NCBI GenBank assembly: GCA_016935525.1
Contig: JAFGQU010000023.1
Span: 897 to 64,896 of the forward strand
Direction: 5' to 3'
Length of the DNA: 64,000 nt
From: Candidatus Omnitrophota bacterium
Lineage (GTDB): Bacteria; Omnitrophota; Gorgyraeia; Duberdicusellales; 4484-171
Shown here: positions 1 to 64,000 of the stretch, piece by piece
How positions within the stretch are numbered: the stretch's first letter is position 1
How the letters are laid out: the number at the start of each line of letters is the position of its first letter
Notes under the pieces: generated by a model
What the model saw: only the letters and a program-made list of their open reading frames with translations
What the model was told of the DNA's origin: nothing
Databases searched by the model: none
Translations under genes and position numbers: made by a program

Positions 1-2
1 AG

Positions 3-245
3 GTGAAAAAAACAAAAAAGAGTGGTAACTTTTACGTATTTGAGATAAAATTTCCTATTACTTATCGTACATATGTCGTCCCGAAAGGGTCAATAGCGAT
101 CGAAGGGATAAGTTTGACGGTAAGTACCGTGACCAGCAGTTTGTTTACCGTAAACGTGATCCCGTACACCTTTGACCATACAACGTTGAACAAAAAGTTT
201 CCCGGCGATTACGTGAATTTAGAGTTCGATTACCTTAAGAAATAG
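3..245 (+). CDS. ribE: riboflavin synthase alpha subunit, C-terminal fragment (5' end lies outside the window)
   Basis: ORF runs to the window edge; GSIAIEGISLTV lumazine-binding repeat and ..VNLEFDYLKK C-terminus typical of RibE/RibC. Confidence 0.7.
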   Translation: MKKTKKSGNFYVFEIKFPITYRTYVVPKGSIAIEGISLTVSTVTSSLFTVNVIPYTFDHTTLNKKFPGDYVNLEFDYLKK

Positions 246-295
246 CGGTTAGACTAGAGACCAGAAACTAGAGACTTTGAAAAGCATTATCATTC

Positions 296-370
296 CGGGA
301 GGTGGCTCAGCTTGGCTAGAGCGCTACGTTCGGGACGTAGAGGCCGGGGGTTCAAATCCCCCCCTCCCGA
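296..370 (+). tRNA. tRNA-Pro (anticodon CGG)
   Basis: Cloverleaf folds by hand: acceptor CGGGAGG/CCTCCCG, D-stem GCTC/GAGC, anticodon stem CTACG/CGTAG with loop TTCGGGA (anticodon CGG), T-stem GGGGG/CCCCC with loop TTCAAAT, discriminator A; anticodon arm identical to E. coli tRNA-Pro(CGG). Confidence 0.9.
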
Positions 371-1023
371 CTGACCATAGCCCTGACGGGCTGTTCTTGA
401 GCATTCCCTTCATCCCTCAAAAATTCGTTCTGTTCCTCAATCAACCTCCTGTTGATTGTCTCGAGAGGCGTTTGTGGTCATTGTCGGGAAGTGATTCTAA
501 TGGTCTTCATAAAGGGGTTCCACCCCTCTCTGATGCTCGGCTTGTGAGATTTTCACAAGAAGAGTAGTCCACCTCGCTCTGTCACTCCCCGAAGATTCCC
601 AGGGAAGATACGCCATGCTGTAATGCCTGACCAAATCTCTCGATACTCTATCCGCTTACCGCTAATCGCTATCCGCTACTCAATGGTCGTCAGTCTCTGG
701 TCTTTGGCTATCATCTCTTGATTACCAAACTATAGACTACAGACCGTAGACTAAAGACTATCTTTCCTCTCACCGCTATACGCTATCCTTCATAAAACAA
801 TATCCTGCCCTCTGCCTTGATTTCGTATGTCTCAATATGTTACATATGTAAGGTTACACCTTTATACATAAAAGTGATGTAACCGCTACGGAACTAAACT
901 CACAATCCGGCACTCTTCGAGAGAGAGAATAAGCGACCCAACGGGAGACCTTGGGGAGATACGTCGTATTCCTTTATACAAAAAAGGGATAACGAGACAT
1001 CAATCCTCGTAAGAAACGTATAC

Positions 1024-1066
1024 AAACCCTAAGGTAACCACGGTTGCTTTAGGGTTTTTGTTTTTT
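1024..1066 (+). terminator. hairpin AAACCCTAAGG..CTTTAGGGTTT followed by TTGTTTTTT; intrinsic-terminator-like
   Basis: Read directly: 11 bp imperfect stem plus T-run, just upstream of the protease gene RBS. Confidence 0.45.
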
Positions 1067-1093
1067 ACAGGATCACGAGAGAAGGAGGGAAAA

Positions 1094-2428
1094 ATGAAAA
1101 AACGAGATGTACTCTTCTGTATATCGGTTATTTTACTTTTTATCATTTCGTGTTTTTTTGCGTATCTGGCCCAGGCCGGGGTCATGAATATGGTGGAACC
1201 GGCATATACCGCTAAAGGGACCACCTCCATGGCGGCGACCGTAAAAGCCGATACGTCGGTATCTACCTGGACGAAACCGAACACTATCGCAAATACTCTG
1301 GCCGGGATAAGTCAACCGGCAAAAACAGATTCTGTCGACAGCGGGAAAGGCGATACGGGAAGCCAGGCTAAAGTACCGGCACCTCAAGGCGGCGGCGGAG
1401 ATACCCCGAAAAACGTCGATCCCGGTAAACCGCAGGAACAACCCCAGCAAGGCGGCGGAACAAATCCTGTTCCTCCCAGCAGTGCACCTCAATCACAGGT
1501 AGTATTAATAGTCTATTTCGATCCATCACTGGACAATCCTCCCAATTCAGGGAACTATCAAGGAGGATCGTTCAGCGGAGGTATTCCCATCGGGCCTTAT
1601 ACAATCCTTACGGCCGGACATTCTGCCTCGATGATGCGGCCCGGAGATCCCCGTTCGGCTTATACGTACGGACCTTATTTCGGATCTAATTTAGGCAGCG
1701 GGATTGCTATGGACGGCGACGTCGATCATATCATTTATGCTCCCGGAAATTTAGATTTAGCTATCGTTGTATTTCGCAGTCCTATCTCCGGTGGTACACC
1801 GGTATCCATTGCTCCGGCGAATTCTCTTCAGCCGGGAGATACGGTACAGGTCTTCTTTGAACAGAATCTTGCTGCCGGATCGACTAATATTCAAGTCGAT
1901 TCTTTAGGACAGGACTCCGCGCCGGCGTATCATGGCGGGATGACTTGGGATAATTACCCGAACGCGTCATTTAGTACCTGGCAGACACCTACGGCAGCGG
2001 GAGATTCCGGATTCCCAGTATTGAACCAGTCCGGACAGGTAGTAGGAGTAGTTCACGGAGAAATAAACTATCCTATAGGAGGTAGTTTTGACCTCTTTAT
2101 GAATGTGACTCAGCCCGCAATAAACCAATGGGTCGTAAATAACGCGAATGCTCAACCAAACAGTCCTCCCCCGTCGAACCCGGCACCGGTGGTAAATACG
2201 GTACCGCAGACGAACAGCGCTCCCGTAACGAATAACGCGTACCAACCGGCAGCCCAGCCGGTCCAGCAGAATTCCGGCGGATCTACCTATACGGTACAGG
2301 CCGGAGACAATCTGTTCCGTATCGCGTTGAATCACGGAACGACGCTCGACGCGTTACGGCAGGCGAACGGATTGGGAGATTCTAACATTATCAATCCGGG
2401 ACAGGTATTGGTCATCCCCGGTTCGTAA
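1094..2428 (+). CDS. secreted trypsin-like (S1 family) serine peptidase with Gly/Pro/Gln-rich linker and C-terminal LysM domain
   Basis: GAAGGAGG RBS 5 nt before the ATG at 1094; N-terminal TM/signal segment; catalytic triad motifs TAGHS, DLAIV, GDSGFP; C-terminal LysM (YTVQAGDNLFRIA..INPGQVLVIPG). Confidence 0.8.
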   Translation: MKKRDVLFCISVILLFIISCFFAYLAQAGVMNMVEPAYTAKGTTSMAATVKADTSVSTWTKPNTIANTLAGISQPAKTDSVDSGKGDTGSQAKVPAPQGGGGDTPKNVDPGKPQEQPQQGGGTNPVPPSSAPQSQVVLIVYFDPSLDNPPNSGNYQGGSFSGGIPIGPYTILTAGHSASMMRPGDPRSAYTYGPYFGSNLGSGIAMDGDVDHIIYAPGNLDLAIVVFRSPISGGTPVSIAPANSLQPGDTVQVFFEQNLAAGSTNIQVDSLGQDSAPAYHGGMTWDNYPNASFSTWQTPTAAGDSGFPVLNQSGQVVGVVHGEINYPIGGSFDLFMNVTQPAINQWVVNNANAQPNSPPPSNPAPVVNTVPQTNSAPVTNNAYQPAAQPVQQNSGGSTYTVQAGDNLFRIALNHGTTLDALRQANGLGDSNIINPGQVLVIPGS

Positions 2429-2485
2429 AAAATAAGCCGAAATCCTCATCATTGACGCAATAGACAGTACTGTTGACATAAATGT

Positions 2486-2677
2486 TCAATGCAAAACCCT
2501 AAGGGCTTTTCCCCTATTGTTTTTCTCATTGCTAAATGTGAATTGCTAATTGACCATTGATAATTTCCTATTCCCCCTAATCGCTGTCCGCTTTTTCACA
2601 TGTGACGTGTGTCGTGCAACGTGTGACTGCCTGCATAGCAGGCATGCGTGTGACTATGTGACCTTGTGTCGTGTGAC
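2486..2677. repeat. composite dispersed repeat, copy 1 (ATCAATGCAAAA / TTGCTAAATGTGAATTGCTAATTGA / CCTATTCCCCCTAATCGCT module followed by inverted GTGTGAC module with TGCCTGCATAGCAGGCA hairpin)
   Basis: Homologous to 6054-6240, 41395-41625 and 61191-61377 by direct comparison. Confidence 0.7.
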
Positions 2678-2749
2678 CTCTATAAAAATAGGTTGTCCTT
2701 GCCATTTTTATCATATAAAATGGTTTAACAATTAAATTAGGGAGATAGC

Positions 2750-3625
2750 ATGAAAATACATTTTAGATTATTGTTCGGTGTTCTGATCACCTTCTTGATC
2801 GCCTCGTTTTCTCTTCTTTACGCCCAGGAAAACATCACGATCACTACCTTCTACCCCTCCCCTTACGGGGTATATAAAGATCTTGAAACCGAAGTCCTGC
2901 ATGTCAATCCCCGCAAGGAACCTCCCTGTGAATGTATCCCTGATAATAACGGGATAATGTATTATCAGGAAGCCGTCGAAGAAAATGATGAAAACGTCTT
3001 CTATTTCTGTAACGGCGAAGAATGGATACCGATAGGATATGAAGAAGAACTGCCCGAAACCGTGCTCGGCGGGTACTATATGGGAGATGCCGAGCAATTT
3101 CTTTATGCGACCGGATCGGGAAATACCCGGATGGAGAATATCTGGCAATACGAAAGTTTCGAAGTTCAGAAATATGACCGTATTTCTCCGTTTAAAGATG
3201 AAGGCCCGTTTTTCGGGATGAAAGCGCAGTTCCGAAACATGCCGCGCGGGAACTATCTGTTTGAATGGTCGGCGGACCTCGATGTCGACCAATATCCCGG
3301 GCCGAAAAACAATATAAACAAAGCGTTACAGGCGTCCGACATGAAAGTGCAGATACGGACCGATTCGGGATGGAAGACGCTGGACAGTAGCGAGATATGT
3401 TATGACGAAGACGATAAAGATCTCCCGACCGACCCGTTATGGACGACGCCCGACACGTATTCTACCCATCATATCGAACGAGCGTTCACCATGACCTATG
3501 CCCGGGCAAACGACAAAAAGAATAAGTTCCGGGCATACCGGATAGTCGTGAATAAAAAACGCGGCGAAAATTATATGCGCGTCCGGGTACGTAACGCGCG
3601 GTTATATATTACTTATTTAGAATAA
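2750..3625 (+). CDS. secreted hypothetical protein (signal peptide, cleavage near LLYA-QEN)
   Basis: GGGAG RBS; hydrophobic N-terminus; no recognisable domain. Confidence 0.55.
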   Translation: MKIHFRLLFGVLITFLIASFSLLYAQENITITTFYPSPYGVYKDLETEVLHVNPRKEPPCECIPDNNGIMYYQEAVEENDENVFYFCNGEEWIPIGYEEELPETVLGGYYMGDAEQFLYATGSGNTRMENIWQYESFEVQKYDRISPFKDEGPFFGMKAQFRNMPRGNYLFEWSADLDVDQYPGPKNNINKALQASDMKVQIRTDSGWKTLDSSEICYDEDDKDLPTDPLWTTPDTYSTHHIERAFTMTYARANDKKNKFRAYRIVVNKKRGENYMRVRVRNARLYITYLE

Positions 3626-3636
3626 ACACAAAGCCC

Positions 3637-4050
3637 ATGGCTGAACCACAGATCACCGACAAATATTCCGATCAGTTACGGTTACTTTCGATATTCCATT
3701 ATATCTTCGGGGCGCTTACGGGCTTTATGTCCTGTATCCCGATAATCCATATCGTATTAGGTATCGTGTTTGTGATGTTCCCCGATAAGATGGTCTCCGA
3801 ATCCGGCGAAACCATGCCTGCGTTTTTCGGCTGGATATTCGTGATCGCCGGGGCCCTCGCGATGGCCGCGGGCTGGGCGTTTTCGGTATGCGCGATACTT
3901 GCCGGCCGGTATCTCGTGCGGCGCAGGAAACATCTGTTCTGTATAATCGTTGCCGCGATAAGCTGTTTATTCTTCCCGTTAGGTACGGTCCTGGGAGTAT
4001 TCACTTTGATCATCATCACCAAACCGGAAGTAAAAGCGTTATTCAACTAA
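3637..4050 (+). CDS. small integral membrane protein (about 4 TM), hypothetical
   Basis: 12 nt after the previous stop; hydrophobic segments throughout. Confidence 0.55.
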   Translation: MAEPQITDKYSDQLRLLSIFHYIFGALTGFMSCIPIIHIVLGIVFVMFPDKMVSESGETMPAFFGWIFVIAGALAMAAGWAFSVCAILAGRYLVRRRKHLFCIIVAAISCLFFPLGTVLGVFTLIIITKPEVKALFN

Positions 4051-4083
4051 ACCTTAACCTTTTTTTATCCTTCAGACTATTCT

Positions 4084-6048
4084 ATGCCTACTGATTTCAA
4101 ACTCGACCCGTTCCAGGAACAGGCTATCCAATCGGCATATGACGGAAAATCCGTGATCGTCTCGGCCCCCACCGGCGCCGGTAAGACCCTGATCGCCGAA
4201 CGGATAATCGAACATTGTTTAGAACATAATCAGGGCGTGATCTATACCGCGCCGATCAAAGCGTTAAGTAACCAGAAGTTCCGTAACTTCTCCGCCCAAT
4301 ATCCCGAAAATACCGGTATCCTTACCGGCGACGTCAGTATCAATCCGCAGGCGCCGATCTTGATCATGACTACGGAAATATTCCGTAACTCGTTACTCAC
4401 CGATCCCGAACGGATGAAAGGGCGTAAATGGGTCATTTTCGATGAGATCCATTATCTCGACGATATCGAGCGCGGTACGGTATGGGAAGAATCGCTTATT
4501 CTCCTGCCTCCCCACATGCATATCCTCGCGTTAAGCGCGACGATCCCGAATATGACCCAGCTGGTAAACTGGATATCGTCTATTCACGAGTTCCCGGTAA
4601 AGACGATCCTGGAAGATAACCGGCCGGTACCATTACATTTCTTTTACCAATGTAATAACGAGTTTTTTTCAAACCTCCACGCCCTGAAAAAATCGCAACA
4701 CCTTCAGGAACAGCTGAAAAACCGCGATTTCAGCCGCCGGCCCCGTAGAGAAGAAGAAAACGAGTCCCGGGTTAAACCGAACCGGCTGAACACGCTCATC
4801 AAACATCTTCAGATCCGTGACGCCCTGCCCTGTATGTATTTCAGTTTTTCCCGCCGGCGGTGCCAGGAATTAGCGAACGATATCCGTTCTTTCAATTTTT
4901 TAACGCATCAGGAACGCGAGGTGATCGAAAAAAAATTCAACGATCTGGTCGATCTGTTCAATATTTCCGGCGACCCGTATGTCGACGAACTGTACCCGCT
5001 CATCCGTCACGGTATCGCCTACCATCATGCCGGGCTGCTGCCCACGATGAAAGAGATCATCGAACGGTTATTCACGACCGGCCTGATCAAATGTATTTTT
5101 ACGACCGAAACCTTCGCCTTAGGCATCAACATGCCGGCCCGTACGGTAGTGTTCGATACGTTATTCAAATATTACGGCCGGTTTTACCGGTACCTGAAAA
5201 CACGGGATTTCTATCAGATCGCCGGCCGTGCCGGCCGGCGCGGCATCGATACTCAGGGAAACATCCAGATCCGTATCGATCCCAACAAAGTGGATATTTC
5301 CACGCTTAACCATATCATCTACGGCGAGTACGAACCGATATCCAGCCAGTTTAACAGCGCGTACGCCACGATCCTTAACCTTTACTCGCTGATGGGAGAA
5401 AAACTGTTCGATATTTATCCGTTATCGTTTCATTTTTACCAATCAAACGATGTCGAAAAGAAACAGGCGTTAAACCTTATGCGCCGTAAACTGAACATCT
5501 TGAAATCGTTAGGGTATATCGTAAAAGGCGGCCTAAGCCAGAAAGCCGAACTTGCCGCGAAAGTGTACAGTTACGAACTGCAGGTCGGCGAACTGTACGC
5601 GCGTAACCATCTGGAAAAACTTGACCCGGAAGAATTGTTTGTCGTGTTATGCTGTCTGGTATACGAACCGCGTAAAGGCGAACGCAAACCAAAACTGAGT
5701 AAACCGGTCCGTAAACTGCAGAAACATCTGCAGATGTTCATGCGCGATATCCATAAAGTCGAACGGTACCACCGGATCTTCCCGCAAAGTAAAGAGTTCT
5801 ATTTCCATATTGCCGAGGCCGCGAGAGCCTGGTTTCACGGTACGGATTTTTTTAAACTCTACAAATATTGCAGTATCGATGAAGGCGAGATCGTCCGGAA
5901 CTTCCGGATGACTCATCAGATGCTGAGAGAGATGAAGTTCTGCGACGTGTTGACCGACGAGTTCAAAGAAAAGATAAAGATCTGCATGAAAAACGTCAAC
6001 CGTGACGTCGTCGACGCCGAAAAACAACTGCGCCAGCCGATCGACTAG
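4084..6048 (+). CDS. Ski2-like superfamily 2 DEAD/DEAH-box helicase (HelY/Mtr4-like core; DSHCT-like C-terminus)
   Basis: Walker A APTGAGKT, DEIH box, SAT, Ski2-signature GIAYHHAGLLPTMKEIIERLFTTGLIKCIFTTETFALGINMPARTVVF, QIAGRAGRRG. Confidence 0.85.
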   Translation: MPTDFKLDPFQEQAIQSAYDGKSVIVSAPTGAGKTLIAERIIEHCLEHNQGVIYTAPIKALSNQKFRNFSAQYPENTGILTGDVSINPQAPILIMTTEIFRNSLLTDPERMKGRKWVIFDEIHYLDDIERGTVWEESLILLPPHMHILALSATIPNMTQLVNWISSIHEFPVKTILEDNRPVPLHFFYQCNNEFFSNLHALKKSQHLQEQLKNRDFSRRPRREEENESRVKPNRLNTLIKHLQIRDALPCMYFSFSRRRCQELANDIRSFNFLTHQEREVIEKKFNDLVDLFNISGDPYVDELYPLIRHGIAYHHAGLLPTMKEIIERLFTTGLIKCIFTTETFALGINMPARTVVFDTLFKYYGRFYRYLKTRDFYQIAGRAGRRGIDTQGNIQIRIDPNKVDISTLNHIIYGEYEPISSQFNSAYATILNLYSLMGEKLFDIYPLSFHFYQSNDVEKKQALNLMRRKLNILKSLGYIVKGGLSQKAELAAKVYSYELQVGELYARNHLEKLDPEELFVVLCCLVYEPRKGERKPKLSKPVRKLQKHLQMFMRDIHKVERYHRIFPQSKEFYFHIAEAARAWFHGTDFFKLYKYCSIDEGEIVRNFRMTHQMLREMKFCDVLTDEFKEKIKICMKNVNRDVVDAEKQLRQPID

Positions 6049-6053
6049 CTCAC

Positions 6054-6240
6054 GTCACACGACACCCGTCACATAGTCACACGTTTAAGATAAATGATCA
6101 ATGCAAAATTAGCATTTAGCAATTATCAATTAGAGCCCTATTTCTCTTATCGTACTTCTCATTGCTAAATGTTAATTGCTAATTGAAAATTGTTAATTTT
6201 CTTTATTCTATCCGCTCACCGCTATACGCTATTCGCTATT
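6054..6240. repeat. composite dispersed repeat, copy 2 (GTCACACGACACCCGTCACATAGTCACACGT + ATCAATGCAAAATTAGCATTTAGCAATTATCA + TTGCTAAATGTTAATTGCTAATTGA + CCGCTATACGCTATTCGCTAT)
   Basis: Direct comparison with the other copies; overlaps the stop codon of the nitroreductase gene. Confidence 0.7.
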
Positions 6241-6751
6241 TGGGCCAGCGTTCTTCAAATACAATCTCTGAAAGAGAGAGACGGGTCTTCTCTTTGGGTG
6301 AGTCGGCCGGATATCCCAGCGTGAGCAGTTCGACTACCCGGACATCTTCGGGAATATCCAGTATTTTTTTCACCTGTTCTTCATAAAAGGCGCCGATCCA
6401 GCAACTCCCTATCCCCTCCTCGATCGCGAGGAGAGTGATATGGTCGATAATGATCGCCAGATCCAGCGGATAGCATTTCTGGCTGCAGGTCATGACATGA
6501 TGGTCGGTGACCGCGCAACAGGCAAGCACGACCGGCGCGCCGGCTACAAACTGCTGGTTACGGGCGGCCTCGGCCAATTTCATCTTTTTCGTGTTATCCC
6601 GCACCGCGACAAACCGCCATTCCTGCCGGTTCGATGCCGACGGAGCCAACCGCGCGGTATCCAGTATTTTTTTAAGCACGGTTTCTTCGATATCCCGCCC
6701 GCTATAGGCCCGTACGCTTCTTCTTTGTATTACGGCATCAGTTACGTTCAT
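6236..6751 (-). CDS. nitroreductase family protein
   Basis: RRSVRAY..LAPSASNRQEW motif typical of NADH/FMN nitroreductases. Confidence 0.8.
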   Translation of the reverse strand: MNVTDAVIQRRSVRAYSGRDIEETVLKKILDTARLAPSASNRQEWRFVAVRDNTKKMKLAEAARNQQFVAGAPVVLACCAVTDHHVMTCSQKCYPLDLAIIIDHITLLAIEEGIGSCWIGAFYEEQVKKILDIPEDVRVVELLTLGYPADSPKEKTRLSLSEIVFEERWPK

Positions 6752-6774
6752 TATTTCATTCTCCTTATTTTCAG

Positions 6775-6835
6775 GTCACACGACACACGTGTTTTTTTCT
6801 TTACTTGTGACATGTGACCTTGTGACTTTGTGACC
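6775..6835. repeat. GTCACACGACAC / GTGAC-rich module (solo copy) in the glgC-nitroreductase intercistronic spacer
   Basis: GTCACACGACACACGTG followed by T7 then GTGACATGTGACCTTGTGACTTTGTGACC. Confidence 0.6.
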
Positions 6836-6848
6836 TTTACTTCTGTAA

Positions 6849-8066
6849 TCAGAAGTAGTATGATTTCCGTGAGCCGCGGCGAACAACGACTATGCCGGAC
6901 GGGTCCTGATGATACGGCCCGCACCCGGCGGTGCCGCCGATATGGGTACCTTTCTCGATAGTATTGAACCGGTCGACTATGGTACGGGTGATTTTAGATG
7001 CCGCTCCGATATGGGTAAAATCAAGGATGATCGAATCTTCGATATGACAACCGGGCTCTATCGTGACCGACCGGCCGAGAATAGAATTTTTTACCGTTGA
7101 CGATACGATCTTTGAACCTTCACAGATCATCGAGTTGGTTATATTCGAGTTATCGATCAATGCCGGCGGACAATGAAGCCGTACCCCGTAGATCGGCCAG
7201 TCCCGGTTATTCAGGTCCAGCCGCGGTTCTCCCGTTAAAAGGTCCATATGCGCTTTCCAGTAACTTTCGATCGTTCCGACATCTTTCCAATAAAAACGTT
7301 CTTCATAAGGTTTCAGCCCGGGGATAAGGTTACAAGAACAATCATACGCGTATATGTTCGCTCCTCTTTTCAGGAGCGCCGGGATCACGTCTTTTCCGAA
7401 ATCGTGCGAGGTCTCTTTATGCGCGTTTTCTTCCAATGCCTGGACCAGGACATCGGTATTGAAAATATAGTTTCCCATCGATACGTAAAAATTCCCTTCA
7501 CCCAATTTTTCGGGCTTCTCTTTAAAACTTATCACTTGGGCCTTACGGTCGGTTTCCAGGACCCCGAAATGGCGTTCTTCGCCTTTGGTCAGGGGAACCG
7601 TCGCGATGGTAAGGTCCGCCCGGCGGGCATAATGAGATTCGATCATTTGACGGATATCCATACGGTACACGTGGTCGCCGCTGAATACCGCGACGATCGT
7701 CGGTTTGAAATCGTAGATAAGGTTGATGTTCTGGTATACCGAATCGGCGGTACCGCGGTACCATTCTTTTACATCTTCCATCCTCATCTGCGGCGGGACG
7801 ACGGTTAAAAAATGTTTTGACGGCATACCCGCGACACTCCAGGCGGTACGGATATGTTCGATTAACGATTGCGATTTATACTGTACCAGAAGATAGATGG
7901 AATAGATCCCGGAATTCACGAAATTACTTAACGCGAAATCGATGATCCGGTATTTACCGCCGAACGGAACCGACGGTTTGGTGCGTTCGGCCGTGAGCGG
8001 GTCAAGACGGGTACCTTTGCCTCCGGCAAGGACTAACGCGAGGATGTTACTTTCAGGAATGTTCAT
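6849..8066 (-). CDS. glgC: glucose-1-phosphate adenylyltransferase
   Basis: LAGGKGTRL..PFGGKYRIIDF and full-length GlgC architecture. Confidence 0.9.
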   Translation of the reverse strand: MNIPESNILALVLAGGKGTRLDPLTAERTKPSVPFGGKYRIIDFALSNFVNSGIYSIYLLVQYKSQSLIEHIRTAWSVAGMPSKHFLTVVPPQMRMEDVKEWYRGTADSVYQNINLIYDFKPTIVAVFSGDHVYRMDIRQMIESHYARRADLTIATVPLTKGEERHFGVLETDRKAQVISFKEKPEKLGEGNFYVSMGNYIFNTDVLVQALEENAHKETSHDFGKDVIPALLKRGANIYAYDCSCNLIPGLKPYEERFYWKDVGTIESYWKAHMDLLTGEPRLDLNNRDWPIYGVRLHCPPALIDNSNITNSMICEGSKIVSSTVKNSILGRSVTIEPGCHIEDSIILDFTHIGAASKITRTIVDRFNTIEKGTHIGGTAGCGPYHQDPSGIVVVRRGSRKSYYF

Positions 8067-8074
8067 AAAAAGGT

Positions 8075-9262
8075 TTACAACTCCCGGATCTCTCCGGCTT
8101 TTACCAACGCGACTTTAGTGATCCACGGCCCGATAAGTTCAAACAGTACCGTCGTAGCTATTGTAACATTTAATATCTGGTCACCCCAGACATTATTTAG
8201 ATTATGTTTGGCGACCAGGGCGCAGGCGATCGCCACACCCGCCTGAGGCAAAAGCGCGATACCCATATACCGCTGCATGATGCCACCGGAACCGGCGGCC
8301 TTGGCTCCGATAAACGCGCCGAATATTTTACCGAACGTACGCAAAAGAATAAACGCCGCCGAGATCCCGAGCGCGACGCCTATCCCTTTAAAACTTAACC
8401 CCACGCCCGCAAGCACAAAGAAGATGATATAGAAGGGCGAATCGACCTCGCGTAACGATTCGAAAAAAGTAAAACTCATCTTATTGGTATTGGCCAGTGT
8501 CGCTCCGAACACCATACAGGATAACAGTACCGAAAGGTGCAGGGTGATCGCGATACCGATGGTAAGAAACAGAAACGCGAACGTATAGATCAGGCGGTCT
8601 TTCGCGCTGTTAATCAGATGAGAGATCCGGTTAAACAATAATGTCGCAGATAACCCCACCAGAGCTGACGCGATAATATCAAAAAACGCTTTACCCAGGT
8701 CCGTAAATATCCCGATAAACGACGGAACTCCGCCTAACAGCGACGTCGCCATCGAAAGTGAAAATCCGAATATGATCAGGCCCCAGGCATCGTCGATCGC
8801 GACGACTCCCAGTAACGTATCGGTAAATTCCCCTTTACTGCGGTATTCCTGCGCGACGGTAACGGTACCGGCCGGATCGGTGGATGAGGCGATGGCGCCA
8901 TAGACCAAAGCTACGGCAAACGGGAGACGGAAAAAATACCATAACCCGACAGTCACCAGTACCCAGGGGACCAGCGACGCGTTGATCGAGATGTTCACGA
9001 CGGAGCGGCCGACTTGCCGGATATTTCCCAGATAAAAGCTTTCACCCAGGATAAACGCGATCATTCCCAGCACTATATCCGAAAATACTTCCGACGCGCT
9101 TAAAAGTTCGCCGGAGATAATATTGAACAGGTCCGGAGAAAGCAGGATGCCTAACGCCACGTACGCGGTGATCGACGGGATCTTGAATTTCCTGACGAAT
9201 CGCCCGCCGAAAAACCCGGCGATAAATATGACCCCCAGACTCAAAATAGGATCATGTATCAT
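8075..9262 (-). CDS. cation:proton antiporter (CPA family Na+/H+ exchanger)
   Basis: Polytopic membrane protein with NhaP/Kef-like motifs; start moved to internal ATG (MIHDPILS) to avoid overlapping the CBS gene. Confidence 0.7.
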   Translation of the reverse strand: MIHDPILSLGVIFIAGFFGGRFVRKFKIPSITAYVALGILLSPDLFNIISGELLSASEVFSDIVLGMIAFILGESFYLGNIRQVGRSVVNISINASLVPWVLVTVGLWYFFRLPFAVALVYGAIASSTDPAGTVTVAQEYRSKGEFTDTLLGVVAIDDAWGLIIFGFSLSMATSLLGGVPSFIGIFTDLGKAFFDIIASALVGLSATLLFNRISHLINSAKDRLIYTFAFLFLTIGIAITLHLSVLLSCMVFGATLANTNKMSFTFFESLREVDSPFYIIFFVLAGVGLSFKGIGVALGISAAFILLRTFGKIFGAFIGAKAAGSGGIMQRYMGIALLPQAGVAIACALVAKHNLNNVWGDQILNVTIATTVLFELIGPWITKVALVKAGEIREL

Positions 9263-9275
9263 ATCTTGCTCAACG

Positions 9276-9743
9276 TTACGCGATACCTTTTTCCTTAAAC
9301 ATGCGCCAGATAATATCGAAAATGCCGACAATACCGAGGATCTTACCTCCGCTGTCGACTACCGCCAGACGTTCTTTTTGATGCATCCGCATGTGTTTGT
9401 ATGCCTGTTCGATAGTCTGCGTCTCTTTCGCCACGACGAAGTGTTTATCCATGATGTCATCGACGATAATCAGGTCGCCCATCGAGGGTACCACGTCAAG
9501 ATCGAATACATCCTGATCCATCTCCATAAACGGCAGGGAACGAAACAGTTTTGCCTGTTGCGGACGCAATATATCGAGAAGATTTTCCGGATAGACCATC
9601 CCAATAAGGATATCTTGATCATCGACAACAGGAATGAGCGGGTGGGTATGGAATTGTTTAAAAATATCCAAAAGAGCGCGTAATGAAGTAGAACGTTTCA
9701 CTTTGATGACGCTGGTGTTCATCACCTCTTTCACATTGACCAT
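9276..9743 (-). CDS. CBS-domain pair protein
   Basis: Two CBS motifs (VMNTSVIKVKRSTSL.., ..LAVVDSGGKILGIV). Confidence 0.7.
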   Translation of the reverse strand: MVNVKEVMNTSVIKVKRSTSLRALLDIFKQFHTHPLIPVVDDQDILIGMVYPENLLDILRPQQAKLFRSLPFMEMDQDVFDLDVVPSMGDLIIVDDIMDKHFVVAKETQTIEQAYKHMRMHQKERLAVVDSGGKILGIVGIFDIIWRMFKEKGIA

Positions 9744-9775
9744 AACGGTATCCTCCGGTTAAGGGGTATGTATTA

Positions 9776-10231
9776 TCATTTCTCGAACTGACGGATGATC
9801 TGGATCACCTGGTCCGCCGATTCCGCGGACACCAGCGCCTCACGGAACGCGCTGTTCATCAGCAGTTTGGATAATTCGGCAAGGACTCTTAAATACAGGT
9901 TCAGTTCGCGCGGGTCGGCACCCATGAGGAAGATAAGGTTCACCTTTTCCCCGTCAAGCGCGTTAAAATCGATACCTTCTTTTGATTTGCCGAATCCGAT
10001 CACGAACCCTTTTATACTCGCGGTACGGGCGTGAGGGATAGCGACTTTATGGCCGATACCGGTGGAACCGAGAGATTCCCGTTCCAGGATATCTTCGATA
10101 AACTTAGCTTTATCGGCGACTTTTCCGCTTGAAGTAAGTTCTTCGGCGATCTCTCTCACCGCGGCCTCTTTATCGGCGGCGTTAAGGTCCATCACACAAT
10201 AGTTTTTCTTGAGGTATTCGGAAACTTTCAT
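9776..10231 (-). CDS. ptsN: PTS EIIA-Ntr-like nitrogen regulatory protein (fructose-type IIA)
   Basis: GIGHKVAIPHART active-site His motif. Confidence 0.7.
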   Translation of the reverse strand: MKVSEYLKKNYCVMDLNAADKEAAVREIAEELTSSGKVADKAKFIEDILERESLGSTGIGHKVAIPHARTASIKGFVIGFGKSKEGIDFNALDGEKVNLIFLMGADPRELNLYLRVLAELSKLLMNSAFREALVSAESADQVIQIIRQFEK

Positions 10232-10262
10232 CGTCTATACTCCTTATCTTGATTGGCTCCGG

Positions 10263-10934
10263 TCACGCGTACGTTTTTATATTCTGTAATAACCCGTAAC
10301 AGAGCAGTTTGTCGCCTTCTTCCAGCACGTCATCGGCATGAGGGAACGCGATCAATCTATTTTCTCTTTGAATAGAAAGGACCAGGATATCTTTTTTGAT
10401 AAACCCGGCCGCCGAAAGGCTTTGGCCGAGCTCTTCGGTATCTTTAGTCATCGTAAGCTGAGCGATCCCGTACCCTTTAGGCAGACGGAACAGTTCTTCC
10501 AGGGTCTGCTGTTCCACCAGCCCTTTGGCGACGATCCGTTTCTCGATGAACCGGTTCAGCCAGACACTGAACTCGCGTAATGTGGTCGCTTTGTAGAGTA
10601 ACGCGATAGATAAGATCAACAGTAACGCTTTCCACAGGTCGTTTAAGATATTATCTTTCCCGAATGAAACGAATAAGCCGGCGATGACCGATACGAACCC
10701 GATCCGGCCTAAGATCATCAACACGATCACGGTCTTACGCCGGATATCGTCTTCCAGGACCGGTTCGGCCTCTTTAGTGGTAAACCCGGTCCCGGTAAAC
10801 GCCGATACCGATTGAAACCACGCGGTCTCCTCATCCAGACCGGTCATCTTAAGGACAACCGTGGCGATGCGCACGATGAGCACGAACAGGATGACGATAA
10901 TGATCAGCGGGATGACGGTAGAGATGATCCCCAT
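10263..10934 (-). CDS. membrane protein with C-terminal TrkA-C (RCK_C)-like domain
   Basis: 3-4 N-terminal TM helices then soluble domain ending ..EEGDKLLCYG. Confidence 0.5.
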   Translation of the reverse strand: MGIISTVIPLIIIVILFVLIVRIATVVLKMTGLDEETAWFQSVSAFTGTGFTTKEAEPVLEDDIRRKTVIVLMILGRIGFVSVIAGLFVSFGKDNILNDLWKALLLILSIALLYKATTLREFSVWLNRFIEKRIVAKGLVEQQTLEELFRLPKGYGIAQLTMTKDTEELGQSLSAAGFIKKDILVLSIQRENRLIAFPHADDVLEEGDKLLCYGLLQNIKTYA

Positions 10935-10936
10935 AG

Positions 10937-11239
10937 TTATTTAAGCCTTAACGCCAGTTCGACGAGCGTCTGGACAATAAAATTTTTCGCAAACAAAATG
11001 ATCAAAAACGCGATCAACGGAGAAAGGTCGATACCGATTTTCATATTGACCGGCAATATCCTTCTGATCGGATACAGGATCGGTTCGGTCGTCTTATTAA
11101 GGAACTGTACGATCGGGTTATACGGGTCCGGGTTTACCCAGCTGATCAGGGCGCGGATAAGGATCAACCAGTACAGGATGGTCAATACCACGTCCAGTAT
11201 CTTCGCCAGCGAAATAAGGAGATTGCTCAACACAAACAT
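10937..11239 (-). CDS. yggT: YggT family membrane protein
   Basis: LILIRALISWVNPDPYNPIVQFL signature. Confidence 0.75.
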   Translation of the reverse strand: MFVLSNLLISLAKILDVVLTILYWLILIRALISWVNPDPYNPIVQFLNKTTEPILYPIRRILPVNMKIGIDLSPLIAFLIILFAKNFIVQTLVELALRLK

Positions 11240-11242
11240 ATT

Positions 11243-11332
11243 TTAGTCTCTAGTCTCTGGTTTCCGGTTTTTAGTCTAACCGCTAGCCGCTAAACGCTTA
11301 CCGCTCGCTATGAGCGTATCGTACGCGAATAG
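11243..11332. repeat. word-like tandem repeats (GTCTCTAGTCTCTGG; CCGCTAGCCGCTAAACGCTTACCGCTCGCTATGAGCG)
   Basis: Read directly; contains TAGTCTAACCGCTA, the reverse complement of the 16-mer AATAGCGGTTAGACTA found at 241 and 31203. Confidence 0.6.
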
Positions 11333-11333
11333 C

Positions 11334-12218
11334 TCATTGATAAAGATTATAAGTAACTAACGACGTATCGGCAATGAATTTTTTTGCCTGCGCATATGAG
11401 TTTACCCCCCGGGTAAGTATACAAATAATATAATCCCCTTTGGGAGAAAATACAATACCCGCGTCATGGACCACTCCCCGTTCAAGGCCGGTCTTATGGG
11501 CGACCGTCACCTCATTCGGCAAATACCGCGGGAGCCGGTCGTTGATCTTCTGACTTTTGAGGTAACTGATCATCTCGCCGGACGCGGCTTCATCGACGAG
11601 TTCCTTACGGTACATCCGCTCAAGCAGCGACGAAATATCTCTCGCCGAGGTATAATTTTCAACCCCTTTATCCCGTAAAGAGAAATCCATCATCTTCCTT
11701 TTCAGTACCGTATCTTTAAGGCCTAATTCAGTAAACCCGTTGTTTAAATATTCGTAGCCCAGGAGGCTGATGACCTTATTGGTCGCGGTATTATCGCTGG
11801 ACGCGATCATGATCTTGAGCAGCTCTCTTAAAGAGAACGCGGCCGGCATTTTCATCGCTTTGATGATCCCTGAGCCGCCGGCGATATCTTTACGTCGTAC
11901 CACCACTTTCTCATCGAGCGATAATTTCCCTTCATCGACCGCTTTAAAGACGACCGCCAGTACCGGCACTTTCATCAGGCTCGCGGCGGGAAACAGTTCT
12001 TTTTCGTTCTTGTCCCATTGAGTATAAGGGAACCGCATGTCTTTTATCACACAGGCAAATTCTCCCTGTTGATGTTCGGCAATACCGCTGATGTTTTTTT
12101 CTAAGGAACGGACGAACTTTTTCTGTTGGGAAATAAAGATAAACCCGGCCAGTGCCGCAATCGCCAGGATACAAAAAAAAGTAACGAGTAGTTTTTTAGA
12201 AAAACGGGGTTTTATCAT
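11334..12218 (-). CDS. class A beta-lactamase-like serine hydrolase
   Basis: S-x-x-K (ASLMK), SDN (SSDNTA) and KTG (HKTGL) motifs; N-terminal TM/signal. Confidence 0.7.
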   Translation of the reverse strand: MIKPRFSKKLLVTFFCILAIAALAGFIFISQQKKFVRSLEKNISGIAEHQQGEFACVIKDMRFPYTQWDKNEKELFPAASLMKVPVLAVVFKAVDEGKLSLDEKVVVRRKDIAGGSGIIKAMKMPAAFSLRELLKIMIASSDNTATNKVISLLGYEYLNNGFTELGLKDTVLKRKMMDFSLRDKGVENYTSARDISSLLERMYRKELVDEAASGEMISYLKSQKINDRLPRYLPNEVTVAHKTGLERGVVHDAGIVFSPKGDYIICILTRGVNSYAQAKKFIADTSLVTYNLYQ

Positions 12219-12259
12219 GATCTTAACCGGGATAACGGTTTTTACATAATCGCGTTTTT

Positions 12260-13774
12260 TCAGGAAGAGATCATCCGGTCTTTAGGATCACTCTTCCATC
12301 CATGAGCCGCGACGATAATCGCGGCAAACAAAGTATACATCAGCCAATCCCGTCCGATAAGGACGATTGCCAGCCACGAATATCCTCCGTAAGGAGTAGT
12401 CAACTCATCACGTAACGTGGAGATCAATAATCCGGTCAAGACCAACGGGGTAACCACTTTGATCGCCCAATCCCACCAGGTACGCAAGCCCCAGGCACTG
12501 TAATGGTTCACATGTTGACGCATCCGCGCGGCGCCAAAGACCCATCCGATGATCACGCATTCCAATATCGCGGCGATCACCAGTCCATATTGCGTCAGGA
12601 AATGGTCGACAATATCCAGCCAGTACAGCCCGGCCTGGGTCGCAAAGATCATCGATCCTAGGAATCCGAACACACATAATACCGATACCACCGCGCCGCG
12701 GGAATAATGGAACTTATCGATGACCGCGGAGGTGAACGCCTCCAGTATCGAGATCGCCGATGAAAGCCCGGCGATCACCAGGATCCCGAAAAAGATAACG
12801 CCGAACAGACGGGGAAAATACGGCAGCAGGCTGATCGCTTTGGGATAGGCGACAAACGCCAGGCCGATCGACTGGCTGACGACATCGCCGACCTCTTTAG
12901 AAGTCGTCTGGGCCATATATCCTAATATAGAAAACACGCCTAACCCCGCAAACAGGGAAAACAGGCAATTAGTGAAACTGATCACGCAGGAATCTTTGAC
13001 GATCTCGCTTTTACGCGGCAGATACGAAGCATAGGCGATCATGATTCCGAATCCCAGGCTTAGCGTAAAAAATATCTGACTGAACGCGTCCATCCATACC
13101 TGGATATCACTGAGGCGCGAGAAATCAGGCCGCAGATACACAAGGAGCCCTTCTCGCGCGCCGGGCAGGCCCAGGCTCCATACTACGATCACGCCCGTCA
13201 AAATGAAGAGTATCGGCATGAATATCTTATTCGCCCGTTCCAGGCCTTTTTGTACTCCTTTATAGACGATCAACCAGCTTAACAGCCAGACCAGCAGCAG
13301 GGAAAACAAAATCGGTGTGCGTAATATCCCGATAGAAAAGGGGGTTTCCCCTACCATCAGGAATTTTTGAAAGAAAAACGTATCGGGATCGGCGCCCCAG
13401 CCCAGGTTAAACGAAAAGAAGAAGAAACTTACGCACCAGGCAATCACTACCGAATAGTAAAGGACGATACCGAACATGACAAAAATCACCTGCCACCATC
13501 CCAGCCATTCCGCCCTCCGGGAGACACCCGCCAGGCTCGCCGGAGACGAACCGCGCATCTTGTGTCCCAGTCCTATCTCTAATATCATCAGCGGTATCCC
13601 CACCACGATAAGCGCGACGAAATAAGGGATAAGAAAGGCGCCGCCCCCGTTTTTATAACACAGGTACGGGAACCGCCAGATATTGCCCAGGCCTATCGCC
13701 GAACCGATCGCGGTAAACAGAAACCCGATATGCGATTTCCATTGCGGCCGGTGATGGGCAAGATGTTCGTTCAT
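12260..13774 (-). CDS. sodium-dependent transporter, neurotransmitter:sodium symporter (SNF) family
   Basis: GSAIGLGNIWRFPYLCYKNGGGAFLIPY N-terminal signature. Confidence 0.85.
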   Translation of the reverse strand: MNEHLAHHRPQWKSHIGFLFTAIGSAIGLGNIWRFPYLCYKNGGGAFLIPYFVALIVVGIPLMILEIGLGHKMRGSSPASLAGVSRRAEWLGWWQVIFVMFGIVLYYSVVIAWCVSFFFFSFNLGWGADPDTFFFQKFLMVGETPFSIGILRTPILFSLLLVWLLSWLIVYKGVQKGLERANKIFMPILFILTGVIVVWSLGLPGAREGLLVYLRPDFSRLSDIQVWMDAFSQIFFTLSLGFGIMIAYASYLPRKSEIVKDSCVISFTNCLFSLFAGLGVFSILGYMAQTTSKEVGDVVSQSIGLAFVAYPKAISLLPYFPRLFGVIFFGILVIAGLSSAISILEAFTSAVIDKFHYSRGAVVSVLCVFGFLGSMIFATQAGLYWLDIVDHFLTQYGLVIAAILECVIIGWVFGAARMRQHVNHYSAWGLRTWWDWAIKVVTPLVLTGLLISTLRDELTTPYGGYSWLAIVLIGRDWLMYTLFAAIIVAAHGWKSDPKDRMISS

Positions 13775-14015
13775 ATCTATCCTCTTATTCTTTAATCACT
13801 GTCATCAGGCATCCCGATATATCGGGACGCCTGTTCGTAAAAAATTATATCAAAAACCCCGGGATTGTAAATATATAGGGATAACTGGAAGGGTTTCCCC
13901 GTTGTCCCGTTCGCCCGTTATCCCGTTAGAGATTCAGTATTATATCCCCGCTCACTGTTCTTTACTATTTGAACGGGCTGACGCGAGCACGGGAGAACAC
14001 GCGAACTTTAATAAA

Positions 14016-14201
14016 TTATAATCTGAAGAAGAATCTCATAAACGGATCGTCAAACTGTCGTTGAGAACGGCGGTAATAAGAGTTGAGCGCGATGAAAAAA
14101 GTCCCGATCATTATCAACAGAAACGCTACAATAAGAGAGAGCAATTGCGGATAGACCGCGATCAAAACACCGGCGACGATAAACGTGATCCCTGCGATCA
14201 T
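14016..14201 (-). CDS. small membrane protein (61 aa), hypothetical
   Basis: Internal ATG preceded by GAAGGAGGAAAT; two hydrophobic helices. Confidence 0.45.
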   Translation of the reverse strand: MIAGITFIVAGVLIAVYPQLLSLIVAFLLIMIGTFFIALNSYYRRSQRQFDDPFMRFFFRL

Positions 14202-14281
14202 ATTTCCTCCTTCAATGAGCAGACGATCTACGGAACAAAGTGATCGTAAATCGTAGTCCGTAAGGACGTCTGCGAATTGAA

Positions 14282-14313
14282 CCCTTGACACTTTTGCACA
14301 AAAGCGTCAAGGG
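14282..14313. promoter_or_regulatory. 32 bp near-perfect palindrome CCCTTGACACTTTTGCACAAAAGCGTCAAGGG (copy A of the duplicated leader module)
   Basis: Read directly; second copy at 31820-31851. Confidence 0.5.
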
Positions 14314-14332
14314 TATACTGCGGTCATACAAC

Positions 14333-15019
14333 TTATATTCGTTTCTCTCTATAAGTTGTGACCTTATTATATTTCTCCAAAAACTTCGCCATATCTTCGG
14401 GCAGATCTATTTCAAACCGTAGGAATTTATGAGTAACCGGATGATAAAACCGTAAATAAAACGCGTGTAATGCCAGCCGCCGGAATTTTACGGGAAAATC
14501 ACGCCCATATGCGTATTTGCGTTCGCCCAGTATCGGATGGCCGATACCCTTTAATTGGATACGTAACTGGTTTGTCCGGCCCGTGAGCGGAATAAGTTCC
14601 AGGACACAGAAATTACGGTACTGGCGCCTCACTCTATATCCGCTATGCGCCGGCTTTGCTTTTTCCCGATACCGTTTACCTTCGCTATCGATGATGGAGC
14701 CTTTCAATATGCCTTTGGGCCTTTTCAACCGGCCCTGGACAAACGCGATATATTTTTTTTCGACTGACCGCTCGCGGAACTGGTTGGAGATCAACGACTG
14801 GATATGGGCACTTTTGGCGTAAATGATCAATCCGGTCGTTTCCCGGTCAAGACGATGACAGGGCAGAGCTTTTTGTTTTTTTTCGCCAAGCTCATCGTTA
14901 AGAAGCGAAGTTAACGTATATTTTTCTTTTTTCGGGCTGGGTTGAACGAGAAGTTTCGCTATTTTATTCAACACGATAAGATGTTCGTCTTCAAAAACTA
15001 TTGTATAAGGTATGTTCAC
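14333..15019 (-). CDS. RluA family pseudouridine synthase
   Basis: HRLDRETTGLIIYAK catalytic Asp motif. Confidence 0.8.
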   Translation of the reverse strand: MNIPYTIVFEDEHLIVLNKIAKLLVQPSPKKEKYTLTSLLNDELGEKKQKALPCHRLDRETTGLIIYAKSAHIQSLISNQFRERSVEKKYIAFVQGRLKRPKGILKGSIIDSEGKRYREKAKPAHSGYRVRRQYRNFCVLELIPLTGRTNQLRIQLKGIGHPILGERKYAYGRDFPVKFRRLALHAFYLRFYHPVTHKFLRFEIDLPEDMAKFLEKYNKVTTYREKRI

Positions 15020-15028
15020 AGGTATATC

Positions 15029-15391
15029 CTATATTTTCTTAAAACCGTACACGCAGATACTTCCCACCAACGCGCCGGCAATATTACACGCGATATCGAA
15101 GATATCAAACGACCTAAGAGGGAGAAAATATTGTATACATTCCAAAGTAAACCCAAAGAGCACGGTAAAGATAAACGCCCGTATTATATTGCTTTTAGTC
15201 CCGGAAGGACTTAAAGCGTTTGCGGTAAGTATCGCTAAGACTAAATATGCCAGGCTGTGGACAATCTTATCTACCGGCACCTCTTTCGGCGCCGGCATAT
15301 CGAGAGGGACCACCGACATGACGATAAGCGTGAGCGAATACACAAGAAAGATCACTTTGAGAACATTTTTTTTCAGACTATTCGTGTTCAT
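15029..15391 (-). CDS. VanZ family membrane protein
   Basis: VanZ-like TM topology with DKIVHSLAYLVLA and CNIAGALVG. Confidence 0.6.
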   Translation of the reverse strand: MNTNSLKKNVLKVIFLVYSLTLIVMSVVPLDMPAPKEVPVDKIVHSLAYLVLAILTANALSPSGTKSNIIRAFIFTVLFGFTLECIQYFLPLRSFDIFDIACNIAGALVGSICVYGFKKI

Positions 15392-15396
15392 ATTTT

Positions 15397-16188
15397 TTAT
15401 CCTTTATACGGTAATTCTATCGAAAACCCGTCATACGCGCAGATGATATTCAAGCCGGTTTCCTTACGCGATCTTTCTTCCATCTTTCTTAAATTCATTT
15501 TGATCAAACCCATCCCGAAATGGGTCAATACCGCCAGTTTCGGCTTGATCTTCTTGACGATCTCTATGGCTTCGGGGAGGCTTAAATGGTCGTACTGGTC
15601 ACGAGGTTCTTTGAACACGACGTTTAAGATCAATACGTCCGAATCACGATAGGTGTCGATAAGTCCGCCAAAATATTTCGTATCGGACACAAGGGAAACG
15701 GTCTGGCCGGCAATATAAAATTTCAGTCCGTAGGTCTCCACCGAATGCCGGTTTCGGCAGGGAACCTCAAAGGTTATATCTCCTACCGTAAATTTCCCCG
15801 GTTTCAATTCACTGACCGTTTCCGGATATTTCTTCACGTATTCAAAGATGACGCCGCCGAGCGGGTCAAGCGCTTCACGCGGCGCATAGACCGCGCCTCT
15901 TTTTTTAAATCCGCCTTCGGTCATCGCTTCGATCATCACGTTGATATCGTTAGAATGGTCAAGATGCTGGTGAGTAAGGATGACCGCATCCAGCGTGGTC
16001 GCATCGAGTTTCGGTCTCGCCCGGGCACAACGTACGAGTGCGCCCGGCCCCGGATCGATCATGATATCGGTATCGCGATAGCGCAGCCACATCCCGCCGG
16101 AAGAACGCAGTTGCTTGATCATCACAAACCGGGCTCCGGCCGTCCCTAAAAATTTGAAAAAATGTTTATGTTCACGTTTCGGTTTCAT
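15397..16188 (-). CDS. MBL-fold metallo-hydrolase
   Basis: HxHxDH motif (THQHLDHSND). Confidence 0.75.
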   Translation of the reverse strand: MKPKREHKHFFKFLGTAGARFVMIKQLRSSGGMWLRYRDTDIMIDPGPGALVRCARARPKLDATTLDAVILTHQHLDHSNDINVMIEAMTEGGFKKRGAVYAPREALDPLGGVIFEYVKKYPETVSELKPGKFTVGDITFEVPCRNRHSVETYGLKFYIAGQTVSLVSDTKYFGGLIDTYRDSDVLILNVVFKEPRDQYDHLSLPEAIEIVKKIKPKLAVLTHFGMGLIKMNLRKMEERSRKETGLNIICAYDGFSIELPYKG

Positions 16189-16651
16189 CTTTAAGCCATA
16201 TCTTACGCAACTCTTCGGTGATTTCTTCCTGCACCGAGAGGCTGATATTTTTTTCTACTACCCCATCTTCTTTTTCTATCCGTTTCTGTTTTTCCGTCAA
16301 AAACTCGCCGGCGCGGACTATCCGCGCCCCGGCAGTACGCGCGCACTGCAGTATCTCCCGGTCGTCACTGACCACAACGATCTGTTTTTTGTTTTTCGCG
16401 CGTGCGATCTTCTCTTTGATCACATCATCCGCGCTTCTTTCCATGCTGAAAACGATTGAAAACTCTTTTTCCTGCAAAAACTCGTCATAATGGGGGCCGC
16501 CGTCAAAGACGATCGTCACTTTATTATTACGGCTCCCGGTAAGATTTTTACGTTTTATGTAATAAACGAATTCCTGACGCGGCGAAGCCGATTTTTTTAT
16601 TTCATCGCTTTTATGGATTACGTTGTACCCATCGATGAGATACCATAACAT
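16172..16651 (-). CDS. NYN-domain (YacP/Rae1-like) ribonuclease
   Basis: MLWYLIDGYNVIH..VTIVFDG..VVVSDD pattern. Confidence 0.6.
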   Translation of the reverse strand: MLWYLIDGYNVIHKSDEIKKSASPRQEFVYYIKRKNLTGSRNNKVTIVFDGGPHYDEFLQEKEFSIVFSMERSADDVIKEKIARAKNKKQIVVVSDDREILQCARTAGARIVRAGEFLTEKQKRIEKEDGVVEKNISLSVQEEITEELRKIWLKDETET

Positions 16652-17564
16652 AGACTAACCCTCCGATAAGGCTCATGATCACAAGAAACGAGAAATTCAG
16701 AAGAGACATGCCTAAACTCGCCGGTTGCGCGACGCCTATTTTGGCAAACAGGTATACCATTGCCACCTCTCGCGTCCCCAGCCCCGCGATGGTCACCGGG
16801 ATACAGGCGATGAGCATTGCCAGCGGGACAAATACAAAAAAATAGACCATATCCGCCTGGACGAATAATCCTTTGGCAAGATAATAGAAACTGAGGCTGT
16901 TTAATATCTGGATGATCAACGAATATATAAAAACAGTCTTGAAGAATATCGAAGGGTTCCTGCGGATGATATCGAACTCGCCGTGGAACTCTTTTACCCG
17001 CCGATTGAGCCCGGCGTATCTGAAGGATATTTTTTCCAGCATCAAAAAAAAGAAACGATGAAAAAGGACGAACAGCACACCTACCCCTAGAATCGCCATC
17101 ACCCCTACTCCGATACCCAGTTGGGGTTCGTTCACGATTTCGGCACCCCAAAGATACGCGATCACGGTTATAAAAGATAACGCGACCATACCGCTTGCCC
17201 GGTCCATGATGACCGATGCGGCGATCTTCCGGGGAGCCCGGATGTGTTGAGTCAGAAGTAACGTGCGGGCGGCGTCTCCGGCGATAAGCGAAGGGAAAAA
17301 TAAGTTAAAGAAATTACCGGAAAGGAACGTATAGACCGCCTCGCGCGCGGATATATGTATTCCCAGATGGGTGAGGACAAACCGCCAACGTAACGACGCC
17401 AGGATATGGTCGAGGAATAAAAGGCCGAAACCGATAAGGATGAATATTTTCCGGGAATGCGTGAAAAGAGAAAGGACTTCCCGGTAAGGGACAAATTTGA
17501 AAAGGACGTACAATATTCCCAGGGCGATCACGACCCGGAAAATGAAAAATAGCTTTTTCTTCAA
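16611..17564 (-). CDS. flippase-like / lysylphosphatidylglycerol-synthase TM-region family membrane protein (UPF0104)
   Basis: 8 TM architecture and FNLFFPSLIAGDAAR motif. Confidence 0.6.
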   Translation of the reverse strand: MKKKLFFIFRVVIALGILYVLFKFVPYREVLSLFTHSRKIFILIGFGLLFLDHILASLRWRFVLTHLGIHISAREAVYTFLSGNFFNLFFPSLIAGDAARTLLLTQHIRAPRKIAASVIMDRASGMVALSFITVIAYLWGAEIVNEPQLGIGVGVMAILGVGVLFVLFHRFFFLMLEKISFRYAGLNRRVKEFHGEFDIIRRNPSIFFKTVFIYSLIIQILNSLSFYYLAKGLFVQADMVYFFVFVPLAMLIACIPVTIAGLGTREVAMVYLFAKIGVAQPASLGMSLLNFSFLVIMSLIGGLVYVMVSHRWVQRNP

Positions 17565-17573
17565 AATAGTAGG

Positions 17574-18500
17574 TCAGGAACTTATATAGTTTCCCTTTAA
17601 ATAACGGTACGCGCTCATCGCCGCGACCGCTCCTTCGCCGGCGGCGGTAATAAGCTGGCGCAGGGGGCGCCGGCGGCAATCGCCGCAGCTGAAGATCCCT
17701 TTTTGCGAGGTACTCATCTCTTCATCCGAAATAATAAACCCGTGTTCGTCGCAGGCGACCACATCACGAAAAAACCCGGTTGCCGGTTCCATGCCGATGG
17801 CGATAAAGACTCCGTTGACAGAAAAGCGAAAAACCGTCCCGTCTTTTTTCCTGGCGGTCACTTCTTCTACAAAAGCGTCCCCTTTTATCTGGGTAAGTTC
17901 CGATTCAAGACACACTTCTATATTTTTTGTCTCGGTAAGCTCTTTCTGTAAATAATCCAGCGCCCGCAGACGGTCCCGGCGGTGGATAAGATACACTTTA
18001 TTGCACAGCCGCGAAAGATACAGCGCTTCTTCTACGGCGGTATTGCCTCCTCCGATGACACACACGTCTTTATTCTTGAAAAAGAACCCGTCGCATACCG
18101 CGCAATAAGAGACCCCTTTACCTAAAAATTCGGCCTCACCCGCAACGCCCAGTGTCCGCCATGTGGCCCCGCTCGCGATGATGACTGCGCCGAAGATATA
18201 TTCGCCTGCTTCGGTATGTACTGTTATTTTCCCTGTTCCCGGCGCGATCTTTTTGACATCCTCGTGACGCGGGGGAATATCCATCTTTTTTAAAGTCTCA
18301 TTGAGGGATGAGACCAGTTCAAATCCCGTCGCGCCCGGCACGATCCCGATATAGTTGTCAAGCGCGCCTACAAATCCCAGTTGCCCGCCGACCGTTTTCT
18401 TTTCAAAAAGTTCAAAAGTCAAACCGGCCCTGCGGGCATATATACCTGAGGCAATACCCGCAATCCCGGCACCAATAATCGCTAGATCTTTTTTTTCCAT
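17574..18500 (-). CDS. trxB: thioredoxin-disulfide reductase
   Basis: GAGIAG FAD site, redox CAVCDG motif, GGGNTA NADPH site. Confidence 0.85.
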   Translation of the reverse strand: MEKKDLAIIGAGIAGIASGIYARRAGLTFELFEKKTVGGQLGFVGALDNYIGIVPGATGFELVSSLNETLKKMDIPPRHEDVKKIAPGTGKITVHTEAGEYIFGAVIIASGATWRTLGVAGEAEFLGKGVSYCAVCDGFFFKNKDVCVIGGGNTAVEEALYLSRLCNKVYLIHRRDRLRALDYLQKELTETKNIEVCLESELTQIKGDAFVEEVTARKKDGTVFRFSVNGVFIAIGMEPATGFFRDVVACDEHGFIISDEEMSTSQKGIFSCGDCRRRPLRQLITAAGEGAVAAMSAYRYLKGNYISS

Positions 18501-18502
18501 GG

Positions 18503-18754
18503 TTATCTTTTAGGACGGCACACGGAAACAAAATATTCCCGAGACCGGTCATAGGTCCGTTCGGCTTCACGCGGGAAAAAACATCCGGGCACTTCATCGT
18601 TTTTCAGATGATACTGGATACATTCACAACAGATTCCTTTACGCGGACAACCCGGATAAGAGCAGGTGCATCTCTCGAGATTCGCTTTTTTATTCGCGCA
18701 ACTCATCCCTGTGTAAGTTTCTTTAATTTTGGCCTTAACTTCCAGCGTTGCCAT
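18503..18754 (-). CDS. small Cys-rich protein (10 Cys in 83 aa), hypothetical
   Basis: CxnCxC..CPxxGxCCEC pattern; immediately downstream of trxB. Confidence 0.45.
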   Translation of the reverse strand: MATLEVKAKIKETYTGMSCANKKANLERCTCSYPGCPRKGICCECIQYHLKNDEVPGCFFPREAERTYDRSREYFVSVCRPKR

Positions 18755-19209
18755 AGCGGTACGCGTTCGACAAACACGACCCCGCTCACATGGTCTATTT
18801 CATGCTGAAATATCACCGCCAGTGTCCCTTCGGCTTCGATATCGAGCGGGTTACCGTATTCATCAAGCGCATGGACCCACACTCGGCTTGCCCGGCGGAT
18901 CGTCAGGTTTATTCCGGGAAAACTTAAACACCCTTCCTCAAAATCGATCTTCCCCTGATATTTGACGATTCTCGCGTTAACCAGTTTGAACAATTTATCG
19001 CCGGCCTCGATCACGACCAGAGAATCACGCAGGCCCGCCTGGTTAGCGGCAAGCCCTACGCCGTCGGTCTTTTTCATCAATGTATACATATCGTCAAGCA
19101 TTCGGCGGGTATGTTCATCGACCGCCTTGACCTTCCGGCACCGTTTTTTTAAACCCTTATCAGGCCAGATACGAATTTTTAATTCGGTTACTTTCGTTAA
19201 GTTCGACAT
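18703..19209 (-). CDS. def: peptide deformylase
   Basis: GVGLAANQ, EGCLSFPG and QHEIDH motifs. Confidence 0.85.
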   Translation of the reverse strand: MSNLTKVTELKIRIWPDKGLKKRCRKVKAVDEHTRRMLDDMYTLMKKTDGVGLAANQAGLRDSLVVIEAGDKLFKLVNARIVKYQGKIDFEEGCLSFPGINLTIRRASRVWVHALDEYGNPLDIEAEGTLAVIFQHEIDHVSGVVFVERVPLWQRWKLRPKLKKLTQG

Positions 19210-19522
19210 ATTTCACCTTTAACGTCTCTATCTCCTCATCGCTGTAGGCTCCGTAAGAAAGTATGATCAATTTATCTCCTTCACAGCCTAACCGCGCCGC
19301 CGGGCCGTTCAGACAAACGACTCCGCTGTCGGGTTCGCCTTTGATCACGTAGGTCTCAAACCTCTGGCCGTTATTCAGATTCAATACCTCTACTTTTTCG
19401 CCCGCGTAAAGGCCGGCCGACTGGATGATCTTCTCATCCAGAGTAATGCTCCCCTGGTAATACAACTGAGCTTCAGTGACTATCGCGTAGGATATCTTTG
19501 ATTTAAGCATTGTCCTCATCAT
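19160..19522 (-). CDS. panD: aspartate 1-decarboxylase
   Basis: MMRTMLKSKI N-terminus and pyruvoyl-forming GS site, matching E. coli PanD. Confidence 0.85.
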   Translation of the reverse strand: MMRTMLKSKISYAIVTEAQLYYQGSITLDEKIIQSAGLYAGEKVEVLNLNNGQRFETYVIKGEPDSGVVCLNGPAARLGCEGDKLIILSYGAYSDEEIETLKVKYVELNESNRIKNSYLA

Positions 19523-19533
19523 AGCGTGCTCCT

Positions 19534-20628
19534 CTATGCCCTCTTTTTACTCTTTATCAGGTTATATGTCAAGAGACCGATCATTTGTTCCTCGTTGGTA
19601 GGTACTACTAAAAACTTGGTCGTCTTTTTTACGACACCGGCCAACTGTTTTTTTATCCGGGCAATAAAATCCGGGTTATGTTCTCCGATGCCGGCGGTAA
19701 AACAGACCGCGTCGGCCCCGCCCAGGATAAACCAGTACGCGCCGATATATTTTACAATCCGGTAAAGAAACATATCGAGCGCCAACCGGGCACGACGTGA
19801 CCCTTTTTTGACCCCTTTTTTGATCTCGCGCATATCATTACTTATCCCGGAGATACCCAACAGGCCGCTTTTCTTGTTTAAGATCTGGTCGATCTCACGT
19901 GGGGCCAAACCGTTTTTCTCCATCAAATACAGGACCGCGGCGGCGTCGATATCGCCCGAACGTGTCCCCATGATCAATCCTTCCAGCGGAGTAAACCCCA
20001 TCGACGTATCGATCGATCTGCCCTGTTGTATCGCGGTAATACTGCAGCCGTTGCCGAGATGACAGGTGATCAGGTTCAACTTACCGAGCGGTTTCCCAAG
20101 TATCCTCGAGGCTTGTTGCGCGACGAACTGATGCGACGTCCCGTGAAACCCGTATTTCCGGATACCGTCACGGCGGTAATATTCGAAAGGGACCGCGTAC
20201 ATATACGCGTACTCGGGAATACTGTGATGAAACGCGGTATCGAATACCGCGACTTGAGCGACCCGGGGTAACGCCTGGGTACAAGCTTTTATACCTTCCA
20301 GGTTCGCCGGGTTATGAAGCGGAGCGAATTTACTGCATTCTTTGATCTTGTTGATGACTGCCGGAGTTATCCGGTGAGGCTGCCAGAAAGTTTCCGCGCC
20401 GTGGACTACCCGGTGGCCGATCGCTTCGATCTCACCTATTGATGTGATCGCGCGCGCTTTAAACAGGTTGTCAAAGACAACCTTCATCGCTTGGGCGTGA
20501 TCGGTAAGGTTGGAATGGCCTTCACCGATATGTTCGATGAGGCCGGCCGAGAGCGATTCTCCTTTAGGGAACGAATAAAACTTATATTTAATCGAGGAAC
20601 TGCCGCAATTAATCGTGAGGATTTTCAT
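19534..20628 (-). CDS. ackA: acetate (acetate/propionate/butyrate family) kinase
   Basis: MKILTINCGSSSIKY N-terminus; 4 nt overlap with upstream pta-like gene. Confidence 0.75.
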   Translation of the reverse strand: MKILTINCGSSSIKYKFYSFPKGESLSAGLIEHIGEGHSNLTDHAQAMKVVFDNLFKARAITSIGEIEAIGHRVVHGAETFWQPHRITPAVINKIKECSKFAPLHNPANLEGIKACTQALPRVAQVAVFDTAFHHSIPEYAYMYAVPFEYYRRDGIRKYGFHGTSHQFVAQQASRILGKPLGKLNLITCHLGNGCSITAIQQGRSIDTSMGFTPLEGLIMGTRSGDIDAAAVLYLMEKNGLAPREIDQILNKKSGLLGISGISNDMREIKKGVKKGSRRARLALDMFLYRIVKYIGAYWFILGGADAVCFTAGIGEHNPDFIARIKKQLAGVVKKTTKFLVVPTNEEQMIGLLTYNLIKSKKRA

Positions 20629-21566
20629 TTTTCTTGGGCTCTAATCACAGTAATCGCGGTACAATCGATAATATCCTGGGCCGAACACCCCCGGGAAAGA
20701 TCGCTGCAGGGCTGGATAGTCCCCAGGATAATCGGACCGATCGCTTTAGCGCGCGCTAACCGTTCGGTAAGTTTATAGCAGATATTCCCGGCATCGAGAT
20801 TAGGGAAGATCAAGACGTTGGCTTTACCGGCGACCTCGCTGCCTTTGATTTTGATCTCGGCGACTTCCGGGACGAGAGCCGCGTCACCCTGGTATTCCCC
20901 TTCGATAAGGAACTCGTTTGTCTTCGATTTAGCAAGAGTGACCGCTTCCCTTACCTTCTCGATCCAACGGCCTTCGGCGCTGCCGGCTGTAGAGAAACTT
21001 AACAGCGCCACTCGCGGTTCAAATTTTAAAACATGTTTTGTAAATTGCGCGGTAGAAATAGCTATTTTGGCAAGTTGTTCGCTGGTCGGATAAGGGATCA
21101 CTCCGCAATCGGCGTACACCAGGATCCCGTTTTCGCCGTATTGGCAATTGGGGACTTCCATCACGAAACAGCTGGAGATCAATCCGAAACTTTTATCCAG
21201 CTCCAGGCACTGCAGGGCCGCGCGGATGACCGAAGACGTAGTGAACGTCGCGCCGGCGACAAATCCGTCGGCATAGCCCAGGCGTACCAGCGTCGCTCCG
21301 TAATAGAGCGGATTTTCCATCAATTCGCGGGCTTCTTCAAAAGTGACTCCTTTGATCTGTTTCTTTTCATAGAAAAAGTTCGCGAATTCTTCCTGTTTTT
21401 CCGGCTCGATATTGTCCTGGGTAAGCAGCAGGGGTTGCGCGATCTTTTCTTTCCTTATATATTCGACCGCCTCCAGGACTCTTTCATCGGAGGGTTCCGG
21501 GAATACGATCCTTTTGGGATTTTCTTTTGCCTGGTTTCTTAACATCTCACTGATCTGGTACATCAT
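20625..21566 (-). CDS. pta: phosphate acetyl/butyryl-transferase (PTA_PTB family)
   Basis: PTA_PTB fold motifs; operonic with ackA. Confidence 0.7.
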   Translation of the reverse strand: MMYQISEMLRNQAKENPKRIVFPEPSDERVLEAVEYIRKEKIAQPLLLTQDNIEPEKQEEFANFFYEKKQIKGVTFEEARELMENPLYYGATLVRLGYADGFVAGATFTTSSVIRAALQCLELDKSFGLISSCFVMEVPNCQYGENGILVYADCGVIPYPTSEQLAKIAISTAQFTKHVLKFEPRVALLSFSTAGSAEGRWIEKVREAVTLAKSKTNEFLIEGEYQGDAALVPEVAEIKIKGSEVAGKANVLIFPNLDAGNICYKLTERLARAKAIGPIILGTIQPCSDLSRGCSAQDIIDCTAITVIRAQEK

Positions 21567-21769
21567 TCCTCCTGATAAATCGGACGTGATTATTTACTGT
21601 CTTTAAGAATAATAAGAAAAATGTTACCACAAACAATTTTACTATTCAAGGACTATCTATTCAATCGACAGTCCATGGTCCATAGACCATAGTCCGTGGT
21701 CCGTCGACTATTGACTGTTGACTATTAACCATTTAGAATGGACATTCATATAATTGATATATTGAACAT

Positions 21770-23164
21770 ATGCCTCAGTCTCAGTCGCAACCCAACCGTC
21801 TTACCGAAGGCCCGATCATCAGGTCTCTACTGATCCTGGCGTTCCCCCTTATTTTAAGCAACCTCCTGCAGACCGCGTACCAGCTTACCGATACGTTCTG
21901 GCTGGGCCGGCTGGGCGCCGACGCGGTCGCCGCGGTATCGGTAAGTTTTCCGGTGATCTTTCTTCTGGCTTCTCTCGGTATCGGGTTTACCCTGGCCGGG
22001 ACGATCATCGTCTCTCACCTGAAAGGGTCAAACAGTCAGGACGAGATCGACCATGCTTCGTCTCAGATCCTTTTCATCGTATGTATCGTCGCTCTGGTTA
22101 TCTCGATAATCGGGTACTTCATCACTCCGGTTTTGATCAACCTGTTACGCACGCCGTCCGATGTTTACAGGGGAGCGGTCGCGTATCTTAAGATCTCATT
22201 CATCGGGTTTATTTTCCTGTTCATCTATTTTACGTTTCAGGCGCTCCTGCGCGGTATCGGTAACGTAAAAACTCCGCTGATCATCATCCTGGGGACCGTC
22301 CTTTTGAACCTGGTCCTTGACCCTATATTCATCTTCGGATACGGACCGATCCCCGCCTTCGGCGTGGAAGGAGCGGCCGTGACCACGCTTATCACTCAAG
22401 GCCTTGCCGGAGCGATTGGCATTTTCATCCTTAAAAGCGGACGATACGGCATTTCGCTTAAAATGAGGTCCTGTAAGATCGACATCCCTTTCCTCCGCAC
22501 GGTACTTGCCTTAGCGGTACCGGCATCGATCGAGAATTCGACGATCGCGGTCAGTTTGACCGCGATGATCTTTTTGATCACGGGGTTCGGGACTATCCCG
22601 CTTGCCGCCTACGGCATCGGCGCCCGGATATTGAATTTCGTATTTTTTCCTGCGCTCGCGCTTTCGATGGCGACCTCTATCCTGGTCGGACAGAATATCG
22701 GCGCCGGGAAAAAGGACCGGGCGAAACGAATAGCCAGGATCTGCGCGGTATTTACTTTTGCCGCGTTGACCCTGTTCGGTATGATCTTTTTTATTTTTGC
22801 CCGGGGTATCTCGACACTGTTTATCCCGCACAACCGCGAAGTCATCACGGCAAGCACCGTGTTCATCCGGATCCTTTCCCTCTCATTCGGATTCATGGGT
22901 ATCCATATGGTATTACGCGGCGCGTTCCGCGGTGCCGGCAACACTAAGCTGGCGATGATATTCACTATTATATATCTCTGGGGGTTACGGTTCCCGCTGG
23001 CTTTTATCCTTTCCCGGTACACGGAGCTTAAGATCTCCGGTATATGGTGGGCATTCCCGGCGACCAACATCATTACCGCGTTATGTACTATTGCCGTTTT
23101 CGCGTGGGGAAAATGGCAAAAAGAAAGAATAATAACGTTTATCGAGCGTTATCCCGATGCCTGA
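21770..23164 (+). CDS. MATE family efflux transporter
   Basis: 12 TM; PLILSNLLQTAYQLTDTFWLGRLG signature. Confidence 0.8.
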   Translation: MPQSQSQPNRLTEGPIIRSLLILAFPLILSNLLQTAYQLTDTFWLGRLGADAVAAVSVSFPVIFLLASLGIGFTLAGTIIVSHLKGSNSQDEIDHASSQILFIVCIVALVISIIGYFITPVLINLLRTPSDVYRGAVAYLKISFIGFIFLFIYFTFQALLRGIGNVKTPLIIILGTVLLNLVLDPIFIFGYGPIPAFGVEGAAVTTLITQGLAGAIGIFILKSGRYGISLKMRSCKIDIPFLRTVLALAVPASIENSTIAVSLTAMIFLITGFGTIPLAAYGIGARILNFVFFPALALSMATSILVGQNIGAGKKDRAKRIARICAVFTFAALTLFGMIFFIFARGISTLFIPHNREVITASTVFIRILSLSFGFMGIHMVLRGAFRGAGNTKLAMIFTIIYLWGLRFPLAFILSRYTELKISGIWWAFPATNIITALCTIAVFAWGKWQKERIITFIERYPDA

Positions 23165-23990
23165 AAAAAAGAAACCTTCCGGTTATTCCCTCACCCGCTT
23201 CAAAAAGATCATTCATGGTTTCTATTTGAAAGAAGGCCGCTCGTTTCCCTGGCGCGATACGCGCGACCCTTACCGTATCCTCGTCTCGGAGATGATGCTT
23301 CAGCAGACCCAGGTCGAACGGGTCCTTGAAAAATATTCTCCGTTCTTAAAAGAGTTTCCGGACATCCGCACCCTGGCAAGGGGTTCACTTAACAAAGTCT
23401 TATTGTTATGGCAGGGATTAGGGTATAACCGCCGGGCCCTGGCGCTTTACCGTAGCGCGCAAAAAGCGGTGAAAGAATATCACGGCACCTTGCCCGCTGA
23501 CATAACGTTGCTCCGGGAGTTTCCCGGTATCGGACAATCAACGGCCGGCGCGCTCTGCGCGTTCGCTTTTGACCTTCCGGTGATATTCATCGAGACCAAT
23601 ATCCGGAGGGTATTCATCCATTTTTTCTTCTCGCAGGCGCGCTCGGTCCGGGATGAAGAGCTTATCCCTTTGATCGAGGCGACCCTTGATAAAAAAAATC
23701 CGCGTGATTGGTATTACGCGTTGATGGATTACGGGACAATGCTGAAAAAAACCCGCGATAACCCTAACCTGCGCAGCGCTCATTATCGTGTTCAATCGCG
23801 GTTTGCCGGGTCGAACCGCGAGATTCGCGGAGCGATCCTGAGGCTGATCACCGCGAGCGGCCCCAGATCAAAGCAAGAGATCTTGAAAGATACCGGGTTC
23901 GATCATGAACGTATCGAAAAAAGTATCACCTCCCTCATCAAAGAAGGGTTCCTCGTCAAAAAAAACAACTGGGTTTATATCGGCAAGTAA
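23157..23990 (+). CDS. HhH-GPD base-excision glycosylase (MutY/EndoIII-like N-terminal domain; no 4Fe-4S Cys cluster seen)
   Basis: LVSEMMLQQTQVERV and GLGYNRRA (HhH) motifs. Confidence 0.6.
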   Translation: MPEKKKPSGYSLTRFKKIIHGFYLKEGRSFPWRDTRDPYRILVSEMMLQQTQVERVLEKYSPFLKEFPDIRTLARGSLNKVLLLWQGLGYNRRALALYRSAQKAVKEYHGTLPADITLLREFPGIGQSTAGALCAFAFDLPVIFIETNIRRVFIHFFFSQARSVRDEELIPLIEATLDKKNPRDWYYALMDYGTMLKKTRDNPNLRSAHYRVQSRFAGSNREIRGAILRLITASGPRSKQEILKDTGFDHERIEKSITSLIKEGFLVKKNNWVYIGK

Positions 23991-23994
23991 ATGA

Positions 23995-24807
23995 TTATTC
24001 GGGAGAGGTATCCTGCGCTCCGGAAAGCGCATCCGGCGGTAACGACCGTTTCACCGCGATAAACAGTTTCTGCAGGTTCTCATCGGAACTTTTTGTCTGT
24101 AACGCTTTCTCGAAAGATTCCAGCGCCTTCAGTTTTTCTTTTTTTCCTAAATAGGATATCCCCAGGTTCTCGAATAACGCGGCATCGTGCAGGCCGAGTT
24201 CGAGCGACGTAGTATAATTTTCGATCGCCGCGTCATATTGTTTCGTCATCAAATAAGTATTGGCCAGTTCATAATATATCTCCGGCCATTCGGGATATAT
24301 CCCGCTCGCTTTTTTAAGGAACTTAAGCGATTGTTCGAAATCGCCTTTATACCGGTACAAAAGGCCCAGGTTATATAACGCAAACACATTATCGGGGCGT
24401 ATTTTTAAAGACTGATAAAGATATTTCTCGGCATCGTCGAATTCACCTAACCCCATATATTCTCTTCCCAGATTCACATAGACGATAAAATCTCCGGCCC
24501 CTTTTTCGATCAGGCGGGTCCGCGCTTTTATCGTCTCTTCCCAGAACCCGTAATAGTCGGCAATAAACGCCCATTGATTGATAAGGTCTATATTATCGGG
24601 CGACTCTTCCAGGCGGTTTTTTATCTCGGCCAATCCTTTATAGATCGATATTTTAGAAGCCAGCGGCGCGACCTGAAAATCCATCGGCGATTTCGCGCAT
24701 ACCTCACGGCTCCCCCACAAAGACACGATAACCGCCGCGATTAAAGTCAAGATAACGATCTTATTGTTCATGATGTTCATGGTGATGTTTAAGAGGGGCC
24801 TGTCCAT
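23995..24807 (-). CDS. secreted TPR-repeat protein
   Basis: Signal peptide then multiple TPR-like A/Y/L repeats. Confidence 0.7.
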   Translation of the reverse strand: MDRPLLNITMNIMNNKIVILTLIAAVIVSLWGSREVCAKSPMDFQVAPLASKISIYKGLAEIKNRLEESPDNIDLINQWAFIADYYGFWEETIKARTRLIEKGAGDFIVYVNLGREYMGLGEFDDAEKYLYQSLKIRPDNVFALYNLGLLYRYKGDFEQSLKFLKKASGIYPEWPEIYYELANTYLMTKQYDAAIENYTTSLELGLHDAALFENLGISYLGKKEKLKALESFEKALQTKSSDENLQKLFIAVKRSLPPDALSGAQDTSPE

Positions 24808-25327
24808 TATTGAATACCGGGCTATAGAATATCAGGCTATTGGCGATAAAAAAAAGCATGAATAACGCGATTACTACTTTTCCGGAAATCGCGATGAGAC
24901 GGCCGACGACGCCGCCGGCGCCCGATTTAAGCGACCGGCGCCAGTCACGATGGACGATGAGTTCGGTCAAGAACGCCCCGCAAAATATACCTAAAAACGT
25001 CCCTAAGAATATCCCGATCCCCAATAAAAATACTCCTAAAAATCCGCCAATGAAGCCGCCGATAAGCGCGCCGACGATTGCCCGGGAAGACGCGCCGAAT
25101 TTTTTCGCGCCGATAATCACGCCGGCGTATTCGATTATTTCTCCGATCACATAGCAGACCAGGAGGATGGCCAATGTCTGTATCCCGATCACGGAAAATC
25201 GGGTGGCCAACGCGTAAAGGATACTTCCCAGAAAAATGATCAGCGTACCGAAGTTGGTAAAAAAGATACAGATAAATCCGGCAACACTCGACAACACCAA
25301 TAGGGTCAAAGCGATAATCTCGATCAT
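24761..25327 (-). CDS. DUF456-like small membrane protein (His-rich C-terminus)
   Basis: Start moved to the ATG preceded by AGAGGGA; the longer ORF would read into a GTCACAC repeat. Confidence 0.55.
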   Translation of the reverse strand: MIEIIALTLLVLSSVAGFICIFFTNFGTLIIFLGSILYALATRFSVIGIQTLAILLVCYVIGEIIEYAGVIIGAKKFGASSRAIVGALIGGFIGGFLGVFLLGIGIFLGTFLGIFCGAFLTELIVHRDWRRSLKSGAGGVVGRLIAISGKVVIALFMLFFIANSLIFYSPVFNNGQAPLKHHHEHHEQ

Positions 25328-25351
25328 TGTCCCTCTACGGTAATATTCAAA

Positions 25352-25401
25352 GTCACACGACACCCCGTGAGCTTACGCAACGGGGCACGCACGACACACG
25401 T
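25352..25401. repeat. GTCACACGACAC module with inserted hairpin CCCCGTGAGCTTACGCAACGGGG
   Basis: Read directly. Confidence 0.6.
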
Positions 25402-25646
25402 AATTGAAATGTCGTCTTACGGATGTCGGTTACGCAGCCCGTATCGGGATTCGTCTTTCGGTTACGATTTTCAAAAAAGCCGTTGCCGTTAACCGATTGG
25501 CGATACGGGCTTCGTCACCGTTTACCGAATGACGAAAGAGTTTATGTGACCTTGCCCCCTGAAATTTATCACTGATAAATTTCGGGGATTCAGTCCCAGG
25601 AATTCTCCGAATTCCACGGGATTTCGCGTTTCGCGTTACGTTCTCT

Positions 25647-26156
25647 TTATAGCCATCCGCATAACGCGAACGCGCAGATGGTTTTCGCATCGATTATTTT
25701 CCCCGTTTTGAACAGGCGGCGGATGAGAGATCTCGTGACCACTTTCGTTACGAGCACCTCATCGTCATCCAGATCTTTTTGACGTTTTATCAGATGTTCG
25801 GCTTTATAAATAGAGATCTTTTCGGTCGAATAGCCCGGGACCGGATAGATCATTCCTAACCGCGTAAACTTTTTCGCGGCGTAACCGGTCTCCTCGATCA
25901 CCTCTCTACGGGCACAGGACAACGCGGATTCTCCTTTATCGATCGTGCCGGCAGGCAATTCATACAGATATTTTGAAATGACCGGACGTAACTGCCGCAA
26001 AATGATCACCGAATCCTTCGCAAGGAAAGGGACAATCAATGCCGCCCCCGGATGACGGACGATTTCCAGCTGCACTTTTCTGCCATGCGGCAGGCGCGCC
26101 CGCCGGGTGACCAGATGGAACAGGCGGCCGTTATAAATACTTTTTTCCTTTGCCAT
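25647..26156 (-). CDS. NUDIX hydrolase (ADP-ribose pyrophosphatase-like)
   Basis: Nudix box GESALSCARREVIEETG. Confidence 0.8.
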   Translation of the reverse strand: MAKEKSIYNGRLFHLVTRRARLPHGRKVQLEIVRHPGAALIVPFLAKDSVIILRQLRPVISKYLYELPAGTIDKGESALSCARREVIEETGYAAKKFTRLGMIYPVPGYSTEKISIYKAEHLIKRQKDLDDDEVLVTKVVTRSLIRRLFKTGKIIDAKTICAFALCGWL

Positions 26157-26290
26157 TTGTTTTGCGGTCTCCAGTATATAGTCTCTGGTCTCTCGTCATT
26201 ACTCATTCGATTACAGGACTAAATACCATAGACCAGCGACTAGAGACTATATTTATATCGAAAAATAAATTTATTTACAGGAGGGGCAGG

Positions 26291-26698
26291 TTACGTCTTC
26301 AAATGTTCAAAAAGCATCTGGGCCACAAATTCTGCCAGATGGGTATTTTGCGATTTGATGATTATTTTAGTCTTTTTGGGGTCGATCTTCTCGAAAAAGA
26401 ACCCCACTTTACTGCTATCGCCGCAACGGGGAAAGATGTCTGAAAAACGGATGGCGACGATATATTGCCGGCGCTGGTTTTTAAGATAGGCGTTGGCGCC
26501 GATCTCCTGAAGGATCTCAAGAGTCCGCTCATAACAAAGCGCATAATCTTTATCAATAACTGCGGATGCGCTTTCTTTCTGGATCTCTAAAGGGTATACC
26601 GAGGTACCGATCATCTGTTTGACGGTACGTACCGGCGAACATCCCGAAAAGAGCACCGTACTTATAAGGAAAATGAACACATATGTCTTTATATTCAT
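26291..26698 (-). CDS. lipoprotein, hypothetical
   Basis: Lipobox LFSGC. Confidence 0.45.
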   Translation of the reverse strand: MNIKTYVFIFLISTVLFSGCSPVRTVKQMIGTSVYPLEIQKESASAVIDKDYALCYERTLEILQEIGANAYLKNQRRQYIVAIRFSDIFPRCGDSSKVGFFFEKIDPKKTKIIIKSQNTHLAEFVAQMLFEHLKT

Positions 26699-26817
26699 GA
26701 TTCTTTATCCTACCAAAAACACTTAATATGTCAATATGACCTTAATTCGATAGTTGAACTACAGTAGGAATATGTACGCTCTCGCTCACGAAACGAAGTG
26801 AAGCATATGTCGTCCCG

Positions 26818-27330
26818 TCAGGGGCACATTTCAATAGATTTCAATATTTTATCGACTACCTGGTTGACAGTCATATTTTTGCCGACCCGTACCTTAAGGT
26901 GGGCATATTTTTTATACAACGGTAACCGTTCGGCATATAATCGCGCGAGGTTTTTTTTCTCCAAACCGACTATCCCCCGGGAAGATCTGTTTTTAATATG
27001 CGCGCGGATAGTCGCAAGCGGCGCCGCCAGAAAGATTATCTTCGTATTTTTTCTCAAATAGCGCATCGCCTCAGGCGAATAGACGACACTCCCGCCGGGG
27101 GAAATCACATAGCCGGACGCCTTTTTAAGGGCCAGCCCGATGACGGTATCTTTTTCGAGGGTTAAAAACCTATCTTCGCCGATAGTATCGATAAGCTTCT
27201 GTAATTTCCGGCCGGTCTTCTTTTCTATCAATCGGTCGGTATCGATACACAAAGTGCGCATCTTTCTGGCAAGAGCCCTGCCCAACACGCTTTTTCCCAC
27301 ACCGACCATACCGATCAACGTCACATTCAT
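26818..27330 (-). CDS. aroK: shikimate kinase
   Basis: GMVGVGKS P-loop and shikimate kinase length. Confidence 0.85.
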   Translation of the reverse strand: MNVTLIGMVGVGKSVLGRALARKMRTLCIDTDRLIEKKTGRKLQKLIDTIGEDRFLTLEKDTVIGLALKKASGYVISPGGSVVYSPEAMRYLRKNTKIIFLAAPLATIRAHIKNRSSRGIVGLEKKNLARLYAERLPLYKKYAHLKVRVGKNMTVNQVVDKILKSIEMCP

Positions 27331-27337
27331 ATTTTGA

Positions 27338-27545
27338 TTGTATCACTGAAAAATGAAATCCGAAATCCTAAATCCGAAATTCGAAACTCCCGCCTCCAGC
27401 GGGATCCCGCTAAATAACAATACTAAGGGGCGGGAAAATCCGAATAACTAAAATCCTAATGACCAAAACCCTAAACCGAACCCGTTTATAACATTAGGAT
27501 TTTCTTCATTTGGAATATTGTTTCGGATTTAGTGCTTCGGATTTC
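27338..27545. repeat. AAATCCGAA / GGATTT word repeats plus palindrome AGCGGGATCCCGCT
   Basis: Read directly. Confidence 0.55.
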
Positions 27546-27559
27546 CTCCGAAGGCGGGG

Positions 27560-27814
27560 TTATTCGATATACACTCTATCGCCGGGCCGGACGTCTTCAT
27601 CGAGGATATCTCTCACGATAATGGTGACCTTGAGGTTCCCTTCGATCTGACGCAATGAACCGCCCTTTGTCTCGATCTTTAAAAGTTTGAACCGTTTGCC
27701 GCCCCAGGTACTGCCGATATCGCCTTCGGCGATCTTCCCGCGCATAAGTTCACCCGGTAACGCCAGGAGTTCTCCTACCTTATTGACTTCATGGACTTGG
27801 AATTCCGCGCTCAA
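27560..27814 (-). CDS. small hypothetical protein (84 aa, beta-rich)
   Basis: ORF only. Confidence 0.35.
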   Translation of the reverse strand: MSAEFQVHEVNKVGELLALPGELMRGKIAEGDIGSTWGGKRFKLLKIETKGGSLRQIEGNLKVTIIVRDILDEDVRPGDRVYIE

Positions 27815-27904
27815 ATTATTTCTCCTTTATGTTGACGGCCTTACGTTTCATGAAACAAAGCATTTTATCACAAATCCCCGGAAAAGACACCTTATCAAGG
27901 GAAC

Positions 27905-30900
27905 TCATCTTTTCTGTTCTCTTTCTTTTTTACGGTCTTCGATGACTTTCTGAGCAAGCGCTGTCGGTAACTCTACATATTTTGAGAATTCCATGGAACA
28001 TGACGCTCTCCCGCTGCTTAAAGAACGCAATATCGTCATATATCCGAACAGTTCCGAAAGCGGAGCTTCGGCTTTCACTACTTTCAAATTGGCTTTGGAA
28101 TCGATATTGAGGATCTTTCCCCGTTTAGAACAGATGTTTCCGACGATATTACTTACATAATCTTCGGGAGTGGTTATTTCCAGCGACATAGAAGGTTCAA
28201 GCAGTGTCGGCGAACATTTCATGAACCCTTCTTTGAAACATCCGATTGCCGCAAGACGAAAGGCGATATCGGATGAATCGACTTCATGATAGGACCCGTC
28301 GATGAGATTTACATCCACATCGACGACCGGGAATCCGGCAAGTACTCCGCGTTTCATTATCTCCTGGACCCCTTTCTGCACCGACGGGATATAGTTCCTG
28401 GGGATCGATCCTCCGACGATACTGTTCACAAACTTATGCCCTTCCCCGTTGGTAGACGGCGACATCTCTATGACCACATGGCCGTACTGGCCGTGGCCGC
28501 CGGATTGTTTCACGTGTTTATACTCCGCGGTAACCGGTTTGGTGATCGTTTCTTTATAAGCGACTTTCGGCTGCCCTACGCTGGCGTTTACTTTAAATTC
28601 GTTTTTAAGACGGTCAACGATGATCTCTAAATGCAGTTCCCCCATACCCGAAAGGATCGTTTCATCGGTCTCTTCATCAGTATAGACCTGGAAGGTAGGA
28701 TCTTCTTCCATCAATCTCATAAGCGCTTTACCCAGTTTATCCTGATCGGAACGGCTTTCCGGCTGGACACTGATCGAGATGACCGGTGTCGGAAACTCAA
28801 TCGCCTCAAGTATTAACGGGTCATCCTGTGTCGTCAACGTATCCCCAGTGATCGTATTGCTTAAGCCCACCAACGCCACAATTTCTCCGGCATGAGCGTA
28901 TTCTTTATTTTCACGCTGGTTGGCATGCATCTGGACGATCCTCCCGATACGTTCTTTTTTCCCTTTAGTCGCGTTGAGGATATATGACCCCGATTTGATC
29001 ACTCCGGAATAGATCCGGGTATACACGAGTTTCCCGATATGAGGATCGGCTTGTATTTTAAAAGCTACTGCCGCAAGCGGCGCTTTTATATCAGGCGGCC
29101 TCTCGGCGGTTTTTTCCGGGTCATCGGGCAAGGTCCCGCTCACCGCGGGGATATCCAACGGTGCGGGCAAAAACGCGTTTACCGCGTCTAACAGCCGTTG
29201 AACCCCTTTATTTTTCAATGCCGTCCCGCAAAGGATAGGTACCGCTTTATTGGCAACGGTACCCCGGCGGATCGCGGCAATGATCTCTTCTTTAGTAAGT
29301 GACTCCGGTGAGTGAAGATATTTTTCCGTCAACGTCTCATCACAGGCAGCGGCTCTTTCCAGCATGATCTGATGATATTTCTGGGCGGTTTCTTTTGCTT
29401 CATCCGGGATATCTTCGATCGTGAAATCTTTGCCTTGCGAAGAATCATCGAAGATGACCGCTTTCATCTCGATCACATCGATAATACCCCGGAAATTCTC
29501 TTCCTGTCCTAACGGGATATTTATCGGGATGACGTTCGCTCCGAGTTCCTGTTCGATACTTTCCATTACGGAAAAGAAATGCGCGCCGGTACGGTCCATC
29601 TTATTTACAAAAGCGATCTTGGGGACATGATATTTTTCCGATTGCCGCCATACGGTCTCTGATTGAGGCTGTACGCCGCCGACGGCGCAGAACACGGCAA
29701 CGGCACCGTCAAGGACCCGCAGGCTCCGTTCTACCTCGACGGTAAAATCGACGTGTCCGGGAGTATCGATGATGTTAATACGATTACCTTTCCAGAAACA
29801 GGTAGTTGCCGCGGACGTGATGGTGATCCCGCGTTCCTGTTCCTGTTTCATCCAGTCCATCTGGGCTTTCCCTTCATGGACTTCTCCGATCTTATGAGAC
29901 CGGCCGGTATAAAAAAGGATCCGTTCGGTGACCGTAGTCTTTCCGGCATCGATATGGGCCATGATCCCGATATTACGGATCTTGGTGAGATCGACATCAG
30001 GTATATCGATCTCTTCTTTTTTCGTCAAAGTCTCTTCCGGTTGCTCCTCCTGCGGTTCGGCCTCTTGTGCTACGGCAGGCTCCTCTTCCTGTTCCGGTTC
30101 TGGGTGAGAAGGGACAACTTCGGCCGGCGCGGGTTGTTCCGGAGACGCCTCTTCCTGGGTTTGAGTTTCGGCAGGCTGAGCATCATCTTCCGTCACCGTT
30201 TGAGGCTCAGCCGATGAGACGCTACCGGCTGCTTCATCCGGGGCCGCAGCTTGTTCAGATTCCGGAGATTCGCTTACTTCTTCTATCTCTTCTTCGACCG
30301 CCTCTCCCAACGCCTGGCGTTTTTTGATCAGTTCATTTTTAAGACGGATCCGTTCCATATCCAGCTTCTTGATATCCTGTTCTCTGGCCTGTACTTCCCG
30401 GGTCTTGATATCAAGATGGAACTTTGCTTCTTCATATTCGGCTTTAAGGGCTTCATGCTCTTCGGCGGCGACCCAGGCGACCTGTTCATCTTTTTTACTG
30501 AGCTCTTTACTTAACTGGAAAACTCTTGTCGCCTGTTCTCTTATTTTCTCTTTATGCCGGGATATTTCTTCGTTAAGGCCGCGGATCTCGGCATTTTTAT
30601 TGCGGATCTCCCCCTCCAGGTCTTCGGCCCGTTGAGTCAAAGTACGTACTTCGGTCGCCAGTTTCACGTTCTTGGAAAATTCCATCTCCAGCAGTTTTTC
30701 TTTTTCAAGATATTTCTCTTTGGTCTCGGCCATCTGTTCGCTGGTCCGTTTAAGCATCTCCTGGGATTTACTCACCCATTCTTCCCGCTGGCCGAATTCT
30801 TCGCGAAGTTTATCTTCGATTTTCTGAGCTTCTTTGATCGTATCTTTTAAAGAAGCATATTCTTTTTTCAAGTTCTGGAACTTCTCATGAAGCGATTTAT

Positions 30901-31075
30901 ATTCGGATTTAAGGGTATGGAAATTCGTCTCGATCGCCTTGGCGCGGACGGTTCCTTTTTTATGCTGTTCGGCTTCTTTTGACGAGGTAACCATCGCATA
31001 GACGACGACCCCGATACCGATGAACACCACGGCTCCTACCCCGACCATCATTTTAAGTGAGACTAATTCGACCAT
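27905..31075 (-). CDS. elongation factor G homolog with about 350 aa N-terminal extension (TM helix, K/E-rich coiled coil, acidic Pro/Glu/Gln-rich linker)
   Basis: [19 protein letters not shown]-motifs; all five EF-G domains incl. domain IV loop SYHEVDSS; N-terminal [21 protein letters not shown] hydrophobic helix; not in an rpsL-rpsG-fusA-tuf context. Confidence 0.85.
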
Positions 31076-31367
31076 AGTATTATATTGTTCCGGGTAATCT
31101 TATGTATTTTCCTGCTACTTTTTATATATACCATATATAACCCCATAAAAACAATATTCGGTACTAGAAAAGAGTAAGCGTTTACACATAATCGTTAGTT
31201 AAATAGCGGTTAGACTAAAAATATATTTGTATCCTTTTCCCTAACGGGATAACGGGGCATCGGGGGAACGGGTGAACCGGCTAACCTGACTATAGACCAT
31301 TGACTCCTCCCGCCAAAGGATAGCCGATACACTTTATTGGGAAATGTGTGATTTGAAGGCGTAGCTG

Positions 31368-31751
31368 TTAAAATCGGCCCTGGATATCGTTGATGATCTC
31401 AAATGCCAGGTCAAGATTAGGCAGTGCCCGGCGCCGCGCGCTTACGTCGACCCATATCGAAGTATCTCCCGAATCATAGGTCACCCGGGCGACATACGCG
31501 GCAACCGAAGTATCACCGATACGGGCGCGGATAACTCCGTCACTTTCATTTTCGAAAATGACCTGTCCGCGCTCCGAAAGAACTGACCGGGTCTCTTCCC
31601 AGGCCTGTTCGATAGTAGTATCGAGGTCTAACCGTACCGTATCGACACTCAATACCAACCCTCCGGCAACACCGGTGCCTACAAGAAGCGGGATACAGCC
31701 CGTGAGCGAGAAAAGAAGACAGAGACTTAAAAGACAATGTGTGATCTTCAT
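31368..31751 (-). CDS. lipoprotein, hypothetical (DUF3568-like)
   Basis: Start at the ATG preceded by GAAGGAGGATAAA; lipobox LTGC. Confidence 0.5.
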   Translation of the reverse strand: MKITHCLLSLCLLFSLTGCIPLLVGTGVAGGLVLSVDTVRLDLDTTIEQAWEETRSVLSERGQVIFENESDGVIRARIGDTSVAAYVARVTYDSGDTSIWVDVSARRRALPNLDLAFEIINDIQGRF

Positions 31752-31819
31752 TTTATCCTCCTTCAATGAGCGCGCAACTTATGGAGCAAAGCGATCATAA
31801 GTTGCCTGCGCGAATTGAA

Positions 31820-31851
31820 CCCTTGACGATTTTGCACAAAATTGTCAAGGG
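31820..31851. promoter_or_regulatory. 32 bp palindrome CCCTTGACGATTTTGCACAAAATTGTCAAGGG (copy B of the duplicated leader module)
   Basis: Read directly; paralogous to 14282-14313. Confidence 0.5.
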
Positions 31852-31932
31852 TGTAATTCGGTCATACCACTTATGTTCCCTACAATTCATAAGTGGTGAC
31901 CTCATTACATTCTACCTCTGTCCCTGTTTTTT

Positions 31933-32706
31933 TCAAGAGCCGGATGTAAGCCGGCGTTTAAACTCTTCCCAGGGAAACTTTTTTCCGGGGCAATTGGTTT
32001 TCGCGCCGCGCACCTGGCCATGGCCTAAAATGTTTTTTGGCGAAATATGATAGTAGTCTTTAAGGCGCCGGACCAGGTAGATCAACGAATCCATCTGCCG
32101 GGACGTCACTTGCTCGATATCAAAATTCCCTACCAGACAGATACCGATCGAACGATAATTCATCTTTGACGCTTTACAATGAGCGCCGACTTCCTGTTTA
32201 AGCCAGCGCGGCGAGACTTCTATCTGTCCGTCGGTTTTTTCCAACGTTCCGTTATCGATCACGAAATGGTACCCTAACCCCCGATAAAATCCGCGTTTTT
32301 TATGACCTTCATTAAAACAGAGGGCATTGCCTTCATCGGTCGCGCTGTGATGGATAATGATGTATTTCCATGTATCCGAAGGATATAACGGGACTACCGG
32401 TTTGATCTGAGCTGCCTGGGGGATAACGAGTTTTTGACCGATAGAAAGGCGATCGGGTTTTTTGAGCTTATTTTTTTCGATGATACTTTCCATGGACACA
32501 TCATACATCTTTGCCAGACGCCACACCGTCTCACCCGGCGCGACGACATGAGAGGCATCATAACGGGCTGAAGGCACCTCTTGCGGCGGCGGGATAGCCG
32601 GGTAAGTCTTAGGAGCATATACCGGCGGTCGAGGCGATATCCGGGCGCAGGAAGCACACGTAAGCGCCAACACCGATAACAATATGAGGTAACTTAGTTT
32701 TTTCAT
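31933..32706 (-). CDS. N-acetylmuramoyl-L-alanine amidase (amidase_2/PGRP domain) with LysM domain; lipoprotein
   Basis: LysM (VVAPGETVWRLAKMY..GQKLVIP) plus IIIHHSAT..HFVID..GAHC amidase_2 motifs. Confidence 0.8.
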   Translation of the reverse strand: MKKLSYLILLSVLALTCASCARISPRPPVYAPKTYPAIPPPQEVPSARYDASHVVAPGETVWRLAKMYDVSMESIIEKNKLKKPDRLSIGQKLVIPQAAQIKPVVPLYPSDTWKYIIIHHSATDEGNALCFNEGHKKRGFYRGLGYHFVIDNGTLEKTDGQIEVSPRWLKQEVGAHCKASKMNYRSIGICLVGNFDIEQVTSRQMDSLIYLVRRLKDYYHISPKNILGHGQVRGAKTNCPGKKFPWEEFKRRLTSGS

Positions 32707-32759
32707 GCTATGTCCTATTCTAATTCTTTATCAAAAAAAATCAACCCACTCTTAATAAA

Positions 32760-32880
32760 ATCATTTAGAAATACAATAGAAATATGTTCGCTATCGCTCA
32801 CGAAATACACCAAGTTACACTTGGTGAAATACAATTGTATTTCTATGTATTTCTATCGTATTTCAACTGTATTTCCATAA
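32760..32880. repeat. GAAATAC / GTATTTC word repeat block
   Basis: Shares ATTGTATTTCTATGTATTTC with 34396-34415 and CGCTCACGAAA with 26785-26800. Confidence 0.6.
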
Positions 32881-32884
32881 TAAT

Positions 32885-33526
32885 TTAAAGAGTAAGAAAT
32901 TTCTTAACCGACGGGCACAAATCTTTAAGAAAACATTCTTTACATTTCGGCTTGCGGGCAAGACAGACCTTCCGGCCGTGTTCGATAAGCACGTAACTGA
33001 ACCGGCCCCACTGGGATTTAGGAAGTATGTTCATGAGATCTTTCTCTATTTTCTCCGGGTTATCATACACGGTAAATCCCAACCGGCCGCTCAGGCGGCG
33101 CACATGAGTATCGACGGCGATGCCTTCGTTCTTACCAAACACATTGAACAAGACGATATTCGCCGTTTTACGGGCGACTCCCGGTAACGTCAAAAGGTCC
33201 TCCATCGTAGAAGGGATCTTACCGTTAAACTCGGTTTTGATCTTTTGTGCGGCACCGACGATATGCTTAGCTTTATTCCGGAAAAACCCGGTCGACCGGA
33301 TATCCTGCGAAAAAACGTTCACATCCGCGGCCGCATAATCGTCTATTGACCGGTATTTTTTAAACAGTTTTTCGGTCACGATATTTACCTGCTTATCGGT
33401 ACATTGGGCCGAAAGGATCACCGCGACCAGAAGTTCTAAAAAGTTTCCGTACTTAAGCGCTATCTTCGCTCCCCGATACTCTTTCTGTAACAACCTGATG
33501 ATCTCTTCAGTTTTCTTTTTCTGCAT
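32885..33526 (-). CDS. nth: endonuclease III
   Basis: HhH LPGVARKTANIV, catalytic Lys/Asp region, C-x6-C-x2-C-x5-C cluster (CLARKPKCKECFLKDLC). Confidence 0.9.
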   Translation of the reverse strand: MQKKKTEEIIRLLQKEYRGAKIALKYGNFLELLVAVILSAQCTDKQVNIVTEKLFKKYRSIDDYAAADVNVFSQDIRSTGFFRNKAKHIVGAAQKIKTEFNGKIPSTMEDLLTLPGVARKTANIVLFNVFGKNEGIAVDTHVRRLSGRLGFTVYDNPEKIEKDLMNILPKSQWGRFSYVLIEHGRKVCLARKPKCKECFLKDLCPSVKKFLTL

Positions 33527-33535
33527 CTTTCTCAA

Positions 33536-33566
33536 CGTGTGACTATGTGACCTTGTGTCGTGTGAC
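33536..33566. repeat. GTCACAC module (reverse orientation: GTGTGACTATGTGACCTTGTGTCGTGTGAC) filling the xth-nth spacer
   Basis: Reverse complement matches GTCACACGACAC-AAG-GTCACATAGTCACAC. Confidence 0.65.
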
Positions 33567-33572
33567 TTTCTC

Positions 33573-34343
33573 TTAGAACTGCACCTCTATCCCCACCGGG
33601 CAATGGTCCGATCCGGAGACTTCGTGTAAAATAAACGCGTCTTTAAGGTGGTCACGCGAGGGAGTATCGATAAAAAAGTAATCGATACGCCACCCTACGT
33701 TACGCTCACGCGCGCGTGATTTAAAATCCCACCAGGTATACCGGCCGGGTTCTTTATGGAACACCCGGAACGTGTCGGTAAGGCCTCTTTCGATAAACGT
33801 ATCCAGCCACATCCGTTCCTGGGGCAGAAAGCCTGAAACCATACTGTTCTCTTTCGGCCGAGCCAGGTCTATTTCGGTATGCGCGGTATTCACATCACCG
33901 CAGACAATGATCGTCTTTTTTTTCTTTTTCAGCTGCGTGACCAAGCCTAAAAAATCCTGATAATAATCCAGTTTAAACTGAAGCCTTTCCCTGCTCATCT
34001 TGCCGTTAGGGAAATAGATATTTAAAAAGAAAAAACGGGGATATTCCAGGACCAAGGCCCGCCCTTCGGGGTCATTTTCTTCGTCGTATATACCGCGCGC
34101 TACACACAACGGTTCTTCTTTAGTATATACCGCCACACCGCTATACCCGCGACGCTCGGCGCTTGAGAAAAAAACATGATATCCCGGCACATGACGTAAC
34201 GATTCGTCTAACTGGTCGAGATGGGCTTTGGTCTCCTGGAGCGCGAGGATATCCGGTTGTTCTTTACTCAACCATTCCAGAAATCCTTTTTTCTGAACAG
34301 CCCGGATACCGTTTACGTTCCAGGATATGAATCTATACTTCAT
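33573..34343 (-). CDS. xth: exodeoxyribonuclease III
   Basis: SWNVNGIRA..LQETK N-terminus, EEP fold motifs. Confidence 0.9.
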   Translation of the reverse strand: MKYRFISWNVNGIRAVQKKGFLEWLSKEQPDILALQETKAHLDQLDESLRHVPGYHVFFSSAERRGYSGVAVYTKEEPLCVARGIYDEENDPEGRALVLEYPRFFFLNIYFPNGKMSRERLQFKLDYYQDFLGLVTQLKKKKKTIIVCGDVNTAHTEIDLARPKENSMVSGFLPQERMWLDTFIERGLTDTFRVFHKEPGRYTWWDFKSRARERNVGWRIDYFFIDTPSRDHLKDAFILHEVSGSDHCPVGIEVQF

Positions 34344-34344
34344 T

Positions 34345-34455
34345 TGTGTTTATAAGAAATACAGTAGAAATACGATGGAAATGCAGTGGAAATACGATTG
34401 TATTTCTATGTATTTCGCGAAACGAAGTTGAGCATATTTCTACCGTATTTCTATT
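34345..34455. repeat. GAAATAC / GTATTTC word repeat block
   Basis: Near-identical 20-mers to 32845-32865 (ATTGTATTTCTATGTATTTC) and 26797-26816 (CGAAACGAAGTnGAGCATAT). Confidence 0.6.
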
Positions 34456-35460
34456 TTACTGCCACACTCCCGCTATCTTTTCGCCGCATGATGGGCACCT
34501 GCCCTCTTTTATCTTATTTTCGCTCACAAAAAACCCTTCACGCCTGATCAATCGTTCGCCGCAGGCCGGGCATACCGTATCGGCACCTTCACCGACATTT
34601 CCCAGGTACACGTATTTTAATCCCGCGTTCAGTCCGATCTCTCTGGCCTGATGCAATATATTAAGCGGGGTAGGAAAATTCGATCTTAACTTATATTGCG
34701 GATAGAACCGGCTGATATGCCAGGGTATATCACGATCGACCCCGGCGATAAACCCGGCAATATCGGCAAGTTCTTCTTGCGAATCGTTTGCGCCGGGAAC
34801 GATCAATGTCGTCACCTCGACCCATATCCCCGATTCCTTCATCCGCCTGATCGAATCAAGTACCGGCCGCAGTGTACCGCCGCACCGTTCTTTATAAAAC
34901 CGTTCGCTGAAACTCTTTAAATCGATATTCGCCGCGTCAAGATAAGGGCGGATCAGGTCGATCATCTTATCGGTCATATACCCGTTGGTGACAAACACAT
35001 TCGCTATCCCTTTCTTATGGGAGATTTGAGAGATATCGTAGGCATATTCGAAAAAAATCGTCGGTTCGGTATACGTATAGGCGATACTGCGGCACTCATT
35101 GGCAAGAGCGTCTCCGACCACGGTATCCGCTCCCACACCCGGGAGGTTCTCCTGGGATTCCAGCGGGGTTTGTGATATCTGCCAGTTTTGACAGAATTCA
35201 CAACGAAAATTACACCCCGGCGTCGCGATAGAATAAGAAAGTGTCCCGGGAAGAAAATGGTAAAGCGGTTTTTTTTCGATAGGATCGCAATTGGCGGCGA
35301 TCAATTTCCCGTAACTTGCGGTATAGAGTTTCCCGGCGACGTTATGCCGGATGCCGCAGCGGCCGGTTTCCCCCGGGGCGATCCGGCAATAATGGCTGCA
35401 AAGGACACACCGGAGGCGGCCGTTATCTGATTGTTCGTATAGTAATGCTTCTTTATTCAA
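34456..35460 (-). CDS. AmmeMemoRadiSam-system radical SAM enzyme (PFL-activase-like)
   Basis: RCVLCSHYC..EPIEKKPLYHF..GCNFRCEFCQNWQIS signature of TIGR04337-type proteins. Confidence 0.8.
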   Translation of the reverse strand: MNKEALLYEQSDNGRLRCVLCSHYCRIAPGETGRCGIRHNVAGKLYTASYGKLIAANCDPIEKKPLYHFLPGTLSYSIATPGCNFRCEFCQNWQISQTPLESQENLPGVGADTVVGDALANECRSIAYTYTEPTIFFEYAYDISQISHKKGIANVFVTNGYMTDKMIDLIRPYLDAANIDLKSFSERFYKERCGGTLRPVLDSIRRMKESGIWVEVTTLIVPGANDSQEELADIAGFIAGVDRDIPWHISRFYPQYKLRSNFPTPLNILHQAREIGLNAGLKYVYLGNVGEGADTVCPACGERLIRREGFFVSENKIKEGRCPSCGEKIAGVWQ

Positions 35461-36017
35461 AGGCTTTTCTTATTATTGAGGCGTCGTGTGTACTGGCGGG
35501 CCAATATGTAAAGTAAATCCGAAAGCCGGTTAAGGTATATCACGATCGATTTGTTTTTTAATCGTTTTTTGTTTTGAAGGGCAACCGCGTTACGTTCGGC
35601 ACGCCGGGTGACGGTACGGGCGATATCGGTAAATGCCGAAAGGATGTTGTCACCGGGCAGGCAGAAAGAATCGAGCACAAGACCGCCTTTACTCTGAATC
35701 CGCCGGATATGGTCTTCTAACATACACACGTAACTTTCATCAATACGTTTTTTCAGCCGGGGCCTCCGAGACGGTCCGCTTATCAGTTCGGTACCGATTA
35801 AAAACAGGTGGTCCTGGATGAAAGCGATGAGGTTACGGTCATTTTTTTTGTGTTGTATACTTTTGATAAGGCCCAGATACGAACACAGTTCATCTATCGT
35901 ACCGAGCGTTTCGATGACCGGGTCATCTTTACTCACCCGTTTACCGCCCCAGAGCGAGGTCGTGCCGCGATCCCCGCTTTTGGTTACTACCCCGCATTTT
36001 TTATTTTTATGTTTCAT
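35457..36017 (-). CDS. PduO-type ATP:cob(I)alamin adenosyltransferase
   Basis: TKSGDRGTTSL..KDDPVIETLGTIDEL motif. Confidence 0.75.
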   Translation of the reverse strand: MKHKNKKCGVVTKSGDRGTTSLWGGKRVSKDDPVIETLGTIDELCSYLGLIKSIQHKKNDRNLIAFIQDHLFLIGTELISGPSRRPRLKKRIDESYVCMLEDHIRRIQSKGGLVLDSFCLPGDNILSAFTDIARTVTRRAERNAVALQNKKRLKNKSIVIYLNRLSDLLYILARQYTRRLNNKKSL

Positions 36018-36421
36018 TTCAGTTCGATATTCACACCTTCGGTATGCAACAGGGTGTTATGAACAGGACAATTATGAATAAATCTCATAAACACGTCTTT
36101 TTTATCGCCGATATCGGCATCGGTATGCACCTGTACCGTGATATCGGTAAGCCGTTGAGGAGAACTTTGAGCTAATTGGGCGTGCGCGGTGGTTTTCAAA
36201 TAAGTAAACCCGATATCGTGCCGTGTAAGGTAACTATTGGCGTACACCCCGATACAACCGGCAAGCGACGAAAGAAGAAGTTCGAGCGAATTCGCCCCAA
36301 GCGGGGTATATCCTTCTTCTTTTTTATCGATATAGAAAGAACTTTGTGAGTTCTCGGTATGTACGGCGAATATATGTTTCTCTTTATACTCGACGTGTAC
36401 GTTCACATCCATGTCGGTCAC
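36014..36421 (-). CDS. OsmC/Ohr family protein
   Basis: Two conserved Cys (LAGCIG, HNCPVH). Confidence 0.8.
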   Translation of the reverse strand: MTDMDVNVHVEYKEKHIFAVHTENSQSSFYIDKKEEGYTPLGANSLELLLSSLAGCIGVYANSYLTRHDIGFTYLKTTAHAQLAQSSPQRLTDITVQVHTDADIGDKKDVFMRFIHNCPVHNTLLHTEGVNIELK

Positions 36422-36554
36422 CTCATCCTTTTATAGGCCTCTCAATAAATCCTAAAATGACAACAAAATCTATGTTTTTCAATCTCGGTCATCTCTCTTT
36501 AATCACTGTCATCAGAAAACCCTGTACCCTTTAGCCTTTTCCGGGGTTCTCTTT

Positions 36555-37724
36555 TTAAAATGCCGCGTAAAATATCTCTTTTACATCTTTTTTCTTCAGT
36601 GGATAAAAAGCTCCTAAGTTCCCGCCCCAATGCCGGCAGGCTTTCTCGGCCATCTTGATAAGATCCTCTTTTTTTACCCCGACATCACGCAGGCGCGCGG
36701 GCATACCTAATGAAGAGAAAAACGAACGGGTCTTTGCGATAGTTTTTCTGGCAGTTTTGAATGTATCGTTTTGCGAAGGCACATCCCACACCCGCCTCCC
36801 GTATTCGATAAATTTATCTACGGTCTTTGCATTCAAGACATGTTCCATCCATACCGGCGAAAAGATCGCCAGGCCCGCGCCGTGAGTCACGTCGTATATC
36901 GCGCTTAACTCGTGTTCCATGTAATGGGTCGCCCAGTCGGTTTTTTTTCCTTTACCGATCAATCCGCATAACGCGAGGCTTCCCGCCCACATGATCTGCG
37001 CGCGGGAATCATAATCTTTCGGTGTGGCGACTGCGCGCGGCCCGTGTTCAATACATATTTTCATCAAGCCTTCGGCGAGACGGTCTTGTACCTCGGTCGC
37101 CTTATCCTGGCTGAAATATTGTTCGAAAATATGGACCATGATATCGACGACCCCGCAGGCAATATGGTAAGCCGGTACCGAATACGTATATACCGGGTCC
37201 AGTATCGAAAATACCGGCCTTAATATTTCGGTCCCCAACGCCAGTTTCTGGGCGGTATCGGTCCTGGTGATTACCATGTTCCCGTTCATCTCCGAGCCCG
37301 CCGCGGCCAGCGTCAATACCGCCGCGACCGGTAACGCGTCTTCTACCTGAGCCCGGCGGGTAAAAAAGTCCCATACGTCTCCTGAGTATTTGACTCCGCA
37401 GGCGATCGCTTTAGCCGAATCGATCACGCTTCCTCCGCCGACGGCAAGGATAAAATCGATCTTCTCCTGCCGGCACAGGCGTATACCTTCATATACATCG
37501 TCAAGATGAGGGTTAGGGTATATCCCGGACAACTCCCAGAACGGGATCTTCGTCTTTTTTACCTGGCCGATCACGTCTTTTAAAATACCGTATTTCCGAG
37601 CGCTATTCCTTCCGCTTACAATCAGAAGCCGCCTGGCCCGGGCCTTAAGTTCACCCGCCAAAGCCGTGATCTGTCCTTTACCGAAATAAATCTTGGTCGA
37701 AATATGCAGGTTAAAATTTTCCAT
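36555..37724 (-). CDS. iron-containing alcohol dehydrogenase
   Basis: GGGSVID NAD site, His-rich metal site. Confidence 0.85.
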   Translation of the reverse strand: MENFNLHISTKIYFGKGQITALAGELKARARRLLIVSGRNSARKYGILKDVIGQVKKTKIPFWELSGIYPNPHLDDVYEGIRLCRQEKIDFILAVGGGSVIDSAKAIACGVKYSGDVWDFFTRRAQVEDALPVAAVLTLAAAGSEMNGNMVITRTDTAQKLALGTEILRPVFSILDPVYTYSVPAYHIACGVVDIMVHIFEQYFSQDKATEVQDRLAEGLMKICIEHGPRAVATPKDYDSRAQIMWAGSLALCGLIGKGKKTDWATHYMEHELSAIYDVTHGAGLAIFSPVWMEHVLNAKTVDKFIEYGRRVWDVPSQNDTFKTARKTIAKTRSFFSSLGMPARLRDVGVKKEDLIKMAEKACRHWGGNLGAFYPLKKKDVKEIFYAAF

Positions 37725-37919
37725 CTTTCGCCTCTGGTCCGGAACTAAAATTATACTCTCTCAAAGGTATAAATTCAACCTATGCCTGCGAGATGCCGGT
37801 CGGCACCCCTTTTAAAAGGCGTAAAACCGTTGTGTTTATTGCGATTATCGCTGTCGATAATTTTTTCTTTGCAAAATACCCCGAAAAGTGGTAAAACTAT
37901 AACATTTAAAGGAGGCACT

Positions 37920-38081
37920 ATGGCTGAAGTAAGAATCGAAGGAAATCAAGATTTCGAGAAAGCACTAAAAAAGTTTAAAGCGCAATGTAAACGTGAAGGG
38001 ATTGTGCGCAAAATAAGAGAACGTCAATACTACACCAAACCCTCTCAAAAACGAAGAGAGAAAAGGAAGAAAAAGGTTTAA
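37920..38081 (+). CDS. rpsU: 30S ribosomal protein S21
   Basis: AGGAGG RBS then MAEVRIEGNQDFEKALKKFK..; the track ORF 37782-38081 is an N-terminally over-extended version. Confidence 0.85.
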   Translation: MAEVRIEGNQDFEKALKKFKAQCKREGIVRKIRERQYYTKPSQKRREKRKKKV

Positions 38082-38168
38082 TCAGAGATGGGTTTCAGGT
38101 AAAGACGACAACGAGATGTACCGCTAAAAAGTTCTCTTTTCCTCTTAATATCGCGCTACGGACCATAT

Positions 38169-38993
38169 TCATCTTTTTTGAGAAAGCCGCGCCAGGTAGG
38201 TAACCAGAGCCTTTTTATATCTCGCCGGGTCCTGTAAAAAACCCAGATCATGCCCTCCGCTTATCTCGACAAACTCTTTAGGTCCCCGGACCGCGTCATA
38301 GAGTTTTCTGCCGAACGCAAACGGTACGGCTTCGTCTTCGCGGCTGTGAAGAAACAAGACCGGCATATCTATTTTTTTGATCTTGGCAAGTGAATCGAAC
38401 ATATCCGCGAACAGGACCTTAGGGATAAACGGATACATCACTTGCGCCATATCCCGGCCTGAGGAGAACGAGCTTTCGACGATAAGGCCGGCCGCGTCCA
38501 CTTTTTGAGCCAGATCAACGGCGACCGCGCCGCCCAGAGATGTCCCGTGAATAACGATTCTTTTTTCGGGAATATTCAATGCGCCCGTTACATAACGATA
38601 CGCATATTCTGCGTCCTGATAGACTCCTCCCTCGGTAGGAACACCCTGGCTCCTCCCGTATCCGCGATAATCAAACAGAAATACGTTGACGCCCGCCTCA
38701 TGTAAAATTTTTATCTTATCCAGCCGATGCGAGATATTACCGGCATTTCCATGACAAAGGAAAAAAGTATACTCAGCGCCCGGACACCGGATAAACCATC
38801 CCTGTAAAAGGAGGCCGTTTTCACTCGTGAAGGTATGTTCACGGTAAGGAAGGTCGAATGCTGCGGGAGTACCGGTGATTTCCCGGTCGGGGAAGAAAAC
38901 ACTATGATGTTCGAGATGCTTTATATAGACGACCAAAAGTATCGCCAAAAGCAACCCATACCCTAAGATCCTTATGATCACGGAATATACCAT
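38169..38993 (-). CDS. alpha/beta hydrolase with N-terminal TM anchor
   Basis: HGNAGN..GTSLGG nucleophile elbow. Confidence 0.75.
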   Translation of the reverse strand: MVYSVIIRILGYGLLLAILLVVYIKHLEHHSVFFPDREITGTPAAFDLPYREHTFTSENGLLLQGWFIRCPGAEYTFFLCHGNAGNISHRLDKIKILHEAGVNVFLFDYRGYGRSQGVPTEGGVYQDAEYAYRYVTGALNIPEKRIVIHGTSLGGAVAVDLAQKVDAAGLIVESSFSSGRDMAQVMYPFIPKVLFADMFDSLAKIKKIDMPVLFLHSREDEAVPFAFGRKLYDAVRGPKEFVEISGGHDLGFLQDPARYKKALVTYLARLSQKR

Positions 38994-38999
38994 TATTGG

Positions 39000-39240
39000 A
39001 GAAATGTTTTACGACAGGTTGAAATAACCAATAACCAATAATCAAACAAAGGACCCTGTCTCCGTTTCCCCTAGGAATCGTCTTTCCCTTAGGCAGGCGA
39101 TCCCAGGGACTTGAGCCCCGGGAATTCTCCGAATTCCATGGGGGGGTATTGAGATTTGGTGATTGGTCATTATTTGGTTATTGTATCTTGGGATTTGGTG
39201 ATTTATTCAATAAACGTTGCAGAAAACCGTTCAACAATAA
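39000..39240. repeat. GGTGATTGG / AATAACCAATAA word repeats plus hairpin GGAATTCTCCGAATTCC
   Basis: 18-mer GGAATTCTCCGAATTCCA identical to the one near 25590. Confidence 0.6.
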
Positions 39241-39278
39241 GAGCTTCGTCACCGTTTCCGATTCACATAGAATAGCGA

Positions 39279-40418
39279 TCATTCAAAGTCGGCATATATC
39301 TGCCCGATATCGATACCAGAGATGACCTGTGATTTATATTTCTCCGCAAGCGAGTATTTCGAATGGAGAAATATTTCGTTTTCTATCCCGTTTTTAAGCG
39401 CCAAATACACTTCGATAAAAGCCGAAAGGTCATCGACGGCTTTGACCAACTTCCCGTCACGTTCGACGCCGCCGCCGGGAGTGACTTTATCGCTGTATTC
39501 GTTTTCGGTAAACGATCTCATCTGCGCGTGCCATCCGTTCGGTAACAGTTTGTATATTTTCGTTTCCATCTCTTCTTTCTCGTAGTCTTTGATCAGTTCG
39601 TCGATCCCTTCGACCGATTTTTTTACCGGATTGATGATATCCCGGGTCAATACTTCCGGCAGGTCATGGAACAGGCCGGTAAAATAGTTATTGATCGCCC
39701 GGGAACATGCCGCCTGTTTCTGTAAGGAGAAAAGGTAGGAGACGATAGCAATGATCAGCATATGCCCCAATACCGACGTCTTCGGCACCCTCCAGACATG
39801 CCCCCAGCGCAACTGAAACCTCAGTTGCCCGCAGACGTCCACGAATTCACCAAGCGCGTCGTCTTTCAGCAACCGCTGCATACTGGAAAGGTCGCCATAT
39901 TTTTCCTGTTTGGCAAGCAGGTCGTTTTTTATCTCTTCAATCGCATACCCTTGAGGGTTTGCCCGTTCAATGATATTAAATTCCCACTTAGTGGCGTAAA
40001 AATGAGCGGCACTGATGATCCGGCGGTTCACATTCCGTTCGGTATCTAACAGGTACGATTTGAATCTCAGACAGAATCCCTCCCCCAATGGCGAGATGAC
40101 CGGGTATAACTTTTTGTATACCCACTCATTCAGGTCTTCGTACTTTTTCCGGTTTTCCTTTATACGGTGAAAGAGCGGCGGTTTAATATCGGTCAAAACC
40201 GTACGTTGAAGGAATTCGAATATCCCGCCTTCGACGATCTGGACCCAATCGAGCTTTTCGTTACCGGCGTCTTCTTCGCACCGGCCCAGCACATAGGCAA
40301 TGATCATCTTATGCGCCTGTTTATCAAGTTCGGTCAATTCGACCGGCCGGATCTGGTCATTCCACCGTTGCATACTTGCCGCGTCGAATATTTTTAAAAG
40401 GAGCGCTTTTCTTACCAT
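39279..40418 (-). CDS. HD-domain phosphohydrolase (YfbR-like 5'-deoxynucleotidase C-terminal half with about 170 aa N-terminal extension)
   Basis: H..HDLPE and downstream D motifs. Confidence 0.6.
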   Translation of the reverse strand: MVRKALLLKIFDAASMQRWNDQIRPVELTELDKQAHKMIIAYVLGRCEEDAGNEKLDWVQIVEGGIFEFLQRTVLTDIKPPLFHRIKENRKKYEDLNEWVYKKLYPVISPLGEGFCLRFKSYLLDTERNVNRRIISAAHFYATKWEFNIIERANPQGYAIEEIKNDLLAKQEKYGDLSSMQRLLKDDALGEFVDVCGQLRFQLRWGHVWRVPKTSVLGHMLIIAIVSYLFSLQKQAACSRAINNYFTGLFHDLPEVLTRDIINPVKKSVEGIDELIKDYEKEEMETKIYKLLPNGWHAQMRSFTENEYSDKVTPGGGVERDGKLVKAVDDLSAFIEVYLALKNGIENEIFLHSKYSLAEKYKSQVISGIDIGQIYADFE

Positions 40419-40445
40419 TACCTCAGCATTTTTTTATGGATATTT

Positions 40446-40793
40446 TTATTTTTTGTTCTCAGACAGCACATCAAGAAGATAAGATATGATCTGGCTGCGA
40501 TGTTCCGATGCGACTCTGATAAATTTTACGCCGACAAGGAACCGGAAATCTTTTTCCCGGCGCCAGCGGCACCATACCACTCGCCCGACGACCACGACCG
40601 GTTTTTTGAATTCGGAAAGAGCTATCTTAAGTTCAAGGATCGTCCCGGGCTCAAGCTTTTGGAATGCCGGCAGACGCACCCCGCCCTCACTGATATCGTG
40701 GGTAAGCGAGGCGGTCTTAAGTGCTCCTTTAAGTATACGGTATTTCAGCTTTACCGTATCCCCTACTCTGACATAACGTCTTCTTTCGGCCAT
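40446..40793 (-). CDS. PilZ domain protein (c-di-GMP receptor)
   Basis: RRRYVR and DISEGG motifs. Confidence 0.7.
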   Translation of the reverse strand: MAERRRYVRVGDTVKLKYRILKGALKTASLTHDISEGGVRLPAFQKLEPGTILELKIALSEFKKPVVVVGRVVWCRWRREKDFRFLVGVKFIRVASEHRSQIISYLLDVLSENKK

Positions 40794-40830
40794 AGAATAC
40801 TATCCCGCAAGTACCTGAAGAATCGATCGG

Positions 40831-41286
40831 CTATTCCACGACGATCGCCGCGATATCTTCACGTATCGGTTTTAATGCGATCTTTAAGCGCCCGTTATCC
40901 GTCCGGATGACGAAAAATTTGATCTCGGAAAGCCAGCGATACACGGTGGCAACCCCCCGGTCAGTCAAAGGGATCTCCCCGAAATCGTCGGGATTTATGA
41001 ATTGGGGACACTTTTCTCTATCGATCTCGGCCATATAGACCCGTCCTTCGTTGGTCTTAAAATAATACCGGTCACCGGCGGCATCAAGCCTTATCGCGCG
41101 GTTGCTGTTATTGGTAAGCGAGAGACGAAAATAATATTCCGAATAACCTGCCCCCCGGTCGCCGTAGCCGTAGCTTAAGAAAGCTTTCACCTGGCCTTTC
41201 GTCCCCATCATGATCAATTCTTCTCTTGAATACGCACACGGCACAGCGAATAAAAGACAAAAAATGAAAACAAATATTTTTTTCAT
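40831..41286 (-). CDS. secreted hypothetical protein
   Basis: Signal peptide MKKIFVFIFCLLFAVPCAYS. Confidence 0.5.
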   Translation of the reverse strand: MKKIFVFIFCLLFAVPCAYSREELIMMGTKGQVKAFLSYGYGDRGAGYSEYYFRLSLTNNSNRAIRLDAAGDRYYFKTNEGRVYMAEIDREKCPQFINPDDFGEIPLTDRGVATVYRWLSEIKFFVIRTDNGRLKIALKPIREDIAAIVVE

Positions 41287-41394
41287 ACGGTCCTCTCCTC
41301 CGGTTTTTCATAATTTTTTATACCGCACCACAATGATACACCGGGTCATATATTTCGTCAACAGAAAGTGACACAGACACCTGCAGGCCAGACA

Positions 41395-41625
41395 GTCACA
41401 CGACACATCCCGCACCGACATTTACGTATCTAGCGGGACCCCGCTGTATAAAAATATTACGGAGCGGGGCGTCACATAGTCACACGTCTAAGATACATAA
41501 TCAATACAAAATGAGCATTTAGCAATTAGCAATTTAAAATCAGAGATTCCTCTTGTTTTTATCATTGTGAACTGCTAATTGTTAATTGAACATTGCTAAT
41601 TTCCTATTCCCCTAATCGCTATCTG
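41395..41625. repeat. composite dispersed repeat, copy 3 (GTCACACGACAC + hairpin insert CCCCGCT..AGCGGGG + GTCACATAGTCACACGT + ATCAATACAAAATGAGCATTTAGCAATTAGCA + TGCTAATTGTTAATTGAACATTGCTAATTTCCTATTCCCCTAATCGCTATC)
   Basis: Direct comparison with copy 2. Confidence 0.7.
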
Positions 41626-41673
41626 CGATCATCAGGTTACCATCTGTGATCATCTGTGTAAGCCCAAAGGGAT

Positions 41674-41687
41674 CGGAAACGTTTACA
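41674..41687. promoter_or_regulatory. palindromic site cGGAAACGTTTACa
   Basis: One of three G(G/T)AAACGTTT(A/C)C sites in the window. Confidence 0.4.
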
Positions 41688-41782
41688 TAAAAATCCGGCG
41701 ATGGCCTTGAAAGGTTATCCCGCGATAGGTTATAAATGAATTGAAATAGGTACCTGCAGCCACAGAAGAGGTCCTAAAATAA

Positions 41783-41820
41783 AAGGAGGGAAATAAAAAA
41801 TCCCTCCTTTATTTTTTTAT
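41783..41820. terminator. bidirectional intrinsic terminator AAGGAGGGA-AATAAAAAA-TCCCTCCTT + TATTTTTTTAT
   Basis: Perfect 9 bp stem flanked by A-run and T-run. Confidence 0.7.
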
Positions 41821-41960
41821 CTTTTTCCGGAAGGTTCGCGGGGATATTCTCATAACCCAGGATGGCAAGGGGAGAAGGTCACGCTACATCACTATAGCGT
41901 ATCGGGCGGGGTCGCATTGCAAGAAGAACAATCGGGGCATCAGTTAAAAAATAAATATTT

Positions 41961-42188
41961 TTACGCGAGTCCGGTAATTGTTCTTTTTCTTATTTTACCA
42001 TGGATGATTCTTGCCGTCTCCGGACTGATATCTTCCCAGAAACCGGAAACCGTACGTCGTTTCACGCGTCCGTCATGATGGATAAAGAACGCGTATTCAT
42101 AGAAACTGTTTACGTACTTGGCATAGACAAGTAACCCTCCACGGATAGGGCGTACTTCACTGACTTTTAGATTATCCAAGGTATACAT
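41961..42188 (-). CDS. small hypothetical protein (75 aa)
   Basis: ORF only. Confidence 0.35.
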   Translation of the reverse strand: MYTLDNLKVSEVRPIRGGLLVYAKYVNSFYEYAFFIHHDGRVKRRTVSGFWEDISPETARIIHGKIRKRTITGLA

Positions 42189-42285
42189 TCATCCCCCCTC
42201 TCGACCTTAGGTTCTCTTTAGAACGAAAACGATAATTTTACACACCTGCGTCTCAAAGAACGTATCGATTCGATAAGCCTTCGGC

Positions 42286-42561
42286 TTATTTCACCCGCCG
42301 GTCTTTCAGGCGGTAGACCAATAACCCCGCGATAAGGATAAGCGGGATGATATATATTAAAAAATGAAAGACAAAAGTAGTCACTACCTGAAATATCGAA
42401 AGGCTCAACAACGCGTCTATTCCCGAAAGAAACGTATCCGGCTCTTTTAATCCCCAGAACCGCCAGCTTCCGAAAAGGTCATACCGTATCGCGTACCATA
42501 CCCATACGATACAGATGGCGACCAAAGTACCCCATATTACTTTACTCTGTTTCCTGTTCAT
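42286..42561 (-). CDS. small membrane protein, hypothetical
   Basis: Start chosen at the ATG preceded by AGAGGATGAAGTC to avoid overlapping the GGDEF gene; 3 TM segments. Confidence 0.4.
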   Translation of the reverse strand: MNRKQSKVIWGTLVAICIVWVWYAIRYDLFGSWRFWGLKEPDTFLSGIDALLSLSIFQVVTTFVFHFLIYIIPLILIAGLLVYRLKDRRVK

Positions 42562-42649
42562 GACTTCATCCTCTAATACTATCATTCTATTAGCTTTTGA
42601 ATTAAAAAGAAAGCATAATCTTGTAAACCCGGTATTTTCTCCTCTATAC

Positions 42650-45082
42650 TCATCCATGGAGCACATTTTCTTCTTTAGCGATGACCTGTAAAAACCGATC
42701 GACGATCTCAGGATCAAACTGCGTACCGGCTCCTTCTCTGATTATATTCAAAGCGTCTTGGTGAGAAAACGCCTTCCGGTAAGCGCGGTCGGAAATAAGC
42801 GCATGGTACACATCGGCGACGGCGATTATCCGCGCCCCGACAGGGATATCTTCTCCGCTCAATCCATGAGGATACCCGGTCCCGTCCCACCATTCATGAT
42901 GATGAAGGATAGACGGTATGAGATCATGCAAATACTGTATCGGACGGATGATATCGACCGCTATATTGGGATGTTTTTTTATCTCATCGTATTCTTTCCT
43001 GGTGAGCGCGGATTTTTTAAGAAGGATCTTCTCGCTGATACCGATCTTACCCAGATCGTGAAGGATCGCCGCCTGTTTTATACATTCGACTTCCTCTTTA
43101 GGCAGATTCAAGCTATGGGCGATCTCGGCGACATAATGTTCGGTATTTTCGGTATGCGTGCCGGTATAGTGGTCTTTCACTTTAATGGTCTTGGCAAAAG
43201 CGAATACCGCCTCGATCAGGCTCTGGTTCGCCCGTTTATTCAGCCGGTTGATCTTTTCCTGCAAAAAGGAGATATCGTTAAACGCGTTCACCTGGCCAGA
43301 TAAGTTCAACCGGCGGTCTGTATATAAGTCTCCGGAAGTATAGATACGATTGCCGCCGTCTTCTTTTACTTTATTCAGGATACGGTCGACTGATTTAAAC
43401 AGATCCATCGGTTCAAACGCCCCGTCTTCGGGATACGATACGATGGCGCTGCTCAGTTTTAATTTCACTTTGATTTTATGGTTCCCGAAATCATATAAAT
43501 GGATATGATCGAATATCCTTTGTACAAGCTTTAGCGCGGTCACCCGGTCGGTCCCCGGCGAAATAATGATGAATTCTTCGCCGCCGAAACGCACCGCGCT
43601 GTCGTAGCGGCGGACTTTCTTTTTTAATACCCGGGCAAACTGCCTGAGCACCAGATCGCCGAATTGATGGCCGTAGACATCGTTGATAGATTTGAAATAA
43701 TCCAGGTCTATCATGATGATCGAAAGCGGATGATGCGATCTTTTCGCGCGATAGAATTCCCGAATGAGCACTTCTTCGAAATAACGATGATTATACAATC
43801 TGGTCTGAGAATCGATGAGCGATAACCGGTGAAGTCGCTTATTCGACTTGACGAGTTGACGGTTCAATAATTCCCGTTCCTCCTCGATCCGTTTACGCTG
43901 GCTGATATTACGCACGTATTCGACGACTCCCCGAGACCGGCCTTGATTATCTACAATCGGGAACGCATACAGTTCAAGCGTCCCGGTTATCCCGTCAGGC
44001 TGGGTGAGCGGGACTTCATACATCTCCAGTTTATTCGTACGCAACGCTTTCAGTGTAGGGCAACGGGAACAGGCTTTTTTTCGACCGTGATACGCTTCAT
44101 AACATTTCTTACCTTCTAAAGGCAAGGCATGAGCGTACCATCGTTTCATCGCTTCGTTCACCCGTACGATATTGAGCCCGGTATCAAGCACACTGATGCC
44201 GTCCTGGATACTGTCAAATACGGTACTCAAAAATTTATCGCGCTCGCGCAGGGTTTCCTGGGCCTTTTTACGCTGGCTGATATCACGGACAACGGCAAGG
44301 ATCCGTTTTTCATCGCCGCCGGTCACATATTTCAAGTTCACTTCCACCCAGAATTCTTTTCCCCAACGGTCTTTCGCCAGCCACTCGAATACCTGCGGGC
44401 CTTCCTTTATCGCCCGGCGTAACCACAGCTCTACTTCTTTCTGGGTATAGGGAGGCTTGTTGGCGCTGATATCGGCGACACTGAGCGTTACCGCCTCTTC
44501 ACGGGTAAATCCGTACAGCTCGATCATGCGGTCGTTGACATCGATTATCTTCCCGGTTTTGGGGTCATGGACAAAAATAGCGTCACTGGCCGAATTAAAT
44601 ATATTGTGGTAATTTTTTGCGGCAATCATAACCTTCTCTTCGGCAGCTTTGCGTTCGGTCACATCGCGGATGACCGCAAGGATAAAAGCCGATTTACCGG
44701 ATTTATCGGTGATTGCCGATGCGCTGATCTCCCCGATAAAAGTGCTTCCGTCTTTTCTTACCAGCTGATAAGGAAGGTCGCGGGTCTGGCCGTCGCGGAA
44801 TGTCCTCTGGATATTTTTGATCGCGCGGATCCTCTCTTTAGGAGCAAAAAACTGTAGACCGTGACGGCCGGTTACTTCTTCAAGTTTTTCGTATCCGTAT
44901 AATTTGAGAGCCTGGGAATTAGCCATCCGGACCTTGAGGTGGGCATCGGTAAGGACGATCGCATCCGGAGAGATCTTCACCAGAGCGCTGTAAAGGTCCA
45001 ATCCGTTATGCGGGATTTTCTGGGGATCATCACTATAACGGGAACTCTCATCCTTGAATCTAAATAACCGTTTAAATACCAT
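42650..45082 (-). CDS. PAS/PAS/PAS-GGDEF-HD-GYP bifunctional c-di-GMP cyclase/phosphodiesterase
   Basis: RFGGEEFII (GGDEF), HD..HHEWWDGTGYP (HD-GYP), multiple PAS/PAC. Confidence 0.85.
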   Translation of the reverse strand: MVFKRLFRFKDESSRYSDDPQKIPHNGLDLYSALVKISPDAIVLTDAHLKVRMANSQALKLYGYEKLEEVTGRHGLQFFAPKERIRAIKNIQRTFRDGQTRDLPYQLVRKDGSTFIGEISASAITDKSGKSAFILAVIRDVTERKAAEEKVMIAAKNYHNIFNSASDAIFVHDPKTGKIIDVNDRMIELYGFTREEAVTLSVADISANKPPYTQKEVELWLRRAIKEGPQVFEWLAKDRWGKEFWVEVNLKYVTGGDEKRILAVVRDISQRKKAQETLRERDKFLSTVFDSIQDGISVLDTGLNIVRVNEAMKRWYAHALPLEGKKCYEAYHGRKKACSRCPTLKALRTNKLEMYEVPLTQPDGITGTLELYAFPIVDNQGRSRGVVEYVRNISQRKRIEEERELLNRQLVKSNKRLHRLSLIDSQTRLYNHRYFEEVLIREFYRAKRSHHPLSIIMIDLDYFKSINDVYGHQFGDLVLRQFARVLKKKVRRYDSAVRFGGEEFIIISPGTDRVTALKLVQRIFDHIHLYDFGNHKIKVKLKLSSAIVSYPEDGAFEPMDLFKSVDRILNKVKEDGGNRIYTSGDLYTDRRLNLSGQVNAFNDISFLQEKINRLNKRANQSLIEAVFAFAKTIKVKDHYTGTHTENTEHYVAEIAHSLNLPKEEVECIKQAAILHDLGKIGISEKILLKKSALTRKEYDEIKKHPNIAVDIIRPIQYLHDLIPSILHHHEWWDGTGYPHGLSGEDIPVGARIIAVADVYHALISDRAYRKAFSHQDALNIIREGAGTQFDPEIVDRFLQVIAKEENVLHG

Positions 45083-45108
45083 CTCCTCCTACCAGCCTTA
45101 AAAATATA

Positions 45109-45146
45109 AAGAGGTAGCCACCTCTTACCGTGGCTACCTCTTTTTA
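45109..45146 (-). terminator. strong hairpin AAGAGGTAGCCAC-CTCTTACC-GTGGCTACCTCTT + T-run inside the 5' leader of the GGDEF-HD-GYP gene
   Basis: 13 bp perfect stem; T-rich on both flanks; only about 25 nt from the gene RBS. Confidence 0.6.
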
Positions 45147-45267
45147 TCAACACTGTGGGGGATTTTCCCTCGATTTACCCCCTTTTTTAATGTAACATAT
45201 CCAGCCGGCACACGTCAAGGGCATGGCCATAAATTACTGGAATACAGTAGGTTATGAACAGAAAATT

Positions 45268-45283
45268 CTGGAAACGTTTCCAG
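45268..45283. promoter_or_regulatory. 16 bp perfect palindrome CTGGAAACGTTTCCAG
   Basis: Read directly. Confidence 0.45.
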
Positions 45284-45318
45284 GACTACCCATAAATCCC
45301 CGGTGAGAACACGCCCCA

Positions 45319-45651
45319 CTATCCGGCCGACTTTAATACTCTCAGTAATATACGTTGGTCGGCGGGAGATATCTTAATAAATTCTACTCCAACCATAAAG
45401 GGATGTTGTTCATTGGTGACCGGATAAGACCAGAGCACCTTGCCTGACGCGTCGATTGTAGCGTCCGAATCGAGGATATGGATCTGCATCTCGATGATCA
45501 CTCCGTCGGCTAAACGCTGCGGAATAGAGAAACTGATCCCTCCCTGACTGACGTTCTTACTTTTAGTCTCAGTACGCAGGAACCCTTTCTGGACTCTATA
45601 GGATATCCGTACGTTCTTATTGATCCTTACAAATCTGCGTCTTTCTTCCAT
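45319..45651 (-). CDS. PilZ domain protein (paralog of 40446-40793)
   Basis: RRRFVR and NVSQGG motifs. Confidence 0.7.
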   Translation of the reverse strand: MEERRRFVRINKNVRISYRVQKGFLRTETKSKNVSQGGISFSIPQRLADGVIIEMQIHILDSDATIDASGKVLWSYPVTNEQHPFMVGVEFIKISPADQRILLRVLKSAG

Positions 45652-45674
45652 ATTCTTTTAATTAAAGGGCACCT

Positions 45675-46256
45675 TCAGCCTTTAAGATTATCGGCATTTT
45701 CCTTGAGCATATTACAAAAAAGCCATCCCTGTTCGATCGCATCGTTTAAAGCGATATGACTTTTTGCTGATTCGTCAAACCAGTGTTTCGGCATACTGCT
45801 TTTGGTGATCGAGAGAAAAGGTTTTTTTAAAATAGCCATAGCATAGGTCTTGATATCCAGAGCGACAAAAGAAAACGGGTTTTCTCCGGTAAACTTGATC
45901 AGGTACCAGTTAATAAACATAAAGTCAAAAGATGCCGGGTATCCGACAAATACGGGTTTGGCGGGAAGATCTTTTAACCAGCGAAGATATTTTTTCATCG
46001 CGTCTTGAGGGGTTTCGGGATCACGGCGGGATTCTTCCCACGCGGTTTTCTGAGTTTCCCACCATTTCATCGTTTCGGGATCTTGCCGGGCGCCGGGTAA
46101 CGGCTGCAAGTTAACGGTAAACGTGGCGATTTTCTCTTTTTGAGCGGTAAATGCGGCCGAACCGAAACTGAGCATAGAGAATTCACCCGGTATCGGCCCG
46201 TCAGTCTCTATATCCGTACTTACATACACTTCTTTTTGCGGATTATTTTTTTGCAT
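45675..46256 (-). CDS. DEDDh 3'-5' exonuclease (DnaQ superfamily; Rv2179c-like)
   Basis: DIETDG, FDFMF and HIALNDA motifs. Confidence 0.65.
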
Positions 46257-46277
46257 AGATAAAAAAGGAAAGGACTA

Positions 46278-46757
46278 TTACCAGTAAAGCTGTTGAAACT
46301 GCCGGGAATAACGGTTCACCCATTCAAAAGAAGCTTCTTCTATAGTTATGTCGTCACCGGACTGGATACTGCGCAGATCACGGTATTCACTGATCAAATA
46401 CATCTGCTCGATAAGGCGTACCCGGAACGCTTCCGAAGAAGTCTCAAAACTGACTCCGATATTATACAAGCCGCCCTTTTCACTCTCCGAACAATGGACC
46501 ACTTTGCCTTTGACATTATATACTTTATCCTCAAACGGCATTTTGATCATGATCAGAGAATCTATCTCTGCCGGATGTTTCGCAGAAAAGAGTAACCCGC
46601 CCCGGGAGATATTGCGGGTATGGACATTCCCCTGATGCAGGGCCTGAGAGGCGCCCCGTTTGATCACCCGGTAACTTAACGGGAAACACATCGGGTGACG
46701 GATAAACTGGCGGCGTTCACTGGTCTTTTTATGTTGTTTCATAGTATCCGGTTCCAT
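46278..46757 (-). CDS. PilZ-like protein with conserved C-terminal extension
   Basis: RRQFIR, NISRGGLLF; C-terminus RLIEQMYLISEY..QQLYW shared with 47552-48025. Confidence 0.65.
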   Translation of the reverse strand: MEPDTMKQHKKTSERRQFIRHPMCFPLSYRVIKRGASQALHQGNVHTRNISRGGLLFSAKHPAEIDSLIMIKMPFEDKVYNVKGKVVHCSESEKGGLYNIGVSFETSSEAFRVRLIEQMYLISEYRDLRSIQSGDDITIEEASFEWVNRYSRQFQQLYW

Positions 46758-46823
46758 ATTTTTATATTCAATAATACTATCTCCTCCTCACTTGGTCAAG
46801 GGCCAAATTCACAAAGAAGATAT

Positions 46824-47360
46824 TTATTTTTTCTCATAGGTCCCGATAAGTTCGGTATAATCCAACACCGAATCTTCCATAGCTCTTAAAAGGTCCTCTT
46901 TACCGGCACCGACGGTAAGATCAAGTCTCTTATCGAGCGCATACAATTTGAAAAAATAACGGTGGCTTCCCGAAGGAGGACAAGGCCCGCCGTAACTGGT
47001 CCGTTTAAAATCGTTTATCCCTTGAATCCCCGGCACACTGTCCTCGGAGATCTTCTTAGTATCCGGCGGGATATTAAATACGACCCAATGGACCCAGGTC
47101 CCCATCGGGGCATCGGGATCATCGACGATCAAAACTAACGCTTTGGTCCGGGGCGGGATGTGTTCTATTTTAAGCGCGGGATTTATATCCTTCCCCTGAC
47201 AGGTAAACTTTCGCGGGATGACTTCGTTATGATTAAATTCAAGAGCGTGAAGCGTCATCGTCTCAGCCGGCTTTCTCGCATAAGAATATGACGAGAGCGA
47301 TAACACACACAGGGCCCCTACTATAATACGTATTTCTCTCTTGCCTAAAAAAGCGCCCAT
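46824..47360 (-). CDS. YbhB/YbcL family PEBP (Raf kinase inhibitor-like) protein, secreted
   Basis: DPDAP and GPCPPSGSHRYFFKLYALD signatures. Confidence 0.8.
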   Translation of the reverse strand: MGAFLGKREIRIIVGALCVLSLSSYSYARKPAETMTLHALEFNHNEVIPRKFTCQGKDINPALKIEHIPPRTKALVLIVDDPDAPMGTWVHWVVFNIPPDTKKISEDSVPGIQGINDFKRTSYGGPCPPSGSHRYFFKLYALDKRLDLTVGAGKEDLLRAMEDSVLDYTELIGTYEKK

Positions 47361-47374
47361 CTTTTCTCCTTATC

Positions 47375-47515
47375 CTAATGCGTATGGTTTTCTAAAAGTT
47401 CCTGGATATCTTTCAACTCATGGTGTAATTCATCGAATTCCCGTCGTATCGAGAAATCACTACTGAATTGATTGATCAGGATCCCGATTAGAATAATCAA
47501 AATGATCCACGACAT
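47375..47515 (-). CDS. unannotated small membrane-anchored protein (46 aa: MSWIILIILIGILINQFSSDFSIRREFDELHHELKDIQELLENHTH)
   Basis: ATG preceded by AAAAGGGGGTAAT RBS; below the 60 aa track cutoff. Confidence 0.35.
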   Translation of the reverse strand: MSWIILIILIGILINQFSSDFSIRREFDELHHELKDIQELLENHTH

Positions 47516-47551
47516 ATTACCCCCTTTTTGCGGCCCTTATTCCGAATCAGA

Positions 47552-48025
47552 TTACCAATAGAGTTTTTGAAACTTCTGGGAATATCGACGCAACCACTCA
47601 CGGGATGCCTCAGGCAGGGAAATCTCACGGCCCAGCTGTTGCTTACGCAATTGCCAGTACTCACCGATCAAATACATCTGTTCGATAAGCCGGACACGAA
47701 AAGCGTCGCTGACATCCTGAAAGTTTACCCCCACCAGGTAATGGTTTTCTCGAGAGTCTTTCGTACAATGAACGACTTTGGCATGTACGGTATATACTTT
47801 ATTGCGAAAAGGGATCTTTATTTTAAGTACAGCGTTTTTGGTAAGCACTTCGCGCGTAGCGAACAAAAGCCCGCCCCGGCTGATATTAAGAGTCCGGGAT
47901 TTGCCTTTCGTTGATTTTTGAGACAGACAGGACCTTTTTTTTACGACCTGATATTCAAACGGGAGGCTGATCGGATGACGTATTGATTGTCTGCGTTCCT
48001 GAGGGTCTTGCTTACGTGCGGCCAT
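47552..48025 (-). CDS. PilZ-like protein, paralog of 46278-46757
   Basis: RRQSIR, NISRGGLLF, C-terminus RLIEQMYLIGEY..QKLYW. Confidence 0.65.
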   Translation of the reverse strand: MAARKQDPQERRQSIRHPISLPFEYQVVKKRSCLSQKSTKGKSRTLNISRGGLLFATREVLTKNAVLKIKIPFRNKVYTVHAKVVHCTKDSRENHYLVGVNFQDVSDAFRVRLIEQMYLIGEYWQLRKQQLGREISLPEASREWLRRYSQKFQKLYW

Positions 48026-48121
48026 CGGTTATTCTTTCGGTTAAAATCTATTCAGATTATAATACTATTTCCGAAAGAAACGGTCAACCTGATTGATTTT
48101 ATTCTGGGCTACCGGAATGGA

Positions 48122-48988
48122 TCAAAAAGAGAGGTAGTCTTCTCGGGAAGAGAGAGCGTGTATCGCCCGGGTGATCCGGGATAATGACCGTTCGTCATGC
48201 TGGCGTTTAGTATCCAGCGAACAATACTCAGAAAGCGCCTCGGTCGCGTATGCCGAGAGCGTTTGATATATTTCGTTTTCCCGGGAATTTTTATTTTCCA
48301 GAGCTACAAACACGTTAAAGATATGCTGTACCGTTTCAGCCCGGAACGTTTGGTTATATTCTACGGTAAAAAAATCGCAGAGTGTCCGGGCGATCACTAC
48401 CGGGTCCTCATCGATCATCATCATAATCTCCTCTGACGCGGCGCGTACCGTTTCTTCCCTGCTGGTAAATCCATAAAGTACCAGCGGGACGACCATTTTT
48501 TTTCCCTGCGCGGCGATGAGCTCTTTCTTGGCACTACACAGGCTGTCATCGCCTCTTGATTCCAGGGAAAGGATTATCCCGCCGATCACCGAATAGTAAT
48601 TTAAAATGATGCTTAATTCCTCGCCGCCGATACTTTTCTCCATATGTACCTGATCGATACCTTTAAGTACTTGATGAATAAGTTGAGCGCTCTTGTCCAC
48701 GGTACGTTCGTCGCGGGAGCCCCACAACTCAGCCAACAGTAACGCTTCCTCATCATTTAACGGCTGGAAATTATCGAGTTTTTTCTGGATAAGCGATAAC
48801 AATTTTAATTCTTCGGCAACAACCGCGGGTTCTTCCCGAGTGATCTTTTCCCAATCGACCCACTGGGCGTTATTGACCGCTTTAGCCAGAAGGTTTTCTT
48901 CGGCATACGCCGAGAATTGATAGGTATCCTTACGGCAAGGCCCCATCACGATAATAATCACCAGGCTCAACAAAAATATCCGTTTCAT
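48122..48988 (-). CDS. secreted hypothetical protein
   Basis: Signal peptide MKRIFLLSLVIIIVMGPC. Confidence 0.5.
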   Translation of the reverse strand: MKRIFLLSLVIIIVMGPCRKDTYQFSAYAEENLLAKAVNNAQWVDWEKITREEPAVVAEELKLLSLIQKKLDNFQPLNDEEALLLAELWGSRDERTVDKSAQLIHQVLKGIDQVHMEKSIGGEELSIILNYYSVIGGIILSLESRGDDSLCSAKKELIAAQGKKMVVPLVLYGFTSREETVRAASEEIMMMIDEDPVVIARTLCDFFTVEYNQTFRAETVQHIFNVFVALENKNSRENEIYQTLSAYATEALSEYCSLDTKRQHDERSLSRITRAIHALSSREDYLSF

Positions 48989-49140
48989 CTGTCCGCTCCG
49001 TGTATGACCGTTTTTTTATAGTGCTCCATAACCTCAACTTATTTATACTATTTTCTTTTTAAGGATTTCAATACGCCGGCAGTAAATACCCTCCCCGGCC
49101 ATAAAACGGGCAATAAAACAAAAGTTAATTCTGAAATTTT

Positions 49141-49152
49141 GTAAACGTTTAC
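49141..49152. promoter_or_regulatory. palindromic site GTAAACGTTTAC in a divergent promoter region
   Basis: Read directly. Confidence 0.4.
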
Positions 49153-49272
49153 TTGAGGTTTTTAAGCCGCGGCAGGGGGGGACCGGATAAAACCACCGGT
49201 AGCCTATCTACCTTAAGAAAAGATACTGGACGTCGATCCGTAAAGATAAAATATTTATGTTATAATCGGATT

Positions 49273-50118
49273 ATGGCTTATTATGCGGTTCGTTGTGTGA
49301 TGATCATCTCGTTATTGCTTGGCGGATGTTGTTTTACTCCTTATCGGTTCAATTATCTTGATGAGGACCGGCCCCGGTATCTGTCTTCAACCGGGTACCG
49401 AAAAGGGATCTCTCCGGGGAAAAACATCAAGGTCGTCTCTTATAATATCAAATATTCCCGACATCCCGAAGCGCTCCGGCTCTTTAAGAAAGAAATATCA
49501 TTGTCCGATGCCGATATTATCTGTTTGCAGGAGATGGATATAAAATCCGTAAAGGAGATCGCCTCTTACCTTGATTATAATTATGTGTATTATCCTTCCA
49601 GCCATTCTTCCCGATGCGGCCGGGATTTCGGGCCGGCGATACTCAGCAAATTCCCGATAGAAAAAACCCGCAAAATCATGTTGCCGCCTTATCAGGAAAA
49701 GAAAATGTATAAAATACAGCGTATTGCCGTAATAGCCCAAATAACCTTAGATTCTGCCCCTTTGACCGTCGTCTCTACCCACCTGGGAGTCTTTATCTCC
49801 CCCGACGAAAGGATAACACAGGCCGAGACCATCCTTGATGCTCTCGATGGATATCCCGCCCCTTATATCATCGCCGGAGATTTTAATACGTTCAATACCC
49901 GGCACCGCAAGGCTGTCTCTCCAGTACTGGCACAGGCAGGTTTTTCTCTGGCGACTTCCTGTGTTAAATGGACATACAAACACTGGTATTTATTTAACAA
50001 AAAAGCTCTGTACGATTATATATTTGTGAAAGGGGCCGCAGTCAAAGAGTGCGGGTATGTGGCTGACCTTAAGGCGAGCGACCATATGCCGATATGGGCC
50101 GTACTCGCGTTACCGTGA
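49273..50118 (+). CDS. endonuclease/exonuclease/phosphatase (EEP) family protein, probably exported (start taken at ATG 49273; TTG 49153 is an alternative)
   Basis: VVSYNI..LQEM..SDH EEP motifs; hydrophobic N-terminus LLLGGCCF. Confidence 0.65.
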   Translation: MAYYAVRCVMIISLLLGGCCFTPYRFNYLDEDRPRYLSSTGYRKGISPGKNIKVVSYNIKYSRHPEALRLFKKEISLSDADIICLQEMDIKSVKEIASYLDYNYVYYPSSHSSRCGRDFGPAILSKFPIEKTRKIMLPPYQEKKMYKIQRIAVIAQITLDSAPLTVVSTHLGVFISPDERITQAETILDALDGYPAPYIIAGDFNTFNTRHRKAVSPVLAQAGFSLATSCVKWTYKHWYLFNKKALYDYIFVKGAAVKECGYVADLKASDHMPIWAVLALP

Positions 50119-50649
50119 AAAAAGTACTGACCGGTACGTATCATAAACCGGAGTATTGAAACATACGATCATCACTTTATCCACCGACGGGTATTTTTCG
50201 AGGCATTCTTTGATCTTGGCCAAGGCAATCGGTACGGCCGCATCAAGCGGGAACCGGTACGCCCCGGTACTGATCGAAGGAAACGCGATCGTCTTTATCC
50301 GATACGGTTCAACGAACCGAAAACAGCTTTCATAACACCTCCCAAGCAATAATTCTTCACCATGGATGCCGCCGCGCCATACCGGCCCTACGGTATGGAT
50401 CACCCATTCAGCCTGCAGGTTATACCCTTTGGTGATCTTCGCCTCTCCCGTAGCGCAGCCGCCTACACGGCGGCATTCTTCAAGAAGCCCGGGCCCTGCG
50501 GCCCGATGGATCGCTCCATCGACCCCGCCGCCGCCTAAAAGTGAATTGTTCGCGGCGTTGACAATCGCATCAACCGCTATGCTGGTAATATCTCCTTCGG
50601 TAATCTCTATCCGGTCAAACTTCATTTTTATCTCTACCGGCAGATTCAC
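50110..50649 (-). CDS. macro-domain protein (O-acetyl-ADP-ribose deacetylase, YmdB-like)
   Basis: GDITS..VNAAN..GGGGVDGAIH motifs. Confidence 0.8.
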   Translation of the reverse strand: MNLPVEIKMKFDRIEITEGDITSIAVDAIVNAANNSLLGGGGVDGAIHRAAGPGLLEECRRVGGCATGEAKITKGYNLQAEWVIHTVGPVWRGGIHGEELLLGRCYESCFRFVEPYRIKTIAFPSISTGAYRFPLDAAVPIALAKIKECLEKYPSVDKVMIVCFNTPVYDTYRSVLFSR

Positions 50650-50718
50650 TTAAAAAACCGTATATTATTCCGCCGTTTTTATAATAACAGAGATAGGGCT
50701 GGATAGAAACGATTAATG

Positions 50719-51102
50719 CTATTTTTTATCCTCGAGGATAGGGAGGATCATCCGGTAAAGTTTAGGGAATTCGAACGGTTTACTAAGAAAAGCATCCGCC
50801 GGGATGTCAATTTGAGACAATTCAGTAAGACATTGTCCGGTACAAAAAATAATGGGGATATCTTTGGTAACCGAATCTTCTTTTAGCACGTGGGCCGTTT
50901 CAATTCCGTCCATCACCGGCATTATCCCGTCAAGGATGATCAGGTCCGGTGTGCGTTTTTGAACCTCCTCCAAGGCCTCCTTTCCGTTCTTAGCTTCTTT
51001 GATAGAGAATCCCCGCCTCTGGAGAATCAGGTTTAAACAATAGCGTAAGAGATCATCGTCATCGACAATCGATATGACTGATTTGCCCTGCTTGATCTGC
51101 AT
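50719..51102 (-). CDS. single-domain response regulator (REC)
   Basis: IVDDDD..DLIILD..K pattern; start at internal ATG. Confidence 0.7.
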   Translation of the reverse strand: MQIKQGKSVISIVDDDDLLRYCLNLILQRRGFSIKEAKNGKEALEEVQKRTPDLIILDGIMPVMDGIETAHVLKEDSVTKDIPIIFCTGQCLTELSQIDIPADAFLSKPFEFPKLYRMILPILEDKK

Positions 51103-51196
51103 CCAAAACCTCTGGATATCCCGGGCACCAATCAAAGTATACCACCTTACGCATAAGGTGTCAATATAGTAAATTTTATGTTACCTTTATATCGTT

Positions 51197-51418
51197 ATGG
51201 AGAAAGACATTCGGGTAAATTACGCGAAACGTTTGCGGGCACTCCGTAAAAAACACGGGTACACTCAGCAGAAGCTTGCTGAACGCGCCAACATAGAATA
51301 CAAACATATTCAACGGCTGGAAAGTAAAAATCCCTGCGACGTGAAACTCAGCACTCTGGGAAAAATCGCCAAAGCCTTCAAAATCCCTCTTGCCAAATTA
51401 CTTGACTTTGACGACTAA
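51197..51418 (+). CDS. XRE-family helix-turn-helix transcriptional regulator
   Basis: YTQQKLAERANIEYKHIQRLE HTH. Confidence 0.75.
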   Translation: MEKDIRVNYAKRLRALRKKHGYTQQKLAERANIEYKHIQRLESKNPCDVKLSTLGKIAKAFKIPLAKLLDFDD

Positions 51419-51430
51419 CCTCCATCTAAC

Positions 51431-52178
51431 CATATCACACCTCGTAGGTGTGATATGCGGTTAAAACCATTTAATCAAAAAGAAAATCTTTTATCTTCGC
51501 TAATTGACGCTGATAAGAGATCCTTCCTTCTACAAACTGGCGATATCTTGTCGGCTTGATTGCCAATAAATCCTGATACTGGCAGATCTTCTCTTTCTGA
51601 AATTTACGGAAAACATATTCTCGATAAGAAGAAGCAGACCAATCTTCTGGATTATTGATAAATCCAGCAGTGACCGGATTAAGATGAACATAGCGAGTCA
51701 GATGCAATAATTGTTCGTCACTCTCTACAAGCACCCTTTTAAACCTTCCTTCCCACAACGGCCCTTTTCGTTTATATTTAGTGTTGAAATACTTAGAATA
51801 GCTATTTAGTATCTTACCCATAAATGCTGAGATACCATGTTCTTTTAATTGTTTGAGAATAAAATGCAAGTGAGTCGGCATAATACAGTAAGCAATAATA
51901 TTTACAATTTTCTCTTCGGGATTAGTTGACTCGATCCCCCCTACAAGGCTACTTTTCTGTCGCGTAAACCGATCTCTATAAGAAAACCTTATATTGATAC
52001 TATTCTGATAATATAAAATCAATCCTTCTATACGCATATAATCACGCAGATTGTTAAATATCCTAAAACCAGCAATGCTTTTTGTAAAAACGTGATATAC
52101 GCCCTCATTCACTAAAGACATATTTACTCCTTTCCTTTTCCCTCCCCTATATCACACCTACGAGGTGTGATATAGGGG
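51431..52178 (-). mobile_element. IS200/IS605-like or RAYT element: HUH Y1 transposase gene bracketed by 27 bp and 35 bp palindromic hairpins (CATATCACACCTCGTAGGTGTGATATG; CCCCTATATCACACCTACGAGGTGTGATATAGGGG)
   Basis: Hairpins read directly, 14 nt and 22 nt from the gene ends; shared 25 bp core. Confidence 0.65.
51471..52121 (-). CDS. IS200-like / REP-associated tyrosine transposase (HUH Y1 family)
   Basis: HUH motif CIMPTHLHFIL and catalytic Tyr region GPLWEGRFKRVLV..LTRYVHLNPV; AAGGAG RBS. Confidence 0.7.
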   Translation of the reverse strand: MSLVNEGVYHVFTKSIAGFRIFNNLRDYMRIEGLILYYQNSINIRFSYRDRFTRQKSSLVGGIESTNPEEKIVNIIAYCIMPTHLHFILKQLKEHGISAFMGKILNSYSKYFNTKYKRKGPLWEGRFKRVLVESDEQLLHLTRYVHLNPVTAGFINNPEDWSASSYREYVFRKFQKEKICQYQDLLAIKPTRYRQFVEGRISYQRQLAKIKDFLFD

Positions 52179-52187
52179 GAATAACGG

Positions 52188-52895
52188 TCAGAGTAAGCCG
52201 CGGTCAATAAAGCTATAATACACATCGTCGCCGATAATGATGTGGTCTAATACTTTTATCTGTAATGCGTCTCCGGCTTTTGTTAATGCCGCGGTGAAAT
52301 CCCGGTCCTCTTCGCTGGGCTGAGGATTTCCGGAAGGGTGGTTATGAACACAAATAACAGCAACAGCAAAGTATTCAATGGCCTTCTGAAAGATCTCACG
52401 CAATATCGGCTGGACATGGTTCACCGTTCCTTCGGTAGCCTCGATTATTTCAATCACCCGGTTCCGGCTATCAAGAAGTATTATTTTAAATACTTCCTTT
52501 TTTAAATCCCGCAGACGAGGCATCAATAACCGGGAGATATCTTTTGAGGATTTTATCTGAGGCCGATCTTTGTTTTTCCCGGCAATAAACCGCCGGGATA
52601 TCTCTAACGCCGCTCTTATCCGGGTGATCTTTGCTTTCCCCAGCCCTTTGACCGCCTGCCAACGCGAAAAATCGATATGCGCCATATTACGAAATCCCTG
52701 AAATTCCTGCATGATCCGACGAGCCAGGTCCAATGCGCTCACCCCTTTTGTCCCATTTCCCAGAAGGATTGCTAACAACTCCGCATCAGAAAGAGTATGT
52801 TCTCCATACTTTAACAAGCGTTCACGTGGACGGTCATCGTCAGCCCACGATTTTATCCCGGCTCCATACATTTTTCTTATTTTTTCTCTTTTCAT
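52188..52895 (-). CDS. radC: RadC-like JAB/MPN domain protein
   Basis: HNHPSGNPQPSEED JAMM motif, HhH N-terminus. Confidence 0.85.
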   Translation of the reverse strand: MKREKIRKMYGAGIKSWADDDRPRERLLKYGEHTLSDAELLAILLGNGTKGVSALDLARRIMQEFQGFRNMAHIDFSRWQAVKGLGKAKITRIRAALEISRRFIAGKNKDRPQIKSSKDISRLLMPRLRDLKKEVFKIILLDSRNRVIEIIEATEGTVNHVQPILREIFQKAIEYFAVAVICVHNHPSGNPQPSEEDRDFTAALTKAGDALQIKVLDHIIIGDDVYYSFIDRGLL

Positions 52896-53155
52896 ACGTA
52901 ACTACTCCTGTTTTTTCAACCGGCGACAAAATAAAAAAAGACTTTGCTTCCCCGGGCAAAGTCTTCATTGGTTATTTAGTTTATTCCTGTGATAGTCGAC
53001 CAATACGTATCAGTTTAATAATATAAATAAAAATGGTTTCAGTCAATACCTCACTGTATTTTTAAAATTTTACTCCGGCGCGGCAAAAATCAAAACAAAA
53101 TCATCCTGACAAAAGCATACCTGTCAAGAACATTTTCTGGGCCGGAAGAGAGAAA

Positions 53156-53184
53156 TTTTGACACTGTTTTTACAATCAAGTATA
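53156..53184 (+). promoter_or_regulatory. consensus sigma70-type promoter TTGACA-17-TATAAT
   Basis: Exact hexamers with 17 nt spacer, about 40 nt upstream of the PhoH2 ATG. Confidence 0.55.
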
Positions 53185-53225
53185 ATAAAGAAGAAAGGTA
53201 GTTACCGAACCGTTTTAAAATACCC

Positions 53226-54557
53226 ATGGCTGAATCCCGAAAAAAATTCTTTGTCATAGATACCAACGTCATCCTCCACGATTCTTCCTGTATCTACCAA
53301 TTTGCCGATAATGACGTCGTCATCCCCATCCCGGTCCTTGAAGAACTCGACCGGTTCAAAAAAGGGAACGAATTGATCAACGTCCATGCCCGGGGATTTT
53401 TACGGGCAATCGACGCGTTAAGTGCCGACAAACTTTTCGGGGAAGGGGTACCGATCGGGCCCGATAAAGGCAATATCATCATCAAAGTCGATCAGGAATT
53501 CTCAAACGAATTCGCGTTTAATTTTTCTCCCCAGAATCCCGATCACCATATCCTCCACATCGCCTACCGGCTCTCTCAGGACCATCCCGGCACGCCGGTG
53601 ATCCTGGTCACCAAAGACCTGAATCTGCGGATGAAAGCGAAATCCATGGGCCTGCATGCCGGAGATTATACGACCGATCATATCAAAGATATTTCCGAAC
53701 TTTACCTGGGGTACCGTATTGAAGAGAATGTCTCCGCCGAGATCATCGCTCAACTCTACAAAAAACCGTTTATGGTACCCGTAAAAGACGTCCCTTTAAA
53801 TAAAGACCTTCTTCCTAACGAATTTATTATTTTACGTAACGGGAAACAATCGGCTCTGGGAATATTCCATGCCCCGACCCAAATGATCAAACGGGTCCAG
53901 AAAACCGATGCCTACGGGATTTCTCCCCGTAATGCCGAACAGACGTTCGCGTTATATGCGTTACTTAATACCGATATCCGCCTGGTAAGTATTTCGGGAA
54001 AAGCCGGGACCGGGAAGACTCTTCTGGCGCTGGCAGCGGCGCTGGCGAACCAGAAAAACTATCGTCAGATATTTATCGCCCGGCCGGTAGTGCCGTTAAG
54101 CAACAAAGACCTGGGATTTTTACCCGGAGATATTCAGTCCAAGATGGAACCGTATATGCAACCGCTGTATGATAACCTGGGCGTGATCCAGCATAAATAT
54201 TTTTCTTCGGCCTCGAAAGACCGTCAGATCCAGAAACTGCTTGAATCCGAACAACTGCTCATCACCCCGCTCGCGTATATCCGCGGCAGAAGCCTGGTCG
54301 ACGTCTTTTTCATTGTCGATGAAGCCCAGAACCTTACTCCTCATGAGATCAAAACGATCATCACCCGAGCCGGCGAGAATACAAAGATGATATTTACCGG
54401 CGATATTTTTCAGATCGACCATCCTTATCTTAACACGTTCTCAAACGGCCTAAGTTACCTTATGGCCAAGATGAAGGGGCAGGAACTTTACACGCACATC
54501 AATCTGGAAAAAGGCGAACGTTCGGAACTGGCGGAACTGGCAAGTAATTTACTTTAA
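53226..54557 (+). CDS. PhoH2-type protein: N-terminal PIN domain fused to PhoH-like ATPase (YlaK-like)
   Basis: PIN acidic residues (VIDTNV.., ..VLEELD) plus Walker A GKAGTGKT and VDEAQN. Confidence 0.85.
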   Translation: MAESRKKFFVIDTNVILHDSSCIYQFADNDVVIPIPVLEELDRFKKGNELINVHARGFLRAIDALSADKLFGEGVPIGPDKGNIIIKVDQEFSNEFAFNFSPQNPDHHILHIAYRLSQDHPGTPVILVTKDLNLRMKAKSMGLHAGDYTTDHIKDISELYLGYRIEENVSAEIIAQLYKKPFMVPVKDVPLNKDLLPNEFIILRNGKQSALGIFHAPTQMIKRVQKTDAYGISPRNAEQTFALYALLNTDIRLVSISGKAGTGKTLLALAAALANQKNYRQIFIARPVVPLSNKDLGFLPGDIQSKMEPYMQPLYDNLGVIQHKYFSSASKDRQIQKLLESEQLLITPLAYIRGRSLVDVFFIVDEAQNLTPHEIKTIITRAGENTKMIFTGDIFQIDHPYLNTFSNGLSYLMAKMKGQELYTHINLEKGERSELAELASNLL

Positions 54558-54582
54558 AGAACATACTCCCTTAAATTATAAA

Positions 54583-54612
54583 GTCACATAGACACACGTC
54601 ACATGTCACACG
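54583..54612. repeat. GTCACATAGACACACGTCACATGTCACACG module (solo copy)
   Basis: Read directly; followed at 54640-54700 by TTTAGAGTTTAGTG word repeats. Confidence 0.55.
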
Positions 54613-54755
54613 ATTTAAAATCCTAACCATAAGAACAGATATCTGGTTTGAATTTAGAGCTTTAGATTTGTTTAGAGTTTAGTGCTTAGATTTTAGGATT
54701 TTACTCTATCCGCTACGTGAACGGAGTACTCCAGGATAGAAGCTGTAGACTTATG

Positions 54756-55175
54756 TTAAGGGGTTGGTTCTTTCTCCTGGGCGGGAGGTGCCGGCGGTAA
54801 TATTTTCTCTATACGTTCGACCAGGTCCGCGGTAGGAATAGGTTTTACGATATAATCCGCACAACGAAGAGACTGAGCTTCACTGCGGATGATGTCATCA
54901 TCAACCGCGGTAAGCATGATCACCGGGATATCACTGGTATTATGATGCGTTTTCAATATCTTTAACAGTTCCAGGCCGTTGGTCTTGGGCATCCGGATAT
55001 CCAGCAATATCACATCCGGTTTATGCCAGGGACACCGGGCGATCCACCCGCCCATGGAGGCTCCTTTTTCGGTAATCACCCGGCAATTACCTGCCCGATG
55101 CAGGTTTTCTTTTAAAAGATGCCGGAATTCCGGGTCGTCATCGACGACTAATATACGTATAGGCCTTGAAAACAT
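54756..55175 (-). CDS. single-domain response regulator (REC)
   Basis: ILVVDDD..ILLDIRMP..K; start at the ATG preceded by AAAAAGGAGACAGG. Confidence 0.7.
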   Translation of the reverse strand: MFSRPIRILVVDDDPEFRHLLKENLHRAGNCRVITEKGASMGGWIARCPWHKPDVILLDIRMPKTNGLELLKILKTHHNTSDIPVIMLTAVDDDIIRSEAQSLRCADYIVKPIPTADLVERIEKILPPAPPAQEKEPTP

Positions 55176-55262
55176 CCTGTCTCCTTTTTCAAATATTATA
55201 CATCGCGATAATCCTCTCATCCAGAGGTATTGTATACTTCGAAAAACCCAGAAAAAAAGGGA

Positions 55263-56357
55263 TTAATTGAAATCGTAACCTGAAGATTCGATAGGCTGGT
55301 CTAATTTCTGTTTGAGGTTATTGACGATCTGGGCGGCATCGTGACAGTACCGTAATGCTTGTTCGCTCACTTTGCCTTGCCGGAACAGATAGTGAAGAGA
55401 ATCTTCAAAAGTATGCATCCCTTCCCGTTTCCCGTTTTCAATAGCGGCTTTTATCTGGTACGCTTTTTTCCCCCGGATCAGATGCCGGACGGCACTATTG
55501 ACCATGAGCACTTCCGTGGCAAGATAACGACGCCCGCCGTCTCTTGCCGGGATTAACAATTGCGATACCACCATATGCAGAGAATCACTTAGTTGTACCC
55601 GGATCTGTTCCTGTTGTTGTGAAGGAAATACATCGATAACCCGGTTGACCGATTGAGCGGCATCCCGGGTATGCAGCGTAGCAAATACCAGGTGCCCGGT
55701 TTCGGCTGCGGAAATAGCCATACGGATAGTCTCAAGATCCCTCATCTCACCGACAAGGATCACATCAGGGTCTTCCCTCAAGGCACTGCGTAATCCCGCC
55801 GAAAAAGATCGCACGTGTGTACCTATCTGTCTCTGGTTTACCACCGCTCTTTTATGGGTATGGATAAATTCGATCGGGTCTTCCAAGGTAATGATATGAC
55901 AACTACGCTGGTGATTGATCCGGTCGATGATCGAAGCTAACGTCGTACTTTTACCGGAACCGGCCGGGCCGGCGATGATCACCATCCCGTTCGGTAACCA
56001 ACAGGTCTTATCGATCGCGTCCGGCAACCCCAGTTCTTCAAAAGACTGGAGGATCCCCGGGATCAAACGAAACGCCGCGCAGATCCCTTTCCGGTCACGA
56101 TAAATATGGACCCGGAACCGTCCAGCACCTTTTATCTCTCCGGCAATATCCATCTCTTTGCCGGACCGTATCTGGTTTTCCTGTTCGACAGTTAATATCT
56201 CTTTTAACAGCCCGCCGACATCACTGTCGGCCAGGGGCCGGTCGCTTAAATGTTTTAAATCACCATGCAGGCGGATGATCGGCGGTAATCCGACACATAA
56301 ATGCAGGTCTGAGGCTCCGCGTTGGGTAACCGCTTGAAATACTTTGTTAATATCCAT
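55263..56357 (-). CDS. pilT: type IV pilus retraction ATPase PilT
   Basis: GPAGSGKSTT Walker A, PilT Asp/His boxes, about 360 aa. Confidence 0.85.
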   Translation of the reverse strand: MDINKVFQAVTQRGASDLHLCVGLPPIIRLHGDLKHLSDRPLADSDVGGLLKEILTVEQENQIRSGKEMDIAGEIKGAGRFRVHIYRDRKGICAAFRLIPGILQSFEELGLPDAIDKTCWLPNGMVIIAGPAGSGKSTTLASIIDRINHQRSCHIITLEDPIEFIHTHKRAVVNQRQIGTHVRSFSAGLRSALREDPDVILVGEMRDLETIRMAISAAETGHLVFATLHTRDAAQSVNRVIDVFPSQQQEQIRVQLSDSLHMVVSQLLIPARDGGRRYLATEVLMVNSAVRHLIRGKKAYQIKAAIENGKREGMHTFEDSLHYLFRQGKVSEQALRYCHDAAQIVNNLKQKLDQPIESSGYDFN

Positions 56358-56592
56358 AACTACCCTTCATGTCGTTACCGGTCCGGTAAAACAGCTCTGT
56401 CCGGACAGTCCCCTCTCGTATTCACGCAGAACAATACATCCGGTTTCTCGCGTATTTCCGTACCCGATTTTTATACAGTGTGTTCCGTGACGATCTTCGT
56501 AACCCTTAATGTATAACTTATTTTCCCGGTAAATTCAAGAGCTTCGGGGTAGTTTTTTTAAGAATATGCGGTGTTTTTGCCGGATTTTCCGG

Positions 56593-57909
56593 TTATTGGA
56601 TGATTTTTTTCAATTCGGCAAGGGTATCGATAATATAGTCCGGTCCGGCAAGTAAAATGTCTTCTTTTTTACCTATTCCATAGGTCACCGCGCAGGTCAG
56701 GATCCCGGCACCTTTACCGCTGGACACATCGAGGTTCATGTCTCCGACCATGAGGCATCTTGCGTGAGGATAAGGCGATTTCTCCAGCGCGCGGTTTACC
56801 GGACAACCGGAAGGTTTCAGGCAATGTTCATCATCGCCTCCGACAATATCCCGAAAATAGTGAGCGATACCCATTGCCTGTAACGTCCCTTCGGCCATTT
56901 CCCGCCGCCGGTTGGTCACAATAAGAAGGGTCTTATTCCTAAAATGCTCGAGCGTCTCTTGTACTCCCGGATAAAGCCGGGTATGGTCATATGAATGAGC
57001 CCGGAAATATTCGCTGAATATCCTTAATCCCCGGTCGATCTCTTCATCATCCCCGTTTTCTAACACCTGTCTGATCAGGTCCCGCGCTCCGGTACCGATA
57101 TAAGAGACGATTTCTTCACGCGATTTTTCCGGGCGCCCGAGGGTGCGTAACGTGTGATTCACGCTCCTGACAATGTCCTCGCGTGAATCAACAAGGGTAC
57201 CGTCAAAATCGAAAATGATCACATCGATAGCTCTTTTTTTCCTATTCATCTTTTTCACTATTGTATAGAAAAAAGGTACCCCGGCAATGAGTAACATCAA
57301 CGCCGCCGCACCCAGGAATTCACCGGAAAGGATATCTTTCATATCTCTGATCTGACTGGCTTTTTCTCCAAAATAGACGATCGCGACCACCCAGGGGATC
57401 GATCCCAGAAGGGTCGCGGTGAAATAATGACGGAACTTCATGGAAGAAAGTCCGCTGAGATAATTAAGGACTTCATAAGGGATTACCGGTATCAATCGCA
57501 GGAACAAGACTGTGGAAAACCCTTTTTTCCGCAAAAGTTCATCGACTTTTTTGCCGCGGCCGCGTAATAGTTTTTCTATCAAGGAGCGGCCCAATCCCCG
57601 GGCGATAAAAAAAGTAACGCTGGTCCCCAGGATCGCTCCGGAAAAAAGGTACACTCCGCCCCACACTTTCCCGAACAAAAATCCCGCGATGAACGCGACC
57701 AACGCGATCGGCGGGAACATCGTCACCGTATTGAGCGCGTAGATCAATACATAGACCGCTCCGCCCCATAGCCCGAACCGGCCAATAAACCCTCCCAGGG
57801 TATCGCGAGCCTGATGCACATCCAGCGGATGAATCGAAAGATAACGCACACCAAGGATCAATACCGTGATGATACTTATACTTAACACTGTTTTTTTTAT
57901 CTTGTTCAT
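56593..57909 (-). CDS. fusion protein: DedA/TVP38-TMEM64 membrane domain + C-terminal HAD-family phosphatase
   Basis: LRLIPVIPYEVLNYLSG (DedA) and FDFDGTLVDS ..GDMNLD (HAD motifs I and IV). Confidence 0.7.
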   Translation of the reverse strand: MNKIKKTVLSISIITVLILGVRYLSIHPLDVHQARDTLGGFIGRFGLWGGAVYVLIYALNTVTMFPPIALVAFIAGFLFGKVWGGVYLFSGAILGTSVTFFIARGLGRSLIEKLLRGRGKKVDELLRKKGFSTVLFLRLIPVIPYEVLNYLSGLSSMKFRHYFTATLLGSIPWVVAIVYFGEKASQIRDMKDILSGEFLGAAALMLLIAGVPFFYTIVKKMNRKKRAIDVIIFDFDGTLVDSREDIVRSVNHTLRTLGRPEKSREEIVSYIGTGARDLIRQVLENGDDEEIDRGLRIFSEYFRAHSYDHTRLYPGVQETLEHFRNKTLLIVTNRRREMAEGTLQAMGIAHYFRDIVGGDDEHCLKPSGCPVNRALEKSPYPHARCLMVGDMNLDVSSGKGAGILTCAVTYGIGKKEDILLAGPDYIIDTLAELKKIIQ

Positions 57910-57923
57910 GGTTTTGAAATATT

Positions 57924-60185
57924 CTAGAGAGGGATCTCGATTGTTTCCTCGGTCTCACCGACCGCTCGTACAGGATATCCGCGCAGATGGATCTCTACCG
58001 CCGGGGAAATACCGTGCCATTCTCTTTTAAAATGAACGCGTACGCACCGGCCGTCGGATTCAGCCTTGATCTCGGCTTTCCCGTACGATGTCCATACCGG
58101 GCCTAACGAAAATTTTCCGGGAGATTTAAACCATTGCGGCGGGATCCCAGCCAGGAGAATGAGTTTATTCCGGGCGCGTTCTCCCCGGATAAAACAATTA
58201 CGTATCATCATCACCCATTCGGCAACCGCCCAGACATGTTCACCGTCTCCCATACATCCGCCTCTGGTACGCGGATGGACCGCTTCCGGCCACTGACCGG
58301 TCGGTGAAGCAAGGTCGGCAACCACGTTCATCAAGTCAAGATACCGGGCATCACCCGCGCGCAGGAGAGCCTGGGCGATATGTAACGTCAGGTAAGGATT
58401 TATCCCGGAATGGCTCATATCATGAAAAAACCCGCCCGACACGCAACAATGGTGCAGAAGATATTCTAACGTTTCTTTAATCCGTTCGTCTTTCCCGTCC
58501 CATAACTGTAAGGGATATCCGGCGGCGATCGAACCGATCGCTCCCGAATCCATCCGCCGGTAAGGAGACGCCGGCATCGCGTTACTCTTAAGCCGGAAGG
58601 AAGCTTTCTGGAGGCTTTTCTCGATCGAATACATAAGCGATCCCGCTTCCTGCACGAAATTTTCGGCCCGGCGGGTTTGTCCTAACCGATCAAGAAGATA
58701 TCCGGCCGCGCGCAGGCCCGCGACTCCCCAGAAATCGTCCCAGTAATAGTAATCGCTCGGGCCCAGATGTTCGGCACTGAATCCCGAAGGAAGAAGACCG
58801 GCATGAGGGAGATCCAACTTTCGGGAAACCCGTTTCTTCTGGATCCATTCGGCGGCCCGGCGGATCGCGTCTTTCCATTGGACCCGCGGAGGGCGGCCGG
58901 TCAATTCACAGAACCGTTCGATCGCCCATAACACCTGACCGTTAGAATCCCATTCGCCTTCCTGAGATTCAAAATATCCGTTCGGTTTTTGACGGGTGAT
59001 CGAAATATCGATGACTCGTTCGGCTACATCATGAAATCCGCAGGATAACATCGCCTGCAGAATAAACGCCGCATCCCGGAACCAGAAATGACGGTACGTA
59101 TACGGGCCGGGATACACCTCATCGGGCGTATGGAGCAGGATCGTACGTAATGCCGCGTCGAATAAGAACTGAAATTTTTCGTCCGGGACGTTCAGGCGGC
59201 ATGTATTTTTAAAACTTTCCGTCCAATTGAAAGAAAGATATTTGGTTTTTGCCGAAGAACGGTTGAATTTTCCCGGTTTTTTTGCGAGTGGCACATCGAC
59301 CCCGATCTGCCGTATACGTGACGGGTCGATCTCAAAGATCCCCGCGGCCGTTGCCATGCCGACTTCACAATTTGCCCGCAGCCGGCTTTCCTTATCAAAA
59401 AGATGATGGTACACATCCCCTTCCCGGTAGGTAGAGAACACATGAGCGTCAAAAGGGACGGTAAAATAAAGAGAATGTTTATTATTGATCAACCAGCGTT
59501 TTTCTCCGGGATAATATTTTATCTGATGGATAAAACTTACTCCTTCCGGGTTATAAGGACGTAACGAGACGATAAACCACCCTTTTCTTGAACTGCGCGC
59601 CTGCCATTGGACCGAACATACCGGACGGTCTTCTTTTACCGTTACCTGTACGCGCGAACGTATCTCTAAATCCGACCATACACTTTCGGTCGTCACGTAA
59701 AGGCCCTCATCAATATGCAATCGTTGAGAACTTTTCGGGCAACGCGAAGGGATAAGCTGGCTCTCATCGGTGATCAGCCAGGCATCCAACGACCAGCCGT
59801 CAAAAAACGGCGTGACCAGTCCCCGGGGATCTATTAACGGGAACTCTTTCAGTCCCGGGATACCTACCGCGGTCCAGTTACGATGGGTAAGATTGATATG
59901 CGTAAGCGAAAACGCCCGCGGTACGAACGATTCCGAACGGGGATTAAACTGTTTTTCGACCCAGTACGGCCAGATCCAATCAAGATTATGCTGTATCGCC
60001 TGGCTGTTGATCAGGCCGCGGGCCTGTAAGACCGCGCCGATCCGTAACACTTCGATAGGGACCGCGACTTCCGAAGGCTGAGCGAACCGGGAAAGCCGGC
60101 TCATCAGCGATATCGGATCAAAAAATCCGCGTTTTAAAGCGACCCGGCGGACAATGAACCGCCAGGGAAACCATCTATACCACAT
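57924..60185 (-). CDS. GH15-like (alpha/alpha)6-barrel glycoside hydrolase (glucoamylase/trehalase/debranching-like)
   Basis: YRHFWFRDAAF resembles the GH15 WxRD signature; length and N-terminal beta domain fit. Confidence 0.45.
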   Translation of the reverse strand: MWYRWFPWRFIVRRVALKRGFFDPISLMSRLSRFAQPSEVAVPIEVLRIGAVLQARGLINSQAIQHNLDWIWPYWVEKQFNPRSESFVPRAFSLTHINLTHRNWTAVGIPGLKEFPLIDPRGLVTPFFDGWSLDAWLITDESQLIPSRCPKSSQRLHIDEGLYVTTESVWSDLEIRSRVQVTVKEDRPVCSVQWQARSSRKGWFIVSLRPYNPEGVSFIHQIKYYPGEKRWLINNKHSLYFTVPFDAHVFSTYREGDVYHHLFDKESRLRANCEVGMATAAGIFEIDPSRIRQIGVDVPLAKKPGKFNRSSAKTKYLSFNWTESFKNTCRLNVPDEKFQFLFDAALRTILLHTPDEVYPGPYTYRHFWFRDAAFILQAMLSCGFHDVAERVIDISITRQKPNGYFESQEGEWDSNGQVLWAIERFCELTGRPPRVQWKDAIRRAAEWIQKKRVSRKLDLPHAGLLPSGFSAEHLGPSDYYYWDDFWGVAGLRAAGYLLDRLGQTRRAENFVQEAGSLMYSIEKSLQKASFRLKSNAMPASPYRRMDSGAIGSIAAGYPLQLWDGKDERIKETLEYLLHHCCVSGGFFHDMSHSGINPYLTLHIAQALLRAGDARYLDLMNVVADLASPTGQWPEAVHPRTRGGCMGDGEHVWAVAEWVMMIRNCFIRGERARNKLILLAGIPPQWFKSPGKFSLGPVWTSYGKAEIKAESDGRCVRVHFKREWHGISPAVEIHLRGYPVRAVGETEETIEIPL

Positions 60186-60239
60186 CAGTGTTCTCCCGTA
60201 AAAGCATTATAACTTAAAATCCCGGATATGTTCATCACC

Positions 60240-60929
60240 TTATTTTACAGAATACCCTTTGAGCTCTAACGAATACCCTAATTTACCTAATCCGCGGATT
60301 CTAAGCGGAATACGCCGGGTGTCACTGCTGATCCAGGCTTCGAAGGTGTTGCCCGAACTTTTAAAATGGTAGGCATCGAATTTTCCGGCGGGCACGGTGA
60401 CCACCTCACGCCCCTCAAACTGCACATTGAAATCTTTAGTCAATCGCACCGGCATCTCCCACCCGTCAGGGAAATCCTGATACCCGCGTAACAGAAACGG
60501 CAACAAAACGGCATTATGTATCGGGCCGGTTTTTTTAAGTGTACGTTCGGAGATCTTCTTATCGCCCCGGTATTTTGTGACGGTCAAAATGAAATGTTCC
60601 TGATCGTATTCTTCGATTATCTTTTCTTTCTTGAGCCACAGCGATACCTCACGGTCGACGTAGAGCGGCAACATAGTCTCCTGGTCACTGTAGATATTTT
60701 CGGTATCATGAAATCCCAGGATATCCGCCTTAAAAACGGTCAGATGCATCTTTTTACCGGCTCGCTCGACGATCCCGCGGTCATGATACACCGCGCTCCC
60801 GGCCGGTTTTATATCGTATACAAGTTTTTCTCCTTTACGCATACCCGCTTCGTCGGATGTGCGGGTACAACCGGAAAGGAAACCTGCGGATAAAATAATC
60901 CATATCGCTAGGGGGATGAATCGTCTCAT
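60240..60929 (-). CDS. lipoprotein, hypothetical (DUF3108-like)
   Basis: Start at internal ATG giving lipobox LSGC. Confidence 0.45.
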   Translation of the reverse strand: MRRFIPLAIWIILSAGFLSGCTRTSDEAGMRKGEKLVYDIKPAGSAVYHDRGIVERAGKKMHLTVFKADILGFHDTENIYSDQETMLPLYVDREVSLWLKKEKIIEEYDQEHFILTVTKYRGDKKISERTLKKTGPIHNAVLLPFLLRGYQDFPDGWEMPVRLTKDFNVQFEGREVVTVPAGKFDAYHFKSSGNTFEAWISSDTRRIPLRIRGLGKLGYSLELKGYSVK

Positions 60930-61190
60930 GAAAATATACGGTTCCTGTCCTTTTCTGCGTATTATCACACACATTAAAAAAAAGTGCAACCGATAACTGG
61001 ATAGTCGTTAGTCAATAGTCGACAGTCGATGGTCTTCAGTCGAGTTAGCTCGTTTCCCCGTTCTGCCCGTTCAAATAGCGGAGGGAAACAGGGTGCAGGG
61101 TATCGGGTATAGGGTGTCGGGGAGAACGCAACGCGCAACGCGGAATCTCCGAACATAGAGTACAGTGGGGAACGGATAGAGTGAAATAGA

Positions 61191-61377
61191 AAATTAGCAA
61201 TGGCCAATCAACAACGAGCATTTATCAATGAAAGAAAGGATAAGAAGGAAACCTCAGGATTTTAAACTGATAATTGCTAAATGCTAATTTTGCATTGGTC
61301 ATTTATATTAGACATATGACTATGTGACCTGCCCGCTCCTGACTTACAGGAGGGCAGGCGGGCGTGTGTCGTGTGAC
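61191..61377. repeat. composite dispersed repeat, copy 4 (reverse orientation; hairpin insert CCTGCCCGCTCCTG..CAGGAGGGCAGG)
   Basis: Reverse complement gives AATGACCAATGCAAAATTAGCATTTAGCAATTATCAG, near-identical to copy 2. Confidence 0.7.
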
Positions 61378-61389
61378 TTCAGACGGAAG

Positions 61390-62829
61390 TTAGTTATTGC
61401 GGATGAAGGTGCGTTTGAGGGAATCGAACAGGCGGCCGCGTTTGATCTCACGGGCAAATACCCCGGCCATCACCTTAGGAAACATGGCCAGCATCGAAAG
61501 ATATTCTTTCGGAGTAAAAAAACCGATCTGGTGGCATTTTTTCAAGATGTGGATGAACCGGCCCGGAGTATAGAAAGAGAACTTTATTTTCCGGCCTATT
61601 TTTTTAAGATAATCATAAGGATATTGATCGGAATAGACTACCCCGTTTGTCCCGATATGATAACCGGGAGTTGCCTCTACCAGATTTCTCAACAGTGAAA
61701 ACTTTTCGATACGTAATTTTAGAAAAGTGATCGAATCGACACCGATCTCTTTGGCAAACTGGGCGATATACAACATCTCTTCTTCGGTTTCGGTGATGTT
61801 CCCGTAGATAAAATAACCGTGATAATAAATAGGATACCGGGTAAGTACTTTAAAATATGCGCGGACAGTCGCCGAATCGAACCCTTTATCGAGTTGTTTT
61901 AAGATCCGGTCATGCGGCGATTCGACCCCGATAAGTAACGCTTTAAACCCGGCTTTCACCATTTTTTCAAGAAGGGCCGGGTTCCGGGCAAGTTCGATCC
62001 GGCTTTGCGCCATGAATTTTTTCTTTATCCCGCGGGCAATAATACCGTCACAGATCGCCTCAAGCCTGCGTGGATCGATAGATACGTTTTCATCGCTGAA
62101 CAGGACGATCGATGCGGGAATTTTTTCGATCTCATCGAGCACCGAATTTACATCACGCGCCGAATATTCCCGTTTCTGTCCTAACGGGTTTAACGTAAAC
62201 GTACAGAACTTACAATTAAACGGGCACCCGCGCGCGGTCAATACGGTATCAAAATTCAAGTTTGCGACATTGATCCCGTTCAAGGTAAGCCGGTAATCAT
62301 TATGACGCAAAGTCCGGTCGGGAGCGGTATAGGCATCGACGCCCGGTAAAGGCCGATGATCGTTATGGATGATCTGGCCGTGTTGGCGGTAGGATATCCC
62401 TTTTATTTCCGGATACGGCACACCGTTCAGGAGTTCTTTTATCGTCTCTTCTCCTTCACCGCGGACCACTACGTCCACGCCGGGACAATTATTGAATATC
62501 TCCAGGACTCGTTCGGTCGCGGTATAACCGCCGACGACTACCGGGACATTTTTGGGAAAATGATTGATCATATCGAAAATCTGATCGAGCTGGCGGTCCC
62601 AACCGATACCGACACCGACGAAATCGACGTCACGTTTGATAAAATCGACCAGATGTTCGGTATAAGAGAGTTCCTTTTCATAACGCAGGTCCAAAAGGCT
62701 CACCCGTTCCACGCATTCTCGGGCGTTGGTCGCGACATACTCAAGGCCGGTCGGGGGGAAAAGCATCATCGCGCTCGTCGCGGAACGTTCGACATAAGGG
62801 TTGACGAATAAAGCGTGTTCATATTTCAT
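61390..62829 (-). CDS. B12-binding domain radical SAM protein (class B)
   Basis: N-terminal B12-binding fold then CPFNCKFC radical SAM cluster. Confidence 0.8.
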   Translation of the reverse strand: MKYEHALFVNPYVERSATSAMMLFPPTGLEYVATNARECVERVSLLDLRYEKELSYTEHLVDFIKRDVDFVGVGIGWDRQLDQIFDMINHFPKNVPVVVGGYTATERVLEIFNNCPGVDVVVRGEGEETIKELLNGVPYPEIKGISYRQHGQIIHNDHRPLPGVDAYTAPDRTLRHNDYRLTLNGINVANLNFDTVLTARGCPFNCKFCTFTLNPLGQKREYSARDVNSVLDEIEKIPASIVLFSDENVSIDPRRLEAICDGIIARGIKKKFMAQSRIELARNPALLEKMVKAGFKALLIGVESPHDRILKQLDKGFDSATVRAYFKVLTRYPIYYHGYFIYGNITETEEEMLYIAQFAKEIGVDSITFLKLRIEKFSLLRNLVEATPGYHIGTNGVVYSDQYPYDYLKKIGRKIKFSFYTPGRFIHILKKCHQIGFFTPKEYLSMLAMFPKVMAGVFAREIKRGRLFDSLKRTFIRNN

Positions 62830-62870
62830 AGCGAGACATTATAGCCTAATCACCGGTTTATTACAAACGA

Positions 62871-63995
62871 TTATACTCTTTCTGCCGGGGGATACATAAG
62901 GATCGAATCGGCACGGGCAAACGAAACCTTTTTACCGGCACTATGGATGACTTTACACGCACATTTCAAGTCTATTTCGGCTTTATGATCATAAATAACG
63001 TATTGTCGAGAAAACTCCTCCGGCGTAAAATTCACCATCACTACGTTTGCCCCTGCTCGTAATATTTCAGATTGCGCTTTATTCCCGCCGAGAGTCGCCA
63101 ATGCCGTAGTCGCCGGGATATACGCTCCCGGGACCGCAAGACGCGCCAACGCCGCCATACGGAACACCAGCTCGATGGCCGGGGAAACCCGGGCCTGTAA
63201 CGGGGTATCTTTTTGAGGAATAAACGGGCTGATCCCGATCATATCCGGCTGAAAATCGTTTAAAAAAATGATCTCGTTTACCAGGTCTTCCCGCGTGTGG
63301 CCGGGCAATCCGATAATACAGCCGGCCCCGACCTGAAACCCTATCTTACGTAAATACTCTAAAATCCCGATCCGGTTTTTAAGCGATTGCCCGGGATGTA
63401 CACGCGCATATAATGTGTCGTTGATCGTCTCATGTTTTAAAAGATACCGGTCCGCGCCCGAATCACGAAACGCCCGGTAGTCATCCCGGGAGCGTTCCCC
63501 TACCGATAACGTAACGGCCATCTCCGGATGGTTACGTTTAATCCGAGAAATGATCTGGCCGAGCATCTTGCGGCTGTAATAAAAATCGTCTCCCGATTGA
63601 AGCACGACCGTTTTGACCCGGCTGGCGGCTATTTTTTCCACGGCCGCGACGATCGCCTGCGGCGTCATCCGATACCGCGCGATATTCGTATTGTTCTGCC
63701 GCAACCCGCAATACCGGCAATTACGCACGCAGAAACTGGAAAACTCGATAATACCCCGGATATATACTGTATCCGAAAAGATCCGGGCAGATACTTCATT
63801 ACTGCGGATGAAAAAAAGGTTTCCGGAACTTTCCTCAAATAAACGGTCTATTTCCGCTTTGTGAAAAGCAGGAACCTGGCCGATAAAACCGTTTCTTTTT
63901 TCCATAACGGTTATTTTCTTATATTCTCCTGTACCGTCTTGATCAATACTTCCGGTTTTACCGGTTTTTCCAGAACCGCTTTTACCGGCAGCCAA
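62871..63995 (-). CDS. radical SAM protein of the BioB/HydE/PylB-like subgroup
   Basis: CVRNCRYC cluster motif and TIM-barrel length; an internal ATG (MEKRNG) is an alternative start. Confidence 0.65.
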   Translation of the reverse strand: MAAGKSGSGKTGKTGSIDQDGTGEYKKITVMEKRNGFIGQVPAFHKAEIDRLFEESSGNLFFIRSNEVSARIFSDTVYIRGIIEFSSFCVRNCRYCGLRQNNTNIARYRMTPQAIVAAVEKIAASRVKTVVLQSGDDFYYSRKMLGQIISRIKRNHPEMAVTLSVGERSRDDYRAFRDSGADRYLLKHETINDTLYARVHPGQSLKNRIGILEYLRKIGFQVGAGCIIGLPGHTREDLVNEIIFLNDFQPDMIGISPFIPQKDTPLQARVSPAIELVFRMAALARLAVPGAYIPATTALATLGGNKAQSEILRAGANVVMVNFTPEEFSRQYVIYDHKAEIDLKCACKVIHSAGKKVSFARADSILMYPPAERV

Positions 63996-64000
63996 TCGTT

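Follow-up and report, generated by a model that had tools for sequence, protein, structure and literature searches.

For heterocystous cyanobacteria, short tandemly repeated repetitive heptamers, designated STRR, were reportedly described by Mazel et al. in 1990. Dispersed heptamer arrays of this kind have been known since that year, and their origin and role are still unexplained. For Nostoc punctiforme, small hairpin-associated elements of 21-27 nt, the SDR, are said to have been reported by Elhai et al. in 2008 (Genome Res 18:1484). Repeats of the heptamer TAACTGA have been identified in intergenic regions of Beggiatoaceae, Cyanobacteria and Bacteroidetes, and a post-transcriptional role was proposed for them (MacGregor 2015, PMC4679880). 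For REP elements, the described superfamilies are defined by a conserved tetranucleotide, GTAG or CGTC, on the 5' side of the foot of the palindrome (PMC3333891, PMC3733652). No description of such repeats in Omnitrophota was found in the searchable literature. What appears to be new here is their organisation in a clade of this phylum into inverted pairs, composites and nested hairpins, which resembles the already known REP/BIME mosaics of E. coli and heptamer repeats of cyanobacteria.

The DNA analysed is a stretch of 64,000 nt, called the window in the following, from the MAG of an uncultured Omnitrophota bacterium. Tandem arrays of 7-8-nt units make up 7-10% of its intergenic DNA. Of 8804 intergenic nt, 647 (7.4%) fall into segments of period 7, as compared to 10 of about 55,200 coding nt (0.02%), periods other than 7 are near zero, and TRF identified about 25 arrays of period 7 or 14, nearly all of them intergenic. 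The original prediction had described a special repeat family, composed of several modules. However, every module was found to be a degenerate 7-8-nt tandem array, a feature of nearly all larger intergenic regions, and the composite modules are instances of a genome-wide population of such arrays, which comprises at least eight unit families in the 64 kb. One of the other families, with the same architecture, is the pair of inverted AGTCTCT / AGAGACT heptamer arrays at 26170-26252 (no strand assigned), an intergenic hairpin with a fold z-score of -3.7. An AGTCTCT array followed by a TAACCGC array at 11240-11308 (+) recurs in the same order, reverse-complemented, at 243-278. At 39018-39200 (no strand assigned), an AATAACC array and an inverted GGTTATT/GGTGATT array flank the GC-rich palindrome CCCCGGGAATTCTCCGAATTCCATGGGG, to which a palindrome at 25595-25625 is related. 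A heptamer array of AGTCCAT/GGTCCGT/GACTATT is present at 21662-21739 (+), and its reverse complement family at 60998-61036. Finally, an AAATCCG heptamer array (27354-27480, +) is broken by a GC double hairpin at 27388-27435, related to the insert i1 described below; with the inverted partner array GTTTCGGATTTAGTGCTTCGGATTTC at 27521-27545, the element spans 27354-27545.

Like STRR, these arrays are degenerate tandem heptanucleotides of several families, dispersed in intergenic regions. They differ from STRR in belonging to another phylum, apparently in their words, and in being arranged as inverted pairs, whose polarity at gene edges is fixed, and as conserved multi-module composites. The TAACTGA heptamers are likewise repeated directly, cluster a short distance before start codons, are mixed with other heptamers, and are missing from orthologous intergenic regions of close relatives (PMC4679880). 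Unlike the Omnitrophota arrays, they have one dominant word, comprise 1 indirect repeat as compared to 169 direct sets, that is, almost no inverted sets, and include neither nested GC hairpins nor composites (PMC4679880).

The GTCACA arrays are located at the edges of intergenic regions, mostly within 25 nt of gene boundaries as predicted by a simple ORF caller. Their polarity is fixed, with GWCACA placed 5' and TGTGWC placed 3'; GWCACA was left of TGTGWC in 12/12 intergenic regions holding both (sign test p = 0.0005). By such inverted pairs, 5'-GWCACA...TGTGWC-3', whole gene junctions become long imperfect hairpins. A general rule that the C-rich arm is always 5' was rejected: it gave p = 0.005 overall, but p = 0.15 without the GTCACA arrays. 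Polarity is therefore claimed for the GTCACA arrays only, and given descriptively for the AATTAGC hairpin of the composite. CRP-like TGTGA-N6-TCACA sites were also rejected, because the half-site order is opposite. Among the copies predicted to be solo GTCACAC modules, the one at 33536-33566 (-; GTCACACGACACAAGGTCACATAGTCACACGT on the minus strand) is indeed a solo array. It fills the 37-nt junction of two minus-strand genes and is unstructured and not a palindrome (z = +1.4 against shuffles, 33527-33580). The copy at 6775, in contrast, is an inverted pair, GTCACACGACACACGTG ... TTGTGACATGTGACCTTGTGACTTTGTGACC (6775-6841, no strand assigned), which takes up the junction of two genes on the minus strand and, read in the sense of the transcript, forms a hairpin (-22 kcal/mol, z -3.7), and the one at 54583 is a variant of the composite with a different central hairpin. 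At 25352-25401 (+), on the left intergenic edge adjoining the start of a minus-strand gene, GTCACACGACAC is followed by the insert i4 (25364-25385, CCCGTGAGCTTACGCAACGGGG) and by CACGCACGACACACGT.

The composite of about 190 bp is an intergenic cassette, both modular and directional, of one clade of Omnitrophota. Its first module is a C/A-rich GTCACA(C/T/TA/AA/AG) array and its second a central hairpin, after which come a few U-rich positions and an array of YCGCTAT units, rich in pyrimidines. The frame is directional and not a palindrome, since the GTCACA array at one end is not complementary to the YCGCTAT array at the other. The arms of the central hairpin are themselves inverted heptamer arrays, AATTAGC/GCTAATT in the main family and AAATCC/GGATTT in a variant. 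The 5' array usually begins 0-25 nt past the stop codon of a co-oriented gene; with respect to transcription both orientations occur, the copy at 9879-10000 of contig L134 being reversed. The predicted repeat family is real in that its motifs are far above chance, with 7 exact occurrences of GTCACACGACAC in the window (0.07 expected) and 8 of GTCACATAGTCACACGT at up to 3 mismatches (0.07 expected). Three copies in the window are colinear, designated c2 (6054-6240, +), c3 (41395-41625, +) and c4 (61180-61377, -), with 86-91% identity across blocks of 64-71 nt.

Composite c2 fills a convergent intergenic region and begins 5 nt past the stop codon of a helicase gene (4084-6048) that has the same orientation. 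It consists of a GTCACA array (6054-6084), an AT-rich hairpin (arms at 6093-6123 on the left and 6161-6191 on the right, loop at 6124-6160), the U-rich stretch (6192-6206) and the YCGCTAT tail array (6207-6240). For c3, no co-oriented gene is present directly upstream; here GTCACACGACAC (41395-41406) is followed by the insert i1 (41407-41469), GTCACATAGTCACACGT (41471-41487), the arms of the AT-rich hairpin (about 41503-41543 and 41564-41608) and the tail, which extends to 41625. On the minus strand, c4 begins 12 nt past the stop codon of gene 61390-62829, which is co-oriented with it, with GTCACACGACAC at 61377-61366, the insert i3 at 61365-61329, GTCACATAGTCATATGT at 61328-61312, the AT-rich hairpin at 61300-61205 and the tail at 61204-61180. 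The stretch 2486-2677, which had been listed as a fourth copy (c1), is not colinear with these. It was resolved into a decayed composite (2486-2590, +) abutting a separate GTCACA array in the inverted, TGTGAC orientation (2596-2677, +). The decayed part retains the right arm (2528-2562) and the tail (2566-2590), has 12 nt of the 32-nt core left, carries CCCTAAGGGC in place of the left arm and has no GTCACA array on its 5' side. The abutting array contains the insert i2 (2628-2644, TGCCTGCATAGCAGGCA). It is part of the 5' flank of gene 2750-3625, which starts 72 nt downstream of it. Two forms of the tail were identified, CCTATTCCCCTAATCGCTATC in c1 and c3, and TCTATCCGCTCACCGCTATACGCTAT in c2, c4 and the copies on contigs L013 and L134. 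The variant at 54583-54716 (+) begins 25 nt past the stop codon of gene 53226-54557, which is co-oriented with it, and consists of a GTCACA array (54583-54612), an inner cassette (about 54613-54700) and a tail (CTCTATCCGCTAC; CTATCCGCT); its inner hairpin is built from AAATCC / TTTAGAG-GGATTTT heptamer arrays.

The composites had been predicted to be BIME- or MITE-like. With MITEs they share that they are short, non-coding, dispersed and partly hairpin-forming, but they have no parent IS, their ends have no terminal inverted repeats, and no direct duplication was found in the flanks of c2, c3, c4 and the L013 copy. The composite is not a MITE because terminal inverted repeats and target-site duplications are absent; the modular, BIME-like mosaic is a part of the prediction that was supported. 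For the arrays, too, no transposase, terminal inverted repeat or target-site duplication could be tied to them.

Small GC-rich, REP-like hairpins occur within the arrays as optional inserts, with a preference for the position immediately 3' of a GACAC(A) unit. As had been predicted, insertion is seen in four instances, by four different hairpins in the same register: i1, i3 and i4 directly after GTCACACGACAC, and i2 in the inverted array. They are GC-rich palindromes of 17-64 nt, i1 being a double hairpin. For three of the four, an independent recurrence was seen in another genome. Moreover, i3 and a relative of i1 are found in other array types: i3 in GTCACA and in CCGCT arrays, in both orientations, and the i1 relative inside an AAATCC array, which is a different array family. 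Across genomes, i1, i2 and i3 recur with compensatory or wobble changes in the stem. Array-embedded hairpins follow a GACACA unit in 12 of 16 cases, as compared to 27% of all units being of this kind (p = 8e-5). On their left, i1-i4 and the copies of these are flanked by GACAC(A), or by CACG/CGCA, and not by GTAG or CGTC. In the GC stems, the asymmetry of G.U against A.C is 4:1 and favours the sense strand, numbers too small to decide. The SDR are reported to insert likewise into other repeats, including tandem heptamer arrays, with nested structures as the result; the GC inserts are set apart from these 21-27 nt elements by their length and an apparently unrelated sequence.

A restriction of the copies to the window is refuted, because the unit vocabulary, the composite and the GC-hairpin inserts recur on L134, which is from the same sample and very likely from the same genome as the window, and in a second Omnitrophota MAG, CAZABB01. 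Orthologous proteins are 63-75% identical between the two MAGs, and the unit vocabulary and its rank order are identical in both genomes; an exact 17-mer array word occurs at least 19 times in CAZABB01. L134 carries two further composites, and the copy L013:2002-2155 has 76% identity over 170-181 nt. Exact-protein look-ups for close strains returned only short Logan contigs of one sample, SRR13394437. A metagenome scan with AAAATNAGCATTTAGCAAT gave 108 matches, mostly chance or merely short arrays, and no full composite; the matches L033/L105, L054, L060, L068, L082 and L089 are stand-alone AT-rich heptamer-array hairpins. A phylum-wide distribution was rejected on the syntenic locus L133 (38% GC, helicase 64% identical), which is without the composite and has little period-7 signal, so that the arrays are clade-specific.

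At the junction between a DHODB-like gene and gltD, the two genes overlap by 4 nt in the outgroups L136 and L137. Within the clade, this junction contains an AT-rich composite in L134, a CCCGTT hairpin in L135 and a GTCACA hairpin in L013. In the 3' flank of gltD, the outer arrays and the junction CGCTGTTTAATAAT are the same in L013 and L134, the inner hairpins are different, and the flank is empty in L135. At two orthologous junctions, a slot that is gap-less in outgroups holds different array-hairpin families within the clade, with the inner cassette swapped; from this cross-species comparison we infer an insertion polymorphism. The REP/BIME elements of enterobacteria, with the REPIN as their doublet form, are similar in several respects: both they and the Omnitrophota arrays are high-copy and strictly intergenic, form mosaics of few module types in recurring orders, contain linker-separated inverted pairs which form hairpins at 3' ends and intercistronic junctions, vary in module content at orthologous loci, and are targets for further insertions. 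However, BIME arms are single 30-40-nt imperfect palindromes, whereas the Omnitrophota arms are tandem 7-8-nt arrays. The latter also have a directional frame, no GTAG/CGTC tag and a RAYT with a different cognate palindrome; linker-separated inverted units in few-type mosaics are found, but the units are not REPs.

Fold z-scores ranged from -1.4 to -6.5 across 14 paired-array or composite regions (<= -2.0 in 12/14), and from -2.0 to -4.1 for the composites. In 6/6 composites read, AUUU(U)C(C/U) comes after the AT-rich hairpin, and in L013 and L134 this hairpin is located past the stop codon of gltD and ahead of the next promoter. Viewed as terminators, these hairpins have GC-poor stems and a short U-tract, and a consensus terminator scan of positions 1-20000 did not include their sites. 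In an alignment of 8 copies of the AT-rich hairpin, pairs were either conserved or broken and none was compensatory; selection at the RNA level is therefore not demonstrated. With Rfam, only a tRNA-Pro was identified at the gathering threshold, and at E <= 1 nothing credible over c2, c3 and L134.

On balance, we lean towards a REP/BIME-like, modular and turning-over palindromic mosaic, which probably acts through intercistronic or 3'-flank hairpins. Modules would be copied and replaced as units, invading junctions that are gap-less in outgroups, and the exchange of the inner cassette while the outer arrays stay would reflect dynamics like those of selfish elements of the REP/BIME type; slippage probably changes the number of units locally. 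An action in cis would most likely occur at the RNA level, by stem-loops placed between an upstream stop codon and a downstream Shine-Dalgarno sequence, in the 3' flank or between cistrons, which would decouple translation and act as terminators or as barriers at the 3' end. For the GC hairpins, an HUH/Y1-type enzyme acting on single-stranded hairpins is the probable agent of mobilisation, though not demonstrably the RAYT of the window. This RAYT-like gene, at 51471-52121, has visible HUH and Y motifs, matches Pfam Y1_Tnp (E = 1.4e-8) and NCBIfam REP_Tyr_transpos (E = 2e-18; 66.6 bits, under the 80-bit cut-off), and is bracketed by inverted copies of the perfect 25-nt palindrome ATATCACACCTCGTAGGTGTGATAT. 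It had been predicted that the repeats may be REP-type elements of this RAYT, in which case the GTCACAC modules and hairpins would be REP/REPIN sequences bound, cleaved and spread in trans by it. The inverted palindromes on both sides of the gene are as in a REPtron, and the GC inserts are REP-sized and placed at a preferred short sequence, as is typical of Y1-mobilised elements; many intergenic copies are also present. However, ATATCACACCTCGTAGGTGTGATAT occurs in the 64 kb at the two flanks of the RAYT only, with a single further occurrence in about 130 kb of CAZABB01. The inserts i1-i4 are unrelated to it, and of the TCACAC core said to be common to the RAYT-flanking hairpins and the arrays, the hexamer is shared and nothing beyond it. 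A 20-40 nt imperfect palindrome per unit is found for i1-i4 only and not for the GTCACA array, which in its solo form is unfolded, and neither arrays nor inserts share the palindrome flanking the RAYT. Furthermore, no conserved GTAG/CGTC tag is located 5' of the hairpins (PMC3333891, PMC3733652). Because its flanking palindrome is unrelated, a link of the RAYT to the arrays is unsupported, and we consider it quite unlikely.

The arrays might instead be host-functional binding platforms, multimeric sites for a DNA- or RNA-binding protein covering about 7 nt per subunit, for example of the OB-fold/cold-shock, KH or nucleoid type, which would mark gene boundaries, with mobility being secondary. 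The exact words and unit frequencies kept in both genomes despite the divergence of their proteins, the strict polarity towards gene edges, and solo arrays less structured than shuffles, as expected for single-strand binding sites, are in agreement with this. A similar proposal, with cold-shock proteins as candidate binders, was made for the TAACTGA repeats (PMC4679880). The coexistence of at least eight unrelated heptamer families in 64 kb speaks against it, the replacement of families at one orthologous junction is hard to reconcile with a single sequence-specific reader, and no candidate protein was identified; we regard it as unlikely. Slightly less probable still would be a gene-boundary punctuation system, not yet described, in which polar arrays of 7-8-nt words from several interchangeable families insulate neighbouring cistrons and are renewed by site-specific cassette insertion, as domesticated rather than plain selfish DNA. 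GUCACA would then follow stop codons and UGUGAC precede ribosome-binding sites, the words being read by heptamer-binding factors and/or folding into register-tolerant zipper hairpins. In many prokaryotes, heptanucleotide repeats outnumber all other classes of long simple repeats, for which slippage was proposed as the cause (summarised in PMC4679880), and the degenerate arrays with their variable unit number could be a by-product of replication slippage favouring 7 nt, built in situ and neither mobile nor functional. This is strongly disfavoured, since it fails for colinear multi-module composites with 86-91% identity at four or more loci, for the same composite and inserts in a second genome, and for the fixed polarity and inverted-pair architecture. 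It is just as improbable that the composites are independent structured sRNA genes or known cis-regulatory RNAs: stable folds and the position of c3, without a preceding co-oriented gene, would fit, but neither Rfam matches nor covariation were obtained, loops and lengths vary, the inner hairpin is exchangeable, and most copies begin right at a stop codon.

In this lineage, the heptamer arrays follow unusually clear rules, namely edge polarity, inverted-pair hairpins, conserved cassettes, site-preferring nested GC hairpins and family replacement, and these rules give concrete, testable predictions on the spread of the repeats and their effects on transcripts. Gene callers misplace starts and stops at these repeats. 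They also break short-read assemblies of these Omnitrophota, and the Logan contig L001 terminates inside c2.

The repeat family in the window was found to be real and not a product of chance: exact GTCACACGACAC occurs seven times in the 64 kb against 0.07 occurrences expected from shuffles, and GTCACATAGTCACACGT, at up to three mismatches, eight times, also against 0.07 expected. When the four composites of about 190 bp named in the original prediction were read and aligned, three proved to be colinear, namely c2 (6054-6240, plus strand), c3 (41395-41625, plus strand) and c4 (61180-61377, minus strand). In the self-comparison of the window (direct repeats D3 and D7, inverted repeats I1-I3), these three are 86-91% identical in blocks of 64-71 nt and 75-84% identical in the right half. 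At 2486-2677, just 12 nt are left of the proposed "32-nt core"; the hairpin's right arm is present together with the tail in plus orientation, and a GTCACA module follows the tail in the opposite orientation. The partial core and the oppositely oriented module imply that this region consists of two adjacent elements and is not a fourth copy. The mosaic nature of the family had been sensed correctly, and a better description of the 190-bp repeat is that of a recurrent cassette within a system of polar heptamer-array hairpins, specific to the clade, in which GC hairpins are nested.

Every module of the composites is built as a degenerate tandem array whose units are 7 nt, at times 8 nt, long, with the words GTCACAC, GACACCC, GTCACAT and AGTCACAC, AATTAGC, ATTTAGC and AATTATC, ATTGCTA, AATGTTA, ATTGCTA and ATTGAAA, or CCGCTCA, CCGCTAT, ACGCTAT and TCGCTAT. 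About 25 arrays of period 7 or 14 were identified among 55 rows by TRF at a low threshold. In a direct count, for which at least 15 of 21 positions had to match at a given offset, period 7 comprised 647 of 8,804 intergenic bases (7.4%) versus 10 of about 55,200 coding bases (0.02%) of the window; in the intergenic DNA, period 14 is a harmonic, periods 8 and 11 reach about 1%, and the remaining periods are near zero. Heptamer arrays are present in most of the larger intergenic regions and belong to at least eight word families (GTCACAY, AATTAGC, YCGCTAT, AGTCTCT, AAATCCG, AATAACC, AGTCCAT/GACTATT and CCCGTTN). A very frequent layout is an array with its own reverse complement across a spacer, as at 6775-6841, 26170-26252, 27354-27545 and 39018-39200. 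The modules of the composites are thus instances of a genome-wide feature. An 11-mer unit, GAAATACAGTA, also occurs in intergenic regions of the window. Arrays of such 11-nt units (GAAATACAGTA / TGTATTTCTA) flank the gene pair 32885-34343 on both sides, at 32790-32884 and 34344-34455, each with inverted copies and accompanied by a motif that recurs in the form ATATGTTCGCTATCGCTCACGAAA; 70-92 and 26770-26826 hold related copies, CATATGTCGTCCCGAAAGGGTCA.

The order GTCACA array, hairpin, YCGCTAT array is kept in six composites, which are c2, c3, c4, 54583-54716, L013:2002-2155 from the related MAG CAZABB01, and L134:11414-11570 from a Logan contig of the source sample. All except c3 begin 0-25 nt past the stop codon of a co-oriented gene. 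A seventh copy, L134:9879-10000, is reversed and has no GTCACA part. Comparison of the composites showed that the outer arrays are constant and that the inner hairpin is a cassette, being of the AATTAGC/GCTAATT type in c2, c3, c4 and L013 and of the AAATCC/GGATTT (TTTAGAG) type in 54583-54716 and L134:11414-11570. The GTCACAC module at 54583, predicted to be a solo copy, therefore belongs to a composite. The frame without a large inner hairpin was identified at L003:1522-1624. At L134:9852-9878, the reverse tail array of this seventh copy encodes the end of the upstream DHODB-like gene, namely its final nine codons and its stop codon, and at L013:1975-2001 the end of gltD (…RTQVT*) resembles a degenerate GTCACA array; at both sites array sequence is absorbed into coding 3' ends.

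On folding, the AT-rich hairpin was present in all structures (z = -2.0, -3.9, -4.1 and -5.1), and inverted GTCACA/TGTGAC pairs formed long imperfect hairpins (z from -1.4 to -6.5, mostly -2.0 or lower). A solo GTCACA array is less structured than its shuffles (z = +1.4). No covariation was found in the AT-rich hairpin, so that selection at the RNA level is not demonstrated for it. The arrays are also polar. In all 12 intergenic regions with both orientations (two in the window, ten in CAZABB01), GWCACA lies to the left of TGTGWC (sign test, p = 0.0005), and the mirror arrangement, which would form an equally good hairpin, was never seen in these 12 regions. Within the window, forward units are nearer to the left gene edge in 15 of 15 cases and reverse units nearer to the right edge in 17 of 19, mostly 25 nt or less from the predicted gene boundary. 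Because reverse complementing leaves the GWCACA...TGTGWC arrangement unchanged, GUCACA is what a transcript reads on its way out of a gene and UGUGAC what it reads on its way into one. The 3' arm stops just ahead of the Shine-Dalgarno sequence, for example ...GTGTGAC-CTGAAAATAAGGAGAATGAAATA-ATG at 6752-6775. A general rule by which the C-rich arm is always 5' was rejected, the overall p = 0.005 rising to 0.15 without the GTCACA arrays.

Different GC-rich hairpins had been predicted at one register of the GTCACAC module, and all four were confirmed on reading: they share one register, after GTCACACGACAC, and the equivalent position is used in the inverted array. Three of the four are dispersed families which are also found in CAZABB01, namely i1, a 63-nt double hairpin (L002, L006, L016, L021), i2, of the GCCTGC...GCAGGC type (six copies), and i3 (L016, L018). 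Their stems vary by compensation or wobble pairs: TCCCGC..GCGGGA, TCCCGT..GCGGGA and TCCCGT..ACGGGA for i1, TGCCTGC..GCAGGCA, CGCCTGC..GCAGGCG and ACCTGC..GCAGGT for i2, and TCCTG..CAGGA and TCCCG..CGGGA for i3. The inserts move independently of the arrays, as indicated by the presence of i3 both in GTCACA arrays and, inverted, within a CCGCT tail array, by a relative of i1 which interrupts an AAATCCG array at 27388-27435, and by a site preference, a GACACA-type unit directly preceding 12 of 16 array-embedded hairpins while such units make up 27% of the array units (binomial p = 8e-5). The GC inserts behave like small structured elements with a favoured insertion site. HUH/Y1 systems of the IS200/IS605 type typically prefer a short sequence on the 5' side of the point of insertion, and some Y1 enzyme could, in a general sense, be involved with the GC hairpins. 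A further GC-rich palindrome, CCCRGGAATTCTCCGAATTCCAYGGG, occurs at 25595-25625 and 39117-39146; the latter copy is the centre of an AATAACC/GGTTATT array hairpin, and the palindrome represents another nested element family.

The history of the arrays was followed at the operon of DHODB-like, gltD and Glu-synthase genes in five Omnitrophota genomes. Two of these, L136 and L137, are more distant (gltD 70% identical to that of CAZABB01); there the DHODB-like and gltD genes overlap by 4 nt and the gltD 3' flank is 11-14 nt long, whereas in the clade of L013 (CAZABB01), L135 (81% identical) and L134 (73% identical), for which orthology was checked, the first junction comprises 78-122 nt with a different array hairpin in each genome: GTCACA/TGTGAC in L013, CCCGTT/AACGGG in L135 and a reversed AT-rich composite in L134. 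All three fold well (z from -3.8 to -5.1). The composites that L013 and L134 contain at the second junction have common outer arrays and differing inner hairpin cassettes, and meet the promoter region of the next gene at one sequence, CGCTGTTTAATAAT..CTTGACA; L135 has 36 nt only and no array there. The arrays are thus derived insertions into once-compact junctions. The comparison of orthologous junctions indicates invasion and replacement, with the slot remaining occupied as one sequence family gives way to another and with an exchangeable inner cassette. In three Omnitrophota, a conserved promoter-like element, CTTGACA-N17-TGATATAGT, and a leader hairpin, AGGACAACGACGTCCT with a T-run behind it, are located upstream of the Glu-synthase gene (L013:2156-2327, L134:11571-11731, L135:3736-3822). 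L136 and L137 have similar GACGTC hairpins ahead of the operon. No Rfam match was found for the Glu-synthase leader, which may be an uncharacterised nitrogen-related leader.

Copies are not confined to the window. A scan of 185,579 species-representative genomes with an exact 17-mer gave at least 19 matches in CAZABB01, one in a second "Planctomycetia" MAG, and isolated single matches in four unrelated genomes, consistent with chance. The title of CAZABB01, "uncultured Planctomycetia bacterium", which is also carried by the MAG CAYXBX01, looks imprecise, since the named homologues of its gltD-like protein, the one protein tested, are almost all Candidatus Omnitrophota/Omnitrophica. The helicase adjacent to c2 is 100% identical to an NCBI protein from a "Candidatus Omnitrophica bacterium" MAG, and its next best homologues, all from Omnitrophota, are at most 64% identical. 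No nucleotide similarity was found between CAZABB01 and the window genes. The architecture of CAZABB01 is nevertheless that of the window, the GTCACA arrays directly adjoining stop and start codons and frequently forming inverted pairs, and the unit vocabulary and its rank order (GTCACATA > GTCACAC > GACACAC / GTCACAAG) are common to both genomes. The full composite of CAZABB01 begins at the gltD stop codon, keeps the module order and matches c2 at 76% identity over 170-181 nt. Words, composites and inserts are thus conserved across genomes. Contig L134 (SRR13394437, the window's sample) carries two of the composites described above, and L134 and the window very likely belong to one genome. 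Another Omnitrophota genome, L133 (38% GC), has compact intergenic regions and only a weak period-7 signal at the syntenic locus, which argues that the phenomenon is clade-specific. Stand-alone AT-rich heptamer-array hairpins of the AATTAGC/GCTAATT or CAATGAT/ATCATTG type, filling whichever intergenic region holds the match, were identified in metagenome contigs L033/L105, L054, L060, L068, L082 and L089; the inner cassette is therefore more widely distributed than the GTCACA arrays. Short arrays starting AAAATCAGCATTTAGCAAT abut apparent coding sequence in the high-GC contigs L027, L079, L094 and L111. The short-read Logan contig L001 (window 2650-6119) stops inside c2, and L132 covers just the c2-side nitroreductase gene and part of the next gene, so that these repeats fragment assemblies of the lineage. 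A full-text literature search gave no description of such repeats in Omnitrophota.

It had been proposed that the arrays are REP-type elements of the RAYT-like transposase in the window. This gene (51471-52121, minus strand) matches Pfam Y1_Tnp (E = 1.4e-8) and NCBIfam REP_Tyr_transpos (E = 2e-18; 66.6 bits, under the 80-bit cut-off), carries HLH and RYVHLNP motifs, and has perfect inverted copies of ATATCACACCTCGTAGGTGTGATAT on both flanks (inverted repeat I14). The region 51432-52173 is a REPtron-like unit in which the 25-nt flanking palindrome is part of a longer one of about 35 nt (CCCCTATATCACACCT-ACG-AGGTGTGATATAGGGG); by eye, the gene is AT-rich, with 44% GC in the 2-kb windows there versus 44-52% across the window. 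The palindrome has no other copy in the window and occurs once in loci L001-L023, as a solo copy without a RAYT nearby (CAZABB01 L005:2262-2300). The TCACAC core thought to link it to the arrays is present in both, but is all they have in common, and any hexamer is expected about 30 times on both strands of 64 kb. A REP-RAYT link is therefore not supported for the arrays, and the flanking palindrome is unrelated to them.

Cyanobacterial STRR heptamers are a close analogue of the arrays, as are small dispersed repeats of Nostoc, which were reportedly found by Elhai in 2008 to nest inside other repeats. The TAACTGA heptamer repeats of Beggiatoaceae, Cyanobacteria and Bacteroidetes (PMC4679880) and REP/BIME mosaics, as defined in PMC3333891, are likewise among the closest analogues. 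Membership of the REP, BIME or MITE classes was rejected on defining features, as the array arms are not palindromes, the GTAG/CGTC tag is lacking, the RAYT palindrome is different, and neither terminal inverted repeats nor target-site duplications were present. For the array hairpins, the modules would spread by copy-and-insert and unit numbers would drift through slippage, while later insertions would enter existing arrays or loops and push older arms to the intergenic edges, by which both the nested structure and the polarity would be accounted for. In cis, the modules probably function as RNA stem-loops, placed either between a stop codon and a ribosome-binding site or past the last gene. 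In this they would be comparable to the intercistronic and 3' REP stem-loops of E. coli, which serve as 3' exonuclease barriers, weak terminators and translation decouplers. Most worth following are the polarity, the directionality of the frame and the slot-like turnover.

Two minor observations concern other parts of the window. The EF-G match at 27905-31075 is limited to residues 361-1050 of a 1056-aa ORF, and the 360 codons before it are either an unusual N-terminal extension or a missing-stop-codon artefact, possibly concealing a separate upstream gene. The 5' leaders at 14205-14385 and 31756-31925, each belonging to a minus-strand gene, are copies of one repeat of about 180 nt (81% identity). 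The repeat includes the palindrome CCCTTGAC..GTCAAGGG as well as another hairpin, ACAACTTAT..ATAAGTTGT, and could represent a shared regulatory leader.

Follow-up and report, generated by a model that had tools for sequence, protein, structure and literature searches.

We found that two leader modules in the window, by which we mean the whole 64,000-nt stretch of DNA that was analysed, are members of a dispersed family of structured elements in the phylum Omnitrophota, and we hold this assignment with high confidence. The family is most likely a structured RNA element of mobile origin that sits at cistron boundaries. To an action at the RNA level at these boundaries we give about an even chance, and a single compromise grade covering both membership and RNA-level action would fall somewhat on the probable side. 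In each element two homologous hairpin units, L and R, stand in inverted orientation on either side of a variable GC-rich central hairpin, H2, which begins with CCC and terminates with GGG. Across the family the size is about 150–260 nt, with units of about 60–75 nt in the alignments.

Results

Two copies of the element in the window

An earlier note on this DNA had reported a duplicated leader in front of two genes for small envelope proteins. The two regions did align, with a mean column identity of 81% across 227 columns, as modules of about 150–160 nt on the minus strand; the homology stood and the extent did not, the modules reaching slightly further than given, to 14371 and 31909. The window contained the palindrome CCCTTGAC NN TTTTGTGCAAAA NN GTCAAGGG at two sites only (14282-14313 and 31820-31851), with 0 expected from 100 dinucleotide-preserving shuffles. 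The common ribosome-binding block was recovered as the 16-mer GCTCATTGAAGGAGGA, exact at 14205-14220 and 31756-31771. Apart from this block, the strings said to be in gene sense had been quoted on the plus strand, antisense to the genes.

The features are given below, including matches to CM R1, which was built from R units only (alignment A3). Both copies are within this seed alignment, and their R1 scores of 80.4 and 92.1 bits are partly circular.

14016..14201, minus strand: 61-aa DUF3096-like small membrane protein, downstream of copy A
14199..14210, minus strand: SD GGAGG (14206-14210), contiguous with the R unit, then start codon ATG (14199-14201)
14199-14284, minus strand: CM R1 match in copy A, 80.4 bits, E 1.2e-14
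14311-14383, plus strand: CM R1 match in copy A, 52.2 bits
14211..14371, minus strand: element copy A (161 nt), composed of L unit, H2 and R unit
14211..14284, minus strand: copy A R unit, GGG-UUCAAU-UC-GCAG-(mini-hairpin 14256-14267)-ACGAUUUACG-loop AUCACUUUGUUC-CGUAGAUCGU-CUGC-UC-AUUGAA
14282..14313, no strand: copy A H2, 32-bp palindrome CCCTTGAC GC TTTTGTGCAAAA GT GTCAAGGG
14311..14371, minus strand: copy A L unit, homologous to the R unit, inverted
14333..15019, minus strand: RluA-type pseudouridine synthase, upstream of copy A
25540..25691, minus strand: possible degenerate third element, low confidence (weak unit match in L orientation, 19.5 bits, E 0.11)
31368..31751, minus strand: 127-aa lipoprotein, lipobox LTGC, DUF3568-like, downstream of copy B
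31749..31761, minus strand: SD GGAGG (31757-31761) and start codon ATG (31749-31751)
31750-31822, minus strand: CM R1 match in copy B, 92.1 bits, E 4e-17
31849-31921, plus strand: CM R1 match in copy B, 53.5 bits
31762..31909, minus strand: element copy B (148 nt), composed of the same three parts
31762..31822, minus strand: copy B R unit, GGG-UUCAAU-UC-GCGC-GCAACUUAUG-loop AUCGCUUUGCUC-CAUAAGUUGC-GCGC-UC-AUUGAA
31820..31851, no strand: copy B H2, CCCTTGAC AA TTTTGTGCAAAA TC GTCAAGGG
31849..31909, minus strand: copy B L unit, with CCACTTATG/CATAAGTGG (31867-31896) as upper stem and UGUAAU/AUUACA as basal helix
31909..31936, minus strand: sigma-70-like promoter TTGAAA-16-TAGAAT, immediately upstream of copy B

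Copy A separates the RluA-like gene from the 61-aa gene. The RluA-like ORF terminates within the L unit (TAA at 14333-14335), so that this unit provides the final 9-10 codons of the gene together with the stop. Copy B lies between the promoter-like site and the lipoprotein gene, and the relative L002 has the flank holding this promoter in conserved form. In both copies UCAUUGAA runs directly into GGAGG, the ATG standing at +9 in copy A and at +10 in copy B. The downstream proteins were as described earlier: the 61-aa protein scored 25.2 bits against DUF3096 (cut-off 23.3) and the 127-aa lipoprotein, in which the lipobox was found, 22.4 against DUF3568, slightly under the cut-off of 23.2. The possible third element adjoins a CCCC..GGGG palindrome.

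Secondary structure and covariation

The R unit consists of the helices P1a, P1b, P2 and P3 and carries the conserved strands GGNUCAAUUC ... UC-helix-UCC ... UCAUUGAA. Both window copies have this architecture, and in both an inverted homologous L unit is present across the CCC..GGG hairpin. The distal hairpin of the earlier note (14328-14359) is the upper stem of the L unit, and the compensatory changes seen in it were confirmed (ACAACTTATA/TATAAGTTGT in copy A, the listed upper stem in copy B). The block G.A.CAAAG.GATC.TAA was likewise present, but it proved to be the loop of a second covarying hairpin that had been overlooked, with the stems ACGATTTACG/CGTAGATCGT in copy A and GCAACTTATG/CATAAGTTGC in copy B.

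Pairing was kept throughout the family. In the R units 97.0% of 570 cells were paired, and double changes were found in 11 of 22 pairs (89 such cells, alignment A3), compared with 31-38% paired cells in slid controls. The L units gave 96.7% paired cells and double changes in 17 of 20 pairs (alignment A4), with slid controls at 23-41%. The element folds were very stable (z scores -6.4 to -7.2). G.U cells outnumbered A.C cells in the mRNA sense, 10:3 in the R units, 10:2 in the L units and 20 to 5 in total; the argument for the strand comes from these 25 wobble/mismatch cells only, because no strand signal was given by the whole-element energy or by H2. The minimum free energy of the whole element was lower in sense than in antisense in 10 of 15 cases, which was not significant (p = 0.12), and H2 had no strand bias. 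The minimum-free-energy conformer of copy A contained P1a, and those of copy B and L006 had an extension of H2, GAAUU/AAUUC. Conserved unpaired nucleotides were found inside the covarying helices, as internal loops UC/UC and UUC/UCC, and the apical loop was replaceable by extended stems or UUCG-capped helices.

Several readings of these structures were rejected. The complementarity of the L and R apical loops, which could be taken for a kissing loop, is a residue of the inverted-repeat origin and is inconsistent, also in the two window copies. Sequestration of the SD by the R apical loop would involve 4 bp only and is geometrically impossible with the basal helix formed. Readings of the conserved strands as tRNA-like, attC, dif, sigma-54 or sigma-70 sites were ruled out by sequence or spacing; for an integron attC site, GTTCAAT/ATTGAAC break the RYYYAAC/GTTRRRY consensus at the fourth position and the flanking genes are core housekeeping genes.

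H2 is the variable part of the element. The H2 class of the window (CCTTGAC..GTCAAGG) fills the same slot in 8 other loci, the spacing of the arms ranging from about 8 to 32 nt in other copies of the class, and elsewhere the slot is occupied by unrelated GC-rich stems. Between copies A and B the H2 arms are identical at 28 of 32 positions, and near-identical arms within one genome were also seen in the L028 and L032 pairs. The 32-bp palindrome of the window is, as we infer, a member of this recurrent H2 class and not an operator.

Distribution of the family

A gapped pattern derived from three copies matched 5 GTDB genomes, all of them Omnitrophota and including Ca. Velamenicoccus archaeovorus LiM. 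A fixed-gap pattern matched 26 metagenome stretches, of which 23 were judged true by stem and flank. CM R1 detected 65 hairpin units at E <= 1e-4 in fetched loci totalling about 294 kb. Matches have so far been found only in the phylum Omnitrophota. Membership of the window copies is supported independently of the model scores by the recovery of other genomes with a pattern derived from these copies, and also by their L units, which are outside the R1 seed and were nevertheless detected on the opposite strand at E ~1e-8 in both copies. The 2-nt palindrome loop is specific to the source genome: the palindrome query CTTGACNNTTTTGNNCAAAANNGTCAAG gave 0 matches in genome or metagenome collections, and patterns of the 3' hairpin did match. 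A match in the viral collection (L050) had no stem and no CM match and was regarded as chance. The more distant DUF3096 loci L011 and L012 carry a different long inverted repeat, and the element is absent there. Tandem arrays were found in L026 and L029, and the density reached 6 elements per 20 kb, in L045. Six copies in one 20-kb stretch stand before rho, rpmE, prfA and aroA.

The family is apparently undescribed so far. With Rfam 15 only a tRNA reached its gathering score in the whole window, and permissive Rfam scans of both copies and two related elements gave only chance matches to hairpin-like miRNAs and snoRNAs, far below gathering. Literature searches on Omnitrophota RNA motifs, on palindromic repeats and on GIY-YIG genes with inverted repeats returned nothing relevant within the library covered.

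The survey bears directly on the proposal that the module is a promoter/operator/leader cassette private to two envelope genes, its palindrome being the operator of a dimeric regulator. Both window copies do precede small envelope proteins, and TTGAC is present in the palindrome on both strands. Dozens of unrelated genes elsewhere are preceded by the element, however, among them rpmE, mreB, glgA, rny, hppA, secY, rho and prfA, and further aroA, rpsO, ruvA, ruvC, hisC, tig and others. What occupies the palindrome slot is unrelated in sequence and variable in length, at odds with an operator of fixed geometry, and the covariation of the stems points to single-strand folding rather than to a sequence-specific duplex site. 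A sigma-70 promoter/operator cassette was rejected for the same variable geometry, and because no -35/-10 pair at 16-18 nt spacing is found inside either copy; copy B has a sigma-70-like site just upstream and copy A has none. The private-cassette proposal is already largely refuted through the survey, and we consider it scarcely credible. What stood of it is the duplication of a structured module, located in cis in both leaders; its restriction to the two envelope genes did not. An absence of further copies had been named as grounds for discarding a duplicated module, and this does not apply, because dozens were found in related genomes.

Placement at gene boundaries

The R end of the element is UCAUUGAA, which is usually followed by GGAGG. 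An ORF of at least 50 aa starts -3..+15 nt from the R end in 33 of 42 cases. By a stricter criterion 26 of 42 R ends are at a gene start, compared with 5.5% of random positions, and only 2 of 23 L ends point toward a gene start. Of 23 L ends, 16 have the stop of a codirectional ORF at -23..+39 nt, often with the TAA or TGA inside the element. For the 9 of 42 R ends that had no detectable gene start, 3 are then followed by a TTGAC/TTGAT -35-like box. All scored cases had the same orientation with respect to the downstream gene, and in some genomes the element meets SD-less AUG codons with 0-1 nt between. The element thus fills the space from the upstream stop codon, or a promoter, to the downstream translation start, with its R end touching the SD or start codon, and this position indicates that it is probably transcribed within the mRNA. 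So exact a placement is suggestive of an RNA signal that gene boundaries have in common.

A position after an upstream gene, combined with a strong GC-rich H2 stem and a moderately U-rich 3' flank (UUCAAUU), is also what would be expected if H2 were the intrinsic terminator of that gene and the flanking hairpins unrelated stabilisers. Yet a scan for GC-rich stems of at least 5 pairs followed by a T-run found no site at either copy, and a promoter would not fit between H2 and the SD. In copy B, L015, L020, L033 and L040 a promoter is located directly upstream of the L unit, and H2 therefore lies inside the 5' UTR at these loci. We regard termination as very improbable.

The element could alternatively be a regulatory leader, either a riboswitch or a protein or sRNA site, in which a global factor reads the internal loops UC/UC and UUC/UCC. 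The conserved unpaired nucleotides inside covarying helices, the location directly 5' of the SD and the alternative helices that are possible around UUCAAUUC are consistent with this. The downstream genes are functionally unrelated housekeeping genes, though, and the density in L045 does not suit a specific regulon; moreover, the apical loop is exchangeable, no conserved core resembling a ligand pocket is evident and Rfam gave no match. A riboswitch class was rejected on the incoherent gene set and the replaceable apical loop, and a regulatory leader of any of these kinds appears improbable.

Occupancy in relatives and the nested GIY-YIG gene

The element is not fixed at its sites. In L004, with an RluA-like protein 87% identical to that of the window, and in L007, the RluA stop and the RBS are contiguous and the element is absent; in L006 it is present at the rluA-DUF3096 junction. 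The orthologue of the copy B locus, L002, retains a short leader with the remnants ATTCGCAGA ... TCTGCG ... AGGAG and, because these persist, gives no clean insertion boundary. A target-site duplication was inseparable from the conserved ends UGAAG...UUGAAG. R units were 73% identical within a genome and 76% between genomes, with pairing kept; the seed loci had been chosen with near-consensus R-unit patterns, so that the between-genome identity and the invariance of the R unit are overstated.

At five distinct loci H2 bears an ORF of 76-79 aa for a GIY-YIG nuclease, the sole ORF seen in association with the element. Elements with the ORF and elements precisely lacking it share the same H2 arms, CCCAGCACTAATTTT..AAAATTAGTGCTGGG, and the ORF-less H2 sites have the form CCCAGCAC..GTGCTGGG. 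The NCBIfam model for group I intron endonucleases gave the nested ORF 17.1 bits (cut-off 56). A contig of Ca. Taylorbacteria carries the GIY-YIG ORF with the same inverted repeats and no L or R units, and because of this the nuclease cassette looks like a nested guest and not the element's own transposase.

We weighed whether the family is purely selfish MITE-like DNA, mobilised in trans by the GIY-YIG nuclease, with the hairpins serving mobility recognition and the boundary placement reflecting tolerance of insertions in compact genomes. The inverted-repeat build, the ORF-bearing and ORF-less versions with common H2 arms, the empty orthologous sites with patchy occupancy, the tandem arrays and the near-identical H2 arms among the copies of one genome all agree with it. 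Against it, the units are equally divergent within and between genomes and still have about 97% of stem cells paired, unlike a recent burst followed by decay. Mere tolerance would permit both orientations, whereas the orientation is uniform and the R end lies within a few nt of the start codon. The GIY-YIG ORF also exists without L/R units, and GIY-YIG proteins are not known to act as transposases. We concluded that a purely selfish nature is unlikely, and we continue with the RNA element of mobile origin.

Discussion

Comparison with known systems

REP/BIME/REPIN sequences of Enterobacteria and Pseudomonas resemble the element as short imperfect-palindrome hairpins in inverted pairs, sometimes in tandem clusters, that lie in transcribed operon spacers and are tied to a small nuclease-type gene. 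REPs are 20-40 nt long with a 5' GTAG-type head, whereas the units described here have about 60–75 nt and two conserved internal loops, and no such head was noticed in the alignments. REPs are also found 3' of genes and are species-specific, and their gene is the RAYT (Y1 transposase) with REPs flanking; the element has a fixed orientation, abuts the SD or start codon, holds its GIY-YIG ORF centrally nested and has one consensus across the phylum. ERIC/IRU, enterobacterial imperfect palindromes of about 127 bp, share the size class, the restriction to transcribed intergenic regions, the conservation across genera and the tolerance of internal insertions at fixed points, and they are thought to work via mRNA structure. 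They have no sequence relation to the element, occur in both orientations and are not bound to the start codon. No ORF is known to be nested in ERIC.

The Correia elements, MITEs of Neisseria, are similar as inverted repeats of about 100-150 bp often located just 5' of genes; they are co-transcribed with the gene, and the hairpin RNA, a substrate of RNase III, affects expression downstream. Neither outward promoters nor an IHF site or TA target duplications, all present in Correia elements, are evident in the Omnitrophota element, and Correia elements lack its covarying sub-hairpins and the SD at its end. Homing genes in the loops of structured RNAs, such as the GIY-YIG gene I-TevI in group I introns, and the free-standing Seg genes of T4 offer a parallel for the small GIY-YIG ORF. 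As in the I-TevI case, the ORF is placed exactly in a loop, that of H2, bounded by its arms, and ORF-less H2 exist; the element has neither a P1-P9 core nor an Rfam intron match, and unlike I-TevI and Seg its protein is a catalytic domain only (76-79 aa), with no DNA-binding domain. The RNase III hairpins of the phage T7 early genes are likewise conserved long hairpins with internal loops between cistrons and 5' of the RBS. By analogy, cleavage of the element in its internal loops would leave a short SD-bearing leader.

Proposed role

If the element acts as RNA, the L and R hairpins would bracket the cistron boundary. The weak basal helix of the R unit, UUCAAU/AUUGAA, would pair the A/U-rich stretch directly 5' of the SD and would compete with a second pairing, that of the same UUCAAUUC strand with GAAUU located 5' of H2. 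The balance between the two helices would fix or tune the initiation of downstream translation, and probably also mRNA processing or stability. The family would have spread by mobility, with the copies now being kept individually. Going further, and only tentatively, the element may be a phylum-specific RNA of mobile origin used as a general "punctuation" of cistrons, supplying the context of the upstream stop and the downstream initiation region; its competing helices may link translation across the boundary or keep it separate, or cleavage may yield mRNAs with a short leader or none, and H2 would be a slot for a minimal GIY-YIG homing gene.

On the RNA-level reading the element would be a new and easily modelled RNA family for annotation; gene callers now extend ORFs into it. 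A minimal GIY-YIG gene between hairpin arms is a homing-type gene that apparently uses a repeat family as landing pad. Even if the family were selfish, its strict orientation and its targeting of junctions would need a mechanism that is not currently known. The element would be a tractable system for how dispersed repeats turn into fixed parts of operon architecture, and a natural case of a standardised translation-initiation context. Should the RNA-level reading be true, a large share of the gene starts in an uncultured phylum of ultra-small bacteria would have one structured leader in common.

Two copies of one module in the window

The genes behind both copies are encoded on the minus strand, and the gene-sense stretches 14371-14199 and 31909-31749 aligned well, in agreement with the duplicated module of the earlier note (81% mean column identity over 227 columns for the wider regions of A and B). 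The features of the window are:

14211-14371, minus strand: copy A of the element, before the gene of a 61-aa DUF3096-like membrane protein
31762-31909, minus strand: copy B, before the gene of a 127-aa lipoprotein
14282-14313 and 31820-31851: 32-bp palindromes, the central hairpins (H2) of A and B
14311-14383 and 31849-31921: distal halves of A and B
25540-25691, strand opposite to the flanking genes (the L-unit orientation): weak match to the R-unit model R1 (19.5 bits, E 0.11)
27905-31075, minus strand: EF-G-like protein, 1056 aa

The 32-bp palindrome was present exactly twice in the window, where 0 copies were expected from 100 dinucleotide-preserving shuffles. The RBS block GCTCATTGAAGGAGGA was the same in both copies, and the differences between A and B in the distal hairpin were compensatory changes, as had been claimed. 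The downstream genes were indeed unrelated; upstream lay an RluA-type pseudouridine synthase gene at one module and a LysM-amidase gene at the other. An additional covarying hairpin with the loop AUCRCUUUGYUC was found in both copies between palindrome and RBS; this loop is what had been noted as a conserved CAAAG.GATC block. Both modules folded as RNA into three adjacent hairpins (z scores -6.4 and -7.2).

The weak R1 match lies between NUDIX and DUF456-like genes, next to a CCCCGAAATTTATCA-G-TGATAAATTTCAGGGG palindrome, and may be a decayed third element. The EF-G-like protein carries a ~370-aa N-terminal extension with a hydrophobic start followed by a coiled-coil-like and acidic low-complexity stretch. 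Its orthologue at locus L002 of a related genome has 1074 aa and the extension is therefore conserved.

Covarying units L and R form an inverted pair

A hand-drawn structure of the R unit, the 3' hairpin, was tested on 26 distinct R units. From base to apex it comprises:

P1a: UUCAAU/AUUGAA
2x2 loop: UC/UC
P1b: 4 bp
P2: 10 bp
loop: (U)UC/UCC
apical part: mini-helix

In this structure 97.0% of cells were paired, versus 31-38% in slid controls. Both-side changes occurred in 11 of 22 pairs (89 cells), and the covariation score was reached by 0 of 500 shuffles. An independent RNAalifold prediction from the first eight sequences gave these same helices. The covariance model R1, built from R units only, recovered both window R units and, on the other strand, also matched the distal halves (E ~1e-8), as it did in other loci. 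We concluded that each element contains two such units, L and R, in inverted arrangement. The 23 L units had 96.7% of cells paired (23-41% in slid controls) and both-side changes in 17 of 20 pairs. Covariation is unrestricted in the basal helix of L (UCAAAU/AUUUGA, AUAAGU/ACUUAU, GUAAGU/ACUUAC); that of R is almost fixed as UUCAAU/AUUGAA or UUUAAU/AUUAAA.

Single-strand structure is thus kept by covariation, and diverged unit copies keep their pairing. Read in mRNA sense, the unit stems contained more G.U pairs than A.C mismatches (10:3 in R units, 10:2 in L units; pooled 20:5, one-sided binomial p ~0.002, hand-computed). No significant strand difference was detected in whole-element folding energy (p = 0.12) and no strand bias in H2, so the strand evidence is confined to the units, for which folding of the mRNA-sense strand is suggested. 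Identity between R units was 73% within and 76% between genomes, the latter inflated by seed bias; L units gave 67% in both cases, and L units were 66% identical to their own R unit versus 65% to other R units. Even allowing for the seed bias, these values gave no sign of recent bursts.

The central hairpin is variable and can host a nuclease gene

H2 lies between the L and R units. It had a CCC/GGG base in all elements, with sequence and length varying from 32 nt to >220 nt, and its sequences form recurrent classes. The window class, CCTTGAC..GTCAAGG, was also found in this slot at eight further loci, its arms lying ~8 to 32 nt apart. The palindrome had been proposed as an operator. The variation of H2 in sequence, length and arm spacing between loci rules out an operator of fixed geometry, and this reading is poorly supported. 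In contrast to the unit sequences, H2 arms are near-identical between the window copies (28/32), and also within each pair in L028 and L032.

Some elements carry a nested homing-type gene. H2 of the class CCCAGCACTAATTTT..AAAATTAGTGCTGGG holds a GIY-YIG ORF of 76-79 aa in L014/L038 (L014 6025-6261), L044 (10001-10240), L045/L046 (L045 10001-10240), L047 (10001-10231) and L048 (6001-6237); ORF-less hairpins of this class occur in L016, L017 and L028. The ORF, without an SD of its own, fits exactly between the arms (CCCAGCACTAATTTT|ATG ... TAA|AATTAGTGCTGGG), the ATG directly following the 5' arm and the stop overlapping the 3' arm. The protein family comprised 89 clusters at E <= 1e-5, and those with a named source were nearly all Omnitrophota. 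In a Ca. Taylorbacteria contig (L049 540-800) this ORF precedes nusA and has the same inverted repeats (CCCAGCACTTATTTTA..TAAAATAAGTGCTGGG), but L and R units are missing, so the cassette also stands alone outside Omnitrophota. By this comparison it is most simply read as a self-contained guest of the H2 slot, and is probably not the element's own mobility gene.

At the left end of two GIY-YIG-bearing copies (L014 5925-5945, L045 9920-9940), GGAGGTCAAATGA combines an SD-like box with an ATG from which an ORF of 14-18 codons runs across the L hairpin, a feature not general across copies.

Distribution

The family is dispersed and phylum-restricted. No Rfam family matched the module, and the palindrome as query gave 0 matches in genome and metagenome collections. 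A gapped pattern based on the conserved 3' hairpin matched five GTDB species genomes, all Omnitrophota, including the complete genome of Ca. Velamenicoccus archaeovorus; the downstream genes were rpmE, a response regulator, mreB, glgA and a YqeY-like gene. The earlier note had named a lack of further copies as part of what would refute it; searches with patterns and R1 found dozens in related genomes. A fixed-gap pattern matched 26 metagenome stretches, 23 of which had the stem and upstream GGNTCAATTC; the other three were chance matches within coding sequence. Secondary copies were common in the fetched flanks: 20 kb of L045 contained six elements and 9 kb of L034 contained three.

Tandem arrays of successive extra H2+R units were seen at L026 3450-3620 and L029 330-640 and 2590-2900, and L026 has an H2-type hairpin inside an R unit at the optional mini-hairpin position. 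At L022 764-1097 an element lies just 3' of a tRNA-Met gene; right after UCAUUGAA, the tRNA 3' end and the sequence downstream of it start again as a direct repeat (at least 62 nt), after which the contig ends. This is a tandem duplication or else an att-like structure.

Elements fill gene junctions in one orientation

Orientation is strict, with placement at gene junctions. For 33 of 42 R units, a codirectional ORF of 50 aa or longer began within -3..+15 nt of the R end; by a stricter criterion 26 of 42 R ends were at a gene start versus 5.5% of random positions in the same loci, and only 2 of 23 L ends faced one. Three further R ends were followed by a TTGAC/TTGAT box. Where an SD exists, GGAGG abuts UCAUUGAA with zero gap. 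Some genomes lack it, the AUG following 0-1 nt after the R unit or overlapping its end:

L034 3587-3682, 6015-6092 and 6644-6715: AUG 0-1 nt after R (hisC, ruvA, ruvC)
L025 4143-4213: AUG overlapping R (secY)
L045 17173-17245: AUG overlapping R (prfA)
L037 1832-1931: AUG overlapping R (tig)

This arrangement points to SD-independent or leaderless-type initiation beside the R hairpin in some genomes. Sixteen of 23 L ends have the stop of a codirectional ORF within -23..+39 nt of where the element starts, often a TAA or TGA inside GUAAGUGA or UCAAAUGA; in copy A the RluA-like ORF terminates within the L hairpin. Copy B, L015, L020, L033 and L040 have a good -10 or -35 box immediately 5' of the element. 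The element therefore takes up all of the spacer between two cistrons or all of the 5' UTR.

Orthologous sites are patchily occupied. In L004 and L007 (small protein 87% and 59% identical) the RBS follows directly after the RluA stop codon, with no element. L006 (61% identical) has a variant at the same junction, with a very different central palindrome (CCCCGCCC...GGGCGGGG), retaining GGGTTCAATTC, the hairpin with loop TTCACTTTGTTC, and TTCATTGAA ahead of the SD. This is therefore presence/absence at one orthologous junction. The 3' hairpin is the best-conserved part of the element. At the orthologue of the copy-B locus (L002 900-1000) the same promoter is kept with a leader of only ~80 nt containing element-like fragments (ATTCGCAGA ... 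TCTGCG ... AGGAG). These fragments suggest an element that has decayed or been partly deleted, not a site that never had one.

Possible role at cistron boundaries

The literature searched, Omnitrophota genome papers included, yielded nothing relevant to the element. Of the kinds already known, it comes closest to REP/BIME/REPIN, ERIC and Correia elements. Unlike these, it has a fixed orientation, abuts the SD or start codon, supplies stop codons, keeps a single consensus phylum-wide and can nest a GIY-YIG gene. A selfish-DNA element is a serious rival reading of this dispersed, patchily occupied family; riboswitch and terminator are poorly supported.

We infer instead that the element RNA acts at cistron boundaries. 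Two helices would compete, UUCAAU with AUUGAA beside the SD or AAUUC with GAAUU upstream of H2, and both occur in minimum-free-energy structures. A ribosome terminating within the L unit would melt the L basal helix, which could drive the switch. The long, internally looped hairpins also look like processing sites of the RNase III type. It is plausible that the competing helices could set, insulate or couple translation of the downstream gene.

Follow-up and report, generated by a model that had tools for sequence, protein, structure and literature searches.

The gene at positions 27905 to 31075 on the reverse strand of the window (the whole 64-kb stretch of DNA analysed here) encodes a protein of 1056 amino acids in which a predicted transmembrane (TM) anchor, a first coiled coil, a second coiled coil and an acidic linker precede, in this order, a complete five-domain elongation factor G (EF-G). 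We consider it rather probable that the product is a catalytically competent EF-G paralog which, as one polypeptide, is permanently attached to the inner membrane on the cytoplasmic side and would carry out translocation or recycling on membrane-proximal ribosomes. The ORF starts with ATG, runs without interruption over 1056 codons to the stop codon at 27905-27907 and is delimited by the ORF list together with more than 100 full-length homologs, in agreement with an earlier note on this DNA that had described a single frame with no stop codon between extension and EF-G. The NCBI product (P0001, 817 aa, 100% identical) begins at the ATG of Met240 (30356-30358; reverse strand, like all features below), located through the 239-residue offset of the G1 motif. 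With this start the annotated protein loses its anchor and the greater part of the coil, and the full-length frame thereby exposes a systematic annotation error.

The same architecture is common to more than 100 homologs. The best 120 database matches are 985-1172 aa long at 92-100% coverage, long homologs come nearly all from Omnitrophota MAGs, and in species-representative genomes the long form, whose TM helix stands at the very N-terminus, accounts for 54 of the 83 EF-G genes, indicating by sequence comparison that the architecture is conserved across this phylum of ultra-small bacteria. Measured against L004, a homolog of 75% identity, pN and pS were 0.26 vs 0.74 in the TM segment and 0.22 vs 0.70 in the coil, which points to purifying selection on the N-terminal extension; the EF-G core, with a pN of 0.08, is more tightly constrained than any other part of the protein. 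Since more than 100 homologs keep the ORF and pN in the extension lies much below pS, the ORF is far beyond chance, and the joining of extension and EF-G is judged from these comparisons to be no artefact. The opposite explanation, that extension and EF-G are two products made through an internal start (Met240 or the TTG of codon 350) or were joined by a sequencing or assembly fusion, could draw on the NCBI record starting at Met240 with 817 aa, on the purine-rich, SD-like strings that Glu-rich linker codons yield and on one homolog, L052, that is interrupted. It is largely refuted and in our judgement very improbable, because one open frame, with neither stop nor frameshift, runs through linkers of 44 to 122 aa in 53 of 54 loci, which are independent and come from different assemblies, because the 239 codons before Met240 are under purifying selection and contain the motifs that are best conserved, and because the TM helix is invariably at the extreme N-terminus.

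The start signals point the same way. A start codon at -16 was present in 2 of the 54 long genes, compared with an ATG in 28 of the 29 short EF-G genes, and any start with an SD at the EF-G boundary was likewise confined to 2 of the 54, compared with an SD-like motif in 27 of the 29 true short genes. The internal TTG (30026-30028), which the earlier note had proposed as a separate start for EF-G, is not supported: it has no SD-like motif within -16 to -4, and neither a start codon nor an SD is conserved there in the 54 long genes. Homologs in which EF-G starts internally, the other case raised in that note, were not found.

The N-terminal TM anchor is predicted at residues 9-32 (30980-31051), an uncharged 24-residue stretch with a mean Kyte-Doolittle value of 2.5 that bears out the hydrophobic helix noticed earlier, and AF2 places a helix at residues 2-29 or 3-30. 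Family-wide, 0.11 K/R precede the TM helix and 4.3 follow it within 15 aa, and by the positive-inside rule the anchor is predicted to be N-out/C-in with the C-terminal part of the protein in the cytoplasm. A hydrophobic span of at least 20 residues and agreement with the positive-inside rule are the sequence-based hallmarks of an integral membrane protein, and both are present. An N-terminal hydrophobic segment might also be the cleavable signal peptide of an exported or surface EF-G with an extracytoplasmic role, for example moonlighting in host attachment. We give this reading hardly any credence: the positive n-region is absent (0.11 K/R), by established rules the 24-residue span is too great for a Sec signal peptide, the positive cluster after the span (4.3 K/R) predicts N-out/C-in, and there is no obvious extracytoplasmic substrate for a ribosome- and GTP-dependent GTPase, yet its catalytic residues are conserved. 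The further point in its favour is the epibiotic or predatory lifestyle that has been proposed for many Omnitrophota (PMC10066038).

The anchor is followed by a basic, K/R-rich juxtamembrane segment at residues 33-43 (30947-30979), predicted to be disordered (AF2 pLDDT <50 at residues 30-46), and then by coiled coil 1 at residues 44-198 (30482-30946), which comprises ~22 unbroken heptads and would measure ~23 nm if extended. AF2 models a single helix over residues 40-198 (pLDDT ~98), and the heptad power is 2.4 at a period of 3.5 vs at most 0.05 at 3.6 and 3.67, with a constant register throughout coil 1. Two conserved motifs lie within this helix, namely R-R-E-E-W-V-x-K at residues 95-102 (30770-30793), recognised by family conservation with an invariant or near-invariant W100, and KEKELxxEFSKNVxL at residues 124-140 (30656-30706), in which K125, F133, K135, N136 and V137 are conserved at 90% or more. 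The helix breaks at a conserved S-E-W-V (residues 199-203, 30467-30481; AF2 break at 199-203 or 198-203), where W201 is conserved at 90% or more and the heptad register shifts; K.EFN.LNEEY follows. Coiled coil 2 then extends over residues 204-257 (30305-30466; ~8 nm), as seen from the AF2 helix at 204-257 and from heptad periodicity. The K/E-rich, heptad-like character described in the earlier note thus stands, while its length of ~250 aa is corrected to about 215 aa (residues 44-257). Near-invariant positions of the extension are W100, K125, F133, K135, N136, V137, W201 and L210, and conservation of the Trp motifs hints at a specific partner. A Foldseek search of the PDB with the N-terminal model returned zero matches, and a PDB sequence search with the N-terminal region returned generic coiled coils only, at marginal E-values.

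Residues ~43-227 of the extension are homologous to an uncharacterised standalone family of Omnitrophota proteins of ~215-235 aa (P0121, P0205-P0271) that consist of a TM segment and a coiled coil (hhalign of the extension vs the ~225-aa family, 99.9%, E 1.5e-34). The standalone proteins carry an N-terminal TM segment and two Trp motifs, GW..KE and ESEW[VI].K.EY, ~97-100 residues apart, with which W100 and W201 align, motif 1 of the long protein corresponding to the first of them. They differ from the long EF-G in lacking the second coil, the acidic linker and EF-G, and end ~30 aa past the second Trp motif; matches to Pfam families were zero. Because the anchor-coil module is homologous to this family, the sequences indicate that the long gene arose by fusion of a standalone-type anchor-coil module to EF-G, which reveals an uncharacterised membrane coiled-coil family as the module donor. 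The standalone gene has a conserved locus of its own (Hpt - TPR protein - standalone gene - aminotransferase) that differs from the locus of the long EF-G gene, and the existence of the module in this form implies a function independent of EF-G. Word-seeded searches say little on distribution, since the profile of the extension gave 1 match and was swamped by K/E-rich proteins and the standalone P0256 gave 2 matches; an exhaustive HMM search was therefore used instead. ORFs with a TM segment and coil near the EF-G genes of L008, L012 and L059 matched the profile without the Trp motifs and were judged to be a different family with composition-driven matches.

Between the coils and EF-G lies a disordered acidic and Pro-rich linker at residues 258-357 (30005-30304), recognised by its composition (29 E, 4 D, 13 P and 2 K; net charge -31) and by an AF2 pLDDT of ~30 without secondary structure. 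The acidic linker had been noticed before as ~90 aa rich in Pro, Glu and Gln; its length is about 100 aa. Family-wide the linkers measure 44-122 aa, are net negative in 99% of cases and contain 14% Pro at a pairwise identity of only 23%. With a conserved composition, a sequence that is not conserved and disorder in the AF2 model, the linker probably acts as a spacer. A long, exposed and disordered linker would also be an easy protease target, as a storage or sequestration model would have it, in which the anchor holds reserve or inactive EF-G at the membrane until linker proteolysis or particular conditions free or activate the pool. A similar model has been put forward for LepA/EF4 of E. coli: LepA has been reported largely at the membrane with release under stress, a model that is disputed even for LepA (PMC4245954). 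SD signals are also weaker in long than in short genes (17/54 vs 27/29), which fits a non-bulk role. We regard storage as unlikely, since a stalk of ~30 nm plus leash would push EF-G away from the membrane and not hide it, since neither a protease site nor a conserved motif is found in linkers of 23% identity, and since the same genomes already hold a free paralog.

The EF-G moiety is complete, as the earlier note had recognised from the G1-G4 motifs, the loop SYHEVDSS and domain V. Pfam places the G domain with its G' insert at residues 365-637 (GTP_EFTU, 29165-29983), domain II at 667-749 (D2, 28829-29077), domain III at 761-834 (EFG_III, 28574-28795), domain IV at 836-954 (EFG_IV, 28214-28570; loop tips SGGHGQYGH and GSYHEVDSS) and domain V at 958-1043 (EFG_C, 27947-28204), all five above cutoff. 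AF2 predicts a folded core (pLDDT 80-95). The NCBIfam EF-G equivalog TIGR00484 matches residues 361-1050 over model positions 5-691 of 691 with 1040.1 bits (cutoff 659.4). The P-loop, identified by an 18-letter string, is intact, as are the G1-G4 motifs, and a 10-letter string of domain IV is present at residues 926-935. Models of related factors stayed below their cutoffs: EF-G2/EFG II (NF009377, 503 bits vs 890; NF058620, 493 vs 1000), ribosomal protection proteins of the Tet(M)/Tet(O) type (NF012153, 388 vs 775), LepA/EF4 (TIGR01393, 174 vs 534; domain IV is present here) and both TypA and RF3.

Across 42-53 long forms there is no variation in the P-loop, switch I/II, DTPGH, NKMD or either loop tip of domain IV; G859, G860, Q863-H866, H930 and D933-S935 of domain IV are invariant among 42 family members, and K998 is the sole column that cleanly splits long (K) from short (Q) forms. 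The earlier note had put forward localised translation and ribosome hibernation or rescue at the membrane as possible roles; the invariance of every catalytic and domain IV residue speaks for an active factor and against a mere handle. A handle is what a ribosome-tether model proposes, in which EF-G is not chiefly a catalyst of elongation and attaches ribosomes, whether active or hibernating, to the membrane or a cortical scaffold formed by the coiled coil. Such a role would need no invariant catalytic His, switch regions or domain IV tips, nor an EF-G core that is the most constrained part of the protein (pN 0.08), and the stay of EF-G on a ribosome is brief as long as neither GTP hydrolysis nor release is blocked. 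We therefore rate it as distinctly improbable, while noting that a TM segment with a long coiled coil resembles structural tethers, that the module also exists standalone in a conserved locus beside a TPR protein and hence with an EF-G-independent function, and that the ribosome content of V. archaeovorus varies with lifestyle (PMC10066038).

The EF-G part (residues 358-1056) shares 68-72% identity with the ordinary EF-G of 697 aa found in the same phylum. Both forms occur together in at least seven assemblies, including the complete chromosome CP070797.1, and lie within a few kb of each other in four assemblies; in L003 a 697-aa EF-G adjoins the long gene at 72% identity. Short forms cluster with sequences from a separate phylum, Auribacterota. 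Gene conversion is suspected (L031/L077). Judged from related genomes, these comparisons support the long gene as an Omnitrophota-specific EF-G paralog, as had been suspected from its position outside the rpsL-rpsG-fusA-tuf context, which is the usual, not strictly defining, location of EF-G. That position is borne out by the absence of rpsL, rpsG, tuf and rpsJ from the 64-kb window, and genes for S12, S7, S10 and EF-Tu were likewise not found within +-6 kb of any of the 83 EF-G genes. Operons of the order S12-S7-EF-G-EF-Tu have been reported in some complete Omnitrophota chromosomes (preprint 10.64898/2026.06.07.730766). In 7 genomes with both paralogs, Nc and GC3 revealed no difference in codon bias between the long and the short gene, and a mobile str-operon EF-G was not found in a scan of viral contigs.

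For the tethered paralog that we favour, the following sequence of events may be envisaged. A small two-Trp coiled-coil membrane protein would have been joined, by way of an extra coil and an acidic linker, to a duplicate of ordinary EF-G. The N-terminus of the product would insert N-out/C-in, and the heptad coil, probably as a dimer or trimer, would form a stalk of ~25-30 nm. The polyanionic, Pro-rich linker would then act as a flexible leash repelled by rRNA and by the membrane, keeping EF-G within a few tens of nm from the membrane. We infer that EF-G tethered in this way most likely acts in translocation and/or recycling on ribosomes close to the membrane, such as ribosomes engaged in protein insertion or secretion, and that bulk translation would be left to ordinary free EF-G. 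In cells ~0.2 um wide (PMC10066038), much of the cytoplasm lies within reach of a 30-60 nm tether, so that calling translation "localised" may mean little.

Canonical EF-G (fusA) shares the five domains and the GTPase and domain IV motifs with the long gene and lacks its 357 aa of TM anchor, coiled coil and acidic linker; the long gene further differs in lying outside the str operon and in being a second copy beside ordinary EF-G in related genomes. Known EF-G paralogs (EF-G2/EFG II, spdEFG1/2, gcEFG2 and P. aeruginosa EF-G1A/1B; PMC3150367, PMC4342817, PMC3832671) are, like the long gene, lineage-specific duplicates kept beside another copy, and by analogy sub-functionalisation of the long duplicate would be expected. 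Those paralogs are soluble with diverged cores, whereas the long gene has kept its core nearly unchanged (one discriminating column) and added a membrane module. LepA/EF4 (together with mitochondrial Guf1) belongs to the EF-G superfamily and is located at the membrane (PMC4245954). LepA lacks domain IV, G' and a TM segment, has a C-terminal domain of its own and associates peripherally, whereas an integral TM helix and a long stalk are predicted for the long EF-G. The design logic of an N-terminal TM segment, a coiled coil and an RNA or ribosome module is shared with bacterial RNase Y, with p180/RRBP1, the ribosome receptor of the eukaryotic ER, and with kinectin, and places machinery of gene expression at a membrane, a likeness that is not one of sequence or fold; to our knowledge, none of these tethers a translation elongation factor. 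A description of EF-G with a TM segment or coiled coil was not found in the literature searched, and the words "transmembrane", "membrane" and "coiled" are all absent from a survey of trGTPases (PMC4342817). A membrane-anchored EF-G is thus undescribed in the literature searched, and the novelty lies wholly in the added anchoring module.

EF-G is usually regarded as a soluble, freely diffusing factor. An anchored form selected across a phylum beside an ordinary copy would imply a spatially restricted supply or regulation of elongation or recycling, and it offers testable handles on how translation is arranged in space within ultra-small cells, on how elongation is coupled to secretion or to the insertion of membrane proteins, and on how gene fusion grafts a new localisation onto an essential enzyme whose core is unchanged. 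More tentatively, and as a possibility to which we give a limited weight, the membrane-integral EF-G on a dimeric 30-nm stalk might serve a cortical ribosome layer, a zone resembling the rough ER, and the standalone protein and its TPR neighbour may help to form the same scaffold. If such a cortical zone existed, the long EF-G would be without known precedent as a membrane-integral core elongation factor, and factor diffusion would not be universal in bacterial translation.

In the surroundings of the long gene, a conserved neighbour (Sec, YidC, SRP and others) was not found, the commonest neighbour being present in 10 of the 54 loci. The only Rfam match is a tRNA at 296-370, with no leader or riboswitch found upstream of the long EF-G gene, and a promoter and terminator scan gave no signal above shuffled expectation. 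Downstream of the gene lies an ORF of 84 aa (27560-27814) that is without a Pfam match and is conserved in the closest relative only.

The long EF-G gene occupies 27905-31075 on the minus strand as a single unbroken ORF, which opens with ATG and has 1056 codons. Pfam placed the GTP_EFTU domain at residues 365-637, domain II at 667-749, domain III at 761-834, domain IV at 836-954 and domain V at 958-1043. The NCBIfam EF-G equivalog TIGR00484 covered residues 361-1050 end to end with 1040 bits (cutoff 659), and the NCBIfam models of EF-G2, Tet, LepA, TypA and RF3 all scored under their own cutoffs. Residues 1-360, which gave no Pfam match above noise, contain a hydrophobic uncharged stretch (residues 9-32, mean Kyte-Doolittle 2.5) and, after a short segment of basic character, a helical region rich in K and E (residues 44-257). 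The 100-residue linker that follows (258-357) has a net charge of -31: it counts 29 Glu and 4 Asp against only 2 Lys, along with 13 Pro. The earlier note had described this order of hydrophobic helix, K/E-rich coil, acidic linker and five-domain EF-G correctly except for minor figures; the coil is present as claimed, with a length of about 215 instead of 250 residues. Upstream of the gene lies an AT-rich intergenic region of about 290 nt (31076-31367) with no Rfam match and no strong Shine-Dalgarno (SD) sequence before the ATG. An 84-aa ORF without Pfam match (27560-27814, minus strand) is located 91 nt downstream on the same strand; it is kept only in the closest relative (homologous locus L004, 4914-5219) and is followed by a shikimate kinase (26818-27330).

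The best 120 matches among 5.8 billion proteins were 985-1172 aa long with 92-100% query coverage, P0001 being the one exception. This NCBI record is the same gene (100% identical) with only 817 aa: it starts at Met240 (30356-30358), so that the anchor and the greater part of the coil are missing. Expectations about EF-G length have probably led to a systematic misplacement of the start site in the long EF-G family. In every long homolog a hydrophobic helix at the extreme N-terminus precedes a middle part that is charged and free of proline, and an acidic linker comes next. A one-genome-per-species scan yielded 430 relatives, of which the best 80 were retrieved and 78 loci kept, almost all of them Omnitrophota MAGs (some deposited as "uncultured Planctomycetia"; two were Auribacterota). 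Their EF-G genes split cleanly into two classes: 54 long genes, in which the G1 motif is preceded by 313-444 aa and a TM helix lies at residues 0-17, and 29 short genes with 16 aa before G1. The architecture of TM helix, coil, linker and EF-G is conserved and not accidental.

An alternative raised in the earlier note was that the EF-G part is made separately from an internal TTG, i.e. codon 350 (30026-30028). No SD at proper spacing was found for this codon, and the homologs argue the same way: short genes have an ATG 16 codons before G1 in 28 of 29 cases and an SD-like motif in 27 of 29, whereas only 2 of the 54 long genes have a start codon at that position and only 2 of 54 have any start with an SD within the range of -30 to -8 codons. 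On this tally (2/54 long versus 28/29 short genes) the alternative of an internal start of the EF-G part is rejected. The frame is open through the linker in 53 of the 54 long loci, L052 being the exception. Compared with L004 (the closest homolog, 75% identical), nonsynonymous differences were far rarer than synonymous ones in all four regions, with pN and pS of 0.26 and 0.74 in the TM segment, 0.22 and 0.70 in the coil, 0.40 and 0.75 in the linker and 0.08 and 0.68 in the EF-G core; dS is saturated, so these ratios are rough. From these sequence features the ORF is under selection and the extension appears to be translated as part of a single protein with EF-G, and two products or an artefact are a very improbable explanation. 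In L052 (4981-6237) the long-form frame stops 56 codons past the G1 motif, within the G domain, which is either a pseudogene, a frameshift or an assembly error.

The long class keeps the P-loop, switch I, DTPGH and NKMD as well as the domain IV loop tips SGG[RH]GQYGH and GS[YF]HEVDSS, and the GTPase motifs and loop tips were invariant in a 42-sequence alignment. The sole column cleanly dividing the two forms was K998 (K in long, Q in short forms), and both residues are found among ordinary EF-Gs. With only one discriminating column, functional divergence would therefore reside in the added module and not in the enzyme. By every sequence test the long form classifies as EF-G proper (EFG I) and not as EF-G2, Tet, LepA or RF3, and its EF-G part looks fully functional. 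That the long EF-G serves as a ribosome tether rather than a catalyst is quite unlikely, given that the catalytic and domain IV residues are invariant.

For residues 1-258, AlphaFold2 with an input of 30 family sequences (mean pLDDT 87) predicted a helix at residues 3-30, a disordered stretch at 31-39, a single continuous helix at 40-198 (pLDDT about 98), a break at 199-203 coinciding exactly with a conserved S-E-W-V motif, and a further helix at 204-257. The full-length prediction had the same N-terminal layout, with residues 255-355 disordered (pLDDT about 30) and an EF-G core that was well folded and low only in switch I. In the family alignment the hydrophobic periodicity of residues 40-198 had a power of 2.4 at period 3.5 and at most 0.05 at 3.6 and 3.67, and the heptad register was constant over about 20 heptads and shifted past the 199-203 break. 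Because of this period-3.5 power and constant register, residues 40-198 are predicted to form a canonical coiled coil. Standard coiled-coil geometry, with a rise of about 0.15 nm per residue, would make the two segments about 23 nm and 8 nm long. Across 53 sequences the uncharged span begins at about residue 1 with a median length of 24, with 0.11 K/R before it and 4.3 within the next 15 residues. Under the positive-inside rule the N-terminus is predicted to be an N-out/C-in signal anchor and not a cleavable signal peptide, and the EF-G part would therefore be cytoplasmic; an exported protein is an extremely improbable reading.

Although coil identity across the family is only about 25%, the positions W100, K125, F133, K135, N136, V137, W201 and L210 are near-invariant and fall into three motifs (RREEWV.K, KEKEL..EFSKNV.L and SEWV.K.EFN.LNEEY). 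The conserved Trp motifs imply a putative partner. The linker varies in length (44-122 aa) and sequence (23% pairwise identity); its composition among 120 members is net negative in 99%, with 14% proline.

HMMER searches of 1.84 billion cluster representatives with a TM-coil profile returned 726 matches at E<=1e-3 and 279 at E<=1e-10. The top tier consisted of long EF-Gs and contig-end fragments thereof, and every inspected match reaching past the linker continued into EF-G except for one frame-shifted fragment. Many standalone proteins, 210-238 aa long and without Pfam match, made up the second tier. They have a TM segment at the N-terminus and both Trp motifs of the extension, spaced by about 97 residues, and end about 30 residues past the second motif. 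Profile-profile comparison of this family with the extension aligned 185 columns almost without gaps, at 99.9% probability (E 1.5e-34). Members are encoded at L082 6001-6693 (P0121), L084 6001-6711 (P0256) and L085 770-1414 (P0205). In two assemblies the gene occupies the same locus, in the order Hpt, a 600-620-aa TPR protein (whose stop the standalone gene start overlaps), the standalone gene, an aminotransferase, a dCMP deaminase and a response regulator; one of these two members is Omnitrophica by NCBI label. Neither of these two lies beside an EF-G gene. The long EF-G is thus the product of a fusion that joined a pre-existing small coiled-coil protein of the membrane, by way of an added coil and an acidic linker, to a duplicate EF-G.

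Another TM and coiled-coil family, lacking the Trp motifs, was observed at L008 9102-9989, L059 6437-6961 and L012 10417-11013; in two of these loci it follows a long EF-G gene at a distance of 1-1.3 kb downstream, and in the other it follows a short EF-G at 2.3 kb. The L008 and L059 members end EEYNRLK[ED]KL..AEEVLR..HA. The matches of this family to the extension profile (1e-17 to 1e-21) probably reflect composition. Three further proteins of 529-724 aa (P0204, P0215 and P0202) have an N-terminal TM segment, internally repeated coiled-coil modules and a C-terminus reminiscent of MshEN/T2SSE_N; in the longer two, P0204 and P0215, a PilZ-like domain, identified by eye, comes after it. The three matched the extension profile weakly, in multiple stretches, and may be c-di-GMP-responsive membrane coiled-coil proteins.

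The earlier note had taken the gene for a probable EF-G paralog outside the str operon, and both points held. An ordinary EF-G co-occurs with the long form in at least 7 of 76 assemblies (from the best 80 of 430 relatives; MAGs are incomplete), so that the long EF-G is retained beside ordinary EF-G in related genomes. In four assemblies, including the complete 1.5-Mb chromosome CP070797.1, both forms lie within a few kb in one locus. They are directly adjacent in L003 and L044, in opposite orders; in L003, 329 nt separate the long gene from an ordinary 697-aa EF-G upstream of it (72% identity, each above 1000 bits on TIGR00484), and L044 falls into the clade of the window's gene. On CP070797.1 (L010, 1239-8088) the short and long genes are on the same strand within 7 kb, together with an RlmB/SpoU-like rRNA methyltransferase and a small lipoprotein-like ORF. 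Neighbour-joining of the EF-G cores put the short forms, Auribacterota among them, into one clan and left the long forms as the rest of the tree, the long being slightly more divergent (mean core identity 70% versus 76% among short). Unlike other long forms, L031 grouped with the short L077 from the same assembly (CAZAYU01; 82% core identity), which suggests gene conversion between paralogs. S12, S7, S10 and EF-Tu were not found by tblastn in the window or in any locus (E. coli queries); the sole matches were of the EF-Tu query crossing to EF-G G-domains, so the search worked. Because canonical S12-S7-EF-G-EF-Tu-S10 operons are reported in several complete Omnitrophota chromosomes (2026 preprint 10.64898/2026.06.07.730766), some genomes may have an additional EF-G copy of greater divergence, or in other orders it may be the short type that occupies the str operon. 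None of Sec, YidC and SRP was conserved as a neighbour of long EF-G genes. Codon bias did not distinguish the paralogs; the weaker SD signals of the long genes (17/54 versus 27/29 short genes) are consistent with a lower-abundance, specialised factor.

We somewhat favour an active EF-G that is anchored, stalked and leashed at the inner membrane, and consider the architectural part alone highly likely. Inserted in the inner membrane, the protein would oligomerise through its coil, forming a rigid stalk about 25-30 nm long. On the disordered leash, which as an acidic segment would be repelled by rRNA and anionic lipids alike, EF-G would sample ribosomes within a shell that lies a few tens of nm beneath the membrane. 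There it would carry out translocation and/or recycling, most plausibly on ribosomes inserting membrane proteins or secreting. RNase Y, which belongs to membrane-tethered RNA machinery, and ER ribosome receptors likewise combine a TM segment with a coiled coil, a likeness of design without homology. Counting against a localised EF-G, Omnitrophota cells are about 0.2 µm across (PMC10066038), so that the tether would span much of the cytoplasm; the lack of a conserved Sec, YidC or SRP neighbour and of a codon-bias difference between the paralogs weighs on the same side. Known EF-G paralogs (EFG II, spdEFG1/2, gcEFG2, P. aeruginosa EF-G1A/1B) differ in being soluble and divergent in the core (PMC3150367, PMC4342817, PMC3832671). 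LepA/EF4 is reported at the membrane, yet has neither a TM segment nor domain IV (PMC4245954); a LepA-like storage of EF-G with regulated release is an unlikely role for the long form. The words "transmembrane", "membrane" and "coiled" are absent from a broad trGTPase survey (PMC4342817), the Omnitrophota phylum paper (PMC10066038) nowhere mentions elongation factors, and the 2026 complete-genome preprint (10.64898/2026.06.07.730766) mentions EF-G only as operon or HVR cargo. In the literature searched there was no description of a membrane-anchoring stalk-and-leash module on EF-G; the module is conserved phylum-wide and was acquired through fusion with a membrane protein of an uncharacterised family. 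An integral-membrane EF-G would surprise translation specialists, and the hypothesis, in which the physiological role is still inferred, is directly testable.

Elsewhere in the window, two paralogous ORFs of about 158 aa lie about 800 nt apart (46278-46757 and 47552-48025, both minus strand), near an 810-aa PAS-GGDEF-HD-GYP-like protein (42650-45082). Judged by eye only, their N-termini carry PilZ-like motifs (RRQFIRHP and RRQSIRHP) and their C-termini a common motif (RVRLIEQMYLI.EY ... Q.LYW); such a small family of duplicates is unusual.
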